A DNA stretch of 64,000 nucleotides from an uncultured Verrucomicrobiae bacterium (lineage in GTDB: Bacteria; Verrucomicrobiota; Verrucomicrobiia; Chthoniobacterales; UBA10450), in contig CAVYXA010000001.1 of the NCBI GenBank assembly GCA_963772365.1, positions 1,600,001 through 1,664,000 on the forward strand, written 5' to 3'. Shown here piece after piece: positions 1 through 64,000 of the stretch (position 1 is its first letter; each line of letters opens with the position of its first letter). Under the pieces are notes generated by a model that saw nothing but the letters and a program-made list of their open reading frames with translations, had not been told where the DNA came from and made no database searches. The position numbers were made by a program, and so were the translations under genes.

Positions 1-196
1 ATTATCTCCGCTACGTCGAGGCGGGCTTTTGAACAAAGAACGCCGGAGTGTATGTAGGGCAGGAGCCTCAACGCCAACAGGGCCAGAACAAAATGATCGG
101 ATTTCGCACTCTGTCTCCAAACCGTCGGTGTGATACGTTTCGAAGCTTCCACTACCATATCGCCACGTTTCGGTAAGCGGCTATAATCACTTCATT

Positions 197-970
197 ATGT
201 CCCGCCGCGGCCTTCCACCTCCTCCGGCTCGCCTTCGTTTTATGAAAGAAGATGATGCCAGATTCCTGCGCATCGCCACGAAACACGTTGAGTTGCTCGA
301 ACGCTTTGGCTTTAACGCGGGTTCGAGCATTTTAGATATCGGTAGCGGTTATGGCAAGCTCGCCTACGGCATTCTGGACAGATTCGATTTCCATGGGCGT
401 TATGTTGGGCTGGACATCCTTCCCGCACATGTGCGGTGGTGTCAGGAAAACATCAGCAGCCAACTGCCCCAGTTCCGCTTCGAGCGGATCGACGTTTACA
501 ACGATCGGTATAATCCGCAGGGATCCAACATCGCCGCTGGTTTTCGGTTCCAATTACCGGAAGCTTCCTTCGAATTCTGCGTCCTCTTCAGCGTCTTCAC
601 GCACATGTACGGCCCGGATATCCAGAGCTATTTGGCCGAAGTGTCGCGATTATTGCAACCTGATGGAATAGGCATAGCGACCTTTTTCTTGTTTGATGAA
701 GAGCGGCTCCGCAATTTGGAAACGCATTCGGGCGGCCTTACAATGCAGTATGCATTAAACGAATACACCCGTTACCACAATCCTCAGGATAAGCTACACG
801 CGATCGCGTTTGACCGGGATTGGACACGGCGGATGATCCAAACATCCGGTTTCGAAGTTTTGGAAATGAGCGACGGTCATTGGGCGGGTGCCACTTCAGC
901 CAACTACCAGGACTACGTGGTGTTTTGCAAAATCCCGGACAGGCATGTCGGATCACGAGAAGAGAGATGA
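197..970 (+). CDS. Class I SAM-dependent methyltransferase
   Basis: Motif I ILDIGSGYG, acidic GLD, FSVFTH and RLLQPDG motifs. Confidence 0.85.
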   Translation: MSRRGLPPPPARLRFMKEDDARFLRIATKHVELLERFGFNAGSSILDIGSGYGKLAYGILDRFDFHGRYVGLDILPAHVRWCQENISSQLPQFRFERIDVYNDRYNPQGSNIAAGFRFQLPEASFEFCVLFSVFTHMYGPDIQSYLAEVSRLLQPDGIGIATFFLFDEERLRNLETHSGGLTMQYALNEYTRYHNPQDKLHAIAFDRDWTRRMIQTSGFEVLEMSDGHWAGATSANYQDYVVFCKIPDRHVGSREER

Positions 971-3072
971 TGCACCTGCCAATTGCCAAGGAGCCTCTTT
1001 TGACGGTGCAAGAGCAAAGGGAACGTCGCTACAAAATTCTCTTTCTTCTCTTTCTTGTGCTGCTGACGCTCACCCGGTTGTGGCTAACTCGGAACGAGGA
1101 TATCGTCGGTATCTCGTCGCCTTACGGCGACTACCTTTACGCAGATCTGGGCGAACACGCGTTTTGGGGGCGTGCGCCTGATGACTTCTCGATGCTACGG
1201 CTTCCGGTTTACCCGCTCTGGATCTGGCTCTGTCATGAGATCGGGCTTCCACTTTACCTCGGGACAACCTTGCTGGCGATATGCGCCTGGCTTTTTTTCA
1301 TCTACGCCCTCCGGAGGATCCGCATTCCGCGTTCAGCTTGTACCGCAGTGTTCGCTGCGCAGCTATTCGAGATCAATGCAATTTGCACCTTTCGGCGAGT
1401 GACGGCGGATGTCGTTTACGGAATTCTCTTTGTTGCAACGGCCAGCGCGATCCTGTTAGTGCTGGCGTCCAAAACTCGTCGCCAATGCTGGATTCGATCG
1501 GCAGGGCTTGGCGTCCTGCTGGCCCTCTTTGCAGCGACACGCGCAGAATCCATTCTGTGCTGGCTTCTTTTTTTTCTTTTTATCTCCGCGTTTGTCTTGC
1601 ACCACCTGGTGAGCCGCAGCGGAACGCTGCCTTCGTTGCGCGTCCTCTCCTCGGCCGCTTTGTTGCCTGCGATCGCCCTAACAGCGACGCCGCTTGCAGT
1701 CGCTATGGCGAACAAGAGTGCCTTTGGTGTTTTCACTTTTTGCAGTCTTACTTCCACCTCATTTACAAACGCGATGAACCAGTTGCTCAAAATCAGGCCC
1801 GACAACGACATGGCTTACGTGCCGGTAACGCGAGATGCACGCATGAAGGCTTACGCCATCAGCCCCGCTTTCGCAAAACTCGAACCTCTTCTTGAAGGAC
1901 GATTAGCAGCGCGGTGGGGTCAATTTGCCATGAAGCGCTATAAAACTCCCTCACAAGAGATTGGTGGCGGCTGGTTCTTCTTCGCCTTTCGAGATGCCGT
2001 TGCCGAATTGAATGCGGGTTCACCAATCAAGATAGAAGCATATTACCGGAAAATTGCTCGTGAGTTACGCGGTGCGTTTACGGAGGGCAAGCTGCCGCAG
2101 CGGCATCTGTGGCTTAGTTTGATGCAACCAGACAGGACCATCCTGACGCGAATCCCCGCTGCCTTGCGGAAAATCCTAAAACAGACATTCAGTCCGCCTC
2201 CGCCAGACAATATTTCTTCGTTCATGGCGAATCTGAAGACGGACCTCGCCGCCGAACAGGAATTCAACCGGGTAACGAACCGGCGATCCCTGGCTCCCAT
2301 TGCTGATACAATCACAGTCTCCGGTTGGGCGTTTTCCAGCGCCCAACCGCTCGTCTCCGTGCTCGCCTGGGAAAAAAGCGGCAGATCTCTGCCCGTCTCT
2401 TTTAAGAATTCTCGTCAGCCAGCTGTTTACAAAGTGAACAAGACCGAATTTCCGTCACTTCGACCCGAGATACCTTTTTCCTTTTCTGCGGTCATCTCTC
2501 AGCCAGGAAAAGCAAATCTCAAGACAATAAAGTTTATTTTCGGCGACAACACGATGTTTTCCATTCCGGCGAGCAAACTAAAGCCAGGCCGTTTCGAGAC
2601 TTCGAACGCTGGTCAACGTTCGGGATGGCTGCGGGTTGTCGCGATTAGCCATATCGCTGGCGGTGCAAACGACTATCAATTCGCTGCCCGTCAACTTGCG
2701 GCCGTTACGCGCATCTACGCGTTTCTCTTCAAAGCACTTTTGGCCATTACGATTCCGGCTGTGGCCGTGTTGTGGGTGATGCGCCGATCACCGCGACAGA
2801 ATATCGCTCTCTACTGCTGGCTTATTCCGGTTTTCGGATTCATCGCAGCCCGCGTGGCACTGCTCGCGCTAATCGATGCCTCCTCCTTTAACGGCGCAGA
2901 AAGTCGCTATCTTGTTCCTGTCGCTGGGCCATTCGCTGGTGGATTGATTCTTTTGGTCGCGCAAGCAGTCACCGTTGCACACTCGCGATTTAGCCGCAGC
3001 TTAACCAAGAATAACTTCTTCGATGATCACCCCACAGATCGAATTTTTCAAAACCGAAAAGACGCTCGTTAG
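967..3072 (+). CDS. Multi-pass membrane protein, GT-C-fold glycosyltransferase-like, with large periplasmic domain
   Basis: ATG at 967 overlaps the upstream stop (ATGA); about 10 or more hydrophobic segments; YGD-x-Y and R-x-P-x-YP in the first loop, TRAE motif, C-terminal ESRYLVP. Confidence 0.6.
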   Translation: MMHLPIAKEPLLTVQEQRERRYKILFLLFLVLLTLTRLWLTRNEDIVGISSPYGDYLYADLGEHAFWGRAPDDFSMLRLPVYPLWIWLCHEIGLPLYLGTTLLAICAWLFFIYALRRIRIPRSACTAVFAAQLFEINAICTFRRVTADVVYGILFVATASAILLVLASKTRRQCWIRSAGLGVLLALFAATRAESILCWLLFFLFISAFVLHHLVSRSGTLPSLRVLSSAALLPAIALTATPLAVAMANKSAFGVFTFCSLTSTSFTNAMNQLLKIRPDNDMAYVPVTRDARMKAYAISPAFAKLEPLLEGRLAARWGQFAMKRYKTPSQEIGGGWFFFAFRDAVAELNAGSPIKIEAYYRKIARELRGAFTEGKLPQRHLWLSLMQPDRTILTRIPAALRKILKQTFSPPPPDNISSFMANLKTDLAAEQEFNRVTNRRSLAPIADTITVSGWAFSSAQPLVSVLAWEKSGRSLPVSFKNSRQPAVYKVNKTEFPSLRPEIPFSFSAVISQPGKANLKTIKFIFGDNTMFSIPASKLKPGRFETSNAGQRSGWLRVVAISHIAGGANDYQFAARQLAAVTRIYAFLFKALLAITIPAVAVLWVMRRSPRQNIALYCWLIPVFGFIAARVALLALIDASSFNGAESRYLVPVAGPFAGGLILLVAQAVTVAHSRFSRSLTKNNFFDDHPTDRIFQNRKDAR

Positions 3073-3079
3073 AAGATCG

Positions 3080-4264
3080 ATGTCGGAAGCTGAGCACGGC
3101 GACTCTCCAGTGTATGAAGTGGCCATAGTCATTCCGTGTCTCAATGAAGCGGAAACAGTAGCCACATGTGTGCGCAAAGCGATCCGCTGGATGGAAAAAG
3201 AGTGCATTCTAGGCGAAGTGATTGTGGCCGACAATGGGAGCGAGGATGATTCGCAAACATTGGCGGCTGAAGCGGGAGCACGTGTTATTGCCGTTCCGGA
3301 AGCGGGCTATGGAAACGCATTGATGGGTGGGATCGCCGCAGCCCGTAGCAAGTATATCATCATGGGCGATGCCGATGATAGCTATGATTTTGCCAATCTC
3401 ACTCCGTTCATGGAGAAGCTCAGAGAAGGTTACGATCTCGTGCAGGGATGCCGGCTTCCAGCCGGTGGAGGCATAGTGAGACCTGGCGCGATGCCGCCGT
3501 CTCATCGCTGGATCGGAAATCCTACTTTTTCGTTCCTGGCCCGCTGCTGGTTCGGCACGCCCGTTCACGATGTGTATTGTGGTCTTCGCGGGTTTACTAA
3601 GATCCTCTACGAGCAGCTCGACCAGCGGTGCACCGGGATGGAATTTGCGACTGAAATGATCATCAAAGCGAGCCTCAACGCGGCTAAAATCGCTGAGGTG
3701 CCTATCACGCTGCATCCCGATGGCCGAATGACCCGTTCACCGCATCTAAAAACGGTCCGGGATGGTTGGCGGACCTTGCGTTTTTTCTTAATGTGCAGCC
3801 CGCGCTGGCTATTTCTATTACCGGGCGTGCTACTGACCCTGCTCGGTGCAATCGGCTATGCCATCGCGCTCCCGGGGATAACTGTATACGGCGTAACCTT
3901 TGATGCGCATACTCTTCTGTTTGCCAGTCTTGCGATGCTCTGCGGCTTTCAAGCCGTCGTGTTCGCGGTGCTCACGAAGATTTTTGCGATTACCGAAGGT
4001 CTCCTGCCGCCGGATCCACGACTGGAACGGATCTTCGAGTTCATAACACTTGAGCGCGGGCTGGCCGCCGCAGCGATCGCCTTGATAGCCGGCTGTGGTT
4101 TGTTACTTGGTGCAGTTTTAATTTGGCGGGAAGCTGGATGGGGCCGTCTGGATTACGGCCAGGTCATGAGACTTGTGATTCCTGGCGCTACGCTCACGGC
4201 CTTGGGATTCCAGGCGGGGCTTTCCAGTTTCTTCATGAGTATTCTCGGAATGAAGCGAAGATGA
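3080..4264 (+). CDS. Glycosyltransferase family 2 (polyprenol-phosphate glycosyltransferase/DPM1-like) with C-terminal TM helices
   Basis: IVIPCLNE, VADNGSED, GYGNAL, MGDADDSY (DxD), GMEFATEM. Confidence 0.9.
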   Translation: MSEAEHGDSPVYEVAIVIPCLNEAETVATCVRKAIRWMEKECILGEVIVADNGSEDDSQTLAAEAGARVIAVPEAGYGNALMGGIAAARSKYIIMGDADDSYDFANLTPFMEKLREGYDLVQGCRLPAGGGIVRPGAMPPSHRWIGNPTFSFLARCWFGTPVHDVYCGLRGFTKILYEQLDQRCTGMEFATEMIIKASLNAAKIAEVPITLHPDGRMTRSPHLKTVRDGWRTLRFFLMCSPRWLFLLPGVLLTLLGAIGYAIALPGITVYGVTFDAHTLLFASLAMLCGFQAVVFAVLTKIFAITEGLLPPDPRLERIFEFITLERGLAAAAIALIAGCGLLLGAVLIWREAGWGRLDYGQVMRLVIPGATLTALGFQAGLSSFFMSILGMKRR

Positions 4265-4887
4265 ACGTGTGGGAAACAATTCACGACCGGCATGTTCATA
4301 GTCGAAGGGTCCGAGTTCTCACGCGGGAACTCTCTTCCCTTCTCCCTGACCGTGGTTGCATTCTGGACATCGGCTGCGGCGATGGCTTGCTGGGATCGCT
4401 TGTTCAGATGGCTAAGCCCGACACTTCCGTCACCGGCATTGACGTTTTGGTTCGACGCGAGGCAACTATTCCGGTCCAAAGATTTGATGGCCGCAAATTG
4501 CCCTTCGCGGATCGAGCCTGTGATGCAGTGATGCTGATCGATGTGCTGCATCACACAGATGAACCGATCCCGCTGCTTAGAGAGGCGTCGCGCGTGGCGC
4601 GAGAATTGATCGTGATCAAAGATCATCTTCTGGAGGGCATCGGCGCTGGCGCAACGCTGCGGTTTATGGACCGCGTAGGTAACCGGCGTCACAACGTGGC
4701 CTTGCCACATAACTACTGGGCAAAAGAGAAATGGCTGGAAGTATTCGGGATTCTTGGCGTGGAGATTTTGGTGTGGAAATCGAAGCTTGCATTGTATCCG
4801 CCGCCAGCCAATTGGCTTTTCGGACGGTCGCTTCACTTTGTTGCTCAGCTCGCAGTGCCAAAGTCTCACCATGACGCGCCCGCCTGA
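4261..4887 (+). CDS. Class I SAM-dependent methyltransferase
   Basis: ILDIGCGDG, DVLHH, LREASRV; ATGA overlap with the upstream gene. Confidence 0.85.
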   Translation: MNVWETIHDRHVHSRRVRVLTRELSSLLPDRGCILDIGCGDGLLGSLVQMAKPDTSVTGIDVLVRREATIPVQRFDGRKLPFADRACDAVMLIDVLHHTDEPIPLLREASRVARELIVIKDHLLEGIGAGATLRFMDRVGNRRHNVALPHNYWAKEKWLEVFGILGVEILVWKSKLALYPPPANWLFGRSLHFVAQLAVPKSHHDAPA

Positions 4888-5564
4888 CCTTGTGCATATC
4901 GATGAAACCCATCGCTGCTGCTCAACGCCATGGGAGAAAGCCTATGGTCGGTTCGAAACCCCGGAGCAAGAAATAACGAAATTCGTTAAACGACTGAACG
5001 CGGTGGGCGCAGCCAAGTGGGATAGAAATCTACGCATTGTCGAACTGTTCTGCGGTCGCGGAAACGGTCTGCACGCGCTTTCGCGTTTAGGCTTTGCCAA
5101 TATTGAAGGCGTTGACTTATCGGAGTCGCTGCTCGCGCAATACCAAGGTCCAGCCAAATGCTATGTCTGCGATTGTCGTCAATTGCCTTTTGACAATGCC
5201 AGTCGAGACGTGCTGATCGTGCAGGGAGGACTTCATCATCTGGAACGATTTCCCGAAGACCTCGATATCGGTACTGGCGGAAATGCGGCGGGTACTTCGT
5301 CCAGGCGGATTCGTTGTAATTATTGAGCCATGGTTGACATTTTTCCTTAGATTGGTGCACATACTCTGTGCGTCGCACTTCGCGCGAGCTCGTTGGGCTA
5401 AATTGGAGGCTTTGGCCGCGATGATCGATAACGAGCGGATGACGTATGACCAGTGGCTCAATAATCCTGCGAAGATTCGGCAGTTGCTTCAGGACAGCTT
5501 CGAGCGCACCAAGATCACCATCGGCTGGGGCAAGATTATCTGTCTTGGGTTTATGTCCGCTTAA
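4871..5564 (+). pseudogene. Class I SAM-dependent methyltransferase, split by a single-base frameshift at about 5270 (probably a sequencing error)
   Basis: ELFCGRG...GGLHHL in one frame continues as VLAEMRRVLRPGG if one G at 5270/5271 is removed. Confidence 0.75.
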
Positions 5565-5647
5565 GTGGAAAGCCTCAACGGAATTCGTTCTCCAAGGAAT
5601 ACGCCGCCTTTTAATTTTCTCGGCTAAACGGAACGCGCTCCGCACCG

Positions 5648-7876
5648 ATGTCGTACAAATCTATATCGATTCTATTGTTGGCGGTCTTTGTTCTGCATTT
5701 TTCTCGCATTCTATTTCATGGGGAAATAATCTTTCCGCACGATAACAGTCTGGAAGTCGGTCTGTCCGAAACACGGGAACTTGACCGGATTTCCAATCGC
5801 AAGTTCTCCGATGAAAGCAGCGTGTTCATTCCGGAGTTGGCAAATAACCTTCGCTATGACTGCAAAGCCTGGCTGGCGACGTGGAACCCCCACGTGGAAC
5901 TCGGTCGTCCCGCGTTTCAAGGCGCATTGAGCCGGGCATTTCTGCTTACAAACCTGCTTTCGTGGTTCACGTCTAATCCATTTATCCTGTACACTATCCT
6001 GATCCTGCTCACCGTCGGGTTAACCGCTACATTCTTCCTGCTCTTTCTGCGATCTCTCGGGTTGCACCCGGTGGCCTGCGCTTGCGCGGCAATCGGCCTG
6101 GCTTTTACGACCGCGACTTCGTATTGGCTTTGCTTTGTAATGTTCGTGTCGGCCACCTGCTGGCTGGTCTGTTTGTTGTGGCTGATTACCGAATTCACCA
6201 AGAAACCGTCGTGGACTGTGGCCGTTGGTCTGGCTTTTGCGATCTACTGTTTGCTTATCGCTGGTTATCCGCAGGTCACGATTTTGTTCGCCTACATCGC
6301 AGGGCCATATGCTCTGATCAGACTCGTGCAAATGCCGGGAAGGCGTAGAGAAAAATTGTGGACAATGCTCGCTATGTTCGGTTGCGCTGTCGCGGGGGTA
6401 CTGGCGTCCCTCCCGGTCTTTCTCGATTTGCTGTTTACCGCCCAGGACTCCGCCAGGCTCGGTGATGTTAGCGACAGCTTTTTCCTCGGAGTTCTGCCAC
6501 AATGTCGCAGCCCGCGAGACGTGGCCAGTTTTTTGATGACACTTTTCGACGGATCCTGGCTCGGCAACGCCATTGATCCCAAGTACCCGTTGCATTTCAA
6601 TGGCCTGAGCTTCACGCCGATCTATGGGAGTTTGATCTGGCTTTCGTTCCTCTTGAAGAACAAACGCGCGGTATTGTTTTGGCAACTAGTTCTTATCGTC
6701 TGTCTCGCCGGGACAATTTTCCCGGCGGTCTATTTATTTGCGGTCCATCATCTCGGTTTTGGATTGTCTCGCATCCAACTGCTTGGCGGCGGGATTATTC
6801 CCGGCTTCGTTCTGAGCGCCTTCGCGTTGGACGCAATTCTCCATGGCGACTTGCAGCTGACCATGCGCTCTGGGGCCTGGCTACTGGCGCCGCTCGTAGT
6901 GGAATCAGTGGTCGCGTTGTCGATCTGGCAGCGGTTCCCGATCGACGCGCTTGCAGTCGTAGCCAGCTTCCTGCTCGTCGCCGCGTTGCTCGTCTCCATC
7001 TATTGGCGCAGTGTTCCTGGCTTCATCGCAATTGCTGTCGTGTCCGCATTCTTTTATGGGCGAGCGTTGATCCTGAGTCGTCCGCTTCGCTCAATTCACA
7101 CCTCATCGAAGCTGATCGATGCCATTAAAGCTCATACGCCGGATGGAAGCCGTTTCGCGATTGCCGACAGCCCGATCACTGCCCTGCCCCCGAATCAGGA
7201 GGCCCTGTTCGATCTGAACAGCGTGAATTCCTACGACTCGCTTTCGTCGCGCAGATATCAGGCTGTAGTCAACAGGTGGAGCGTCAGCGGCGCTCGTACG
7301 TATGGAAGACACTTTAGATTCCTGGACATCGAATCAGCGTTCGCTGATCCCGCATTCTCGTTTTCCAATGTCGAAGTTGTTTTGTCAAAGCGCTCGCTAA
7401 GGACGGATCGGTTAAAGTTGGCTACCGAGGTGAACGGAATCAAACTCTACGAAACAACCGCCGCACCCATCGAGCTACTGCAAACTCCGGATTTCAACTT
7501 CTCGAATGGACAAGAAGCCGCAGTCGATACATCTGCGGGCCGAGCAAATTTGCCATTACACCGAGCGGAAATGTTAAATGATTTTCAGAGGATCGAAGTG
7601 ACTGCATCGTCGGACGAAACGCTGTTGTTCCTGAGCCAGCAATATCATCGCAGATGGTTGGCCCGTTCTCAAAACAGAGCACTCCGCACCGTAATCGCGA
7701 ACGGATTTTATCAAGGAGTTGTGCTGCCTCCGAACACGAGCGAGGTGGAGCTCTGGTTTCGGCCGTTCGTTTTATGGGGCTGGCTCCCGCAAGTGCTTTT
7801 CATCGCTTGCGCAGTGCTGCTGATTCTGCGCCAACTCATGCGCATTGAGCGTGGTAAAATGAGGCAGCTTGGTTAA
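5648..7876 (+). CDS. YfhO-like multi-pass membrane glycosyltransferase (GT-C)
   Basis: WNPHVELGRP near the N-terminus, AGYPQ, many TMs, C-terminal SQQYHRRW...ANGFYQGV..P..SEVEL.F.P typical of YfhO. Confidence 0.75.
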   Translation: MSYKSISILLLAVFVLHFSRILFHGEIIFPHDNSLEVGLSETRELDRISNRKFSDESSVFIPELANNLRYDCKAWLATWNPHVELGRPAFQGALSRAFLLTNLLSWFTSNPFILYTILILLTVGLTATFFLLFLRSLGLHPVACACAAIGLAFTTATSYWLCFVMFVSATCWLVCLLWLITEFTKKPSWTVAVGLAFAIYCLLIAGYPQVTILFAYIAGPYALIRLVQMPGRRREKLWTMLAMFGCAVAGVLASLPVFLDLLFTAQDSARLGDVSDSFFLGVLPQCRSPRDVASFLMTLFDGSWLGNAIDPKYPLHFNGLSFTPIYGSLIWLSFLLKNKRAVLFWQLVLIVCLAGTIFPAVYLFAVHHLGFGLSRIQLLGGGIIPGFVLSAFALDAILHGDLQLTMRSGAWLLAPLVVESVVALSIWQRFPIDALAVVASFLLVAALLVSIYWRSVPGFIAIAVVSAFFYGRALILSRPLRSIHTSSKLIDAIKAHTPDGSRFAIADSPITALPPNQEALFDLNSVNSYDSLSSRRYQAVVNRWSVSGARTYGRHFRFLDIESAFADPAFSFSNVEVVLSKRSLRTDRLKLATEVNGIKLYETTAAPIELLQTPDFNFSNGQEAAVDTSAGRANLPLHRAEMLNDFQRIEVTASSDETLLFLSQQYHRRWLARSQNRALRTVIANGFYQGVVLPPNTSEVELWFRPFVLWGWLPQVLFIACAVLLILRQLMRIERGKMRQLG

Positions 7877-7885
7877 CTTTCTGCC

Positions 7886-8866
7886 GTGTCATCTGATAAT
7901 CTTGTTGCATTATCACCCACTGCGCGCCCGCTCTCTGTCGTTATCGCTACCTACAATGGTGAGAGTTCGTTGCCTGAACTCGTGCGAAGATTGAGCGATG
8001 TTTTGCCGAAGATCGCTGTTTCCTATGAAATCATCTTAGTCAACGATGGCAGCGTGGATCGCAGCTGGGACGTAATTAACGAGTTTGTCCGTACCTGTGC
8101 TGCGGTTCGTGGAATTAATCTGATGCGTAATTACGGTCAGCATAACGCGCTCCTCTGCGGTATCCGTGCGGCTCGCAGAGACTTGATCGTTACAATGGAC
8201 GACGACTTGCAACATCAGCCGGAGGAGATTCCGCGACTGCTCGCTCGGCTCAACGAAGGGTTTGATGTCGTTTACGCAACCCCCGAACGCGAGCAGCATG
8301 GTTTTTGGCGCGCGCTCGCTTCCCGCATCACCCGGTTGGCCCTTCGCTCTGCCGGGGGCATTGAAGTCGCGAGGAATGTAAGTGCGTTCCGTGCTTTTCG
8401 AACCGAACTGCGTAATGCGTTTGCCGGCTACCAGGCGCCGTTCGTTTCCATCGATGTGTTGCTGACGTGGGCGACGAGTCGCTTTACCGCTGTCAGAGTT
8501 CCTTTTAAACCGCGACACTCTGGTTCATCGAACTACACGTTTACAAAGCTCGTGCGGCATGCGTTCGATATGATGACGGGCTTTAGCACCGCGCCCTTGC
8601 AGCTGGCCAGCCTGATTGGGTTTGGCTGCACATTGTTTGGGATCGGCGTTTTCCTTTATGTATTCGTCCGTTATTGCCTGGAAGGAAGCATACCCGGATT
8701 TCCGTTTCTCGCCTCTATCATTGCCATCTTTTCTGGCGCACAACTTTTTGCGCTTGGCGTGATTGGCGAGTACCTCGCCCGCATGCATTTTCGGACGATG
8801 AATCGGCCGGCTTACGCCATTCGCAGCACGTCTGAAGGCGAAAAGTCAAAGGCGCAAAGCCCGTAA
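7886..8866 (+). CDS. GT2 undecaprenyl-phosphate glycosyltransferase (ArnC/GtrB-like)
   Basis: VNDGSVD, RNYGQHNA, MDDDLQH, two C-terminal TMs, GVIGEYLAR. Confidence 0.9.
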   Translation: MSSDNLVALSPTARPLSVVIATYNGESSLPELVRRLSDVLPKIAVSYEIILVNDGSVDRSWDVINEFVRTCAAVRGINLMRNYGQHNALLCGIRAARRDLIVTMDDDLQHQPEEIPRLLARLNEGFDVVYATPEREQHGFWRALASRITRLALRSAGGIEVARNVSAFRAFRTELRNAFAGYQAPFVSIDVLLTWATSRFTAVRVPFKPRHSGSSNYTFTKLVRHAFDMMTGFSTAPLQLASLIGFGCTLFGIGVFLYVFVRYCLEGSIPGFPFLASIIAIFSGAQLFALGVIGEYLARMHFRTMNRPAYAIRSTSEGEKSKAQSP

Positions 8867-9855
8867 TGATTGCACGACTGGATTTGGGGGCGATCGATGA
8901 ACTGCGTGATGCGTTGCCACGGTTTGCTCACGTTCCGCTGCCTCATTTGCATCACTTGCAGTTCGATCAACGCCGCGCCTACTGGCTCGACGAAATCACG
9001 CAAAGTTTGGCCAAGGAATCATCGATTGCGTTTAGGTCAGTCGACTCGGGGCGCATCAACGGATTCGTCGTCTATAATGATTCGCCTTGGGACAGCGATA
9101 TAACCGGGCGGCGCATCGGAACAGTGCAGCATCTGGCCGTCGCGGCTGGCGGTGGTCCAGGTGCCGAAATCCTCCACGGGTTAATCGACGAGCTCACCCG
9201 CAGTCTCGCCGATCGGGGAACACAATGCATGACCTGCAAGGTCGAGTGCAACGAGATGGCCGTAGTTCATGCTTTGGAACGACACGGCTTTCTGCTTATG
9301 GACACTTTGCAGGATTTCGTCTTCGATTTTTCCCAAACGCCGATCGACAAAATTGATCGCGGGAAGCGAGATGGACTATTGATTCGCCGGGCGAAACCAA
9401 CAGACCTACCAGCGCTCTTGACGATAAATGAAAAAGCATTCGCTGACTACTTTGGGCGGTACCACGCAGATCCACAAATGCCGCCCGGCACGGCCACGAA
9501 AATTTACACTGAATGGGTGCGCTCCGCGTTTCAGGGCTGGGCGGATTGGATTCTCGTCGCAGAGATCGGTGGCAAAATCGCCGGCTATGGGCTGTGGAGA
9601 AAGGCCTTGAAAACTGAGGCGAAGAATTCGCTCAGAATTGCCCATTATGATTTAGGTGCAACCGATCCCGAATTTCGCGGCCGTGGTCTGAGAACGGCTC
9701 TGACGCTCGAAGGCATGGCTATTGCACGGGACCTCGCGCAATATCTCATCGGGCCGGTGCATATCCGGAATTACCCGGCTCAGCACACTCTGCACAAACT
9801 CGGTTGGAGAATTTCCGGTGCCAGACATTCCTTTCACAAATGGCTTTGGGCGTGA
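8866..9855 (+). CDS. GNAT acetyltransferase, WecD/RffC-like (dTDP-4-amino-sugar N-acetyltransferase), extended
   Basis: PWDS motif, GRYHADP, Y.EW, acetyl-CoA motif FRGRGL, N.PA...HKLGW; adjacent to wecE. Confidence 0.65.
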   Translation: MIARLDLGAIDELRDALPRFAHVPLPHLHHLQFDQRRAYWLDEITQSLAKESSIAFRSVDSGRINGFVVYNDSPWDSDITGRRIGTVQHLAVAAGGGPGAEILHGLIDELTRSLADRGTQCMTCKVECNEMAVVHALERHGFLLMDTLQDFVFDFSQTPIDKIDRGKRDGLLIRRAKPTDLPALLTINEKAFADYFGRYHADPQMPPGTATKIYTEWVRSAFQGWADWILVAEIGGKIAGYGLWRKALKTEAKNSLRIAHYDLGATDPEFRGRGLRTALTLEGMAIARDLAQYLIGPVHIRNYPAQHTLHKLGWRISGARHSFHKWLWA

Positions 9856-9862
9856 ACCAGGA

Positions 9863-10741
9863 ATGAAACGGTGTCTCGCGTGCGAAAGCCGCTTCGAGAG
9901 AAATGGTTGGAAATGCCCCCACTGCGGCTATCGTCCAACCCTGCGCGGCGAAATATTTCGCTTCGTCGATGACCCATCCGATGGCACCATCGGATTCAAA
10001 CCGGAGTATTTCGCGCACCTCGCGAAAATCGAGGAAGGGAATTTCTGGTTTCGTGCGCGTAACCAGATCATCCAATGGGCGCTAGCCAACTATTTTCCGA
10101 ATGCCAAAAGTTTTTTCGAGATCGGTTGCGGGACTGGATTTGTGCTTACCGGGATTCGCAAAAATTTTCCGCAAATGCGCCTCGGCGGGAGCGAGATTTT
10201 CGCGGACGGCCTCGCTTTTGCGCAAGCGCGCCTGCCGCAGGTAGAGTTGTACCAGATGGACGCGCGCTGCACTCCGTTTGACTGCGAGTTCGACGTGGTG
10301 GGAACGTTCGATGTGCTGGAGCACCTCGCCGAGGACGAGATTGCACTGACACAAATGTTTCAAGCAATCCGCCCAGGCGGCGGATTGCTTGTTACCGTGC
10401 CACAACATCGTTGGCTCTGGAGCGCAAGCGACCAATACGCAATGCACAAACGCCGCTACGGTCGCGCCCAATTGCATAGAAAAGTCGAGGGCGTTGGATT
10501 TCAGGTAGAGCGAATCATTTCTTTCGTTTCCCTCTTGCTGCCGCTTATGATTTGGTCGCGTCTACGACGAAAACGCTATCAGGATTTCCAACCGTGGCGC
10601 GAATTTGAAATCAGCCCTGCGCTTAACAAAATACTGGAGAGCATCTTAAAACTCGAACAAAAGATGATAAGAAACGGCGTTTCGTTTCCAGTGGGCGGAT
10701 CGCTTTTGTTGATCGGGAGAAAACCTTTAACGGCATCGTGA
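9863..10741 (+). CDS. Class I SAM-dependent methyltransferase with N-terminal CxxC...CxxC
   Basis: FWFRAR, EIGCGTG, FDVLEHL, PGGGLLVTVP..W. Confidence 0.85.
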   Translation: MKRCLACESRFERNGWKCPHCGYRPTLRGEIFRFVDDPSDGTIGFKPEYFAHLAKIEEGNFWFRARNQIIQWALANYFPNAKSFFEIGCGTGFVLTGIRKNFPQMRLGGSEIFADGLAFAQARLPQVELYQMDARCTPFDCEFDVVGTFDVLEHLAEDEIALTQMFQAIRPGGGLLVTVPQHRWLWSASDQYAMHKRRYGRAQLHRKVEGVGFQVERIISFVSLLLPLMIWSRLRRKRYQDFQPWREFEISPALNKILESILKLEQKMIRNGVSFPVGGSLLLIGRKPLTAS

Positions 10742-11871
10742 TCCGCATTCCTTTCAATCGCCCATTTGCTACTGGAGCTGAGCTTGATTACGTCCGGGCC
10801 GCACTCACGACGCCGAAGTTCTCAGGCGATGGAAACTTTACTGCAGATTGTCATCGGCTCCTGGAAGAATCGCTGGGCGTCGCCAAAGCGTTTCTTACCA
10901 CCTCTTGCACGCACGCGCTGGAAATGGCTGCTCTTCTTCTCAATCTCGGCCCTGATGATGAAGTTATTCTTCCATCATTTGCATTTAGTTCTACAGCAAA
11001 CGCGTGTGTGCTGCGAGGAGCGCGGCCTGTTTTTGTCGATATCCGCAACGACACTTTGAATATTGATGAAAAGCGGATCGAAGAACTAATTACCGAACGG
11101 ACCAAGGCAATTTTTCTCGTGCACTACGCAGGCGTCGGCTGCGAAATGGACAAGATCCTCGCCATTACCCGGCAGCAGGGCATCGCAGTCCTGGAAGACA
11201 ACGCGCATGGTCTCTACGGGAAATACCGCGGCCGATATCTGGGGACTTTCGGTGAACTGGCAGCTCTTAGTTTTCATGAAACGAAAAACTTCACCTGCGG
11301 CGAGGGTGGAGCGCTGTTAATCAACAATGCCCGGCTGGTCGGACGCGCCGAGATTATTCGAGAAAAGGGGACGGATCGCAGTCGATTCTTCCGTGGCGAG
11401 GTGGACAAATATAACTGGGTCGATATCGGCTCGAGCTACTTGCCTTCCGATCTGCTGGCTGCGTTCCTGCGCGCGCAGCTCGAACATCGGGAACAAATTC
11501 AATCAGCACGTCAACGGCTCTGGGAGAATTACATGCGAGAATTAAACAGTTGGGCTATGGAGAATGGCGTGCGACTTCCGACGATTCCACCCGACTGCGA
11601 GCAGAGTTATCATTTGTTTTATATCATTTTGCCCTCCTTGGATCGCCGGCAGGCGTTGATCTCCCATTTGTTGCAACGCGGAATTCTGGCCGTCTTTCAT
11701 TACCTGCCGCTGCATCTGTCCCCGATGGGCCGTCGCTTTGGCGGACGAGAAGGAGAATGCCCCATAACGGAAAAGGTCTCAGATCGCCTGCTACGCTTGC
11801 CCTTGTACACCGGCATGACGAAATCTGAACAGGCGCAGGTGATCGACGCGGTGACCGTATTTCGTCGGTGA
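10738..11871 (+). CDS. rffA: dTDP-4-amino-4,6-dideoxygalactose transaminase (DegT/DnrJ family)
   Basis: TTSCTHALE, VHYAGV, SFHETKN..CGEGG, EKGTDR..F.RG.VDKY.W.D.GSSY, FHYLPLH. Confidence 0.9.
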   Translation: MIRIPFNRPFATGAELDYVRAALTTPKFSGDGNFTADCHRLLEESLGVAKAFLTTSCTHALEMAALLLNLGPDDEVILPSFAFSSTANACVLRGARPVFVDIRNDTLNIDEKRIEELITERTKAIFLVHYAGVGCEMDKILAITRQQGIAVLEDNAHGLYGKYRGRYLGTFGELAALSFHETKNFTCGEGGALLINNARLVGRAEIIREKGTDRSRFFRGEVDKYNWVDIGSSYLPSDLLAAFLRAQLEHREQIQSARQRLWENYMRELNSWAMENGVRLPTIPPDCEQSYHLFYIILPSLDRRQALISHLLQRGILAVFHYLPLHLSPMGRRFGGREGECPITEKVSDRLLRLPLYTGMTKSEQAQVIDAVTVFRR

Positions 11872-13436
11872 TCGCTGCCGTGACGATGACTGCGATCGCA
11901 CCGCATTCCTTCGGCTCCTGGAATGTTTTGCTACTGGCGATCGCGTTAGGAGGCGCCTCTTTTGCGATGCAAGCGCGTTCGGGGATAAATCTCGCAGACG
12001 AAGGTTTCTTATGGTACGGCGTGCAGCAGACCGCGCGCGGCAGGGTGCCGCTGCGAGATTTTCAATCTTACGAGCCGGGTCGGTATTATTGGGGCGCAGC
12101 CGGGATGCTTCTGTTCGGCAAAGGACTGGTTCCACTGCGTTTTTCGGAAACTCTTTTCCAAATCCTGGGGCTTTGGGTCGGATTGCTGGCTGCGACCAGA
12201 ATGGGGCAGAATTGGGCGCTGCTCATTGCCATTGGCGTGATGCTCACGTTGTGGATGGTTCCTTCGTACAAGCTGTTTGATCATGTCCTCTTGCTTTTCG
12301 GAATTTGGATAGCTGTTCGGCTGATCGAAGAGCCATCATCCGGTCGGATCTTTACGGCTGGTTTGTTCATCGGCCTGTGCTTTTTCTTCGGTCGAAATCA
12401 CGCCCTGTACAATTTCCTGGCTCAAGCCTGTCTGCTGCTCTTGCTCTATTTTAAACTGCGCTCACTCTCGGTGTCGCATTTCGGTCTGTGGTTTACGGGA
12501 ATCCTGCTCGGCCTTGTGCCCATGATCATCATGTTCCTCTGTGTGCCTGGATTTTTCGCCAGTTATCTGGACTCGGTCCGAGAGATTTTCCGTCATGGCG
12601 CCAACCTCTCATTGCCCGTTCCGTGGCCGTGGCGAGTCGCGCCAAATTCTCTCGCTGGCGTGTCACAATTTCTTCTCGGAATTCTTCTAATCGCGCTGCC
12701 GCTGGGATATCTCACGGCAATCGTCATGTCTCTCGTTATGCGATCGCAAGCAATCCAAAACCACGCCTTGCTTATCGGGTGCGCCTTTGTGGGCTTGTTC
12801 TACTTGCACCACGCCTTCTCGCGTCCTGACTTGAGTCACTTCGCGCAGGTCATCCATCCATTTACTCTGGGCATTCTGGCATTCATTAGCTTTTTTGGAG
12901 CACGGCAATTTTATCATTGGACGGCGACCGTGCTGCTCATAGCCATCGGAGCATTCACTGTCTGCAGGCAAACGCCCACCTATCAGCGTATCACATCGCG
13001 GACGTCCTGGGTGCTTTGCGATGTAGGCAGCAAAATTTTCGTACCTCCGGGCATTGGCCGACTGATTACGTGTTTGCGAAAATTCAATGTCGAAAACATT
13101 GGACCAAAGGAGGGCGTGCTCATAGCGCCCTACATGCCAGCGTTATACCCGATCACTAATCGCGAATCGCCATTGTGGGAGATAGGCTTATTCTTTCCAG
13201 CTACGACGGGGCGTCAACGGGCAATGATTCAAGATCTGAATGCTCGGAACGTAAACTGGGCGATCATTTCCGATGCGCCTCTGGGCAAACGTGAAGATCG
13301 ACGTTTCTCCCTAAGCCACAGTCTCGTGTGGCAGTATCTAATGAAAAATTTCGAACCAGTCGAAAGCACCTGTTTCCCAAAATGGCTGAGAATTCTCCAC
13401 CGGACGCTGCCCGAGAGCCGCGTTAGTAAGGAATAA
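11868..13436 (+). CDS. Multi-pass membrane protein, GT-C-like
   Basis: DEG motif after TM1, G.VP.RDF..Y.PG, many TMs, C-terminal periplasmic domain. Confidence 0.6.
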   Translation: MIAAVTMTAIAPHSFGSWNVLLLAIALGGASFAMQARSGINLADEGFLWYGVQQTARGRVPLRDFQSYEPGRYYWGAAGMLLFGKGLVPLRFSETLFQILGLWVGLLAATRMGQNWALLIAIGVMLTLWMVPSYKLFDHVLLLFGIWIAVRLIEEPSSGRIFTAGLFIGLCFFFGRNHALYNFLAQACLLLLLYFKLRSLSVSHFGLWFTGILLGLVPMIIMFLCVPGFFASYLDSVREIFRHGANLSLPVPWPWRVAPNSLAGVSQFLLGILLIALPLGYLTAIVMSLVMRSQAIQNHALLIGCAFVGLFYLHHAFSRPDLSHFAQVIHPFTLGILAFISFFGARQFYHWTATVLLIAIGAFTVCRQTPTYQRITSRTSWVLCDVGSKIFVPPGIGRLITCLRKFNVENIGPKEGVLIAPYMPALYPITNRESPLWEIGLFFPATTGRQRAMIQDLNARNVNWAIISDAPLGKREDRRFSLSHSLVWQYLMKNFEPVESTCFPKWLRILHRTLPESRVSKE

Positions 13437-13459
13437 CCGAACGCAATCTTTACAAGCTT

Positions 13460-14209
13460 ATGGATCGGAATGATGGCAGAAACAGCGAACAACTGCGCTC
13501 AATCCATTTCGACTTGAATATCGCGCGGCATGCCAGCGGTTCGGTCCTTGTTTCCACGGGCGATACGCGTGTGATTTGCGCCGTCACCATCGAGGAGACA
13601 GTGCCACGATGGATGACTGCGCAAAAGGTCAGCGGCGGATGGCTCAGTGCCGAATATTCGATGCTTCCGTATTCGACTCACACGCGCAAACCCCGCGATA
13701 TCACTCGCGGCCGGCTCGATGGTCGCAGCACGGAAATCCAGCGTTTGATAGGCCGATCTTTGCGCGCCGTTGTCGATCTTGGAAAACTGGGTGAGCGCAC
13801 AATGTGGATCGATTGCGATGTCCTCCAGGCCGACGGCGGAACTCGGACCGCGGCAATTACCGGCGCCAGTCTGGCCGTGGCAATCGGCTGCCAAAAACTG
13901 GTCCGGGAAAAATTGGTAGCGGAGTCGCCCGTTCGAAAACTAGTCGCAGCCGTAAGCGCCGGCATTCTTGATGGAAATGCGATTGTCGATCTTAACTATG
14001 AAGAAGACAAAGCCGTCACCGTCGATTTCAATCTTGTCGCGACTGAAGATGGCGAATTTGTAGAAGTGCAAGGCTCGGGCGAAGAAGCGGCGTTCACCCA
14101 ATCTCAAATGGATCAAATGCTCAGCCTGGCGCGCAAAGGCGTAGCCGAACTAATCGCGGCTCAGCGTGCAGTTTTGGCCCGAATGATGGTATCGCCACCC
14201 GAGAGCTAA
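13460..14209 (+). CDS. rph: Ribonuclease PH
   Basis: AEYSMLP, GRSTEIQRLIGRSLR, DCDVLQADGGTRTA, EVQG. Confidence 0.97.
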   Translation: MDRNDGRNSEQLRSIHFDLNIARHASGSVLVSTGDTRVICAVTIEETVPRWMTAQKVSGGWLSAEYSMLPYSTHTRKPRDITRGRLDGRSTEIQRLIGRSLRAVVDLGKLGERTMWIDCDVLQADGGTRTAAITGASLAVAIGCQKLVREKLVAESPVRKLVAAVSAGILDGNAIVDLNYEEDKAVTVDFNLVATEDGEFVEVQGSGEEAAFTQSQMDQMLSLARKGVAELIAAQRAVLARMMVSPPES

Positions 14210-14255
14210 ATCGTTTGCTCGTGCACGCTGTCTGCTTTAAACCGAGACCAATCTG

Positions 14256-15269
14256 ATGAAACGCGCGTTGATTACCGGCATCACGGGGCAGGATGGAAGT
14301 TATCTCGCCGATCTCCTGCTCGAGAAAGGCTATGAAGTTCACGGCATTATCCGCCGTGCCAGCACATTTAACACGTCGCGAATCGACCATCTCTACGCCG
14401 ATCCACACATCAACGGTGTGCGGATGTTTCTTCATTACGGCGATCTGAGCGATTCGGTCAATCTCGTTAAACTTGTCTATGAGTTGAAGCCGGACGAGGT
14501 TTATCATCTCGGCGCGCAAAGCCACGTCCGCGTCAGCTTCGATATCCCCGAATACACTTCGGACGTGACCGGGATTGGCACGATCCGAATTTTGGAAGCC
14601 ATCCGGGAAACCGGCGTTCGTTCCCGGTTTTATCAGGCGTCCAGCAGCGAAATGTTCGGCAAGGCACAGCAAGTTCCGCAAAGTGAAAAAACCCCATTCT
14701 GGCCTCGAAGCCCCTACGGCGTCGCCAAGGTTTTCGCTTACTGGGCCACGGTGAACTACCGCGAGAGCTACAGCCTCCACGCGAGCAACGGCATTTTGTT
14801 CAATCATGAAAGCCCGCGCCGCGGTGAGACCTTTGTGACACGGAAAATCTCACGCGCGGTGGCCGCCATTAAACAAGGCCTGCAACACGAACTGTTTTTG
14901 GGGAATCTCGATGCGAAGCGCGACTGGGGTTACGCGCCTGAATACGTCGAAGGCATGTGGCGGATTCTTCAGCAGGAGGACGGCAGCGATTTCGTGCTGG
15001 CCACCGGCGAAACGCACAGTGTGCGGGAGTTCGTCGAAGAAGCGTTTGCGCATGTTGATCTTGATTGGAAAAAATACGTGAAGCACGACGAGCGCTACGA
15101 ACGTCCGGCCGAGGTCGACTTGTTAATCGGGGATCCTTCCAAAGCCAAAAAGGTTTTGGGCTGGGAGCCGAAAGTGCGTTTCAAAGAGCTGGTCCGGATC
15201 ATGATTGATGCCGATTTGGAACTGCTCTCGCGTGAAACGCCGCGCAAACATCTCGGGAAACTTCCGTGA
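14256..15269 (+). CDS. gmd: GDP-mannose 4,6-dehydratase
   Basis: [46 protein letters not shown]. Confidence 0.97.
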
Positions 15270-15317
15270 CCATGGCAACAGTCCCGCACTCGCGCTGTTC
15301 AGGAAATAATCGCGCCC

Positions 15318-16592
15318 TTAATTATCGTTAAAGCTCGTATTGGCTGGGCCGAGCAGTCCTACTGTGTGGTAATACCCCGCAGCAACCGCAGTCACAATCC
15401 TGCTTGAGAGCGCTCCGATCAAGTTCACCGCGACCGGGGTTGTACGATTCGTGGTTGAGCCATCCCCAAGTTCTCCGTAACCGTTATTGCCCCAAGCATA
15501 GGCTCGCCCTTCGGAGGTTATCGCCATTGTGTGAACGCCACCCGCGGCGATCATAGTGACGGTCTTTCCCGCGAGTACGCCGCCCAAGAAAACCGCCACT
15601 GGCATCGAATTGTTAGTGATCGTGCCATTTCCCAATTGGCCGTAGCTGTTGTTGCCCCAGGCAAAAACGTCCCCGGCTGAAACCGATGCCACCGTATGGT
15701 CCCCGCCCGCGGCAATCGCAGTCACGATCTTCCCCGAAAGCACACCACTCGTGTCCACCGCTACAGGCCTTGTGCGATTAAAAACTGTGCCATCGCCCAG
15801 TTGTCCGTAGGTGTTGCGTCCCCATGTGTAGATTTTTCCCTCGGAAGTCAACGCCACCGTATGTTCGTCGCCCACCGCGATCGCCGTAACGATCTTGCCC
15901 GAGAGCACCCCGCTCATGTCCACAGCCACGGGCGTCGTACGACTAATAGTTGTGCCATCCCCCAGTTCTCCTTCGTTGTTGCGTCCCCACGCATAAATTA
16001 ACCCGTCGCGAGTTAACGCTGCGGTGTGGCTCTCGGCAGCTGCGATCGCGATCACGAACTTACCGAAGAGCGCTCCGGTGGTGTCCACCGCCACCGGCCT
16101 TGTTCGACTGGTTGTTGTGCCATCGCCCAGTTGTCCGTAGATGTTGTAACCCCAGGCATAGACGTTTCCATCCGAAGTGAGCGCCACTGTGTGGAAGAGA
16201 CCGGCGGAGATTGAGGTCACGAACTTGCCCAATAGTTCTCTGCGCATGTCAACCGCGACCGGGGTTGAGCGATTAATCGTCGTGCCATCACCCAATTGCC
16301 CAGCCCCGTTGTAGCCCCAGCCATAGATTTTCCCTTCGGAAGTCAGCGCCATGGTATGCGCGCCGCCCGCTACGATTCGAGTCACAACCTTGCCTGAGAG
16401 CACTCCGCTTCTATCTACCGCCACCGGCAGGTGCTGATTAGTATCGCTCCCGTCGCCTAGCTGTCCGAAAGAGTTATTGCCCCAGGCATACGGATCCGCC
16501 CCTCGCGCAACCGCACAGCAAACAAGAACCACAAGCGCGGCGACAAACGCCACAATCTTTGTAGTCGAAATGATACGGCGCCGCATCATCAT
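15318..16592 (-). CDS. Secreted RCC1/BLIP-II-type beta-propeller repeat protein
   Basis: Signal peptide followed by about 7 repeats of roughly 55 aa (Y.WG.N..GQLGDGT......PVAV...HT.AL). Confidence 0.9.
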
Positions 16593-16702
16593 GTTAGTTC
16601 CAAATCGGGGAACTGAGTTCTAGTCACGAACGCCGACGTGAGTAAAGGCATTTATTTCGGTTAGGGGAAATTTTCGCGCGCTCCCGTTCGATCTTCAAAC
16701 AA

Positions 16703-17317
16703 CTAGCGTTGGACCAGCGCGGGGCGATTCACGCCAAAGGGCGAAGCGGCAAGGCGAAGCGCGGGAACGACGCTCACCAGTGGAGCATCGACAATTGTCA
16801 CGTCTGCCCCACGGCCCACCAAATTATAGAGGTTGACGATGTCGCGTGACCGCATCCGGATGCATCCATAGCTGGCGGGCCGCCCAATGTTTCGCTCCTC
16901 TGGCGTTCCGTGAATGTAAATCCCGCGACGGTAGGCATTGGCGTTCTGACGTTCTATGCCTCGCAGCCAGAGGATACGCGTCACGATGGGATCACGTCCC
17001 GGTGAATCGATGGCTACGATCTCGCCAGTTCGGCGTCGATCCTTGAATACCGCGCCTAACGGAGCGCCATTACCGATTTTCTGCGCGACCTCGAGTTTTC
17101 CCAGTGGCGTACCATAACTCCCCGGTCGGTCACTTAGGCAAAACTTTGAACTCGAGACGGGATAGGTCGCGAGGAGTCTGCCCTGCTCGAGCACGGCCAA
17201 CCGTTCGTCGCGAACGCTAATGAGAACCTGATGTTGCGTGTCTGGGGCAGCGCAAGAGGCGAGAAAGAGTCCAATGATGATTGCTGTGAGCCGGGTAAAC
17301 AGATTATCCATCTTCAT
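16703..17317 (-). CDS. L,D-transpeptidase (YkuD family), lipoprotein
   Basis: Lipobox LASC; IYIHGT...SYGCIRM catalytic motif. Confidence 0.9.
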   Translation of the reverse strand: MKMDNLFTRLTAIIIGLFLASCAAPDTQHQVLISVRDERLAVLEQGRLLATYPVSSSKFCLSDRPGSYGTPLGKLEVAQKIGNGAPLGAVFKDRRRTGEIVAIDSPGRDPIVTRILWLRGIERQNANAYRRGIYIHGTPEERNIGRPASYGCIRMRSRDIVNLYNLVGRGADVTIVDAPLVSVVPALRLAASPFGVNRPALVQR

Positions 17318-18177
17318 TTCCGATCAAACCGGAAGAACTCTTCGGCAGTTGCGGTGGTTGCGCGAGCGATTTCTTCCAGGGAAATTCCGCGAGCGGCGGC
17401 AATCGACTCGGCCACCAGGCGAGTATGGGCCGGTTCGCAGCGTTTCCCGCGAAACGGAACTGGCGCAAGGTAAGGACAATCTGTTTCCACCATAAATCTA
17501 TCGAGCGGAGCCTGCGCTGCGACTGCACGAACATTTGCGCCGTTCTTGAACGTCACGATGCCAGTGAAGGAAACCAAGTGCCCAAGATCGAACACTTCAT
17601 TCGCCTGCTCGAGAGTTCTTCCAAAACAATGGAATACTCCACTGACCTGCCGGCCATACTCTCGCAAGATCGACAATGTATCGTCCCAGGCATCGCGTTG
17701 ATGAATCACTACATTCAGCCGCAATTCGACCGCCAAATCGAGTTGCTGCTCAAACAAGCTCGCCTGTTTGGATTTGTAAGCGCCATCGCGAATCCGGGCA
17801 TCGACATCTTGCCCGGTCTCGCTTTGCAACGCATGCATCACTTGCGCCCGTTTTTCTTTCGCAGCCTCAATGCTGGGCAGGTGATGATAATCCAGACCGA
17901 TCTCGCCGATCGCCACTACCTGCGGGTTTTTCGCCAGCTCCCGGAGCGGGGTTATCACGTCCTCTTCCGCTTGCTCGGCGTAGCTCGGATGAACACCTAT
18001 CACGGCGAAAATACTCGGATACTTCTCCGCAAGATCGACAGCGCGCCGGCTGCTCTCGACTGAAGTGCCGATGGTGAGAATTCGAGTGACTCCCGCATCA
18101 CTCGCCCGGCGGATTACGTCGTCGAAGTCGTTAGCGAAATCGGGATAATCGAGATGGGCGTGAGTTTCGATCAGCAT
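17314..18177 (-). CDS. tatD: TatD family hydrolase
   Basis: ETHAHL, GVHP, GEIGLDY, FHCF, ETDCPYL. Confidence 0.93.
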   Translation of the reverse strand: MLIETHAHLDYPDFANDFDDVIRRASDAGVTRILTIGTSVESSRRAVDLAEKYPSIFAVIGVHPSYAEQAEEDVITPLRELAKNPQVVAIGEIGLDYHHLPSIEAAKEKRAQVMHALQSETGQDVDARIRDGAYKSKQASLFEQQLDLAVELRLNVVIHQRDAWDDTLSILREYGRQVSGVFHCFGRTLEQANEVFDLGHLVSFTGIVTFKNGANVRAVAAQAPLDRFMVETDCPYLAPVPFRGKRCEPAHTRLVAESIAAARGISLEEIARATTATAEEFFRFDRK

Positions 18178-18192
18178 ATCGAAGATGCAAGA

Positions 18193-18269
18193 ATTAAAAG
18201 GTTACAAGGTTAGGCCGTTACAAAGGAAAAATTCTCCCATTTAACCATGTGACTTTTTAACCATTTAAC
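18193..18269. repeat. Inverted pair of degenerate 8-bp tandem arrays (GTTAMAAG-like x4, then CATTTAAC-like x4)
   Basis: ATTAAAAG GTTACAAG GTTAGGCC GTTACAAA ... CATTTAAC CATGTGAC TTTTTAAC CATTTAAC between fabH and tatD. Confidence 0.55.
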
Positions 18270-18284
18270 CTGCGCCGAAGGCGC

Positions 18285-19307
18285 TCACCATTCGATCACT
18301 GTGCTCGCCCAGGTAAGTCCACCGCCAAAAACGACCATCAATATGTAATCGCCCGGTTTGATCCGGCCGCTGCGATTGGCCTCATCGAGCGCAATGGCAA
18401 CAGCTGCCGCCGAGGTGTTTCCATATCGATCGAGGTTCACATAAAATTTTTCGATAGGAATCCCAAGTCGGTCGGCAATTCCTTCAATGATCCGCAGGTT
18501 CGCCTGGTGTGGGATGACACAGGAAATGTCGTCAATCGACAATCCGGCTTGCTCGAGCGCCTTGTTCGCGGCGCTTAGCATTGCGATCACCGCCTGCTTG
18601 TAGACCTCTTTGCCTGTCATGTGGATGGTGGCCAGGTTCATGTCGGCGTTGTCGCGCGTAATCGGGCAACGCGAGCCGCCGCCCGGCATGAATAGAATGT
18701 CACTGAATTGACCGTCGCTGCCGATGTAGGTGCTGATCACGCCGTGACTGCCGCCGCGGTGCCGCAAAATTGCCGCGCCAGCGCCGTCACCGAAAAGCAC
18801 GCAGGTGTTGCGATCCGTCCAGTTCGTGATCGACGTCAGTTTATCGGCGCCAATGACGAGAACGGTGTCGTAGGTGTGGGATCGGATGAATTGTTGGGCG
18901 ATTTCGATGGCAAAAAGAAATCCAGCGCACGCCGCGGAAACATCGAGGCAGGCAGCATTCGTGGCGCCGATTTTTTTCTGTACGAAACAGGCGGTCGCCG
19001 GAAAAAGCATGTCCGGTGTCGCCGTCGCGACGAGGATCAAATCAATTTCCTTGGATGAAATTTGCGCCTGCTCCATCGCCTTGAGGGCGGATTGGGTAGC
19101 CATGTCGCTGGTGTGTTCGTCCCTGGCGGCAATCCGCCGTTCTTTGATGCCGGTGCGAGTGGTAATCCATTCATCGCTGGTATCGACGATTCGCGACAAG
19201 TCCTCATTCGTCAGGATTTTTTCCGGCACATAGCTGCCGGTGCCGATGATCGAGACGGTCCGGATTGCTTTACCGGAGCGCGGGCTCGAGCGGGGCTGTG
19301 GTTTCAT
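18285..19307 (-). CDS. fabH: 3-oxoacyl-ACP synthase III
   Basis: AACAGF, LFGDGAGA, PHQAN, GNTSAA; follows plsX. Confidence 0.97.
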   Translation of the reverse strand: MKPQPRSSPRSGKAIRTVSIIGTGSYVPEKILTNEDLSRIVDTSDEWITTRTGIKERRIAARDEHTSDMATQSALKAMEQAQISSKEIDLILVATATPDMLFPATACFVQKKIGATNAACLDVSAACAGFLFAIEIAQQFIRSHTYDTVLVIGADKLTSITNWTDRNTCVLFGDGAGAAILRHRGGSHGVISTYIGSDGQFSDILFMPGGGSRCPITRDNADMNLATIHMTGKEVYKQAVIAMLSAANKALEQAGLSIDDISCVIPHQANLRIIEGIADRLGIPIEKFYVNLDRYGNTSAAAVAIALDEANRSGRIKPGDYILMVVFGGGLTWASTVIEW

Positions 19308-20301
19308 GATAACGGCGAATCTCTTTGACGATATGCGGATTGACCTGTTCTTCAATCGACTCCGCCGCCACGCGCAAGGCATTCTTGATTGCCAGCGGTG
19401 TGCTCGCGCCGTGCGCAATGATACAAATTCCGTTGACGCCAAGCAGCGGCATCCCGCCGTACTCTTCGTAATTCGTTTTATCTTTGATGACTCGAAACGC
19501 CTTGCGCGCCAGATAAGCGCCCACCATGTGGATCTTCGAACGCGTCAATTCATCCTTGAGCCATTTGAAAATTGCCACCGCGATCGATTCCGAGGTCTTC
19601 AGGATCACATTGCCCACAAAGCCATCGCATACGACTACCTCGACCGGCTTTTCAAACAAATGGCGACCCTCCACGTTGCCGCGAAAATTCAGCCCGCTCC
19701 CCTTCAACATGTGGAATACCTCCTTGGTCAACTCGGTCCCTTTCACATCTTCCTCCCCCAGCGAGATCAATCCCACGCTGGGTTTTTTGTAGCCGAGAAC
19801 ATGACGGGAATAAACCGATCCCATGATCGCGTACTGAAGAAGATGCTCGGGTCGCGAGTCAATATTGGCTCCCGCGTCGATCAGGACGAATTCGTTAAAC
19901 TGCGTCGGCAGCACCGCGGCAATTCCAGGCCGATAAATTCCCTCGAGGGTCCGCAATTTGATCATGCTGGCAGCAACTGCGGCGCCGGTGTGGCCGGCCG
20001 TGACGATGGCGTCCGCGTCGCCACGCTTCACGACATCGACAGCGCGGCTGACCGACGAATCCTTTTTTCGACGAACTGCGGACCATGCCCTGTCGCTCAT
20101 ATCCACGACCTGGCTGGAATGAACGATGTCGATCCTGCCGTCGTTAAAATGCAGCTTCTTTAATTCCGCCTCAATCTGAGGCGTGTCGCCGACCAAAAAT
20201 AGTTTGCTGATGCGCGAATACTCCTTGAGCGCCATGACAGCGCCAGCCACGAGATTCGGTGGGCCAAAATCGCCCCCCATCGCATCCAAGGCGATCTTCA
20301 T
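19270..20301 (-). CDS. plsX: Phosphate acyltransferase
   Basis: IALDAMGGD, AGHTGA, DAGAN, CDGFVGN..LK, GG..LLG. Confidence 0.97.
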   Translation of the reverse strand: MKIALDAMGGDFGPPNLVAGAVMALKEYSRISKLFLVGDTPQIEAELKKLHFNDGRIDIVHSSQVVDMSDRAWSAVRRKKDSSVSRAVDVVKRGDADAIVTAGHTGAAVAASMIKLRTLEGIYRPGIAAVLPTQFNEFVLIDAGANIDSRPEHLLQYAIMGSVYSRHVLGYKKPSVGLISLGEEDVKGTELTKEVFHMLKGSGLNFRGNVEGRHLFEKPVEVVVCDGFVGNVILKTSESIAVAIFKWLKDELTRSKIHMVGAYLARKAFRVIKDKTNYEEYGGMPLLGVNGICIIAHGASTPLAIKNALRVAAESIEEQVNPHIVKEIRRYHETTAPLEPALR

Positions 20302-20382
20302 TGCGGAGAGATTCTGCGGAGTTTACCCGCGCAATGCAAGTGACTTAAAGCGGGCGAGCGATATCCGTGCTCTCAGCCTGTG

Positions 20383-20565
20383 CTACTTCCCCTCGACAGT
20401 CAGGACCTGTCGACCTTTGTAATAGCCACAGGAAGGACAAACTGTGTGCGGCGCGACGGTGCTCCCGCACTGAGGGCATTTGTTCAAGTGAGGCGCATGC
20501 CAGCGATTGGCAGCCTTACGCGTGCGTAGCCGCATTTTCGACGTTTTGCGTTTCGGAACTCCCAT
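20383..20565 (-). CDS. rpmF: 50S ribosomal protein L32
   Basis: MGVPKRKTSK...CPQCG...PHTVCPSCGYYKG; yceD-rpmF-plsX synteny. Confidence 0.97.
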   Translation of the reverse strand: MGVPKRKTSKMRLRTRKAANRWHAPHLNKCPQCGSTVAPHTVCPSCGYYKGRQVLTVEGK

Positions 20566-20619
20566 AGAAGCGAATTAGGAAAGCAGGAAATCAGCAAAAG
20601 ACAAATGACTCCGCGGTTC

Positions 20620-21081
20620 TCAGTGTTTCAGTTTCAGCTTATCCAGCGCGCTCCAGTCCGATTTTCGCTCTGGTTCCAGCGGCGACGGTTTGGGAATTTT
20701 GCCCTTACAAATCCGGCCGCCATCTCGGTCGCAATGAGGATGAGCTGGCAAATTCAGCAACAAATCTTCTCGGATGAACGGCGTAAGATCGACAACTTCC
20801 GGACCTGCCAATTCCGTGTGCATGGCAAAGGTCGGGACATTGATCCGATGCACAAACCGCTCCAGACACGAAACACAGCGCAATTCCACCGGTTGCGAAA
20901 GCGAGCCCTTTGCCCAGAGTGCGCCGTTTCCCACGCCAATATCGATGTTGTAATGAAGCGGCCCGGCGCACGAGATATCTTCATTATCCAAACCCAATAG
21001 CTGGCAATCTTCATCGCCTTCGAGATGCAGTCCCTCGGCCGGGATTTGTTTGAGATGAATTTTCATTTCGCCCTGAGCCAA
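20620..21081 (-). CDS. yceD: YceD/DUF177 family protein
   Basis: C..CL, DLT..IRE.LLL.LP..P.C...C.G, W.AL..LK; upstream of rpmF. Confidence 0.9.
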   Translation of the reverse strand: MAQGEMKIHLKQIPAEGLHLEGDEDCQLLGLDNEDISCAGPLHYNIDIGVGNGALWAKGSLSQPVELRCVSCLERFVHRINVPTFAMHTELAGPEVVDLTPFIREDLLLNLPAHPHCDRDGGRICKGKIPKPSPLEPERKSDWSALDKLKLKH

Positions 21082-21101
21082 TTCTGAACTCCCTCCTCAA
21101 T

Positions 21102-21581
21102 TCATCGTTTGAATTTCCTGCCCAGCGCCTTGGCCACAATCTCCGGCACGAAGCTGGAGACATCGCCGCCCAGCCGCGCGATTTCTTTAATAATTCGCGA
21201 GCTCAAGTAAGTATATTCCTCTTTCGGCATCAGAAAAATTGTTTCCACCGAATTCCGAAGTTTCCGATTCATCAGCGCCATCTGGAATTCGAATTCGAAA
21301 TCCGATACCGCGCGCAGACCGCGAACAACTGCAACCGCTTTCTGGTCCACCGCGAAATCGACCAGCAATCCATCGAATCGCGCAATCTTGACGTTTTCGA
21401 CATTGGCAACCGTCGCCCGCAGCAAATCGAGCCGCTCTTCCAACGTAAAAAGGGCCTGCTTTTCCTCATTGTGCGCGATCGCCACAACGACTTCATCAAA
21501 CAGCTTGCGCGCCCGCTCGATGACATCGAGGTGCCCATTAGTCACTGGATCGAAACTGCCGGGATAAATCGCTCGTCGCAT
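21102..21581 (-). CDS. coaD: Pantetheine-phosphate adenylyltransferase
   Basis: YPGSFDPVTNGH, RGLRAVSDFEFE, SS..IKE. Confidence 0.97.
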   Translation of the reverse strand: MRRAIYPGSFDPVTNGHLDVIERARKLFDEVVVAIAHNEEKQALFTLEERLDLLRATVANVENVKIARFDGLLVDFAVDQKAVAVVRGLRAVSDFEFEFQMALMNRKLRNSVETIFLMPKEEYTYLSSRIIKEIARLGGDVSSFVPEIVAKALGRKFKR

Positions 21582-21590
21582 TTCCGAAGA

Positions 21591-21618
21591 ATCAAACATC
21601 AAACGTCAAACATCAAAC
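21591..21618. repeat. Heptamer tandem repeat (RTCAAAC x4)
   Basis: ATCAAAC ATCAAAC GTCAAAC ATCAAAC in the divergent coaD/usp intergenic region. Confidence 0.75.
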
Positions 21619-21672
21619 GTTCGTCGCTCCGGTTTGCTGAACCGGCGCGAAGCGGGAAGTTAATTGCTGTAG

Positions 21673-22503
21673 ATGCACAATCCTTCGACATATCGCCGCA
21701 TTGCGGTGGCTAGCACCTTCTCACCGCGGTTCAAGCAGGTCCTGGCCGAAGCAAAGCGAATTCGCGATCGTTTTCGATCGCGATTGGAACTTATCTATGT
21801 GGGCGAACGTACCGACGAAACGACCGCAAGATTTCGCGATGCTTTCGCCGAACTCGAGCTGGCGCCGGACTCCGTTATTCATTACCGAGACGGTGATCCG
21901 GCGGAAGCAATCCTCAAGGTGGCCGCCGAGAACGATGTCGATCTTCTCATCGCCGGCGCGCTGGAAAAGGAAGTCATTTTGCGACCGTTTCTGGGCGATG
22001 TGGCGCGCCGTCTTGTTCGCGACGGGAACTGTTCTGTCTTGCTTTTCACGAAACCAGACCAGAAACCAAAACCGCTCAAGCAGATCGCGTTTGTGGCAGA
22101 TTATTCCCAGCACGCGCAGGAGGCCCTGCAACGGACATTTCGCCTCGCTGAAGCTGAATCATGCGAGCGATTTCACGTGGTCCGCGTTTACACGAGTTTC
22201 GATCGGGCAAGAGCCGCCCTATCCGGAAGCGCGGGAAAAATTGAGGCGCCGGCTCGGACATTCGAAGAAGAGGAAACCGCACTGGAAGAATTTATTTTGG
22301 GCGCGGGCCATACCGAAGTGCCGATCGAGGCGCGATGTCTTCGCGGCAACACCGGATTTGTTGCGTCCGATTTCGTTCAATCGATTCACGCCGATCTTCT
22401 CGTGGTGCCGGTTTCACGCGATCACGCCATTACCGGCACGCTGCCAAGTCACGTCGCCTGGATCACCGACGTGATTCCGTGCAATTTGTGGGTGATCCGA
22501 TAG
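21673..22503 (+). CDS. Universal stress protein (tandem USP domains)
   Basis: GDPAEAIL..A....VDLLIAG, LGDVARRL, second domain ADLLVV...IPCNLWV. Confidence 0.85.
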   Translation: MHNPSTYRRIAVASTFSPRFKQVLAEAKRIRDRFRSRLELIYVGERTDETTARFRDAFAELELAPDSVIHYRDGDPAEAILKVAAENDVDLLIAGALEKEVILRPFLGDVARRLVRDGNCSVLLFTKPDQKPKPLKQIAFVADYSQHAQEALQRTFRLAEAESCERFHVVRVYTSFDRARAALSGSAGKIEAPARTFEEEETALEEFILGAGHTEVPIEARCLRGNTGFVASDFVQSIHADLLVVPVSRDHAITGTLPSHVAWITDVIPCNLWVIR

Positions 22504-22548
22504 CCAAAAGCTTCAAATCGGTTTCGTGTTCAACGCCGGAATTTTTTC

Positions 22549-22642
22549 TGTCATCTTGAGCGGAGCGAAAGATCTCAATTCTATTGCTGGCAGGCTTGGC
22601 CCTGAGAATGATTAGAGATTCTTCGCTCCGCTCAGAATGACA
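22549..22642. repeat. REP-like palindromic element, TGTCA-type (28-bp inverted arms)
   Basis: TGTCATCTTGAGCGGAGCGAAAGATCTC ... GAGATTCTTCGCTCCGCTCAGAATGACA (24/28 complementary). Confidence 0.8.
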
Positions 22643-22660
22643 AGTCGGAAGACGATCTAG

Positions 22661-23362
22661 GTGAACGACGCCCCGCAATTTCATGCCTACGGTCCGGCGC
22701 ATCTGATTGTGATCGCTATCACTATCACGTTGCCATTTCTGCTGGCGACAGTGGCCAAATCGCGCCGGATCGAACGCGCAATCGTCACTGTGCTCACTGC
22801 GCTGCTAATTGTGAACTACGGTGGCTATCTCATTTTCATCCGCGGCCACGGCGTAACGGACTGGCTGCAAATGCTACCTCTGCAAATGTGTGACTGGGGA
22901 ATGGTCGTTGTGATCGTCGCGCTCTGGACCTGCAATCAACGCTGGTTTGAGGTCGCTTATTTTTGGGGATTTGGCGGGACGCTTCAGGCCATCCTTACAC
23001 CGAATCTCCAGTACGGTTTTCCCGATCTGCGCTTTTTCAGTTTCTTCGTTTCCCATTCGGCCATCATTGTCGGTGTCGTTTTTCTCATGATCGTCCGCCG
23101 ACTCCGCCCCTATCCGATGTCGATTGTACGAGTGTGGCTCTGGTCCGAATTCTATTTCGTGATCACGTTCATTGCCGATCAGTTAACCGGATATAATTAC
23201 GGATTTCTTCTTCACAAACCGGAGGCGTTTTCTCTGTTAAGCCTTCTCTCCGATTCCCGCCCGCTATACCTCCTGGAGATGCACGGCCTCGCGCTTTTGT
23301 TCTTTCTCGTCCTCTACGCGCCGTTTGCGATTGTCGATCTTGTGAGAAAAAACAAACTGTAG
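22661..23362 (+). CDS. YwaF/TIGR02206 family membrane protein
   Basis: H in TM1, LPLQMCD, YFWG..G..QA..TP, F...H, NYGFL..KP. Confidence 0.85.
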   Translation: MNDAPQFHAYGPAHLIVIAITITLPFLLATVAKSRRIERAIVTVLTALLIVNYGGYLIFIRGHGVTDWLQMLPLQMCDWGMVVVIVALWTCNQRWFEVAYFWGFGGTLQAILTPNLQYGFPDLRFFSFFVSHSAIIVGVVFLMIVRRLRPYPMSIVRVWLWSEFYFVITFIADQLTGYNYGFLLHKPEAFSLLSLLSDSRPLYLLEMHGLALLFFLVLYAPFAIVDLVRKNKL

Positions 23363-23424
23363 GGCGATCGCTCCGGTTGCTATGGTGAAAGCAAAACCTT
23401 GGCAGGCGGAGCGCCTGCCCTACA
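23358..23424. repeat. GTAG-type REP doublet
   Basis: TGTAGGGC...GCCCTACA termini with internal hairpin GGCAGGCG-GAG-CGCCTGCC. Confidence 0.75.
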
Positions 23425-23432
23425 ATCATCTT

Positions 23433-24242
23433 GTGAAGGTGAAACCATTGCGCCTTGGGATAGGTGGCCGCCGACCGGTTTTTATTCTCGGGCCGTGCGT
23501 CATTGAGTCGGAGAAGTTTGTTTGGCGGATGGCGAAAAAGATCGCGACAATCTGCACACTGGAAGATGTCGATCTTATTTTTAAAGCATCCTACGACAAG
23601 GCGAACCGGACTTCCGTGCGTTCGTTTCGAGGCGTCGGAGCGCAGCAAGGATGTCAGATGCTCGGAGCAATCGGTCGTGAATTGAAAATCCCGGTCACGA
23701 CAGATGTCCATTCGCCGGAGGAGGCGGAAATCGCGGGTGAGAAGATCGATATGCTCCAAATTCCGGCATTTCTCTGCCGGCAGACCGATCTGTTGCGTGC
23801 CGCTGCCCAAACGGGTCGGGCAGTGAATGTGAAGAAGGGACAATTTCTCGCCCCGTGGGACGTGAAGAATATCGCCCAGAAACTCCGCTCGTTTGGCTGC
23901 AAGAATTTCTGTTTCACCGAACGCGGCACGACATTCGGTTACAATAATCTCGTGGCCGACATGCGTTCGCTCTACTGGATCCGCGAAGCCGGTTATCACG
24001 TCATCTTCGATGCGACTCATTCCGTGCAGCGGCCTGGCGGGGCTGGCGATGTCACGTCTGGTGATGGCGTTATTGCTCCGGTTCTGGCCAGAGCTGCCAT
24101 GGCCGCCGGCTGCGATGGCATCTTCATGGAAGTGCACGAAAATCCGGCCCGCGCGCTGTCGGATGCGGCGAACCAGGTTCCCCTGAAAAATTTGCCGAAG
24201 CACTTGCGCATGTTAAAAGCTATTCATGCTGCCATTTCGTAG
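23433..24242 (+). CDS. kdsA: KDO 8-phosphate synthase
   Basis: GPCVIE, KASYDKANRTS, QIPAFLCRQT, KKGQF, ERG..FGY, DATHSVQ; GTG start chosen downstream of the REP. Confidence 0.95.
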   Translation: MKVKPLRLGIGGRRPVFILGPCVIESEKFVWRMAKKIATICTLEDVDLIFKASYDKANRTSVRSFRGVGAQQGCQMLGAIGRELKIPVTTDVHSPEEAEIAGEKIDMLQIPAFLCRQTDLLRAAAQTGRAVNVKKGQFLAPWDVKNIAQKLRSFGCKNFCFTERGTTFGYNNLVADMRSLYWIREAGYHVIFDATHSVQRPGGAGDVTSGDGVIAPVLARAAMAAGCDGIFMEVHENPARALSDAANQVPLKNLPKHLRMLKAIHAAIS

Positions 24243-24795
24243 CGGCCCCGGAAGCTTTCCGGGCTGGCTGCTGAGCTTAGTTCTGATTCTAATGCTGCCG
24301 ATTTTGATCGTCGCTCAGTCATCCCTTGCCAAAGGGAAAGGCGGTAAGAAGAGACAGAACCGACAGGCGGCAGCGGCCAAACAGAGTCCTTTGCCGGGAG
24401 AAGAGAGCCTGACAAACATTCCGCTGCCCACCGGTCATGAAGCAAAGGGCCTGGTCTTGCCCGATTACGATACCCAAGGTCGTCTGCGAGGAAAATTCGA
24501 GGCCGGCACGGCCCATCGAATCGACGACGACCACATCGGTTTTCAAAATTTGAAAATCACAACTTACACGCCAGAGAAGAAGCCAGATCTTGAGATTGAT
24601 CTGCGTACTTCGGTCCTGAATCTCAAGACGCGCGTTTTGAGTTCCAAGGAGCGAAGCTTCGTCAAGCGCGCGGATTTTCGTATCACAGGCGATTCGGTCC
24701 AGTTCGATACCGTCGCGCGAACTGGGCGACTGATGGGAAACGTGAAGATGGTTATTACCGATAATTCGCGTCTAATGGGAAAGGAAAACGAATGA
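24226..24795 (+). CDS. LptC-like LPS export protein
   Basis: N-terminal TM, beta-jellyroll-like C-terminus (ITGD..FD....G.L.GNVKM); kdsA-lptC-lptA-lptB order. Confidence 0.65.
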   Translation: MLPFRSGPGSFPGWLLSLVLILMLPILIVAQSSLAKGKGGKKRQNRQAAAAKQSPLPGEESLTNIPLPTGHEAKGLVLPDYDTQGRLRGKFEAGTAHRIDDDHIGFQNLKITTYTPEKKPDLEIDLRTSVLNLKTRVLSSKERSFVKRADFRITGDSVQFDTVARTGRLMGNVKMVITDNSRLMGKENE

Positions 24796-25415
24796 AGCAG
24801 TGGATGATTTTCCCGCTCATTCTTGCTGCACTGTCGATTCACGCAGGGGCACAAACTGCGGCCACGCCGACAAAATCACCCACCAAAGAAAATGCAGTGG
24901 CGAAGACAATCCCGGCCACGACAACCCAATCAAACGAACCGGTGACCACCCAGATCTATGCCGATGAAGCATTTTTCGATTCGAACAAAGACATGGGTAT
25001 TTTCAGCGGCCACGTTCGAGTCATCGATCCGCGGTTCAATCTTCAGTCGGAAAAACTAACAATTTATGTGAGCAAGGGAGAGAACCAGGGATTGGAGAAA
25101 GCGATCGCCGAGGGAAATGTCGCGGTCGTGCGCGATCGTCCCGATCCAAATGGCGGGCCGCCCACTCGTGCTATTGGTCGCTCCGAGAGCGCCACTTACG
25201 TAGCGGCAACCGGCAATGTTGAACTAAAAGGCGACCCGCGTGTCCAGGAAGGGTTAAATACGCATGTTGCGGCGAGCCCGGAAACGGTCATGATCATCAA
25301 TCAAAACGGCCAATTGACCACACACGGACCAAGTCGGACGGAAATTCGGCAGGAACCCAAAGAATCACCGAGCCCAAGCCCGACGCCGACACCGACGTCA
25401 ACTCCCAAGTCATGA
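24792..25415 (+). CDS. lptA: LptA/OstA family LPS transport protein
   Basis: Signal peptide, IFSGHVRV, A.GNV, L.GDPRV; precedes lptB. Confidence 0.8.
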   Translation: MKQWMIFPLILAALSIHAGAQTAATPTKSPTKENAVAKTIPATTTQSNEPVTTQIYADEAFFDSNKDMGIFSGHVRVIDPRFNLQSEKLTIYVSKGENQGLEKAIAEGNVAVVRDRPDPNGGPPTRAIGRSESATYVAATGNVELKGDPRVQEGLNTHVAASPETVMIINQNGQLTTHGPSRTEIRQEPKESPSPSPTPTPTSTPKS

Positions 25416-26197
25416 TCACTGCGCCTGATCTAAAATCGCAGCCGGGATCCACGCCGCAAGTTACAGCGAAGATCGACGATGTTCTTGTTACCGATCAGCT
25501 AGTGAAGGTCTATGGCGGTCGTGCCGTTGTCGATGGTGTCAACCTCACCGTCAAAGCGGGTGAGATTGTTGGATTGCTCGGGCCCAACGGCGCCGGCAAA
25601 ACGACCAGCTTTTACATGATCGTCGGCCTGGTTAGGCCAAACAGCGGCCGCGTCATGTTTTCCGGTACCGATGTGACGAATTACCCGATGTACAAGCGGG
25701 CCCGGCTCGGCATGGGATATCTGCCGCAGGAAGAATCGATCTTTCGCAAAATGACGGTGGAACAAAATATCATGGCCATTTTGCAAACGTTGCCACTGAG
25801 CCGGGCCGAGCGCCGCAATCGCTGCGATCAATTGTTGCATCAATTCGGAATTGAGCGGGTGGCGAAAAATACCGCGCTTACATTGAGCGGCGGCGAAAAA
25901 CGGCGCCTGACTATTGCCAGATCGCTGGTGACTGGCCCAAAATTGCTGATGCTCGATGAGCCGTTCAGCGGCGTCGACCCGATCGCGGTTTACGATGTCC
26001 AGCAGATCATCATCAATCTGCGTAAATCAGGTCTGGCCATCATGATCACCGATCACAACGTGCGCGAGACATTGTCGATCGTCGATCGCGCCTACTTAAT
26101 TTACGAAGGCCGGGTCGAAAGCGAAGGCACCAAAGATTTTCTAATCAACGACCCGATTAGCCGCCAGTTGTATCTCGGCGAACGATTCAAGATGTAG
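25412..26197 (+). CDS. lptB: LPS export ABC transporter ATP-binding protein
   Basis: GPNGAGKTT, YLPQEESIF, LSGGE, LDEPF.GVDP, TDHNVRE, YLGE.F. Confidence 0.97.
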   Translation: MITAPDLKSQPGSTPQVTAKIDDVLVTDQLVKVYGGRAVVDGVNLTVKAGEIVGLLGPNGAGKTTSFYMIVGLVRPNSGRVMFSGTDVTNYPMYKRARLGMGYLPQEESIFRKMTVEQNIMAILQTLPLSRAERRNRCDQLLHQFGIERVAKNTALTLSGGEKRRLTIARSLVTGPKLLMLDEPFSGVDPIAVYDVQQIIINLRKSGLAIMITDHNVRETLSIVDRAYLIYEGRVESEGTKDFLINDPISRQLYLGERFKM

Positions 26198-26200
26198 CCG

Positions 26201-26683
26201 ATGCAAATCTGTCATCTCTTCGTTTCCCCGGGACATAATTTCGTCGGTCATCATAATCGGGAGCCAGACACATTCCCGATGATCGAAGTGCCGGCGATCG
26301 AGTGTCTGGCGGGACGCGGGATTCGTGGCGACCGCTATTTCGATTTCAAAGATAATTACAAAGGGCAGATCACATTTTTTTCACTCGAAGTTTTCGATGA
26401 GCTGTGCGACGCGCTCCACTTGGACGGTTGTTCTCCAAGCCTCGTCCGGAGAAACGTGTTCACGCGCGATGTCGATCTTAACAAATTAATCGACCGTGAT
26501 TTTGAGGTTCAAGGCGTCCAGTTTCATGGAACGCAGGAATGCGCCCCGTGTTACTGGATGGATCGCGCTGCCGCGCCCGGCGCGCAGGAATTTCTCAAAG
26601 GCCGCGGTGGTTTGCGGGCGCGGATCCTGAACGATGGCGAGTTGCGCTCGCTGGTGCAAGTCCACGCGTCTTCTGGAATTTGA
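26201..26683 (+). CDS. MOSC domain protein
   Basis: GI.GDRY, RRN, C.PC, GRGGLRARI. Confidence 0.85.
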   Translation: MQICHLFVSPGHNFVGHHNREPDTFPMIEVPAIECLAGRGIRGDRYFDFKDNYKGQITFFSLEVFDELCDALHLDGCSPSLVRRNVFTRDVDLNKLIDRDFEVQGVQFHGTQECAPCYWMDRAAAPGAQEFLKGRGGLRARILNDGELRSLVQVHASSGI

Positions 26684-26740
26684 ATTAGCTACGTTTTCGG
26701 CAGCATTGCGCAGGCGCGATGTCCGCTTTAAGACAACGCG

Positions 26741-28861
26741 ATGAGCGCTCCGATCTACACCTGCCCGATGCATCCGGAGGTGGAGCAGGATTCACCAGGC
26801 AGCTGTCCGCAATGCGGAATGGCGCTCGAATCGAAGACGTTCGTTCCCGGCGACGAACCGGAAAATGCCGAGTTGATCGATATGACGCGACGCTTCTGGA
26901 TTGGCGCTGCATTGGCCCTGCCCGTTCTGGTTCTGGCCATGGCTCATTTGTTTCCCGGCGGTTCGAAATGGGCATCGGCTAATTGGTCGCGCTGGTTGCA
27001 ATTTGCGCTGAGTACTCCGGTTGTAATCTGGGCCGGCGGGCCATTTTTTCAGCGCGGCTGGCAATCACTCCGCCATCGCGCGTTGAATATGTTTACGCTG
27101 ATCTCGATGGGCGTCGGCGTGGCTTACGTTTACAGCGCCATTGTCATGCTGGCGCCGGGAATTTTTCCAGCGTCGTTTAAAGAACACGGCAGAATCGGCA
27201 TTTACTTCGAAGCAGCGGCGATCATCACCGTTCTGGTATTGCTTGGACAAGTGCTTGAGTTGCGCGCCCGAAGCCAGACCGGAAGCGCCATCCGTGCTTT
27301 GCTCGATCTTGCTCCGAAAAAAGCACGGGTCGTCATTGATGGCGAAGAACGCGAAGTGGTGCTGGACGAAGTTCAGCACCAGGACCGCTTGCGTGTCCGT
27401 CCCGGCGAGAAAATTCCCGTCGATGGTAAAATTGTCGATGGTAAAACCAGCATCGACGAATCGATGCTCACCGGCGAATCGATGCCGGTTGAAAAAAATA
27501 TCGGCGATCGCGTCACCGGCGGCACGATAAATCAAACCGGCAGCTTCATCATGGAAGCCGAGCGCGTGGGCAGCGAAACCGTGCTGTCCCAAATCGTAGA
27601 AATGGTTGCGCAAGCGCAACGCAGCCGGGCGCCGATTCAAAGCCTGGCTGATAAAGTGGCCGGCTGGTTTGTGCCCGGCGTGATCTTTATGGCGGCGATC
27701 ACATTCGTCGCATGGATTTTCCTCGGACCAGAGCCGCGATTTGCGCATGCGATGATCAACGCCGTAGCGGTCCTCATTATTGCTTGTCCCTGCGCGCTGG
27801 GATTGGCGACACCGATGTCGATCATGGTAGGCGTGGGACGCGGCGCGCAGGCGGGTGTTTTGATCAAACAAGCGGAAGCGATCGAGCGTCTGGAGAAAGT
27901 GAACACGATCGTGGTGGATAAAACCGGAACTCTCACCGAAGGCAAACCGCGCCTGACGAAAACGATTCTGAACAGCGATCTTTCTGAAGAGCAATTACTT
28001 CGCCTGGCCGCCAGTCTCGAACAACGAAGCGAACATCCTCTGTCGGCTTCCATCGTCGGCAGTGCGCTGGAACGCGGCATTCGATTGAGCAACGTCTCGG
28101 AATTCGAATCCATCACCGGAAGCGGCTTGAGCGGCGAGGTGGACAGCCACAATGTGCTCATCGGCAAACCGGAATTCCTGAAAGCGCGTAACGTTCGAGG
28201 CGTTGAAACCGCGCAAAGCGCGGGGACCGATTTGCAGCAACAAGGTCAGACCGTCGTCTTTGTCGCCGTCGATGGTATTGTGGCCGGCGTTCTCGGAATA
28301 ATCGATCCAATCAAAGAATCTTCCGTCGAAGCGGTGAGACATTTGCATCGGCTCGGATTGAAAGTCATCATGATGACCGGCGATAACGAGCGCACCGCGC
28401 GAGCAGTTTCACAAAAGCTTGGAATCGACCAAGTTGAAGCCGGTGTCGAGCCGCAGCGCAAGAACGAACGGGTGCGGCAATTGCGCGAGCAGGGAAGAAT
28501 CATCGCGATGGCTGGGGACGGAATCAACGATGCGCCAGCGCTGGCGGAAGCAGATGTCGGAATCGCAATGGGCACAGGTGCGGATGTGGCGATGGAAAGC
28601 GCCGGCCTGACCTTGATGAAGGGAGATCTCCGTGGAATCGAGAAAGCGATTCGGCTTAGCCGCGCCATGATGCGCAACATTCGGCAGAATCTCTTCTTCG
28701 CATTCCTTTACAACTCGATCGGAATACCGATTGCCGCCGGCGTGCTCTATCCGTTCTTCGGAATCTTGCTCAGCCCGATCATTGCCGGGGCGGCCATGAG
28801 TTTCAGCTCCGTCTCAGTGATCGCCAACGCATTGCGGCTTCGATGGGTTAAACTTGGCTAG
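26741..28861 (+). CDS. copA: Cu(I)-translocating P1B-type ATPase
   Basis: N-terminal YTCPMHP metal-binding domain, TGES, CPC, DKTGT, HP, GDGIND, YN and MSFSS motifs. Confidence 0.93.
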
Positions 28862-28881
28862 CGATGTGAAGCTGAGGCACA

Positions 28882-30576
28882 ATGAGGATCCGCACTATGA
28901 AGATATTGCGAAACAGTCTCCTCCTATTTCTTGTTTGTTTTTCCGGCAACATGCTCCGAGCTGACGATGTCGATCTTCTCCTGATCCACGGCAACGTTTA
29001 CACCGTTAATGAACGCCAGCCACATGCGGAGGCGATTGCGGTAAAGAAAGATCGTATCGTATTCGTTGGCTCAAACGCTGACGCGAAAAAACTGGCCAGA
29101 GCCAAAACAAAGACTGTCGATCTTCATGGACACACTGTCGTTCCTGGACTGACCGACTCGCACTGTCACATCTTCGGGATCGGCCAGCGTGAGCTGACGT
29201 TGAACCTGGAGGGCACAAACACGCGCGAAGATTTTCTGGCGAAAGTGAAGGCGCGCGTCGAAAAAACTGCGTCCGGCGAATGGGTAACAGGTCGCGGCTG
29301 GATCGAGACGTTTTGGAAACCGCCGCAGTTTCCATCGCGCCAGGATCTCGACGCCATCGCGCCGAAGAATCCGGTTTTTCTTACTCGTGCCGATGGACAC
29401 GCATCCATTGCCAATAGTGAAGCATTGGAAATTTCAAAGATCGATAAAAGCACGCCAGACCCGTTCGGCGGAAAGATTCTCAAGGACAAAGCGAGTGGAC
29501 CGACGGGAATGCTGCTCGATAATGCACAGGATCTGGTTGCAAAAAATATTCCCAAACCCACGCAAGCCGACCGCGAATGGGCACTCCTCCGTGGAATCGA
29601 GCGCGAGATCGGCCTCGGCTGGTGCGAAATTCAAAATGCCGGCAGCCGCCAAGAGGACATCGAACTCATCAAAAAAGTATTCGCCGAGGGCAAAGCAAAG
29701 ATTCGTTTCATCAACGCCGTTTATGGCCCGGGCGAGGACGCAGAGCGCCTGCTGCGCGAGGGACCGGTGCTCAACGAATACAGTCATCATTTCACCCAGC
29801 GAACGATCAAAGTAATTTTCGACGGCGCTCTCGGCTCGCGGGGAGCTGCTCTGTTAAAACCGTACAGCGATGCTCCTGACACCTCCGGATTTCTGACCCA
29901 AAAACCGGAAGAGTTGAGGCCGATGTTTGAAGAAGCGCTTCGGCGCGGAATTCAAGTTGAAACGCACGCCATCGGCGATCGGGCCAATCGATTGATTCTC
30001 GATCTTTACGAAGAGGCATTCAAAGCGGTTCCTTCAGATAAACGAAAAATTCCCAAGCCACGTTGGCGTGTCGAGCATGCGCAGATTGTCGATCCTGCAG
30101 ATATCCCGCGGTTTGCAAAACTGGGAGTGATCGCTTCGATGCAGCCGTCGCACGCGATCAGCGATTTATTTTTCGCCCCGGCCCGACTCGGAATGGAGCG
30201 CCTCGCAGGAGCGTATGCGTGGCAAAGTTTTCTCAAATCGGGCGCGGTCGTCTGTGGCGGATCGGATGCGCCGGTCGAGCGCGGGGAACCGATGATTGAA
30301 TTTTACGCTGCAGTCGCGCGTAAAAGTGTCCGAGGCGAATCGGGGGCGGGATGGCATCCCGAACAGGCAGTCTCCCGCGAGGAGGCGCTCAAGATGTTTA
30401 CGATCTCGCCTGCTTACGCTGCGTTCGAAGAAAAAGACAAGGGTTCGATCGAACCGGGCAAGCTGGCCGATTTCACGGTTCTTTCACAAGACATTATGAA
30501 AATTCCCGAGCCCGAAATTCTAAGGACACGCAACGAGATGACCGTGGTCGCCGGAGAAATTTTATACTCCCAGTAG
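28882..30576 (+). CDS. Amidohydrolase family 3 (YtcJ-like), secreted
   Basis: PGLTDSHCH, DGALGSRGA, HAIGD, RVEHAQ, GSDAPV, GKLADF. Confidence 0.9.
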   Translation: MRIRTMKILRNSLLLFLVCFSGNMLRADDVDLLLIHGNVYTVNERQPHAEAIAVKKDRIVFVGSNADAKKLARAKTKTVDLHGHTVVPGLTDSHCHIFGIGQRELTLNLEGTNTREDFLAKVKARVEKTASGEWVTGRGWIETFWKPPQFPSRQDLDAIAPKNPVFLTRADGHASIANSEALEISKIDKSTPDPFGGKILKDKASGPTGMLLDNAQDLVAKNIPKPTQADREWALLRGIEREIGLGWCEIQNAGSRQEDIELIKKVFAEGKAKIRFINAVYGPGEDAERLLREGPVLNEYSHHFTQRTIKVIFDGALGSRGAALLKPYSDAPDTSGFLTQKPEELRPMFEEALRRGIQVETHAIGDRANRLILDLYEEAFKAVPSDKRKIPKPRWRVEHAQIVDPADIPRFAKLGVIASMQPSHAISDLFFAPARLGMERLAGAYAWQSFLKSGAVVCGGSDAPVERGEPMIEFYAAVARKSVRGESGAGWHPEQAVSREEALKMFTISPAYAAFEEKDKGSIEPGKLADFTVLSQDIMKIPEPEILRTRNEMTVVAGEILYSQ

Positions 30577-30602
30577 ATCCACTTAGAGAACATGAAGGCA
30601 GG

Positions 30603-31424
30603 CTAAGTGATCTGAAACCGCGAACGGATCAGGACGGAAACGGAAACCAGCACAAGTAACGCGCCAAAAGTGCAAACGATAGCGGCGCCCGAGGGAAGAT
30701 CGCACCAGAAGGAGAAAAACAGACCGGCAATCCCACCAATCAGGGAAAGCGCCCAACCGAGGAGTAATCGATTTCTGATTGAGCGCGCGAGAATCACAGC
30801 GCACACCGCTGGCGCGATTAGATAGCTAAAAACGAGCAAAACGCCCGCGACCCGAACGAACACCGTTACAACAAGGCCGAACGTCGCGTAAAATAAAAAA
30901 TCCCACCAACGGACACGCAGTCCGCGCCCGTAGGCAATTTCGCGCTGAAACGAAAGAAGCAGAAATTGGTTGCGTAATCCGAAATGGAGCGCGCCCACGA
31001 CGGCGAATACGGAAAAGCATTTCCAAACTTCCGCCGCGCTTACCACAGTGATATCTCCCACGAGCATGTTGCGAATTTCTTCGTTCCCGTGCGTGGAGCG
31101 ACTGAGCAAAAGGACGGCGGCGGCGGCCGAAACGACGTAAGCAATTCCAATAATCGCTTCCTGCGGAACGCGACTCACGCGTTTTCCTGTCGCAGAAAAA
31201 ATCGCCGCGCCGATCAAGGTAACAGCCAACCCAATGCCGTAGGCCTTCCAGTCTTCCGGTTCGAATCCGGCGAGAACGGCGATGGAAATCCCGAGCGAAG
31301 CCATCTGGGCCATCGCGATGTCGATAAAGATGATACCGCGTTGCACGACGTGAAGCCCGAGATAAACCAACAGCCACGGCAACAGGACGCAGGCCATGAT
31401 CGGCCAAAACATTATTTCAAACAT
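30603..31424 (-). CDS. Metal ABC transporter permease (ZnuB/MntB-like)
   Basis: YLGLHVV.RG.IF.D, EAIIG, GVLLVFSYLI.PA, DLPSGA. Confidence 0.88.
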   Translation of the reverse strand: MFEIMFWPIMACVLLPWLLVYLGLHVVQRGIIFIDIAMAQMASLGISIAVLAGFEPEDWKAYGIGLAVTLIGAAIFSATGKRVSRVPQEAIIGIAYVVSAAAAVLLLSRSTHGNEEIRNMLVGDITVVSAAEVWKCFSVFAVVGALHFGLRNQFLLLSFQREIAYGRGLRVRWWDFLFYATFGLVVTVFVRVAGVLLVFSYLIAPAVCAVILARSIRNRLLLGWALSLIGGIAGLFFSFWCDLPSGAAIVCTFGALLVLVSVSVLIRSRFQIT

Positions 31425-31426
31425 GG

Positions 31427-32326
31427 CTATTTCAGGGCTGATGAGAGCCTCGAGATCATCGTGTCCATCAACTTCGCGTAATTTTCCGTGCCGGGAATTC
31501 CACCGGGAAATTGGGCAAATTCAACTACCTTCGCGCCCGTCGCGCTGGCGACTCTGTCTGCAACTTTCCTGTCCTGATACGGCTCGATAATGATCGCTTT
31601 GATTTTCTGCGCTTTCATTTGCGTGATTACTTCCGCCAGATGCGAAGGCGAGGGCGGAATACCCGGTTTCGGTTCGAGAAAGATGTCGATGTTAATACCG
31701 AACCGATGCGCGAAGTAGGGCCAGGAATCGTGGTAGGCAACCACGGTTTGACCTTTGAACGGCAGCATGGCCGCGCCCCATTCCTGAAGCTTGGAATTAA
31801 TCGTTGCCTCGAATTTCTTGTTGTTTGCTTCGTAGAAAGCTGCGTTTGCCGGATCGACAGCCGAGAACGATTGCGCGATGTGCAGCGCGACTGCTTTCGC
31901 AATGATCGGATCGGTCATGAAGTGGGGATTGCCGAGGGCGTGCACATCACCGGCCGCGCGAGTGACGTTCGTCGGCACATTCATCAGACGAATGCCTTGC
32001 GCCGCAACGACGCGCCCCGGCTTGCCGATCTCGATCTTCGGGTTGCGCGCGTTTTGTAACAATGGTGGTAACCAACCGAGCTCGAGTTCCGCGCCGCCGT
32101 CTATTAACACATCGGCATTGCGTAACGAAACTACGAAGCTGGGGCGAGCATCGACAAAGTGCGGATCCTCCGTCGGTTTCGCCAGCACTGTAACGGCGAC
32201 CTTATCGCCGCCGATCTCGCGAGCGAGCGATCCGAAATCCGGCAGAGTCGCCACGACGTTTAGCTTGGCTTTGGCGGGAATGGCCGCAGCCAGAACCGCA
32301 AACAGAATGAACAGGAGTTTTTTCAT
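31427..32326 (-). CDS. Metal ABC transporter substrate-binding protein (cluster A-I, ZnuA/TroA-like)
   Basis: DPH, GDVH..GNPH, YH, EPKPGIPP. Confidence 0.9.
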   Translation of the reverse strand: MKKLLFILFAVLAAAIPAKAKLNVVATLPDFGSLAREIGGDKVAVTVLAKPTEDPHFVDARPSFVVSLRNADVLIDGGAELELGWLPPLLQNARNPKIEIGKPGRVVAAQGIRLMNVPTNVTRAAGDVHALGNPHFMTDPIIAKAVALHIAQSFSAVDPANAAFYEANNKKFEATINSKLQEWGAAMLPFKGQTVVAYHDSWPYFAHRFGINIDIFLEPKPGIPPSPSHLAEVITQMKAQKIKAIIIEPYQDRKVADRVASATGAKVVEFAQFPGGIPGTENYAKLMDTMISRLSSALK

Positions 32327-32329
32327 AGA

Positions 32330-33922
32330 CTAAAATTTGTGAGCGCCATGCGCGCCGAGGATGAATTCGAACTGAAGGAACACAGAATCGACATCGTTAT
32401 CCGCGAGGAAAAAATTTTCCGCCAGAAAATCATGATTGTATTGCAATCGGATTTTCGAAAACTCAGTCGGATACCAGGTGAGATTCGCGCTGATTCGAGA
32501 GCGCGATTGTCGATCCGGATCGTCGGTGAACCTCGAATCTTCCATGTCTAGATAATCGCCGCGGATTCCCGCGACCCAGCCCTTCTTGAATCCCCAGAGC
32601 AATTGCGAATACAGGCCCCAGTCATGGAACGTTTCCGCAACCGGAAATGTCCAGTCCATTCCGCGGCCGGCTTCAAACCGGCGATACATAGCTTCGGTCT
32701 GCCATTTCAGGAACGGAAATCCGCCCTCGGCATGTGCGCTTTTCCACTTGTAAAGAAAGTCGCCGCCGTAGATCTGCGTTCGAGTGTCGGCTCCGGTGTC
32801 GTTTGACCCGAATGCTCCGGAAGCGCCGATCAGAATGACCTGGGTTGGGCTCAGGTCGAAGGAATTTTCCAAGCGCGGCAGCCAGACAAAATCGTAGAGG
32901 CCGCGAATTTCTCGATCGGTTGTCATTCGGCCAAAGAAGATTCGGTCGTCTCCGGGATTGCGAAACGAATAAGCGGTGCCGCCGCGTCCATTCTGAACAC
33001 CGAGGATCAGTTGGGAATACCACGGCACCGGAAGCAGCCATGAGATTTGCCCGCCCACGCCGCGTAATCCGTCCGGTCCGAGGAAGCGGCCGTTGACTAA
33101 CGGAGCATCGGCAAACTCCCAGACGTGCGGATGCGTCGGGTTCAAGCGGCCAAAGGCGGCAAAAAACTGGCCGCCTTTCAACTGAAGATTGAACGGAAGA
33201 TTTGTCGTCTGGAGAAACGCTTCCTCCACTTCGACTTCGGTTTCGTTGTCGTTGTCGAGCTTGAAAACAATATTGGCGAATCCTTCGAAATAAGGATCCA
33301 CCGCGCCATCGAAGGCCAACTCGATATTCCGGGCGTTGAAACCGCGCTGTTGCGGATCGTGATCGCCGACTTCGATGCGGTCGAGATGTTTATCGCTCGA
33401 ATAAGCGAGGGCGAACATTCCATCGAAGGAAATGTTCATGTAATTCTTGCCGCCGCCGATCGTAATCGGCCCGATCAAGCCAGACGAAGGGGTTGTCGAT
33501 CCTACCACTGACGTGTCGGTTGTCGGAAAGGCAGCGCCCACTGCATTACCGTTTTCATCCATTGTTGGACTGCTTTCAGGCGGAGGCGTCGAGGCTGATT
33601 CTACAACCGACGTGTCTTCGGTTGGAAATTGAGGCGCCGCCGTTGGACTGGGAGATGGCGACGGCCCTTCGGAAACTTCATTTTCCTCAGGAGCAACTCC
33701 TTTCGCCTTTTCGAACGCCGCTTGCTGATCTTTCACTTGCTGTTGTAACGCCTTCACTGTTTCGGTGAGGGCTTGGACCTGCTGCCGCAGGGCCGCGACG
33801 TCGGATGCCGACGCCGGCGTGGAATTCGAATCCGGAGACAGTGAGAGTTGCGGTGCGAGTTCCTGCCCAGACGCGACCGCGGCACATGAAACCGCAATTA
33901 TCATTACAAAAATCTTTTTCAT
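32330..33922 (-). CDS. Outer-membrane beta-barrel protein with N-terminal coiled coil (associated with metal ABC operons)
   Basis: Signal peptide, coiled coil, AVDPYF, EEAF, GR.NPTHPH.W, P.EFS..RLQY, C-terminal LGAHGAHKF. Confidence 0.75.
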   Translation of the reverse strand: MKKIFVMIIAVSCAAVASGQELAPQLSLSPDSNSTPASASDVAALRQQVQALTETVKALQQQVKDQQAAFEKAKGVAPEENEVSEGPSPSPSPTAAPQFPTEDTSVVESASTPPPESSPTMDENGNAVGAAFPTTDTSVVGSTTPSSGLIGPITIGGGKNYMNISFDGMFALAYSSDKHLDRIEVGDHDPQQRGFNARNIELAFDGAVDPYFEGFANIVFKLDNDNETEVEVEEAFLQTTNLPFNLQLKGGQFFAAFGRLNPTHPHVWEFADAPLVNGRFLGPDGLRGVGGQISWLLPVPWYSQLILGVQNGRGGTAYSFRNPGDDRIFFGRMTTDREIRGLYDFVWLPRLENSFDLSPTQVILIGASGAFGSNDTGADTRTQIYGGDFLYKWKSAHAEGGFPFLKWQTEAMYRRFEAGRGMDWTFPVAETFHDWGLYSQLLWGFKKGWVAGIRGDYLDMEDSRFTDDPDRQSRSRISANLTWYPTEFSKIRLQYNHDFLAENFFLADNDVDSVFLQFEFILGAHGAHKF

Positions 33923-33977
33923 TAAGCACTCCTTCTCTGCAAACAGATATCGGTGGATTTATGGTCCACGCAAAATC

Positions 33978-36183
33978 TCAGAAAGTCGTGCGCACTCCGA
34001 CCACCACACCGCGACCGGGTAAGGGAAGCACTTCTTTCAAAAACGAAAGATGATCGCGCGCTTCTTCGTCTGTCAGATTTGTGCCGCGGACGTAAACGTA
34101 GTTGTAAGTTTTTCCCCATTGGAATTTGTAGCCGAGGCTGACATTCAAAAACGTGTATCCCGGTGTCGATGTTTCGAACTCGGCCGTGCGATTCTGTCGG
34201 CCCACCCGTTGGCCCTCGATGCTTGCCGTCCAATGCTCGGTTTCATAATTGAGTGATGCGCTGTAACGCAAAGGCGTGATTCGCGGCAATGGCTCGCCGG
34301 AATCGGTATCTTCGGCTCGGACATAATCACCCTGCAGTCGCAAATAGAGGTCGTTCGGATTTTTCTCTGTCGTGGTTTCGCCTCCGGTGATCACGTTCTT
34401 GACTGATTTTGAGTCTTCGACCGGGCTTGTTCTCGTTAACGTTAACGGCAAAAAATGAATATCGGCTCGCGCTTCACCGCCGAAAAACTCGGCGCCTTTC
34501 GGTGTATAAACAAAAACCCGCAAACCGTCTTCAAAATCTGCCGTCGGAGCGAAATCGATAAAGCCATCATAGTTTGTGTAGAAACCGCTGATGAAGCCGG
34601 TCACGACTCCGGCAGTTTTACGCAGGCTAAGATCGAACGTGCGGCTAATTTCGACATCGAGATTGGGGTCGCCCACAATGAACTGAAAGGTCGCGTCGTG
34701 AGGACCGCGGGCGAAAAGCTCTTCCGCTGTCGGAGCGCGTTCCGACCAGGCGAGGTTGAGTGCCAACTGCCAGTTTTCGGCAAAATCGTAAATCGCGCCA
34801 GCCGCGCCGCTGATTGGCAGAAAATCCTGGTTCTTCTGGCTCGGAGAAGTCAGCGAAGTGAGATTGGGATCCGTCGAATCGATGTCGACTGAGTCGTGTT
34901 CGACTCGCACTCCAAATTGCAGACGAAGCGGGGCTAATTTCACTTCTTCAAAAACAAAGCCGGCGATGGCCAGCGTTTGGCTCGGTTGCAAGAAAGCTTC
35001 TTCACCGAGGATCGACAATTCCTTGTAAAAGATTTGCGAGCCAATTGATCCTTCGAATAGATCCGAAGGTGTTTGCACGAGCTCAATACGAGAATCGACT
35101 CCTTTTGTTTTGAATGTCGCGCCCACTGTGCTGTCGTCGATCTCGTCATGTTTGTAATCGGTGTAGACGAATTTCAAGTTTCCCACCGAGAACCAGGGCA
35201 GAGGATCGACAACTGAGCTGCGCAAATTGTACTGGTCCTTGCGCACGTTTAGATGGACGCGCTCCGGCGGCATTGTCGGGTCATCCACTTCCGGATCATC
35301 CGGCACGCCGGTACTCGGATAGAAAGCGCGAATACGAAGCTCCAATGTAACCTTTGTCCCACACATAGGAACCGCCGAAACCGAAATCTTTTGTTTCGAC
35401 GAATGTATTCGGGACTTCGTCGAACGGATTGCCGCCGAAGCCGTCGTTGCGCCGTTGCGCAGGCGTGAGTAGCGCGCGTATCCGTTCGTCCAATGCAAAG
35501 CCTGGAATTGTGCGATTGTCGGTGCGCACCCACGAACCCTCGCCGTGAAAGACCCAATGTTGGAACGGCGAGATTGTAAGCGCCATTGCGCCGCTGCGTT
35601 CGAGATCGGCGCTGTCGAATCGAGAGTCGGCTTCGCCGCTGACCGACTCAACTGGTTGCTCAACCGGAATGAGGTTATCGGTTACGTTAACGACTCCACC
35701 GATCGCACCGGAGCCGTAAAGAATCGTGGCTGGTCCGCGCACGACTTCGATGCTCTGACTCAGCAACGTGCTCACGCTAGGCGCGTGATCGGGACTGAGA
35801 TTCGAAACATCGAAGACTTCGGTCCCGTTGTTGAGGACACGAATGCGATTGTCTGATTGGCCGCGAATGATGGGCCGGCTCGCACCCGGAGTAAACCCGC
35901 TGGCGGCAATACCCGGCTCTTCGGCCAATGTGTCGCCCAAGGTGGGCCTTGCCGCCATTTTCAAATTATTTTCGTTCAGAATGACAACGGACTGCGCCGT
36001 GTCAGTCTCGCTGCTCTCAATCGCACCGCCGGAAACAACCACACGTTCAGCCGTCGCGGTCTGATTCATATTTGCGGGAGCCGGGCTGGGCGTCGGAGAT
36101 GGCTCCTCGGCGCCGGCCAAGATTGCTGCGAAAAGCAGGAGAATTGCTATGATCCAAAATTTTTTCATCGAGATTTTTTTCAA
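33978..36183 (-). pseudogene. TonB-dependent receptor (ZnuD-like), single-base frameshift at about 35310 (probably a sequencing error)
   Basis: Plug motifs SRPIIRG, PDHA, IEVVRGPATILYGSGAIGGVVN; barrel RAPTAEELF..GPH, NLTD...H.S.LK...P.GR, terminal Phe; frames join at SEY-(C)-GVP. Confidence 0.85.
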
Positions 36184-36255
36184 AATTCATTTCAAAGAGT
36201 TGCTATACTGATGGCTTCGCGATCTGCGACCAGATCGACGAAAACGACGCAATGA

Positions 36256-36326
36256 ATTGTGGGGCGTTTCCACGAAACGCCTGTCGTTTGACTAGCGTCC
36301 ACCGAAAGTGGTGGATGCCCCACAAT
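36256..36326. repeat. GTGG-type REP-like doublet / stem-loop between the leader ORF and the TonB receptor
   Basis: ATTGTGGGGC...GCCCCACAAT perfect 10-bp arms enclosing two hairpins (GGCGTTTC-CAC-GAAACGCC; TCCACC...GGTGGA). Confidence 0.75.
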
Positions 36327-36328
36327 AG

Positions 36329-36652
36329 TTAAGCGAACGCAGGTGGCGCGTGCTCGAGTATGCTCGCGCTGAGAAATGGCGATTGGACCCAGAGCGGATT
36401 CAGCTCGGGGACAAGGGAGCATTCGGTGACGGGTCGCGATGAGTTAACGACTGGCGGATGAACCGAGTGCTCGCAACTGCCCGATCGAATCATCGTGACC
36501 GCGCAAGTGTGCTCGACGCGATTGGCATCGGAATGGATGCGCTCGTGTAATTGCGGAGAAACACTCAAGACGAGTGCCCAGAAAAATGCCGCTGAAATCA
36601 GCGCCGCGACCCAGCTGTTACTTGGGATCGGCAGACACGGGCTACTCTTCAT
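36329..36652 (-). CDS. DUF2946-like leader protein (His/Cys motif, C-terminal HAPP)
   Basis: 107 aa; hydrophobic N-terminal segment, HERIH...HTCAVT, Pro-rich tail ending EHAPPAFA; directly upstream of the TonB receptor. Confidence 0.65.
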   Translation of the reverse strand: MKSSPCLPIPSNSWVAALISAAFFWALVLSVSPQLHERIHSDANRVEHTCAVTMIRSGSCEHSVHPPVVNSSRPVTECSLVPELNPLWVQSPFLSASILEHAPPAFA

Positions 36653-36732
36653 AGCGAAGCGATTTTGGCGCCGCAAACAAAGTAGGTCAAGCGGATTGTG
36701 GTCGCGACCTTGCTGCGGCTGTCGCACTGCCA

Positions 36733-36758
36733 GACTCACGACTTCGCTCGAAATGACA
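36733..36758. repeat. Single arm of a TGTCA-type REP-like element
   Basis: Reverse complement TGTCATTTCGAGCGAAGTCGTGAG resembles the 22549 element. Confidence 0.5.
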
Positions 36759-36773
36759 CTGATGAATTTGTTT

Positions 36774-37724
36774 TCAGATGCTCTGCACAAGGCGACGAAT
36801 GAGATTTTCCAGCGTCACGATTCCGGCTAGATTGCCCGATGGATTGACCACTCCGGCCAAACCGAGATCGCGCGGCGCGCAACCGTTGCACGATCCGATA
36901 GGCCGGTTCTTCTTCGCTTGTCGTGATGATGCGCCGCATTTGCTGGTTCAATGGCCGAGGCCCATTCGCATCCAACAGAAGATCGAGACGCATTCACCAA
37001 CCCAAGCGCTTTCCTCAGGCGTGACGACTGGCAGCCGATCGATTCCCGAAGCGCGGGTCAGTTTGAGAACATCTCCTGCCGACATGTCCGGCTCGGACGA
37101 CTGACGATGATCTTCAATGGAACCATCACGTCGCTGCGCTTTGACCATTCGAAAATCGACAACGTTATAGATCATGGCACGCTCCGGCGAAGTAAGCGAG
37201 CCCTCGCGCTCACTTTGGGCGGCCATGAGCTTGAGCTCTTCGCGAGCAGCAAAAAGCCGGGCGCGGCCTTCGTTTCGGCTGGGAATGAATGTCGCGCCGA
37301 TCAGGGATCCGAACTCCAAAGCCGGCGATAGGATTATGAAAACAAATTCGAGCAGACCGGCCAGGGGCACGAGCGCGCGAAAGGGAAGTCGACGAAAGAG
37401 CGATTTCGGAAACACAGCCAGCAAAAACAGATAGACCGGAAGCGCGATCAAGAGGGCGAAAAGAAATCCGGCGAGCCGAAGGCAGGACAAGCCTGCGCGT
37501 AAGCAAAAGCAGACCAAGGATGTCGGCCAGGTTCGTGATCAGCAGGACGGTGACAAATAAGCGCTCCGGCTTTTGGAGTAACTCGGCTCAAGCTCGGACT
37601 GCCGCGCGCAGTTTCGTTTCGCCTGATACCGTAGCCGGACCGGATTGACCGATAACAAGCCGGCTTCAATTCCGGCAAAAAGGAAGGAAATAATCCAGCA
37701 GAGAAGAATGGTGGCGATATCCAT
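36774..37724 (-). pseudogene. CNNM/DUF21-CBS (hemolysin-like) membrane protein, multiple frameshifts
   Basis: SFLFAGIEAGLLS, ER.MI..V.DF, RLPVV, GIVTLENL in shifting frames. Confidence 0.75.
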
Positions 37725-37778
37725 TACAAGGCCGAAGCAACAAGAGGTTACGAAGCATCTTCGCCGGCTCGGTCAGTT

Positions 37779-39047
37779 TTATTCGCTTGTTTCATCGACA
37801 TCCAGAGCCGCCGTTTTTTCCAAGAGCAGTTCCCGGATCCGTTTGCGGCCGGTTCGACTGACAGTGACGGAAACCTCGGGAGATCGAGATGCGTGCCGGC
37901 GGTCGGGAGATAAGCCAAGCCGATTGAACACTAATCCGCCGATGGTGTCGATTCCTTCCGCGTCCACCTCGAATCCAAGCCGCTCACTCAAGTCGTCCGA
38001 GCGCGCGTTTGCCGCTGACGAGAAATTTTCCATCTTCCAGCGGTTCGATGTAAAGATCGGCGCCCCCAAGGGAGCGGCATCACTCAGAATATCTTCGACG
38101 ATATCAGCCATCGTAATGATGCCTTCCGTGCCGCCGAATTCATCCACCACGATGGCGATTCCCTGGGGATGGGTCAGAAAACAGTTTGAGCAAATCGATC
38201 GCCCGCATCGTCTCAGGGACAAACGAAGGCGCAATCATCGTCTCGGTGTAATGTTCAGCCGGGTCGAACAGGAACACCTTCACTTCCACGATCCCACGAT
38301 TTGATCGGGCGTGTCCGCATAAACTGGCACTCGGCGGTGCCGTTTTCCTTTAGGCGCGCGATTGCTTCTTCGTTCGATCAGAGTCATCCGGCAAGGCAAA
38401 CATATCCACGCGGGGCGTCATGCAATCTTTGGCGGTTTTGTCGCCAAGCTTGATGATCTCCTGGATCATTTCGCCTTCCGATTCCTGGAGCGTTCCTTCC
38501 TCTTCCCCGATTTCCACCAGCGTCTCCAGTTCTTCGTCACTCAGGCGTGGTCTTTTTGAGTCGAGTCGGGCGTGACAAGATCGACAACGCGGTGCTGAAT
38601 TTTTCCAGCGACCTGCCCAAATCGATCGAGCACTGGCATCGAGGATTTAGGGTAAAGCCCCAATGGTGGATATCCGATAAGATGCGGAAAGGCGCAGCAC
38701 TTTCGGGATCAGATCGCAAAGATTACAACGACGGTGAAGATCACGACCGTAGCCAGCCATTGCGGCACGCGCCCGGCCAATGGGCCTTCCCAGAGCAAAA
38801 CCAAACAGAGCAAGACGAGCGGGACGTTGACAAGACTGTCCCCGAGAAGAATGACATTGAGAACGCGGCGTGGATGTTCCCGCAGCATGTGGGTAAACCT
38901 GGCGAGCGACGGATGTTGCGCTTCCAAGCGGCGCAACTGATGTGGCTTGAGCGAAAAGAGGGCGGTCTCCAGCCCCGAAAGAGAGCGCGAACAGAAAATC
39001 AGCGCCGCAATGGCTGCGACGAGGATGATTACTCCGGCTGCCGTCAT
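37779..39047 (-). pseudogene. CNNM/HlyC/CorC family transporter (DUF21-CBS-CorC), multiple frameshifts
   Basis: SGLETALFSL, MTPR, AIVVDEFGGTEGIITM.DI, DTIGGLV. Confidence 0.8.
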
Positions 39048-39051
39048 TTTA

Positions 39052-39141
39052 GGAGTGCGGTGACCAGCGGCCGCTGGACGTTTCGAAAGCTCGCCACGGG
39101 ACGAGTTCGCCCGATTGGCGGACGCGGACACCGCGCACTCC
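39052..39141. repeat. GGAG-type palindromic element
   Basis: GGAGTGCG...CGCACTCC termini in a divergent intergenic region. Confidence 0.6.
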
Positions 39142-39211
39142 AAAATCTTTTCTCCGAAAAGCGAAGGATGCGATTTGCCCATGATTCGAGCCGCTACAAA
39201 TTATGCGTGCG

Positions 39212-39683
39212 ATGAACAAAGGCGAGAGGATTTCGCGTTTAGTGCGCGAACTCGGTCGCAGGATCCGAATTCAGCGAAGGTCGACCTCATCAATCACCCA
39301 AATTATCGCGCCTATTTCACGTGCTGGAATCAGCAGCGGTACTACGAAGCGCACGACGTTCTGGAGCAGCTTTGGTTGAACAAGAATTCGCCCGACGACG
39401 ATTTTTTTAAGGGACTGATCCAGGCCGCCGGCGCATTTCGTTCATTTGCAAAAAAATTTTGAAGACCCGTCCCACGCGAAGCACAGCAAACGATTATCCC
39501 CGGCGGTTCGATTGTTCCGGCTCGCGGAAAAAAATTTGTCGAATTTCGGCCCGCAACATCATGGATTGGATGTCGCTGCGCTTTGCCATCTCTTACGGAC
39601 TTTCGCGGATGAAATCGTCGCTTCTGATTACACGAAATCCCTGGTCGCCGGAAGGGGCGCAACTTGCGTTGACGGCTAGGTAG
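39212..39683 (+). pseudogene. DUF309 family protein, frameshifted
   Basis: YYEAHDVLE.LW, FFKGLIQAA; start approximate. Confidence 0.75.
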
Positions 39684-39754
39684 AGGCGATTGACCTCAAT
39701 CGCCCGGGCAGGTTTGATGAGACGGGTCGGGCGGTTCAGGTGAACCGCCCCTAC
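39680..39754. repeat. GTAG-type REP doublet between convergent genes
   Basis: GTAGA-GGCGATTGA-CC-TCAATCGCC ... GGGCGGTTCA-GG-TGAACCGCCC-CTAC. Confidence 0.8.
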
Positions 39755-40489
39755 TGGTAAAAATTAATTTGGCCCCAGCGATCGTCAGCACGATCGCCAG
39801 CAGATCGCGATCGTTCGACTGGGAAAATGCCGACTACCCAGACGCGACCCGATCGTGCCGCCAACAATTGCCGCCGCGGCCAGAACAAGCCTAGCGAAGG
39901 AATGGAATGTTTTTCGTGAAATAACCCGCCAGACCACCAATCGAATTGACCAAAATGAACAGGGCTGAAACCGCGGCCGCTTGTTTGATGCGAGCCCAAC
40001 GACAGAACAACAGCAGCGGCGTCAGAAATATTCCGCCGCCGGTGCCTGTCAAGCCCGGAAAGAAATCCAAGACCTGCGCCGAGGCTCACTGTTTTGACGG
40101 GTCAGGAATGGTAATCGATGGCGGATCGCTGCGGCGAAAAAACAACCGAGCCGCGGAAAAAAGCAGGACCAACCGATCAAGATTCGCAGGATGGAGGCAG
40201 ACGGTTGGAGATAGCCACCCAAATACGCCGCCGGAATCGAGAGCAGGGCAAATGGCCAAAACAGTCTCCAGCAAAAATGACCCGCCCTCCAAAATTGGAA
40301 CGTGCCGATTGTGGCCACCAGAATGTTCAACACCAACGCCGTCGGCCGAATGACGACTGGAGCAAGTCCAAACAGCGTCATCGTTGCGATATAACCTGAT
40401 GCTCCGGCGTGCCCAACGGATGAATAGAGAAAGGCCACAACTCCGACAGCGAGAAAGACAGGATAGAAGTGAGTTGTCCGTCGGTCCAT
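39751..40489 (-). pseudogene. TauE/SafE family sulfite exporter, frameshifted
   Basis: LYSSVGHAGASGY, PTAL.LN, GFLSGL.G.GGGIFL.P. Confidence 0.8.
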
Positions 40490-41555
40490 TGGCGATCCGA
40501 ATACGCTAGTCCGTTCGGACCGAAGCAAAAGTTGTTGTCGAAGAATCCGGCAAGCTCACGCTGAATGGGCTCGCGGTCAAGAGATCGCGCGACTGCGCCG
40601 CATGGTTTTGCCAATGGTTCCACCTGTGAGCGCTTTCAATCTATCGCATTAAGTTGCGGAGATCAAGCCCGCAAGCCGAGCACACAAATAGACTAGCCAA
40701 GGAGAAGTCGCCTTATCTCCTCCAGCACGCACATAATCCAGTCGATTGGTATCCGTGGGGCGAGGAAGCGTTTGAAAAAGCGCGCAAGGAAAACAAGCCG
40801 ATCTTTCTCTCTATCGGTTATTCGACCTGTCATTGGTGCCACGTCATGGCCCACGAATCTTTTGAGGATGAAGCGACGGCCGCGATCATGAATCGCGAGT
40901 TTGTGAACATCAAAGTCGATCGGGAGGAGCGGCCCGATGTCGATCGTGTTTACATGACATTTGTTCAGGCCACTACGGGCGGCGGCGGTTGGCCAATGAG
41001 TGTTTGGTTAACGCCTGATCTCAAACCTTTCGTAGGCGGAACATATTTTCCGCCCGAAGATCGACATGGCCAGCCGGGTTTCAAAAAAGTTCTGGGGCGA
41101 ATCGCATCCGCGTGGAAACAAGACCACAAAAAAATCGCTGAGCAGAGAGCACGAAGATTGTCTGAAGCGCTGCGCGAATCGCAGACCTCACAAGCAGCAG
41201 CTTCGGGCGAGATCGACAACGACGTTTTCCAAAAGGCCTACGAGCAATTCGACCATAGTTATGATCCCAACGAAGGCGGATTCGGCAATGCGCCGAAATT
41301 TCCGCGCCCGGTCGCGATGAATTTTCTGGCCCGATTTTCTGCTCGCGATGCCGAAGAGCGAATCCGGCAAGCACGCGTTGGAAATGGCGTTGTTCACATT
41401 GCGAAAAATGGCCGCGGGCGGAATGCACGATCATATCGGAGGCGGATTCCATCGATATTCGGTCGATCGCTACTGGCACGTCCCGCATTTCGAAAAAATG
41501 CTTTACGATCAAGCGCAACTAGCCGCCGCTTATCTCGATGCGTTTCAGACTTAAA

Positions 41556-41620
41556 CGACCCTCACCTTCATCCTCTCCCCGGCCAGGGAGAGGCGGACGC
41601 GAAAGCGCCGGTGAGGGTCG
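41556..41620. repeat. CCCTCACC/CCTCTCCC-type palindromic element inside the yyaL coding sequence
   Basis: 11-bp perfect inverted repeat CGACCCTCACC/GGTGAGGGTCG with inner CCTCTCCC/GGGAGAGG. Confidence 0.8.
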
Positions 41621-41725
41621 AGTTCGAAGCGGCCGCCCGCGATATTCTCGATTACGTCCGCTCGAGACATGAGTGTCAAAAGATGGCGGATTTTTTTCCG
41701 CCGAAGATGCCGATAGTCCCATTCC

Positions 41726-41793
41726 TGTAGGGGCGGTCTGTGACTATCGCAATTCGGACGAAAAAGACGGCGACGCTCCAGAGCGCCGCTACA
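41726..41793. repeat. GTAG-type REP doublet inside the yyaL coding sequence
   Basis: TGTAGGGGCG...CGCCGCTACA termini. Confidence 0.7.
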
Positions 41794-43028
41794 AGCTAAA
41801 ACAAAAGAAGGCGCCTTTTACATTTGGACTGAAAAGGAAATTGACACTGCGCTCGGACCGGATGCCGAGATCTTCAAATATCACTATGAGGTGCAACCTA
41901 TGGAAATGCGCCGGAAGGCAGCGATCCTCAGGATGAGTTTCGCGGCAAGAACATTTTGATCCAGCGCCACAGCATCGCCGAAACAGCCAAGCAGTTCAAG
42001 AAAAGCGAGGACGGCGATTCGAAGATTACTTGCGCGCAGCCGAAAAGACTTATTGTCGATCCGGAATGGGCGTCCGCGTCCGCATCTGGATGACAAGATC
42101 ATTGCAGCATGGAACGGGCTAATGATTTCCAGCTTACGCCCGGCCGGCCAGGTTTTGAGGACCGGAATTACGTCCAAAGAGCGATCACGGCCGCCAATTT
42201 CATACGAACAAATCTTTATGACGAAAAAACCAAATTGCTCTTTCGGAATTACCGAGACGGGCGCAGCGAAATCGAAGGTTTCGCCGATGATTACGCATTC
42301 CTGATCCAGGGTCTGCTCGATCTGTACGAAGCATCGTTCGATATCGAATGGCTAAAATTCGCAGTCGAGCTGCAGGAGATACAGGACTGCCTGTTCTTCG
42401 ACGAGAAGAATGGCGGTTATTTCAGCACCAGTGGAAAAGACAAAAACGTCGTGATGCGGATGAAGGATGATAACGACAGCGCGGAACCGGCGGCTAGCTC
42501 TATCGCAGCCCTCAATCTTTTGCGCCTCGCCCAATTTTTAAACGATGAAGAATTCGCCGAGCGCGGCAGAAGAACAATCGATGCATTTGCCACGACCTTA
42601 TCTCATTTCGCCAGCGCTATGCCGCAGATGCTGGTGGCGTGCGATTTCAGTTTCAGTAAACCGCGTCAGATCGTGATCGCGGGCAAGGTTGACGATCTTA
42701 ATACGAAAGCATTGCTCAACGAGGTGCATCGATATTTCCTGCCGAGGACGGTTCTCATGCTGGCCGACGGCGCGGACGGGCAAAAATATCTAGGTGAAAA
42801 GAACGAGGCGATCCGCGCGATCTCAATGGTGGATGGCAAACCAGCCGCGTACGTCTGCGAAAATTTTATCTGCAAAGCGCCGGTGACGGATGCAAGCGAG
42901 CTGCGCTCGTTGCTTTCGACCGCCTAGTTGCGATCGCGGCCAAAGCGAGGAAGCCTGCCCCATCTGACAATCGGCCAATATTCCTTCCAGACGGTCACAC
43001 TCCTAAAAAGATCGACAAACGAGGGTAC

Positions 43029-45761
43029 TTGGCTGTAATGTCGCCAAACAAAATGAGGCCGAATCAGAGGCTGTTCATCGCATTAGGTTGTTTTGCCGGA
43101 GCGGTATGGTTTTTCGTCTCGGCATTCTTCTGGCCACCGAGAAGTGCCGTCGCCGAGCAAATCAGCGCGGACAAGAGCACAATCACAGTTGTCCATTCGT
43201 ATTTCAATGATACGTCGTCGCCGCTCCGCGATATGACGCCGATGCCGGTGCAATTTCGTCCGGAGCGTGAGGCCAACGAGAATCCCAGGATCCCACACTT
43301 CCACTTCGACGTTCCCGACCAGGCGCTTCAGGATCCAGCGGTCTCGTTACGCGCGCTCTTGCAACCGAGCATCCCGAGTCCGCTGCTCACATTCGACGGC
43401 ATTCCGTACCCTGGTGTGGGATGCAACTGCGCGCCACCCGATACAAACGGTGCGGTCGGATCGACTCAATATGTGCAGATTGTGAACGAGGCGCTGCAAG
43501 TATTCGACAAGACCACAGGCGCATCGGTTTTGGGCCCGGTTGGAATCTCAACCATCTGGGACGGGTTTGGCGGTGTTTGCCAGAACAACGGCGATGGCGA
43601 TCCGGTCGTTCTGTACGATAAAATCGCCGGCCGCTGGGTCATCAGTCAGTTTGCCGGGGCCGGGGTGCCGACCGATGAATGCATCGCTGTGTCGGCCAGC
43701 GATGATGCAACCGGGTCGTGGCATCGGTACGGTTTCCATCTGGGCACGAATTTTTTTGATTATCCCAAGCTGGGCGTGTGGCCGGACGCTTACTACATGT
43801 CAATGAACGTGTTTAACTCTTCCGGTACGCTTTTTCTCGGGCCGCAGCCGTTCGCGTTCGATCGCGCAGCCATGCTGGTGGGCGTTCCCGCAACTTTTAT
43901 TACTCCGGGTATAACCAACGGCCCTTCCGAAGAAACTTATCTGCCGGCAGATCTCGACGGTTCAACATTACCATCCGCTGGAGCTCCAGAGACATTTGTG
44001 GAATGGCCGAGTGGTTCCCCACTCGTTTACAATGTCTTCCATTTTCACGTCGATTTCGTTACGCCCGCGAACTCGACTTTTACCCTGTTCGCCACGCCGC
44101 CGGCTGCAGGCTTCACACAGCTTTGTTCTACCACGCGCAGTTGTGTGCCGCAATCAGGCACGACTTCCAAACTCGATGGAATAGGCGATCGTCTCATGTT
44201 TCGGGCAGCTTACCGAAATTTCGGTGATCATGAATCGTTGGTGACGAATTACACCGTTTCGGCCAGCGGCCGCGCGGGAGTGCGCTGGATCGAGCTGCAC
44301 AATGTGACGAACGGGCCCGTGACCGTGTTCCAGGAAAGCACTTATTCGCCTGACAGCATATGGCGCTGGATGGGGAGCGCAGCGATGGATCAAGCCGGCA
44401 ACCTTGCCGTTGGGTTTAGCGCTTCCTCATCAACCATTCATCCAGAGATTCGTTATGCGGGGCGGCTGGCAACGGATCCGGTAAACACTTTGGCGCAAGG
44501 CGAGACCACGTTGTTCGCTGGCGCTGGCAGCCAGACAGGCACAAGCAGTCGTTGGGGCGACTACAGCGCGATGACGATTGATCCCGTGGACGATTGCACT
44601 TTCTGGTACACTCAGGAGTACTATGCCACCACTACCTCGTTCAATTGGCGGACGCGCATCGGTAAATTCAAATTCGCGGAATGCCCCCCGAATCCGACTC
44701 CGACTCCGACTCCGACCCCAACTCCCACACCGACGCCGACTCCGACTCCAACCCCAACTCCCACACCGACGCCGACTCCAACCCCGACACCAAGTGCGAC
44801 GCCTACTCCCACGCCGACAATTCAAGTCGTTGTCCAGACAAGTCCCGCTGGCCGCACGTTTAGCGTTGATGGAGTCAATTTCAATTCAGCGCAAACGTTC
44901 ACCTGGATCTCTGGCTCCAATCACACCATGGCCACGACGTCGCCGCAGGACGGCGGCCCCGGGGTGCGCTACAATTGGAAGAAGTGGAATGATCACGGCG
45001 CTATCTCGCACACCGTCGCGCCAACCACGAGCACGACTTACACGGCAACATTTACCACGCAGTATTACCTCACCATGATCGCGGGCACCGGCGGCAAGGT
45101 CTCCCCGGTCAGCAACTGGAAAAACGCCGGCGCGATCGTTTCGATTACAGCCACGCCCACCAACAATAGCCAGGTCAGTTACAGCTTCGACAATTGGATC
45201 GGCACTGGGCCCGGTTCGTATTCCGGAACAAATAATCCGGCCTCCATAACGATGAACGGGCCGATTACCGAAACCGCCTCCTTCACACAGAATCCCGTTC
45301 AGGTCACAGTCCAGACAACGCCCACCGGGCGTGATTTCATCGTCGACGGTACGAATTATAACTCGACTCAGACGTTCTCGTGGGACCCCGGTTCGAATCA
45401 CACGATCGAGACCACTTCACCGCAATTGGGCGACCCTGGTGTCCGCTATGTTTGGAAAAAATGGAGTGATAACGGTGCAATTTCCCACACTGTTGCACCC
45501 ACCACGAACAAGACCTACACGGCCACATTTACCACCCAATATTACCTGACCATGATGCATGGAGTCGGCGGCACCGTCACTCCAGCGAGCAATTGGAAAA
45601 ATCAGGGCGCAGTGATTACAATCAGGGCAACTCCAAGCAACGGATACAGTTTTGTCGATTGGACAGGCGACGGGGCAGGTTCCTATTCCGGAACCAACAA
45701 TCCGGCGTCGATCACGATGAGCGGACCGATTACCGAGACCGCTTCGTTCATCCACAACTAA
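43029..45761 (+). CDS. Large secreted protein: uncharacterised N-terminal domain, Pro-Thr linker, two ~155-aa repeats (divergent InlB B-repeat-like)
   Basis: N-terminal TM/signal; PPDT.GAVG, DYPKLG, RWGDYS..DP.DDCTFW; (PT)n; duplicated VQT.P.GR.F.VDG...ITETASF; start may be ATG 43038 or 43053. Confidence 0.8.
44694..44819 (+). repeat. Hexamer repeat encoding a Pro-Thr linker
   Basis: CCGACT/CCAACC/CCCACA units, about 21 dipeptides. Confidence 0.9.
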
Positions 45762-45856
45762 AACTTCAGTTTCATCGGCGTAACCAAGCTCGCCGAGGCA
45801 GATTTTGCTCGAAGAACGGCGAAAAATCTTTCGTTCCCGCATCCATCTCCGAGTTG

Positions 45857-46144
45857 CTAAGTACCTTCCACGACGATCATGTTCGCCTTCGCCGTGCGAT
45901 GGCGCATTTTGCGCGGCTCGCGGTATTCTACGCTGTTGAGCCAGGACTTGGCGCGCTCCATCGAATCGAATTGCAGCACGACAACGCGCTTCGGATTCCA
46001 ATCGCCTTCGAGCACTTCATTCTTGCCGCCGCGCACGATGTATTTGCCGCCATATTTCTCAACCGTAGCGCCGGCTAACTTTTTGTATTTTTCGTATCCT
46101 GCAGGATCGACAACATCTATGTCAACGATGATGTAGGCCGGCAT
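45857..46144 (-). CDS. DUF1330 family protein
   Basis: YGG.Y.VRGG...LEG.W...R.VV..F.S...A..W..S.EY. Confidence 0.9.
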
Positions 46145-46180
46145 GATGAAATGAAGGTCGAAGGATAAGGATGAAATAAA

Positions 46181-46915
46181 CTAATGGCCGTTACCGCTGT
46201 CTTTGGCGGCCAGCTCGGGAATTCTTTTGCGACGACGGAGACGCAGCCAATTGTTCCAAGTTTTTCGCAGACTGTCGCGCGGAGTGAGATATTTTTGGTT
46301 GAGCTCGTTGCTCTTGACGATCTGGGCCAGAATCCCTTTTACCGAAAGATCGTCGGTGTTCAGGATCGTGTAAGCAGTGCCGACGGCGGCGGCATGGTGC
46401 GCGTCGCTGGCCGCGATCATCGGCAGACCGCGAATCTGCGCGTACTTGAAAGCGTACCGGTTGTAACGGCGCAAGGTGGTAGCAGCGTTGAAGACTTCGA
46501 TAGCATCCACTGGCAGGGTCTCCAATGTCGCGAAACGGATTCCGGCGCGGAACAGATCGTAGGGATGTGGAGGAATGGCGAGACCGCCGCGTTCGTGGAT
46601 TAAGTCGCAAACTTCGCGAGATGGTTTTCCTTTCAGGTAAGGCAATTCCGCCCCGATACAGAGCAGATGGCCATCGGCAGTGGTGACTTCGACTCCGGGC
46701 AAAACCAAAAAGCCATCAACCGCCTGACCATCCAGCCGCATCAAACCTTTCTCCAGCAGGTAATTGATGGCATCGCAGGTGTTGTGATCAGTAATTGCGA
46801 TGCCATGCAGGCCTTTCGCACGCGCCGCCGCTATCAAATCCTCCGGGCTGGAAACACCATCGCCGGAAAAGAAGCTATGGGTATGGAGGTCGAAGTTGAA
46901 CGGCATTTGGCGCAA
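46181..46915 (-). CDS. PHP domain phosphoesterase
   Basis: DLHTHS..S.DG, AITDHN, G.EV, PHP, SDAH. Confidence 0.9.
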   Translation of the reverse strand: MRQMPFNFDLHTHSFFSGDGVSSPEDLIAAARAKGLHGIAITDHNTCDAINYLLEKGLMRLDGQAVDGFLVLPGVEVTTADGHLLCIGAELPYLKGKPSREVCDLIHERGGLAIPPHPYDLFRAGIRFATLETLPVDAIEVFNAATTLRRYNRYAFKYAQIRGLPMIAASDAHHAAAVGTAYTILNTDDLSVKGILAQIVKSNELNQKYLTPRDSLRKTWNNWLRLRRRKRIPELAAKDSGNGH

Positions 46916-46935
46916 GCTACGTTGCCCCGCGCAAA

Positions 46936-47497
46936 ATGGAAAGCGTCGGATTCAAGGAATGGGCGGTCGTCTGCGAGGCGCTTGGCTGCGGGGAGCAGAC
47001 CGTTATTTTGCGCAAAGGTGGGATTGCCGAAGGGCGCGGCGGGTTCCAATTTCGGCACCAGGAATTCTTTCTGTTTCCAACATGGTTCCACGAGCAACCG
47101 GCAAAAGTGCGGGGCAGCGGTTTCGAATTTCCGCCGCCCGCCCCTGATAAAATTGATATCAAATATTTTGCGAGGATCGACAGCTCGAGCGTGATCACGT
47201 CCTGGAAAACAGCCGAAGCGCTCGAAGCTTTTCACATTTTGCGACCCGAAGTCGTCCGCGAGCGATTCGATTATAAAAAAGGGCCGAGCCTGCACGTCGC
47301 GTTTGTGCGCGATATTTCGACTTCAACCACCGTGGATACTTGCTGTCGAGAAGAGATACGGCGGCTGTCGATCCTGGGTGGACCTACCGGAGCCTGCGGC
47401 AGATCTTCACTTGGAACCGGTCCTCACCGATTCTGAACATGGCCGCCGGCGAAGTGAATTTTGCGAGATTATCCGTACGGTTACCGTGGCCGCCTGA
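46936..47497 (+). pseudogene. DUF1802 family protein, frameshift at about 47310
   Basis: KEWA.VC.AL..G.Q...LRKGGI.E, FPT..H, YGGCRSW. Confidence 0.8.
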
Positions 47498-47499
47498 GT

Positions 47500-49374
47500 T
47501 CAGGCAAGCGTGTCGACCAGCGTCTCGAACTTGTCAGGAACAGTCTCGGCCCGATGGAACTGTAGATCGTAGAACTTGCGATAATAGCCCGATTTATCGA
47601 GCAACTCGGCGTGTGTTCCCACCTCTTTGATCCGTCCTTCGTGCATCACGACTATCTGATCTGCTGAGAGAATCGTAGAGAGCCGATGGGCAATGGCGAT
47701 CACGGTGCGTCCTGCGCAAAGGCGTTCGAGCGCCTCCTGAATTTGCTTTTCCGACTCCGAGTCAAGAGCCGAAGTGGCTTCATCCAGCAGCAGAATCGGC
47801 GCGTTTTTCAGAAGAGCCCGGGCGATGGCGACACGCTGTTGCTGCCCACCGGAAAGAAGACAGCCTTTGTCGCCGATCACGGTTTGATAACCTTTCGGTT
47901 GCGCAACAATGAAATCGTGGGCGCAGGCTGCTTGCGCCGCTGCCTGAACTTCCGCCGCGGTCGCGTCGAGACGGCCGAACTGGATATTTTTGAAAATCGT
48001 GTCGTGAAACAGAAACGTATCCTGGGTAACCAGGCCGATGTTTTCCCGCAACGAACGTTGCGTGATGTCGCGCAAGTCGTGTCCATCGATCATCACGCTG
48101 CCGTTGGTCGGATCATACAGGCGCAAAATCAGGGAGAGCACCGTTGACTTGCCCGCGCCACTCGCGCCAACGAGAGCATAACTTTTTCCCGGTTCGATTC
48201 GAAGGTTAAGATCGGCAACTGCATCGGACGTGCCCGTCTCGTAGCGAAAGGTCACATTCTCGAAGTCGATCCGACCAGCGCACGATTGCAAATCCTTCGC
48301 ACCCGGCCGGTCTTTCACGGTCGGGTCCGAATCGAGAATCCGAAACATCTCCTTCGTCGCAGAGATGGATCGCTGCAAAATAATGTGAATTTTGCTCAGC
48401 GTCTTGATTGGACCGTAGAGAAGAAAAATTCCCGAGATCAGTCCAAAGAAACGGCCGGCCCCCAGGTTCACTGTGTAAACGTAGAGCAGAGCCAACCCTA
48501 TTCCCGAAGCAGCGATCGTTTCCACCAGTGGGCCAACCGCTTCGGTGGCGCGGATCATACGCATCATCTGCTTAAACTGATGCTGGTTACTGCGCCGAAA
48601 TGATTCTTCCTGATGCTTCTCGCGCCCGAAGGATTTGATGACCCGGATCCCGGCGAATGTCTCCTGCATGGTCACAACCATTTGCCCCATTTCTTCCTGC
48701 TGACCCTGCACCGCTCCGCGCGCTCGCTTGCCGTAGATGCGAATCGGCAGCATGCAAATTGGAAAAAGAATGAGAGTTACAACGGTAAACTTCCAATCCA
48801 TCAGAAGCAAAACAGTGACTCCACCGACAATTGCGACCGGCTGCTTGAAAAGATCGCTGCTCACGGTGCCAAGGGCCATCTGCATAAAGCGCGTATCATT
48901 GGTAATGCGGGACATGAGGACACCGGCCCGCGTTTTGTTAAAGAAATCCATCGAATTCCGCACCATTTTGCCAAACAGATCGGAGCGGATATCGCTGACA
49001 ACTTTGTTGCTCACCCACTGCATGTAATAGCCGTTGAGGTAATCGAACAGGCTGCGCACCATCATGATCAGCGGAATGGACAGGCAGATAGTCGCAATGG
49101 AATTGACCCTTGGGCCGTGACTGAGCAGTTCCGGGTGAGATCTTAGCGCGGACAGGTTCGGTGCTCTGCCGTGAAAGATGAAACTCGTGACTCTGGCGAC
49201 GGCTAATGGAAACAAGGAATTAACGAGACCGAAAGCAAAGCCAAACGCCAGACCCAGGACAAACCGCCACCTGTAAGGCGCGACATAGGTATAAAGACGC
49301 CGGTAGGGGCCCCATGCCTGCCGTATCGTGACCAAGAAGCTTTGTTTGGGTTTTCGACATTTACCCGGGATCAT
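47500..49374 (-). CDS. msbA: Lipid A export ABC transporter (MsbA-like)
   Basis: ABC TM domain plus GASGAGKST, LSGGQ.QR, LDEATSALD; next to LPS glycosyltransferases. Confidence 0.8.
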   Translation of the reverse strand: MIPGKCRKPKQSFLVTIRQAWGPYRRLYTYVAPYRWRFVLGLAFGFAFGLVNSLFPLAVARVTSFIFHGRAPNLSALRSHPELLSHGPRVNSIATICLSIPLIMMVRSLFDYLNGYYMQWVSNKVVSDIRSDLFGKMVRNSMDFFNKTRAGVLMSRITNDTRFMQMALGTVSSDLFKQPVAIVGGVTVLLLMDWKFTVVTLILFPICMLPIRIYGKRARGAVQGQQEEMGQMVVTMQETFAGIRVIKSFGREKHQEESFRRSNQHQFKQMMRMIRATEAVGPLVETIAASGIGLALLYVYTVNLGAGRFFGLISGIFLLYGPIKTLSKIHIILQRSISATKEMFRILDSDPTVKDRPGAKDLQSCAGRIDFENVTFRYETGTSDAVADLNLRIEPGKSYALVGASGAGKSTVLSLILRLYDPTNGSVMIDGHDLRDITQRSLRENIGLVTQDTFLFHDTIFKNIQFGRLDATAAEVQAAAQAACAHDFIVAQPKGYQTVIGDKGCLLSGGQQQRVAIARALLKNAPILLLDEATSALDSESEKQIQEALERLCAGRTVIAIAHRLSTILSADQIVVMHEGRIKEVGTHAELLDKSGYYRKFYDLQFHRAETVPDKFETLVDTLA

Positions 49375-50396
49375 ACCGTGTGCGCCGCCGGCGCCGGCAG
49401 CAGGCCACTGATAGCATCGATGACCGTTTCCGTCGAGATTTGATTCATGAAGGCGCGTGCCTGCTTGGGGGAAAACTCGGTCACAGGGGCAGGCGATTCC
49501 CCTCGCAAAATTGTGACGGGACTTTCTCGCGGCCGCCAGTGAAATGGATTGGTTGGCCCAAACAAGACCACTTGTGGCGTCTGCATCGCCGCGGCCAAAT
49601 GCATCGGCGCGGAATCAACTGTGACAAGCAACTGTGCCCGGCCAATCAACGCTGCGAGAGTGAGCAAGTCGGTCCTGCTGGAAAGATCGACAACCGATTG
49701 CCGCAGCGTCCCCTTAATCCGCCGAACCTGCTCACGATCGAATTCGGAAGAAGCGCCCTAATGACCGCCTTGAAGCCCCAGTTCAATTGCACATACTCGA
49801 TAATCGCTGCCCAGCGGTCCGCTTCCCATAATTTTTCCGACCCGGGCAGCGCCGGGATGAAAAATGACAAATGGATGGTCGATGCTGTTATCGCGGCAGA
49901 GTTGGTCCGCTTTGGCGCAGGCTTCCCGCGGTAGATCGAGATGCAGTTTCGGCAAGGCGTCCTGAATACCGAGGGGCTGAAGCAGCGCCGAGATGATAAT
50001 CGCTCGTATGCATCGTGTGCATCCGCGCTTGGACAAATTCGTTATAGATTCGAGAGCGCCGCGCCGATTTTCTGCTCCACTTTGTCCGAAGCAATCCGTT
50101 TGCTCGCGCCGGAAAGAAACGCAAGCGCGGCTGATCGATCGTTCTGCGTGAAATCGATGCAGTAATCGAATTTCTCGCCCGGCTGCTGTGGCGAAGAACA
50201 CGCCGATGTCTCGTAACTTTCGCCGCACTAACAAAGGTCCGATCCACATTGGAAATCGCGGGGGCCAATTCCTTGCACTCACTGGAAATCACAAAGTGAT
50301 TTGGGACTCAGGAAATTGTTTTCCGCATGGCGTCGATCGCCGGTGTGGTCAAAATCAGGTCCCGATTCGTCTGAGCTGAAGAAGGAGAATTTTCAT
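49371..50396 (-). pseudogene. Glycosyltransferase family 9 (LPS heptosyltransferase), multiple frameshifts
   Basis: MKILLLQLRRIGDLILTTP (reassembled), HPGA, DSAPMHLAAA, LFGPT...W.P. Confidence 0.8.
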
Positions 50397-50433
50397 CGGA
50401 GGGAACACCGTGGATTCCGCAGTGAAGCGATAA

Positions 50434-51670
50434 TCAGGAACCGCCGTTGCCGTGGATTTTCATTGCCACTGCGTAAGCGTCGAGCAGGCGTGACCGAAAG
50501 TGGTCCCAGGTAAAATTTTCCACTACTCGTTTGCGTGCGGCCCGACCCATTTTTCGATGAGATCAGGGTCTACGATAAAATCGCTCGATTCCTGCGGCGA
50601 TAGCATCGACATCTCCCGGCCGGACGATGATCCCCTCGATACCATCGCGCACAACATCGCCCGCCTCCCGGGTAGTGATTAACGGCAAAGCCACAAGCCG
50701 CGGCTTCGTAAACAACTTTCGCGCTTCCTTCCCATTGCGACGGAAAAATGTAAATGGTTCTTTGGTTAAGATAATTCTCAGGATCCTTCACGAACCCGAC
50801 GTACCGAATGTTATCGCGCCAAAACTCCCGCAAAAACGGTCTGGCCTCGTCATGCACAGCGCCCACCAACCATAGCTCCGCATTAGGCAAGTTTAGCCTA
50901 TGCCACGCCTCGAGCAGGTGGTGAATGCCCTTGCGCTTGATCAAGGCCCCGGAAAAAATCGCGCGAAATTTCGCCGGACGCTTTCCCGGCTTGAAACGCT
51001 CCGCATCTACGCCGCGCGGCAGATAAAACAATTTCTCTTCCGGGAAACCCTGGACCCGAAAAGTATCGGCGGCCATCTCGGAGAGGACGAGAAGCAAATC
51101 GGCCAGCTCGTATTCTTCAATGAAACGCTGTCGCTGAAGCACGAGGCCGGCTTTCCATTTTTCAAACCACGAAGCATTGCTTGGCGACCCTGACGGGACA
51201 GGTTCATCGATTTTCACTTTCGCGCCATCGCGATGCCAGGTCGGAATTTCGAGAATGGAAGGGATTCCAAGTTGTTTTGCTACGCGCAGCGACAGCAGGC
51301 AATCGCCCGACCAACTGTGAAATAGATCGTATTGTCCACTGGCCAGATGTCGTGAGGTGATCCAGTCGAGGTATTGCTTCTTGGCGCCGTAATAATACGG
51401 CCGATCCAGGAAGGAGATCAGACGCACGGGATGCCAGCGCAGCGAATGAATGTAGCGCGCCGGAATTTCTCTCTGCCGATTGTCGTAGGCCACGGCTTTG
51501 CCCAGAAAACCGCCACGATACGATGCCCGCAAAGTTTCAAACGCATCCGTGTCCAGGCCCGAACCCCCGATCCGGGCAAAGATCGAGTAGACCAAATGCT
51601 TTGGTAAAACTCGCCTTTCCCGGGAAACAGGATGAGACAATGAGGGCGCGTTTAGAGTTTCACCCAACAT
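50434..51670 (-). pseudogene. Glycosyltransferase family 4, frameshifts near the 3' end
   Basis: GVD..RF, RKG, FPS..EG.AKV.YEA.A.G, FTWDHF in the terminal frame. Confidence 0.8.
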
Positions 51671-51703
51671 GAGATTCCAATTAGTCTGGCAAATATTAGC
51701 ATT

Positions 51704-52807
51704 GTGTCGAACCGGAAACTAACCATCGGATTCGTCCGCCGCGGCTACTCCTCCAGCGGCGGCGCCGAAACTTACCTTAAGCGGCTCGCGCGCGGCATTG
51801 TCGATCTTGGATACAATACGCCTCTCTTTGCCACGGTGGATTGGCCGGCCTCGGAATGGCCATTCGGCCCAATCACGCAAATCCGCGCAACATCGACAAT
51901 TGGATTTGCCGATGAAATGGAAAAATTGCCTGCGGAATCACCATGCGATGTTTTGCTAAGCTTGGAGAGAATCTGGCGATGCGACGTTTACCGGGCCGGC
52001 GATGGAGTTCATCGCGCCTGGCTGAACCGACGAAGAAAGTTCGAGATGCCGCTCGAACGATTCGTCCGCGGCCTCAATCGGAAGCATCGCGACATTCTGC
52101 GATTGGAGGAGGCTCTGCTGGCCCGCGGCGGAGCCGGTGGAGTAATCGTTAATTCGCAGCTCGTGGAAAACGAAATTGTCGATCTTTACGGTTATCCTCG
52201 CGACAAGATCCACCTCATTCGCAACGGCCTTCCCCTCCAGCAATACGAATTTAATCCGGCTCTGGGAGAAGAAACGCGCGACCGTTTGAAATTGAAGCCG
52301 GACGAAACCGTGCTGCTTTTTGCCGGATCGGGCTGGGAACGCAAAGGCCTGTTGTTTGCCATTGAGGCGATGGCGTTGTGCAAAAATTCCAGGATGCATT
52401 TGCTCGTGGCCGGTCGAGGGAATACGCGAGCCTACAAATCCAAGCGCGTTCATTTTTTCGGCGAGGTCGATGATCTCCGGCCGTTCTATGCGGCCGCAGA
52501 CATTTTCATTCTGCCTACGATTTATGATCCGTTCTCGAACGCCTGCCTGGAAGCGCTGGCCTGCGGTTTGCCTGTGATCACGACGCGCGCCAATGGTTTT
52601 AGCGAAATCATGGAGGATGGCGTGGACGGCTCGATTGTCGATCTTCCCAATGACATGATGGCCTTGCGCGATGCCATCCAATTCTGGTCGGACGAATCCA
52701 GGCGCGCCGAGGTCAGATCAAAAATCATCGAACACGCGTCGCAATTCCCCATTTCGGAAAACGTCCAGCAAACGCTGTCGATCTTGGCCGGCCTGCGCTC
52801 TGGTTAG
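51704..52807 (+). CDS. Glycosyltransferase family 4 (WaaG/RfaG-like LPS core)
   Basis: GGAE, RAGDGVH, GSGWERKG, PT.YDPFSNA.LEA.A.GLPV. Confidence 0.88.
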   Translation: MSNRKLTIGFVRRGYSSSGGAETYLKRLARGIVDLGYNTPLFATVDWPASEWPFGPITQIRATSTIGFADEMEKLPAESPCDVLLSLERIWRCDVYRAGDGVHRAWLNRRRKFEMPLERFVRGLNRKHRDILRLEEALLARGGAGGVIVNSQLVENEIVDLYGYPRDKIHLIRNGLPLQQYEFNPALGEETRDRLKLKPDETVLLFAGSGWERKGLLFAIEAMALCKNSRMHLLVAGRGNTRAYKSKRVHFFGEVDDLRPFYAAADIFILPTIYDPFSNACLEALACGLPVITTRANGFSEIMEDGVDGSIVDLPNDMMALRDAIQFWSDESRRAEVRSKIIEHASQFPISENVQQTLSILAGLRSG

Positions 52808-52816
52808 GCCCAGTTG

Positions 52817-54991
52817 CTAATGCAACAATTTCTCGAGCGAGGGGTCACGATCGCTGCCGAGCGCCGTGGCTTTCGCATAGTGTTGCCTGGCGAGTTCTTT
52901 CGCCGGCGGTTCGGCGGTGGCATAAATCACCGCCAGATTGAAATGCGCGTCGGGATAATTGGGATTATTGGCCAGCGCCGCTAGCAATTCCTTTTCGGCT
53001 GCTTCCTGCCAGCCCTTCTGGCTGGCCGTGATCCCGAGATAATTATGAGCCGTGGCGCTTTTGGGATTGATCGCCAGCGCCTTGGTCAGTTCGGTGAGCG
53101 CAGCATCGAATTTCGATTGCCGATAGTACACGATCCCCAGTGTGGTATGAGCGAATTCGTCCCGGGGCGAGACCGCGACGGCTTTTTTCAACGTTAACTC
53201 CGCAGCCTTGAATCGGCCGGTGCGGAAATAAACAACACCAAGATTCGAGAGGGAATAAAGATTGTTCGGGCTCTTGATCAAAATCTCCTGATATTCTTTT
53301 TCAGCCGAACGATATTTGCCGCGCCCAAAATTCTGCTTCGCTTCGCGCGCCATCGGTAGCAAATCGTCCGGCAGGTCCGGTTTGAATCCGCTACCGCCAA
53401 TCTCCCCGGGGTTTTGTTCCGGAGCGTCCAATTTGTTAGCCGCATCGTTGTCATCATCGCCGGCATTGATCGTGACCGAAGTGGCGGTCGTTTTCTTGGC
53501 ATAGGCGAAACTCGCTTTCATCGTCGCGGGATTATTGTCCGAAATGGAAACAATGGGTTGCCGAAGAAGAGCTAGTTCGTCATCAGTCAACTTCGTGACC
53601 GGTTGGGCCAAAAGCTCGATCTGTTTGTTAAGCGTGTCGGATTTGATCCGAAGCTTGTCGAACTCTGCCAGCATCAATTTCTTGGCCTGCTCGCGGCGGG
53701 CTTCCTCCTGCCGCTCGCGCAAAACGATATTCCGCAGCATCTCATTCTCTTTGCGCAGGCGCATGGTTTCTTCCGCCGTCGCGCCTACCAATTTTGCTTT
53801 CGTGAGCTGGCTGGCCATCGAATCCAATTGCCCGCGCAGGTCCGCCACCATGACTTCGTAATCGCGGTTCTGTTTCTGGCTGGTGGCTAGTTGCTGTTGC
53901 AACTGGCCGATCTGACGTTTCACCTCAGCCAACTGCTGCTCCTTTTTTGGCTTGTCCTCGCTCAATTCCTGAACTGCCTTCTCGGCGGCAGCCAATTTCT
54001 TCTGCAATGTGGAATTTTCCGCCAGTAGCGCGTCGACACGCTGTTGGGCGTCTTTCGTTCCTTTGGCCTGAGCCAGGGCGTCATCCCGCTCTTTTGTCAT
54101 CGCGGTCAGACGCTTTTCCGCCTCGGCTATTTTCGTTTCCTTTTCCTTTTCGGCGGCGGCAACTTTTGTCTCTTTTTCCTTTTCCGCCGCGGCCCGGGCC
54201 GCTTCGGCGGCGAGCACGGCATCTTTTAGCCGTTTGATCTCGGCGCGCAAATCTCCCTCAGCCTTAGTATTCTTCTGGTCGGTTGCGGTCTGCGCTTTTT
54301 TTAATGCTTCCTGAGCCTTGACCAACTGGTCGCGTAGCTGGCGATCCGCGCCTTTCGGTTTCTGCAGGTCAGCCTGCGCCTGGTCCAGTTTCGAGTGGGT
54401 GTCTTTCAAACGGCTGTTGAGATCTTCTTTTTCCTTCTGAGCGACACCAAGCTGATTGCGTGATTTATCGAGCTCGGCCTGCAACTGATCCACTCTGGCG
54501 TTCAATTGCTTCGTCGCTTCCCGGATTGCGACTATCGGCGCCTGCGCGGGAGGTTCGGGAGCTCGCGTCGTTGTCGATGCATTTTTTGAGGCCGAAATTT
54601 CGGCGCTCGGCTGCCGCGAAGCGGTCGTCTTTTGTTCAGGCGCCGCTTCTGTTTCTGGCGGCGGCTCCGAAGTGGCGGCAAGATCTTTTTGCGTGGCAAT
54701 CTCGTCCTGAAGCCGGAGAATACTTTCGCTGATCTTGCGGCCGCGATAATCGACAATCGCCGGCTGCCAGTCGCCGTGATTCTTGCGGATTTCCTCGATC
54801 AAACTTCCAGCGAACCGATATTTTGCCAGCGCGGCTTTGAACTGGTTATCGTGCTCGAGTTTCTCGGCCTGTTGCGCGGTCATGTAGGCCTTGAGGAATA
54901 TCTCGCTCGGATCATCGGCCTGAGCGGAGAGACGCGGGGAAAGAAGTGCAAAAAAGAAACCGGCGAATAGAATCGACCCTATTCTTTTCAT
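52817..54991 (-). CDS. Secreted coiled-coil plus tetratricopeptide repeat protein
   Basis: Signal peptide, long heptad region, C-terminal TPRs (NLG..Y, AH.YLG, AHFNLA). Confidence 0.85.
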   Translation of the reverse strand: MKRIGSILFAGFFFALLSPRLSAQADDPSEIFLKAYMTAQQAEKLEHDNQFKAALAKYRFAGSLIEEIRKNHGDWQPAIVDYRGRKISESILRLQDEIATQKDLAATSEPPPETEAAPEQKTTASRQPSAEISASKNASTTTRAPEPPAQAPIVAIREATKQLNARVDQLQAELDKSRNQLGVAQKEKEDLNSRLKDTHSKLDQAQADLQKPKGADRQLRDQLVKAQEALKKAQTATDQKNTKAEGDLRAEIKRLKDAVLAAEAARAAAEKEKETKVAAAEKEKETKIAEAEKRLTAMTKERDDALAQAKGTKDAQQRVDALLAENSTLQKKLAAAEKAVQELSEDKPKKEQQLAEVKRQIGQLQQQLATSQKQNRDYEVMVADLRGQLDSMASQLTKAKLVGATAEETMRLRKENEMLRNIVLRERQEEARREQAKKLMLAEFDKLRIKSDTLNKQIELLAQPVTKLTDDELALLRQPIVSISDNNPATMKASFAYAKKTTATSVTINAGDDDNDAANKLDAPEQNPGEIGGSGFKPDLPDDLLPMAREAKQNFGRGKYRSAEKEYQEILIKSPNNLYSLSNLGVVYFRTGRFKAAELTLKKAVAVSPRDEFAHTTLGIVYYRQSKFDAALTELTKALAINPKSATAHNYLGITASQKGWQEAAEKELLAALANNPNYPDAHFNLAVIYATAEPPAKELARQHYAKATALGSDRDPSLEKLLH

Positions 54992-55281
54992 CCGACAGCG
55001 AGGCGGAATGATAGTCCGCTCCTGTCCAGTTGCAATCCAGCCTTCCACGCGGTTTTGAGAATAAGCGGAGAGCGTGCCAACGAGAGCTCCAAATTAAAAG
55101 CGCCAAATTCCAAGATTCAAAATTGGAGCTCTCACGCTTCCCTCGGAATGGTACAGCTCAATTTCTCCATTCATTTAGCGCCGCAATCTTTTCGTTTGCC
55201 CTGCTGACGGCTCGGCACGGCACGGTTGCCTTTCGTTGAGAAAACCTTAAGCTCTTTTCCCCGCGAAGACGCAGACGAGAT

Positions 55282-55357
55282 GGTGGTCGTAGCTCAATGG
55301 TAGAGCCCCAGATTGTGGTTCTGGTTGTTGCGGGTTCGAGTCCCGTCGACCACCCCA
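55282..55357 (+). tRNA. tRNA-His (GTG)
   Basis: G-1, acceptor GTGGTCG/CGACCAC, anticodon arm CCAGA-TTGTGGT-TCTGG, TTCGA T-loop, encoded CCA. Confidence 0.97.
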
Positions 55358-55425
55358 GATTATTGTCGATTGTTCGAGTGGCGTTCTTGCAGTTTCGAAT
55401 AGACAATGGACAATCAAATTTCCCT

Positions 55426-55499
55426 GTGTCTGTAGCTCAACTGGATAGAGCATCTGACTTCGGATCAGAAGGTTGGGGGTTCGAATCCCTCCAGACACG
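55426..55499 (+). tRNA. tRNA-Arg (TCG)
   Basis: Acceptor GTGTCTG/CAGACAC, anticodon arm TCTGA-CTTCGGA-TCAGA, TTCGAAT T-loop; CCA not encoded. Confidence 0.95.
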
Positions 55500-55517
55500 A
55501 TCCGCTGCTGGTGAAGA

Positions 55518-57098
55518 TCAGGGTTTCCTCTTGAAAACCACGAGGCTGCATCGTTCGACATCAACTTTTGCCAAAGGTTCCTGCCAGCCAGAAGTCTTGT
55601 CGCCTATCAAATAACCGCCCACAAGATCGTATCTTTCATTGAGAACCTTGTTCAGGTAATCTAAAAAACCTGGAGGAGTCGTGCGTTGGCTCAACCAGCT
55701 CGTGGCCAGACGGACGATCGCAACAACCGCAGGAGGCCGCGACTCCAGATCGTGGATCGCTTCCGATTGATAACGCTCCGCGACAGTCGTTGGAATCATT
55801 AACGGATAGATAATTGCGAATCGAGAACAACTGAACCGGTCGGCGTAATAAAGGATTTGCGGTTCCGATCCCGCGATGAACACGCAATCTTTGGGCGAGG
55901 TCAGTCTCTTTACGTGACCGGCGACCAGCTTCGATTCAAGAAATGGGCTCCATGTTTTCATCTTCGCGGCGGCGAAATCTTTCTTGCTGGCTAGTAACGA
56001 AGGAACATCAGGTAGACACGCTCCGATCACCAAGACAGCTGTTAGCGCTGAGCCGAACCAGGACGGCAGCGTCAGTCGTGTTCGTCTTAGTCGGCAATCA
56101 AGGTTGTGAATCCCGATCGCGACGAGCAGCGCCCAAAACGGCATAACGGTCACATAATATTGCCGATACGGGCTGCCGGCGGTTGTCATCCACGCGGCCA
56201 GAAAAATCAGCGTCCAAAAAAATGTTCGCGGCCATCGGCCGACTAGAATCAGGCCGAGCGAAGGAAATAAAAACCACCACGCGATCCAAAGTTCCTGCAG
56301 CCGGTGGCCCAGGTTCCTCCACCCAAATGTCGCGGCGGCGTATGATTGGTTGTATTCAATTGTGCATTCCCAAAGCGACCTGCCACCATCGTGGATTAGA
56401 AAAAAAACCAGCGCTGCTAGCGTCGCGGCGGTGACGCCTAACAAGGCGAAGAACCAGCATTTCGCCAGGTGACTCACGCTCCGTTTCCGACGCCATTCAT
56501 CGAGCGACGCGGCGACGAATAGCAAGACGCACAATGGGAACGACGTGTATTTGTAACAGATCGCTACCGCGCCCAGAACGCCGCCGGTCAGCCAATATCC
56601 GGGGCCGCCGCCCGAGTGACGAGCGCGCACGTAGACGGCCAGCGTGCCCATTACCGGCAGAAGCATGAACATCTCAGTGTTTGCCGTGAATTGAGTGATC
56701 CCAGGCAAAAGGATCATTGGCGTCATCAGCCACATCGCGGAAAACGAGACACTTCTTCCAAACTCCTTTTGGCCGATGTAACCGAGTAGACACGTCGCCA
56801 GCCCAGCGAATAAGTAAGCCAGGATACGAGGAAACCAGTAGAGACCCGGCGCGACCAAATTAGCCAATAGATAGGTGTAAATCACCATTGGCGGTTTTTG
56901 CAGAAAGGAGTTTTGATATGGTGCGAGCCCATGTCTGAGGAGTTGTGCTGCATAGGCGTATTCGCCTTCATCGCGAATCAGGGGCGCATCGTAACTATTC
57001 CAGCGCAACGCCAGAAAAAGCAGCACGAGTCCGATAATCCCCGCCCAACTCCGTCCGCTTGTCCTGACTTTCGAAACACGATTCGAGTCCGATTCCAT
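55518..57098 (-). CDS. GT-C glycosyltransferase (ArnT/PMT, GT39/83-like)
   Basis: RDEGEY, KPP, NTE.F, many TMs, C-terminal periplasmic domain. Confidence 0.8.
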   Translation of the reverse strand: MESDSNRVSKVRTSGRSWAGIIGLVLLFLALRWNSYDAPLIRDEGEYAYAAQLLRHGLAPYQNSFLQKPPMVIYTYLLANLVAPGLYWFPRILAYLFAGLATCLLGYIGQKEFGRSVSFSAMWLMTPMILLPGITQFTANTEMFMLLPVMGTLAVYVRARHSGGGPGYWLTGGVLGAVAICYKYTSFPLCVLLFVAASLDEWRRKRSVSHLAKCWFFALLGVTAATLAALVFFLIHDGGRSLWECTIEYNQSYAAATFGWRNLGHRLQELWIAWWFLFPSLGLILVGRWPRTFFWTLIFLAAWMTTAGSPYRQYYVTVMPFWALLVAIGIHNLDCRLRRTRLTLPSWFGSALTAVLVIGACLPDVPSLLASKKDFAAAKMKTWSPFLESKLVAGHVKRLTSPKDCVFIAGSEPQILYYADRFSCSRFAIIYPLMIPTTVAERYQSEAIHDLESRPPAVVAIVRLATSWLSQRTTPPGFLDYLNKVLNERYDLVGGYLIGDKTSGWQEPLAKVDVERCSLVVFKRKP

Positions 57099-57156
57099 TA
57101 GAAGTTTAATAATCTTCTTCTTGTTTTGGTCAGTCTTTTTAAAATAGCGAACACAA

Positions 57157-57840
57157 ATGAAGCTTACGGCCTCGCGCTTCGAGCTCGATTCGATGGTTCG
57201 AGACATCGAGCTCACACTGGTCAGCATCATTCAAGGTGTGGCGCTGACCGTGTTGATCGAAAACGCGAAAGATGTGATGACGAAAATGGACTGGCCAGCC
57301 TGGCCTTATGTGCTGGCCGGCTTGTTCGTCATATTCGTTTTCTGGTCGCGAGCCGTGTTGCACATCATCACGGTGATTCGCTGGCCGCTCGAGTTCGGAC
57401 ACAACTTTCTTTACGTCGCCTGCGCCCTGGTGGAATCCCTCGCTTTTTCGCAACTGGCTACACCGGCGCGTTGGTTCGGATTCGGCGCGGGTTTCATTGC
57501 CGCTGGCTGGCTCCTGTTTGCCTACGATGTTCGCCTCATCCGGGCCCGAATGGAGGATAGCGCCGGGGAATCGAGTAATCGGTTATTCGCGCTCGTAATG
57601 CGCGACCAATGGCTGAATCTCGGTCTGCTTTTGCCGGCTGTTTTCGTATTGAACCTCGCCTGTGCATTGTCGATCCGCGCCTGGCCGGAAATTCTTCTGG
57701 CCGCAAACGGTCACCTTTGGCTGATTGGGGCACAGTTGATCGCGTTCGTCGTCTACTTGTTTTACGTGGTGAAATTTTATGGCCGGCTCGCGCCCTTGAT
57801 CGATCAAGCGCGAGCGGAATGGCAGATCAAAGAGGAATAG
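57157..57840 (+). CDS. Hypothetical multi-pass membrane protein
   Basis: 227-aa ORF with about 6 hydrophobic segments. Confidence 0.7.
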   Translation: MKLTASRFELDSMVRDIELTLVSIIQGVALTVLIENAKDVMTKMDWPAWPYVLAGLFVIFVFWSRAVLHIITVIRWPLEFGHNFLYVACALVESLAFSQLATPARWFGFGAGFIAAGWLLFAYDVRLIRARMEDSAGESSNRLFALVMRDQWLNLGLLLPAVFVLNLACALSIRAWPEILLAANGHLWLIGAQLIAFVVYLFYVVKFYGRLAPLIDQARAEWQIKEE

Positions 57841-58005
57841 ACGACTCGAAAATCGAGCGCCGAAATTCCGCGCAGTTGTTTTTCGGCCAAACCAGACGAT
57901 ACTTCAGCGTTTCATTCGGATGAGTATCGGCAACAGGGTGAAACCGCAAAGTTCCCCCGAACATCGGTAAAGCGAGAACTCGTTATCGGGTTGGAGAAAA
58001 AACTT

Positions 58006-58209
58006 ATGATACCCACAGCCAAAAAGAATGGACCGGTCATTAAACGCATTCTGGTCCGATGCCCTTCCACCGCGAAACTGACTTCAACGGGTCAAACTGT
58101 TGAGGAACAGCTCTGGCCTACGACAAAACTGAAAAGCCAGCGCTTCAACTGTTCCCATTGCGGGCAGACCCACACTTGGAACAAAAAAGACGTCGTTCTG
58201 GCGCGATAA
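58006..58209 (+). CDS. Small basic zinc-ribbon-like protein
   Basis: GGAG RBS at 57993; CPST...CSHCGQTHTW; 67 aa. Confidence 0.7.
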   Translation: MIPTAKKNGPVIKRILVRCPSTAKLTSTGQTVEEQLWPTTKLKSQRFNCSHCGQTHTWNKKDVVLAR

Positions 58210-58277
58210 CGCGTCCCAGCCTTTAGCAGGTCCGAATCGACGACGCTTTCTCGTTTCGATAACATCGACAGCTCTCG

Positions 58278-59234
58278 ATGAAGACGATTCGGAGGACTGG
58301 TCCGCCGGATCGGTTGCGCCTGACGAAGCGCAGCCGGATCGCGCGAAGTCGATGGGTGGTTCCAACTGTCGATCAAATCATGGCCGAGGAACGCGCAGCT
58401 GCGTTCACCAGACGCAGCATTAAGGGTTCGGCCAAACTGCAAGGCCTCAAGATGGCGGTCTCGATGATGGATCTGACCACGCTCGAAGGAAAGGATACGC
58501 CCGGCAAAATTGCGTTCCTCTGCCGCAAAGCGATGCAACCTCTCGATCCGCGCTACGATGTTCCCCCATGCGCCGCAGTTTGTATTTATCCAAACCTGGT
58601 GCCGTTCGCTAAGAAATTTCTCGGCATTTCGCGAGTCAAAGTCGCATCTGTAGCCACGGCATTCCCGACCGGACTGATGCCGTTGAAACTAAAACTCGAA
58701 GAAGTTCGCGGTGCCGTGCGAGATGGCGCGGACGAAATCGATATGGTGATCGATCGGGGCGCTTTTCTGACCGGCGATCATGGCCGGGTATTCGATGAGA
58801 TCGCTGCTACGAAAGAGGCGTGCGGAAGCGCGCACCTTAAAGTGATTCTCGAAACTGGCGAGCTGCAAATCTACGACAACGTTCGCATCGCCAGCGAGAT
58901 CGCGATGCGCGCCGGCGCAGATTTCATCAAAACATCGACAGGAAAAATTTCGCCCGCCGCGACGATGCCGGTCACCTTGGTGATGCTCGAGGCAATCCGC
59001 GATTATTTTTACGCAACGGGTATTCGCATCGGGATGAAACCGGCCGGAGGAATTCGCACCGCCAAACAAGCTCTCGGATATCTCGTGATGGTGAAGGAAA
59101 CCCTGGGCGACGACTGGCTCACGCCAGAGTTGTTCCGCTTCGGCGCCAGCACATTGGTCAACGATGTTCTCATGCAAATCGTGAAGATCGTGGATGGAAA
59201 TTATCAGGCGCCGGACTATTTTTCTCTGCCCTGA
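58278..59234 (+). CDS. deoC: Deoxyribose-phosphate aldolase (long type)
   Basis: DLTTLEG.D, GADEIDMV, LKVILETGEL, FIKTSTGK, KPAGGIR, RFGAS. Confidence 0.95.
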   Translation: MKTIRRTGPPDRLRLTKRSRIARSRWVVPTVDQIMAEERAAAFTRRSIKGSAKLQGLKMAVSMMDLTTLEGKDTPGKIAFLCRKAMQPLDPRYDVPPCAAVCIYPNLVPFAKKFLGISRVKVASVATAFPTGLMPLKLKLEEVRGAVRDGADEIDMVIDRGAFLTGDHGRVFDEIAATKEACGSAHLKVILETGELQIYDNVRIASEIAMRAGADFIKTSTGKISPAATMPVTLVMLEAIRDYFYATGIRIGMKPAGGIRTAKQALGYLVMVKETLGDDWLTPELFRFGASTLVNDVLMQIVKIVDGNYQAPDYFSLP

Positions 59235-59292
59235 GCGGCGCGTTGGCGAGCGAGCGGCTGGCTAAATTCCATGGAGGATCGACATTTGATCC

Positions 59293-59748
59293 TCATCTTA
59301 GCCGCGGATCATACCGGAAACGCGCTGGCTTTGCGACCCACTCAAGCCGGAACTGCGGATGCCGCGGATTAATCAACGCATTGCTTTCCACTGGCACTAT
59401 TACGCTCGGCACGACTAACGCCGCGCTGCGCTGTGCTGCGATCCATTCATCGCCCGCTGTACGGCTCCCGGCGCTAACCGGCTCTGCGTCCCATTGTTTG
59501 GGCAACGGACGCAATTCCTCGACCAGCCGATCAGGCACCTCGATCGCAAAGAGCCAGCGTTCTTCCGACTCCCGCAGCGTCCGGACGTGCACAAGAGTTT
59601 CGAGACAGGCCAGCGCTACCGAGCTCGAAGTGTAAACGAGACGTGTGCCGAGGGAATTCCAACGGCCCGCAGCATGCAGGCCGCCTTCTCCGCTAAACGC
59701 CTGCGACGGCTTTGGGCGATCGAGCGTTTCGAGGCGATAGAACGTCAC
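59293..59748 (-). CDS. RES family toxin (NAD+ phosphorylase-type)
   Basis: YR, SGEGG....GRWN, YTS.S..LA.LE..VH, VPS, N..INP.H; GTG start overlaps the antitoxin stop (GTGA). Confidence 0.92.
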   Translation of the reverse strand: MTFYRLETLDRPKPSQAFSGEGGLHAAGRWNSLGTRLVYTSSSVALACLETLVHVRTLRESEERWLFAIEVPDRLVEELRPLPKQWDAEPVSAGSRTAGDEWIAAQRSAALVVPSVIVPVESNALINPRHPQFRLEWVAKPARFRYDPRLR

Positions 59749-60170
59749 GCATAAACTCCCCACTTGATGGATTGCAGGAGATTAGTGACTTCCTGCGCGC
59801 CTACGTCGGTATCGAGCAACTCGAGCGGGCGTTTTCCGCCTAACGCGGGGATCTGGTCGTTTACCCATTGCCGCGCCTTGTCTTCACTCCCGAGCACTTC
59901 GCTGGCCTGGGTAAACACGCGCGCCACGCGCAAACTCTTCTCGGCTTCATCGGCGGAAAGCCGGCGGGATTTCCGCTTGCGCAACGTCTGGGCGTTGATG
60001 TGCAGCCTGCGCGCGAGCGCTTCCTTTCCGACACCGAGCGCACTTGCCAACTGATCGAACACCTGCGCCGCAATTCCTTTGCGAATGGTTTCGATCTGCT
60101 CCAGCGGCGATAGCGCCGCAATGGCAGCCACTTTGGCAGTGGGTCCTTTCTGTCGGGAGATTGTCGGCAT
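59745..60170 (-). CDS. Xre/MbcA/ParS antitoxin
   Basis: IRKG, HTH, A.EVLG....A..W.....ALGG..P..LL.T..G...V..LL..I..G. Confidence 0.92.
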   Translation of the reverse strand: MPTISRQKGPTAKVAAIAALSPLEQIETIRKGIAAQVFDQLASALGVGKEALARRLHINAQTLRKRKSRRLSADEAEKSLRVARVFTQASEVLGSEDKARQWVNDQIPALGGKRPLELLDTDVGAQEVTNLLQSIKWGVYA

Positions 60171-60182
60171 GCTTCAGGATAA

Positions 60183-60198
60183 ACGGTAATTCTACCGT
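60183..60198 (-). promoter_or_regulatory. Putative TA autoregulatory operator overlapping a -10 box
   Basis: Palindrome ACGGTA-ATTC-TACCGT overlapping minus-strand TAGAAT, 13-28 nt upstream of the antitoxin ATG. Confidence 0.5.
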
Positions 60199-60243
60199 AA
60201 GCAACTGGTAAATCTACTCATTTCGCGCCAGTTGATGCGCGAT

Positions 60244-60939
60244 CTACTTCTCCCTGCCCTGAGCAGCCGCCGCATTTTCTGGCAACCGGGCCACGCCGGT
60301 TCGCAGAAATTTTTTGCCGCTTGGGCAAAGGCGAAAGACTTCGCATTGGCCGCAATCCGGCTTGCGAGCGTAACAGCGCCGGCGGCCATGCCAGATGAGC
60401 CAATGACTCCAATTTGTCCAATGCTCGCGTGGCACGAGTTTCATCAGGTCGCGCTCGATTTTTTCCGCGTCGGAATGTTTCGTTAGGCCGAGGCGTTGCG
60501 ACAGCCGAATCACGTGGGTATCCGCCACGATCCCCTCGTCTTTATGGAAGGCATTCCCCAGCACCACGTTTGCGGTCTTGCGGCCAACACCGGGCAGATC
60601 GACCAGCGCTTCCATTGTCGATGGTAATTTGCCGCCATGTTTTCCTGCAATCACGCCCATCGCTCCGCGAATGCTTTTGGTTTTGCTGCGGAAAAAACCG
60701 GTCGATTTGATCGCGTTCTCCAGCTCGGTCTGCGGCGCATTAGCGTAATCTCTAGCCGTCCGATATTTCCTGAACAGGGCCGGCGTAACTATGTTTACTC
60801 GTTTGTCGGTGCATTGGGCCGACAGAATCGTGGCGACAAGCAGCTGGAGAGGATTGCGAAAATCGAGCTCGCAATGCGCATTGGGATAAATCTTTGGCCA
60901 GACCTTAACAAGTTCGGCCACACGTTCGCGCGCGGTCAT
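60244..60939 (-). CDS. nth: Endonuclease III
   Basis: LSAQCTD..VN, LPGVGRKTANV, DTHV.R, C..RKP.C..C.....C. Confidence 0.95.
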   Translation of the reverse strand: MTARERVAELVKVWPKIYPNAHCELDFRNPLQLLVATILSAQCTDKRVNIVTPALFRKYRTARDYANAPQTELENAIKSTGFFRSKTKSIRGAMGVIAGKHGGKLPSTMEALVDLPGVGRKTANVVLGNAFHKDEGIVADTHVIRLSQRLGLTKHSDAEKIERDLMKLVPREHWTNWSHWLIWHGRRRCYARKPDCGQCEVFRLCPSGKKFLRTGVARLPENAAAAQGREK

Positions 60940-60994
60940 CTGCCAACTATTTCTGTCGCTGTCGATCTTGCAACAGATTAGCGTCTGCCAAAGA

Positions 60995-61765
60995 ATGCGA
61001 TCCGCGCGATTAATTCTGATTCTCGGCTTTGTTCTCGCGAAAACGGGACTGGCTGAATGGCAGGTTGTTCACGCAACCGGCGAGCCCTCGGCGGAATCGC
61101 TCGTTATTCATCGCCATATTACCGTGACGGAATCGCAGACCGGGGAGCGGGCCGTTGTCGATCTTGCCATTTTCTCCTCGAAGTCATGCACCTTGCGCGT
61201 GATTGAAAATAAGAACGGCGAGACCAATCTCGCTGAAGCCGTGAAGAGTGGCGGATGTGTAGCCGGCGTGAACGGTGGTTACTTCGACGCCGAGTTTCAG
61301 CCCATTGGGTTACGAATCATTAAGGGGAAAACGATCTCGCTTTTGAAGCGGGCGAAATTATTAACCGGTGTCCTGGAGGTGACCCCGCATCAGTCGAAAA
61401 TCGTGCGGTCCAGCGAATTTTCGATGAAACAAAAACTGCTCTCGGCGATTCAGTGCGGGCCATTCCTTGTCGATGCTGACCGGCGCGTTCGCGGTTTGAA
61501 CGATTCGCGGCCGGCCCGGCGAACATTTGCTCTCATAACACGCGGCAATCGCGCCGCGCTCGGCGTTTGCTCGGAAATCACTCTGGCTCAACTGGCCGAA
61601 ATCTTGGCCACGCTTCCGCTGATTGATGATCTCAAGACAGCGCGTGCATTGAATCTCGATGGCGGATCATCCACTGGATTCTGGTTTGCGCGCGAAAACG
61701 GCGATGCATTTTCCATCTCCGAGCAAAAGCCGGTTCGCGATTTCGTAGCGATTGCTCCAAAATAA
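60995..61765 (+). CDS. Phosphodiester glycosidase (NAGPA-like) family protein
   Basis: Signal peptide, NGGYF, GP.LV, RT, ALNLDGGSS. Confidence 0.85.
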   Translation: MRSARLILILGFVLAKTGLAEWQVVHATGEPSAESLVIHRHITVTESQTGERAVVDLAIFSSKSCTLRVIENKNGETNLAEAVKSGGCVAGVNGGYFDAEFQPIGLRIIKGKTISLLKRAKLLTGVLEVTPHQSKIVRSSEFSMKQKLLSAIQCGPFLVDADRRVRGLNDSRPARRTFALITRGNRAALGVCSEITLAQLAEILATLPLIDDLKTARALNLDGGSSTGFWFARENGDAFSISEQKPVRDFVAIAPK

Positions 61766-61832
61766 TCCACACAAAATTTTCTGAAGCTCTCCTTTTCCAA
61801 TCGCCAAGGATCTGCGTAATCTGCCGACTTCC

Positions 61833-62591
61833 ATGCGCACATTTGGCGGCTTCCGGTCCGGCGACAAATTTTTCTACGGTGAATTGCAAGGCCAGGACGT
61901 CCATATCCTGGCGCGTCCCTACTGGAATGGGATCGAGCCGACCGGAATGTTTTACAAGTTAAGCGATGTCGCTGTCGATCTCCCGGTCGCGCCGTCGAAG
62001 CTGATCGCCGTCGGGCTCAATTATACCGAGCACATTCGCGAGATGTCGCGAACGCCGCTGGGCACGCCGTTGATCTGGTTCAAAGCGCCGAGTTCGCTTC
62101 TGGCGAATGAGGGAAAGATCGAAATCGCATTCCCAGATCATCAAACCGATTTCGAAATCGAGCTGGCGGTTGTGATCGGCGCTCGCGTAAAGAATGTGAG
62201 CGCCAAACAGGCCCGGGAAGCGATTTTCGGATACACGATCGGGCTGGATATCAGCGATCGCGATCTACAGAAAACGGAAAAGCAATTTGGACGCTGCAAG
62301 TCATTCGATACCTACACGCCGGTGGGTCCATTTGTTTACGCCGATGTCGATGTTCGCGATTTGCCTATCGAGCTGCGGCAGAATGATGAGCTCAAACAAA
62401 ACGCGCGAACGAGCCAGATGATTTATTCCGTAGCGGAAATCATTTCTTTCGCGAGCCGGGCGATGACCCTTCAACCTGGCGACGTCATTTTAACGGGAAC
62501 ACCATCCGGCGTCGGCCCCCTCCGCAATGGAGATCGATTGGAAGCGCGCATAGGAGACTGGCCGCAATTAGAGGTGAATGTGGTTATTTGA
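61833..62591 (+). CDS. Fumarylacetoacetate hydrolase family protein
   Basis: GLNY..H, EIELAVVIG, D.S.RD, KSFDT..P.GP, GDVI.TGTP.GVG. Confidence 0.92.
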   Translation: MRTFGGFRSGDKFFYGELQGQDVHILARPYWNGIEPTGMFYKLSDVAVDLPVAPSKLIAVGLNYTEHIREMSRTPLGTPLIWFKAPSSLLANEGKIEIAFPDHQTDFEIELAVVIGARVKNVSAKQAREAIFGYTIGLDISDRDLQKTEKQFGRCKSFDTYTPVGPFVYADVDVRDLPIELRQNDELKQNARTSQMIYSVAEIISFASRAMTLQPGDVILTGTPSGVGPLRNGDRLEARIGDWPQLEVNVVI

Positions 62592-62761
62592 AATGCTTGC
62601 GTTACGTCCTCCGAATGAAGATAATCCGAATTAATAGAGCCACCGTTGCGAACAGGAGATCGAAGCAAATGAAAGGTAAAAAGTTTTCCTCGACTTTCCC
62701 CCGGCTCATTTGGGATAAGATAACCAACAACGGAGTCGGTAACTCCATTCTTTGCTCAACT

Positions 62762-63724
62762 ATGAAAACACTGCTCATCGTCTGTCTCTGCACCATCACT
62801 GTAACGTTTACTTCATTTGCTCAAAGCCCGCCGCCTCCACCGGACGCAGTCACTTCACCTTCGGGGTCGCCCGCGCAGGTCGAAGCGCCCACACAACCCG
62901 GAGCGACGATGCCTTCGCCGGCAGAAGGGATGTCGCCCGGCGCAGCAATGTCACCTGCAGCGCCGGGAATGTCGCCAGGGGAAGCAATGGGCTCACCTGC
63001 GCCCGGCCAGAGCGTGCCGGTTACGCTTAGTCCGTCGCCTGCCGCTTCTCCAGCTGCCGGCGCGGGGCCATGGGGCGGGGAACGAAAGCTCACTGGTAAT
63101 TTTATCATCGACAATTTCCGGAAGGGTGGCCCGATTATGTGGCCGATTCTGATCGTGTCGATCGTAGCTTTGACGGTCGTGATCGAGCGCGTTTTCTGGT
63201 GGCTGGGCCGTTGGTTCCGGCGCGATCCCAAGCGGATCGAAAAGGTCTTCACCGCAGTCGAGAACGGCGATATTCCCGAAGCTTCGAGACTGTCGCGCGG
63301 TTCGCGGGATCCAGTGCTGCGAATGATGTGGAACGGGCTCAATCACCAGCACGCCTCGCTCCAAGGAGCGTTGCAGGTGGCCGCTGGCATCGAAATCAAA
63401 CGGGCCGGCCGGTTCCTCGTAGTAATGGATACCCTGGTTACGCTGGCTCCCTTGCTCGGTCTGTTGGGAACGGTGACCGGATTGATTCGGTCGTTCAGCT
63501 TTCTCGGTAACGAAGAGCTCGCCGTTCAAGCTGTGACCGGTGGTATCGCCGAAGCTCTCATCGCTACCGCATGCGGTCTGGGTATCGCCATCTTCTCTCT
63601 CATTCCCTTTAACTTTTTCACTTCCCGCGTGTCTAACTTGGAGTTCGAGTTGCAAACCGCGGCCACGAATCTGGAGGTGATGTTGGAAGCGAATGCGAAA
63701 AAGGAAGCTGAAGTCGGCCGATGA
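62762..63724 (+). CDS. exbB: MotA/TolQ/ExbB proton channel protein with Pro/Met-rich N-terminal extension
   Basis: GGPIM.PI, APLLGLLGTV.GLI.SF, GIAEAL.ATA.GL. Confidence 0.9.
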   Translation: MKTLLIVCLCTITVTFTSFAQSPPPPPDAVTSPSGSPAQVEAPTQPGATMPSPAEGMSPGAAMSPAAPGMSPGEAMGSPAPGQSVPVTLSPSPAASPAAGAGPWGGERKLTGNFIIDNFRKGGPIMWPILIVSIVALTVVIERVFWWLGRWFRRDPKRIEKVFTAVENGDIPEASRLSRGSRDPVLRMMWNGLNHQHASLQGALQVAAGIEIKRAGRFLVVMDTLVTLAPLLGLLGTVTGLIRSFSFLGNEELAVQAVTGGIAEALIATACGLGIAIFSLIPFNFFTSRVSNLEFELQTAATNLEVMLEANAKKEAEVGR

Positions 63725-63755
63725 TCGACTGAGTATGGCATAAATCCATCAAACT

Positions 63756-64000
63756 ATGACAATAGGTTCTCCAGTACCTCACAAGAAAGCACGGATCGAG
63801 ATCATCCCACTGATCGACATCATGTTCTTCCTACTGGCCAGCTTTATGATGGTGAGCCTGAGCCAGGTGCACATGAAAGGTATCAAGGTCACCCTGCCCA
63901 CAGGTCAATCCGGCGAGACTCAATCGAAGCAAAATTACGTCAGCGTTTCTGTGGATCGGAATGGGAACTTCTTCTTCGACAAGCAGGAGATGAGTTACGA
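63756..64000 (+). CDS. exbD: ExbD/TolR biopolymer transport protein (truncated by the window end)
   Basis: MTIGSP...RIEIIPLIDIMFFLLASFMM; directly after exbB; absent from the ORF track because it is open-ended. Confidence 0.9.
   Translation, partial: MTIGSPVPHKKARIEIIPLIDIMFFLLASFMMVSLSQVHMKGIKVTLPTGQSGETQSKQNYVSVSVDRNGNFFFDKQEMSY

Follow-up and report, generated by a model that had tools for sequence, protein, structure and literature searches.

An asymmetric ten-base word dispersed through one Chthoniobacterales clade, a possible DNA self-tag

Results

Word A in the window

The window, the whole 64,000-nucleotide stretch that was analysed, opens with the end of a surface-polysaccharide gene cluster and continues through genes that include rph, tatD, plsX, kdsA, a GT4 glycosyltransferase and nth. 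An Rfam scan of the window returned two tRNAs and otherwise no match. Downstream of the cluster lie dispersed copies of a ten-base word, AAGATCGACA (equivalently TGTCGATCTT; word A), and of its CCT variant, TGTCGATCCT. The pattern TGTCGATCYT has 30 matches in the window against 0.37 in dinucleotide shuffles (maximum 2 in 100). The features are as follows.

1..13770 (strand.), surface-polysaccharide gene cluster end, zero 10-mer copies
13771..13780 (+), word A, TGTCGATCTT, in rph (VVDL)
13984..13993 (+), word A in rph (IVDL)
17666..17675 (-), word A in tatD (LSIL frame)
18031..18040 (-), word A in tatD (AVDL)
20127..20136 (+), variant TGTCGATCCT, antisense in plsX (RIDI)
20785..20794 (-), word A (VVDL)
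21936..21945 (+), word A (DVDL)
23332..23341 (+), word A (IVDL)
23567..23576 (+), word A in kdsA (DVDL)
26470..26479 (+), word A (DVDL)
28968..28977 (+), word A (DVDL)
29115..29124 (+), word A (TVDL)
30087..30096 (+), variant CCT (IVDP)
33494..33503 (+), variant CCT, antisense (VGST)
35008..35017 (-), variant CCT (LSIL)
35202..35211 (-), variant CCT (VVDP)
38577..38586 (-), word A, outside called genes
41057..41066 (-), word A, antisense in ORF 40654-41730 (EDRH)
43008..43017 (-), word A, intergenic
46103..46112 (-), variant CCT
47173..47182 (-), variant CCT
47366..47375 (+), variant CCT (LSIL)
49683..49692 (-), word A, gene edge or intergenic
51799..51808 (+), word A in the GT4 glycosyltransferase gene (IVDL)
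52177..52186 (+), word A in the GT4 gene (IVDL)
52636..52645 (+), word A in the GT4 gene (IVDL)
52776..52785 (+), word A in the GT4 gene (LSIL)
59275..59284 (-), variant CCT (TGTCGATCCT)
60960..60969 (+), word A, intergenic, upstream of nth
61156..61165 (+), word A (VVDL)
16784..62354 (strand.), ten more copies, as the C-variant A-R-C-ATCGACA, starting at 16784, 31684, 32147, 34164, 50602, 51889, 58261, 58931, 61468 and 62345

All 21 exact copies of TGTCGATCTT listed in an earlier note on this DNA lie where it placed them, and the 5' base is G in none of them. Its eight TGTCGATCCT copies were also correctly placed, but the count was incomplete, the copy at 59275 being a ninth. Independent gene calls bear out the readings outside the VDL frame (LSIL, RIDI and VGST) and the intergenic position of the copies at 43008 and 60960, and the EDRH reading at 41057 is consistent with the ORF there, read by hand. 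Across the whole 20.3-kb surface-polysaccharide stretch the broad word occurs once against ~12 expected.

Enrichment and consensus

Word A is the top-ranking 10-mer of the 3.35-Mb source genome, so that the enrichment seen in the window extends genome-wide, with 1048 copies against 31 expected from an order-4 model or 105 from an order-5 model. The earlier note took the pattern to reflect selection on the DNA itself and not on the encoded protein. Such selection, or a drive, is supported both by nulls in which proteins are fixed and by the altered protein residues described below. An amino-acid-preserving shuffle predicts ~50-68 copies in genes where 913 are observed, and a codon-context null with proteins fixed gives 55 against 912 (16.6x). 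A codon or composition artefact is ruled out by the Markov and protein-fixed null models. An RNA-level signal is rejected, as within genes the word exceeds expectation in either orientation (360 and 553 against ~36 and 27), and so is a mobile-repeat origin, since flanking sequence is common only to one base on each side.

The consensus is A-R-S-A-TCGA-C-A-W with a strict TCGA core; under the protein-fixed null, mismatches in the core (T-C-G-A) give 0.3-2.3x enrichment and mismatches in the flanks up to 20x. Genome-wide the base 5' of the word is T in 48%, A in 36%, C in 12% and G in 4%. The C-variant AACATCGACA (A-R-C-ATCGACA), which has no GATC, is ~12x enriched genome-wide, and GATC is thus dispensable. 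The palindromic version TGTCGACA is depleted (0.5x), GTCGAC likewise (0.5x), and CGATCG falls under its order-4 expectation. The GATC/TCGA background of the genome is high; relatives with similar GATC/TCGA bias are without word A. Literature look-ups found no earlier description of the word.

Position and spacing

Copies are spread flat along the chromosome: each full native 100-kb bin has 28-62, with no restriction to one domain, and word-free stretches of 15-21 kb exist. The leading strand carries 479 of 973 copies (p=0.65), and this lack of replichore bias indicates that word A is not of the Chi/KOPS kind, one of those with which the earlier note had compared it. Coding and non-coding densities are alike: intergenic DNA, 16% of the total, has 188 of 1531 copies, which is no excess.

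Word A avoids itself below 300 bp, with 280 pairs against 372 expected, whereas the ratio in 40 sets of control words was 1.05+/-0.08 and never below 0.87; in the word-rich genome G189 the figures are 170 against 246. Close inverted pairs are not in excess, the source genome having 4 head-to-head pairs within 60 bp and G189 45 inverted close pairs against ~62 by our estimate. Of the 16 close pairs that were inspected in the densest genomes, 12 are not spanned by an open frame, but no T-runs follow; neither terminator pairing nor helical periodicity of the word was found.

The genes densest in word A are housekeeping genes, and the long word-free genes are, judged from their sequences, restriction, surface and accessory genes. 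In the comparison of core and accessory DNA that the earlier note proposed, shared genes carry 106 copies in 162.6 kb (~650/Mb against ~485/Mb in all native genes), and the word is scarce in foreign and accessory DNA. Enrichment in repair genes was assessed from a count of 18 genes.

Imprint on proteins

Word A has caused amino-acid changes. Identity to word-poor orthologues is 325 of 600 (54%) at word codons against 806 of 1184 at adjacent codons (68-70% nearby), and to word-rich orthologues 499 of 633 against 888 of 1256. The tripeptide KID occurs 456 times against 132 expected (reversed control DIK, 97) and VDL 785 times against 342 (LDV, 281), the same tripeptide test that Findlay and Redfield applied to DUS/USS (PMC2817400). 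Word A is used in 261 of the 311 possible K-I-D-frame sites. In the sister species G001, which has no match to the ComEA-like gene (see below), 24 of the 28 VDL positions in common are still written with the word, although identity at four-fold sites is only 43%.

Distribution and a second word

The lineage specificity proposed earlier is supported, word A being limited to one clade of one Chthoniobacterales family, where it reaches 1637/Mb, and standing at 19/Mb or less in 298 other Verrucomicrobiota genomes. Density inside the clade runs from ~10 to 1637 per Mb, the word-poor members being g21, g12 and the low-density genomes of g10 and g41. In word-rich genomes, where either strand may carry it, the word recurs every 0.6-4 kb. 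The RpoB tree used is a quick version, with no match in G013 and the fragments G018 and G029 excluded.

The family has a second word, word B (TCGTTAGGC), independent of word A and found in the window as CGTTAGGC:

17054..17061 (-), word B
59838..59845 (-), word B
60481..60488 (+), word B

Word B is identical to the integron crossover core; it adjoins an integron integrase gene in the source genome and lies within cassette-like arrays in an outgroup genome. The cassette sites of the source genome are GTTAGAY, and the array carries one word A copy in 5.4 kb. The two words show neither fixed spacing nor mutual avoidance, and their being two arms of one site is ruled out by the variable spacing. 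Dialect replacement, with A displacing B, is rejected because G189 is dense in both and because samples of 33-80 kb from the word-poor genera of the clade reveal no new word. An E. coli-like dif was not found in the genome.

Competence genes and pilins

The genes comEC, dprA, comM, pilA/B/C/T and the secretins are present, comEC and pilin genes being among those that the earlier note proposed to look for. The ComEA-like gene (SNase plus HhH), the family's only one, is a frameshifted ~95-codon remnant in the source genome. Among the 33 genomes that have 200 words/Mb or more, it appears intact in 6 and has no match in 13; among the 47 word-poor genomes, 29 have it intact, 23 of these 29 belonging to one genus. 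In genus g41 a ComEA-like trace accompanies 426-826 words/Mb (n=5) and its absence 65-465 (n=9; p=0.004), a post hoc comparison in which the traces may be a paralogue. In 66 of 80 genomes comEC is stop-free over at least ~690 residues; it does not follow the density of the word, and word-rich G007 has a split copy.

No ComP-like basic pilin was found, the best ComP_DUS score being 21.6 bits against a cut-off of 27.3. Two minor pilins, g917 and g1351, were profiled across genomes and rejected as reader, as their occurrence (29 and 58 of 70 genomes) mismatches that of the word. The search for a reader of word A gave no candidate, and no demonstration of competence in this bacterial group was found in the literature.

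Discussion

Word A is enriched beyond protein and codon limits and has a strict core, graded flanks and no strand polarity. These statistics match those of DNA uptake sequences, and the reading that we favour, with a probability of about 0.45, is that word A is a lineage self-tag of that kind, acting in uptake or recombination. A sequence-specific reader would have arisen once, in one clade of the family, and would favour fragments carrying A-R-S-A-TCGA-C-A-W for entry via the type IV pilus, secretin and ComEC. Tagged fragments would then be favoured for recombination via DprA, RecA and ComM, and word-bearing alleles would spread by molecular drive to every position that the protein tolerates. 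We infer that clade members are competent for DNA uptake, that the word bias acts at the uptake step and that self-avoidance below 300 bp stems from the shortness of the DNA fragments, on which one more tag would bring little gain. The earlier suggestion of an uptake motif fits the genomic statistics, but no reader protein was found and the ComEA-like gene is broken in the source genome. It may further be, at somewhat under even odds, that the family has two independent self-recognition codes in one genome, an older family-wide TCGTTAGGC and a younger AAGATCGACA of the clade, each self-avoiding, the reader of the latter being unrelated to ComP and independent of ComEA.

Word A could instead be the site of an intracellular clade-specific DNA-binding protein (a nucleoid organiser, an SMC or repair factor, or a self-marking defence factor) that is needed every 1-2 kb in either orientation and kept by direct selection. 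The independence of word density from the ComEA-like gene and comEC, the retention of the word in G001, the similar coding and non-coding densities, the flat spread, the depletion of close pairs and the lack of terminator pairing all suit such a binder. We consider it the main rival, though less likely than a self-tag; against it, no candidate protein was found, the word has no positional domain or helical periodicity, stretches of 15-21 kb lack it, and its density range within the clade is odd for an essential chromosome function.

A HIP1-like ratchet, in which a methylase and biased repair make and keep the word with no selection on single sites, is improbable. A solitary beta-class methylase is indeed present in 70 of 71 family genomes and in 0 of 9 genomes from the order's other families, the TCGA core is palindromic, and mutS and mutL are present. 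The conserved regions of this methylase are, however, identical across word-A, word-B and word-free genomes, and its gene has stops in word-rich G001; as it does not vary with the word, its role as determinant is unsupported. Structure and homologue look-ups yielded no specificity for it. No C5 methylase was found, the word is asymmetric with its palindromic version depleted, and self-avoidance out to 300 bp is not predicted. The link to HIP1-type methylation drawn in the earlier note is weak on the same grounds, GATC also being dispensable.

Equally improbable is another transfer or recombination drive, be it a packaging start for transduction or gene-transfer agents or secondary tyrosine recombinase sites. 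Such a drive would not require ComEA and would suit the identity of word B with the integron crossover core beside an integrase gene, but the cassette sites and the near-absence of word A from the array speak against it, as does the lack of fixed spacing or mutual avoidance between the words. A word-rich phage of the host was not found either: two paired-word scans gave 95 loci, 10 with at least four words and no protein match to the source genome, and 19 viral loci reached via two integrases had 0-3 words each, their hosts possibly differing from the source bacterium. A polar signal of the Chi or KOPS type, or a side effect of codon or oligonucleotide bias, which a short asymmetric word on a high GATC/TCGA background might suggest, is refuted for the source genome by the even strand use, the excess over the protein-fixed null and the word-free relatives of similar bias, barring many inversions hidden by draft contigs.

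A single origin, a >100-fold density range and a second word together offer a natural experiment on word birth, decay and proteome reshaping. Word A predicts DNA that uncultured clade members may accept, which could aid genetic tools, and it marks native versus foreign DNA in clade assemblies. Should the reader be intracellular, the word would be a sign of a chromosome-binding system that has not been described. Tags for sequence-specific uptake have been reported in Neisseriaceae and Pasteurellaceae; if the two-code reading is true, a system for selective acquisition or self-marking of DNA would exist outside Proteobacteria, in a soil lineage of very high abundance.

Among known systems, Chi (RecBCD/AddAB) and KOPS (FtsK) are like word A short, asymmetric, over-represented words, from which it differs in its lack of replichore polarity. 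The matS, SlmA and Noc sites are also dispersed, but these protein-binding words are palindromic, region-restricted and number in the tens, whereas word A has ~2000 copies spread evenly. Cyanobacterial HIP1 (GCGATCGC), whose methylation model is taken here from PMC4390886, shares with word A a very high density in genes, a CGATC-like core and a family-wide orphan methylase; word A differs in being non-palindromic, in the low CGATCG count, in the lack of a C5 methylase and in the invariance of the methylase. Like DUS (Neisseriaceae) and USS (Pasteurellaceae), word A is ~10 bp long, asymmetric, family-restricted and present in 1000-2000 copies. According to earlier reports, uptake sequences resemble it in having no orientation bias (PMC1939737), a tripeptide imprint (PMC2817400), an inner core that is stricter than the flanks and a low frequency in new DNA (PMC7811141), and a core-genome bias in permissive positions (PMC2397512). 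Its sequence is unrelated to theirs and its host belongs to another phylum. It lacks the AT-rich flanks of USS, which were not found around it, and the terminator or inverted-repeat use of DUS, about half of DUES lying in predicted terminators according to 10.1101/2025.10.24.684340. DUS is read by the minor pilin ComP; for word A no pilin like ComP was found, and the ComEA-like gene has often been lost. Finally, DUS and USS follow one dialect per species, whereas here two unrelated words coexist independently in one genome.

Abundance of the word in the window and the genome

The commonest 10-mer of the source genome (G000; 3.35 Mb in six contigs, the window being C1:1600001-1664000) is AAGATCGACA, or TGTCGATCTT on the other strand, referred to below as word A. 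It occurs in 1048 copies against 21, 31 and 105 expected under order-3, order-4 and order-5 Markov models, and AGGATCGACA and AACATCGACA occur 483 and 299 times. The earlier note's listing of copies in the window is confirmed, with 21 of TGTCGATCTT and nine of TGTCGATCCT and a single omission at 59275; dinucleotide shuffling of the window gives a mean of 0.37 copies of the broad form, TGTCGATCYT. The next most enriched k-mers genome-wide are the REP-like repeat words GCCCTACAA and CTCAGAATGAC. Two genes of the window, for a TonB-dependent receptor (33978-36183) and a CBS-domain protein (37779-39182), each appear as two ORFs, apparently through frameshift or assembly error.

Selection on the DNA rather than the protein, as first proposed, withstands amino-acid-preserving controls. 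Gene calls come from a custom hexamer model, which gives 3302 genes and 84% coding DNA, with some error in the frames. Synonymous shuffling per gene leaves about 50-68 genic copies where 913 are observed, and a null preserving proteins and codon context expects 55 against 912. Under the latter null the variants AGG (20-fold), AAC and AGC (12-fold each) are enriched, mismatches within T-C-G-A stand at 0.3-2.3-fold and the palindromic TGTCGACA at 0.5-fold. The consensus is A-R-S-A-TCGA-C-A-W, and AT-rich flanks were not found around the copies in G000. The word is sharper in a relative, G189, with 429 exact copies in 300 kb and every single-mismatch variant at 21 or fewer.

Effect on proteins

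Tripeptide enrichment in G000 proteins is strongest for KID, VDL, DVD and IVD, and reversed-tripeptide controls show none. Where the K-I-D frame allows word A, it is present in 261 of 311 cases, and in the V-D-L frame in 458/739. Compared with word-poor orthologues (six genomes outside the clade of word-rich genera), amino-acid identity is 325/600 at word codons and 806/1184 at directly adjacent codons (p about 1e-8); compared with word-rich orthologues (five genomes) it is 499/633 and 888/1256. Word A thus altered amino acids and is then held. In 187 alignments of G000 and its sister species G001, four-fold sites are 43% identical and 28 of 106 word A sites are common to both. Where both have VDL, word A is used at 25/28 sites in G000 and 24/28 in G001, which points to a force acting on the two lineages alike.

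Phylogenetic range

RpoB of G000 matches records with Chthoniobacterales or Verrucomicrobiae in their titles at 91-94% identity, and the family of G000 is presumably the one with Ca. Udaeobacter. The enrichment recurs in related genomes, in keeping with the lineage-specific motif suggested earlier. Among 355 family genomes, with densities obtained by division with rounded genome sizes, TGTCGATCYT reaches 1283-1637/Mb in genus g45 and 1048/Mb in g7. It stands at 200-800/Mb in g1, g9, g11, g15, g17, g23, g40, g48 and g50, 65-826/Mb in g41, about 25-408/Mb in g10, and about 3-32/Mb in g2, g4, g6, g8, g16, g19, g21, g47 and g51; the maximum in other Verrucomicrobiota families (298 genomes) is about 19/Mb. 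Some of the genomes in these and other tallies are marked unpublished, and none of the conclusions rests on them. In an RpoB tree built by a quick method from 27 rows, a single 12-row clade (SH-aLRT 95) takes in all word-rich genomes plus four word-poor rows, and rows outside it have exact word A at ≤14/Mb.

Distribution along the chromosome

No polarity was found in the strand-bias check that the earlier note had proposed for Chi- or KOPS-like words: the leading strand, assigned in four skew-defined segments of G000, carries 479 of 973 copies. Native 100-kb bins hold 28-62 copies, and 188 of 1531 copies are non-coding. The 20.3-kb polysaccharide cluster that extends into the beginning of the window has a single copy, as do the 5.4 kb of integron cassettes. 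The contig ends C1:1-60000 and C3:775000-832895 (66-75% GC) hold two copies in about 120 kb; their genes look actinobacterial, almost without word A or B, and these ends are probably chimeric joins. Also on C1 is a type V-B CRISPR locus (L418:1075-9969; C1:93075-101968) with a Cas4/Cas1 fusion, Cas2, six repeats and a Cas12b-family protein, which scores 229.6 bits against a cut-off of 150. At 871 aa this protein is short for a model length of 1253, either genuinely or through a break in the assembly.

Pairs of word A less than 300 bp apart are reduced in G000 to 0.75 of expectation in every orientation, against 1.05 (minimum 0.87) for 40 control word sets. The spacing shows neither a helical period nor a surplus of close inverted pairs. 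In another relative, G007 (L408), five of 12 head-to-head pairs have a 9-base AT-rich spacer, possibly a small palindromic element.

Word B and further words

GTTAGGC is an integron core, and word B equals the integron crossover core. The features concerned are:

Window 17054, 59838 and 60481: word B, TCGTTAGGC
G000 C1:1244000-1250463: integron with integrase and cassette array, cassette sites with GTTAGAY cores

Word B adjoins the integrase gene in G000 and sits in cassette-like arrays in G028. It is also dispersed in genes family-wide, is 8-fold enriched in G000 genes (protein and codon-context null), and reaches 441/Mb in family members outside the word A clade and at most about 5/Mb in other families (16 genomes). 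Both words are dense in G189, where pairs within 300 bp number 170 against 246 expected (A-A), 41 against 65 (B-B) and 269 against 246 (A-B), read as two independent readers; A-B pairs in G000 dip slightly (48 against 58 with 8-base B, 104 against 126 with 7-base B). A third over-represented word, TTAGCCGAC/TTAGCCAGC, is seen in G006 (L035-L038).

Origin of word A and comparison with known systems

Word A may have accumulated by uptake drive, a reading given a probability of roughly 0.45. The competence genes that the earlier note suggested looking for are present in part: G000 carries comEC (766 aa), dprA, comM, two pilA, pilB, pilC and two pilT-like genes, with secretins, recA, mutS and mutL, and comEC is found in 75/80 genomes (full-length in 66) irrespective of word A density. 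Against uptake, HHH_3 has no match in G000, and the ComEA-like SNase-HhH gene, whose uptake role is an assumption, is there a frameshifted, truncated N-terminal remnant (C1:675019-675334). That gene is apparently intact in just 6/33 word-rich against 29/47 word-poor genomes, kin not being independent, and within g41 it shows the reverse trend with word density (p=0.004, post hoc). Likewise, a ComP-like pilin was looked for and not found, and the occurrence of two minor pilins across genomes does not track word A.

A somewhat less probable alternative is an intracellular protein that binds word A. A methylation ratchet is an improbable maker of the word, the following gene being alike in word-A, word-B and word-free genomes:

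L308:4033-4890 (G000 C4:28032-28889): solitary beta-class DNA methylase, present in 70/71 family genomes and 0/9 from other families of the order

Some other transfer or recombination drive has a similarly small chance of having made it.

A whole-word search of mostly non-subscription literature returned no mention of AAGATCGACA, TGTCGATCTT, GATCGACA or TGTCGATC (a similar word described in another lineage, Gemmatimonadaceae, is CGTTAGGC), and no account of word A was found in literature on uptake, motifs or methylomes of Verrucomicrobia, Udaeobacter or Chthoniobacterales. Unlike DUS and USS, the uptake words of Neisseriaceae and Pasteurellaceae, word A lacks the terminator and ComP features tested, and it is therefore not classed with either, its uptake role being putative. 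A model for the cyanobacterial word HIP1 is given in PMC4390886. Uptake drive is still the preferred reading: word A behaves genomically like an uptake sequence, as a candidate only, and its statistics agree with those reported for DUS and USS in PMC2817400, PMC2397512, PMC1939737, PMC7811141 and 10.1101/2025.10.24.684340.
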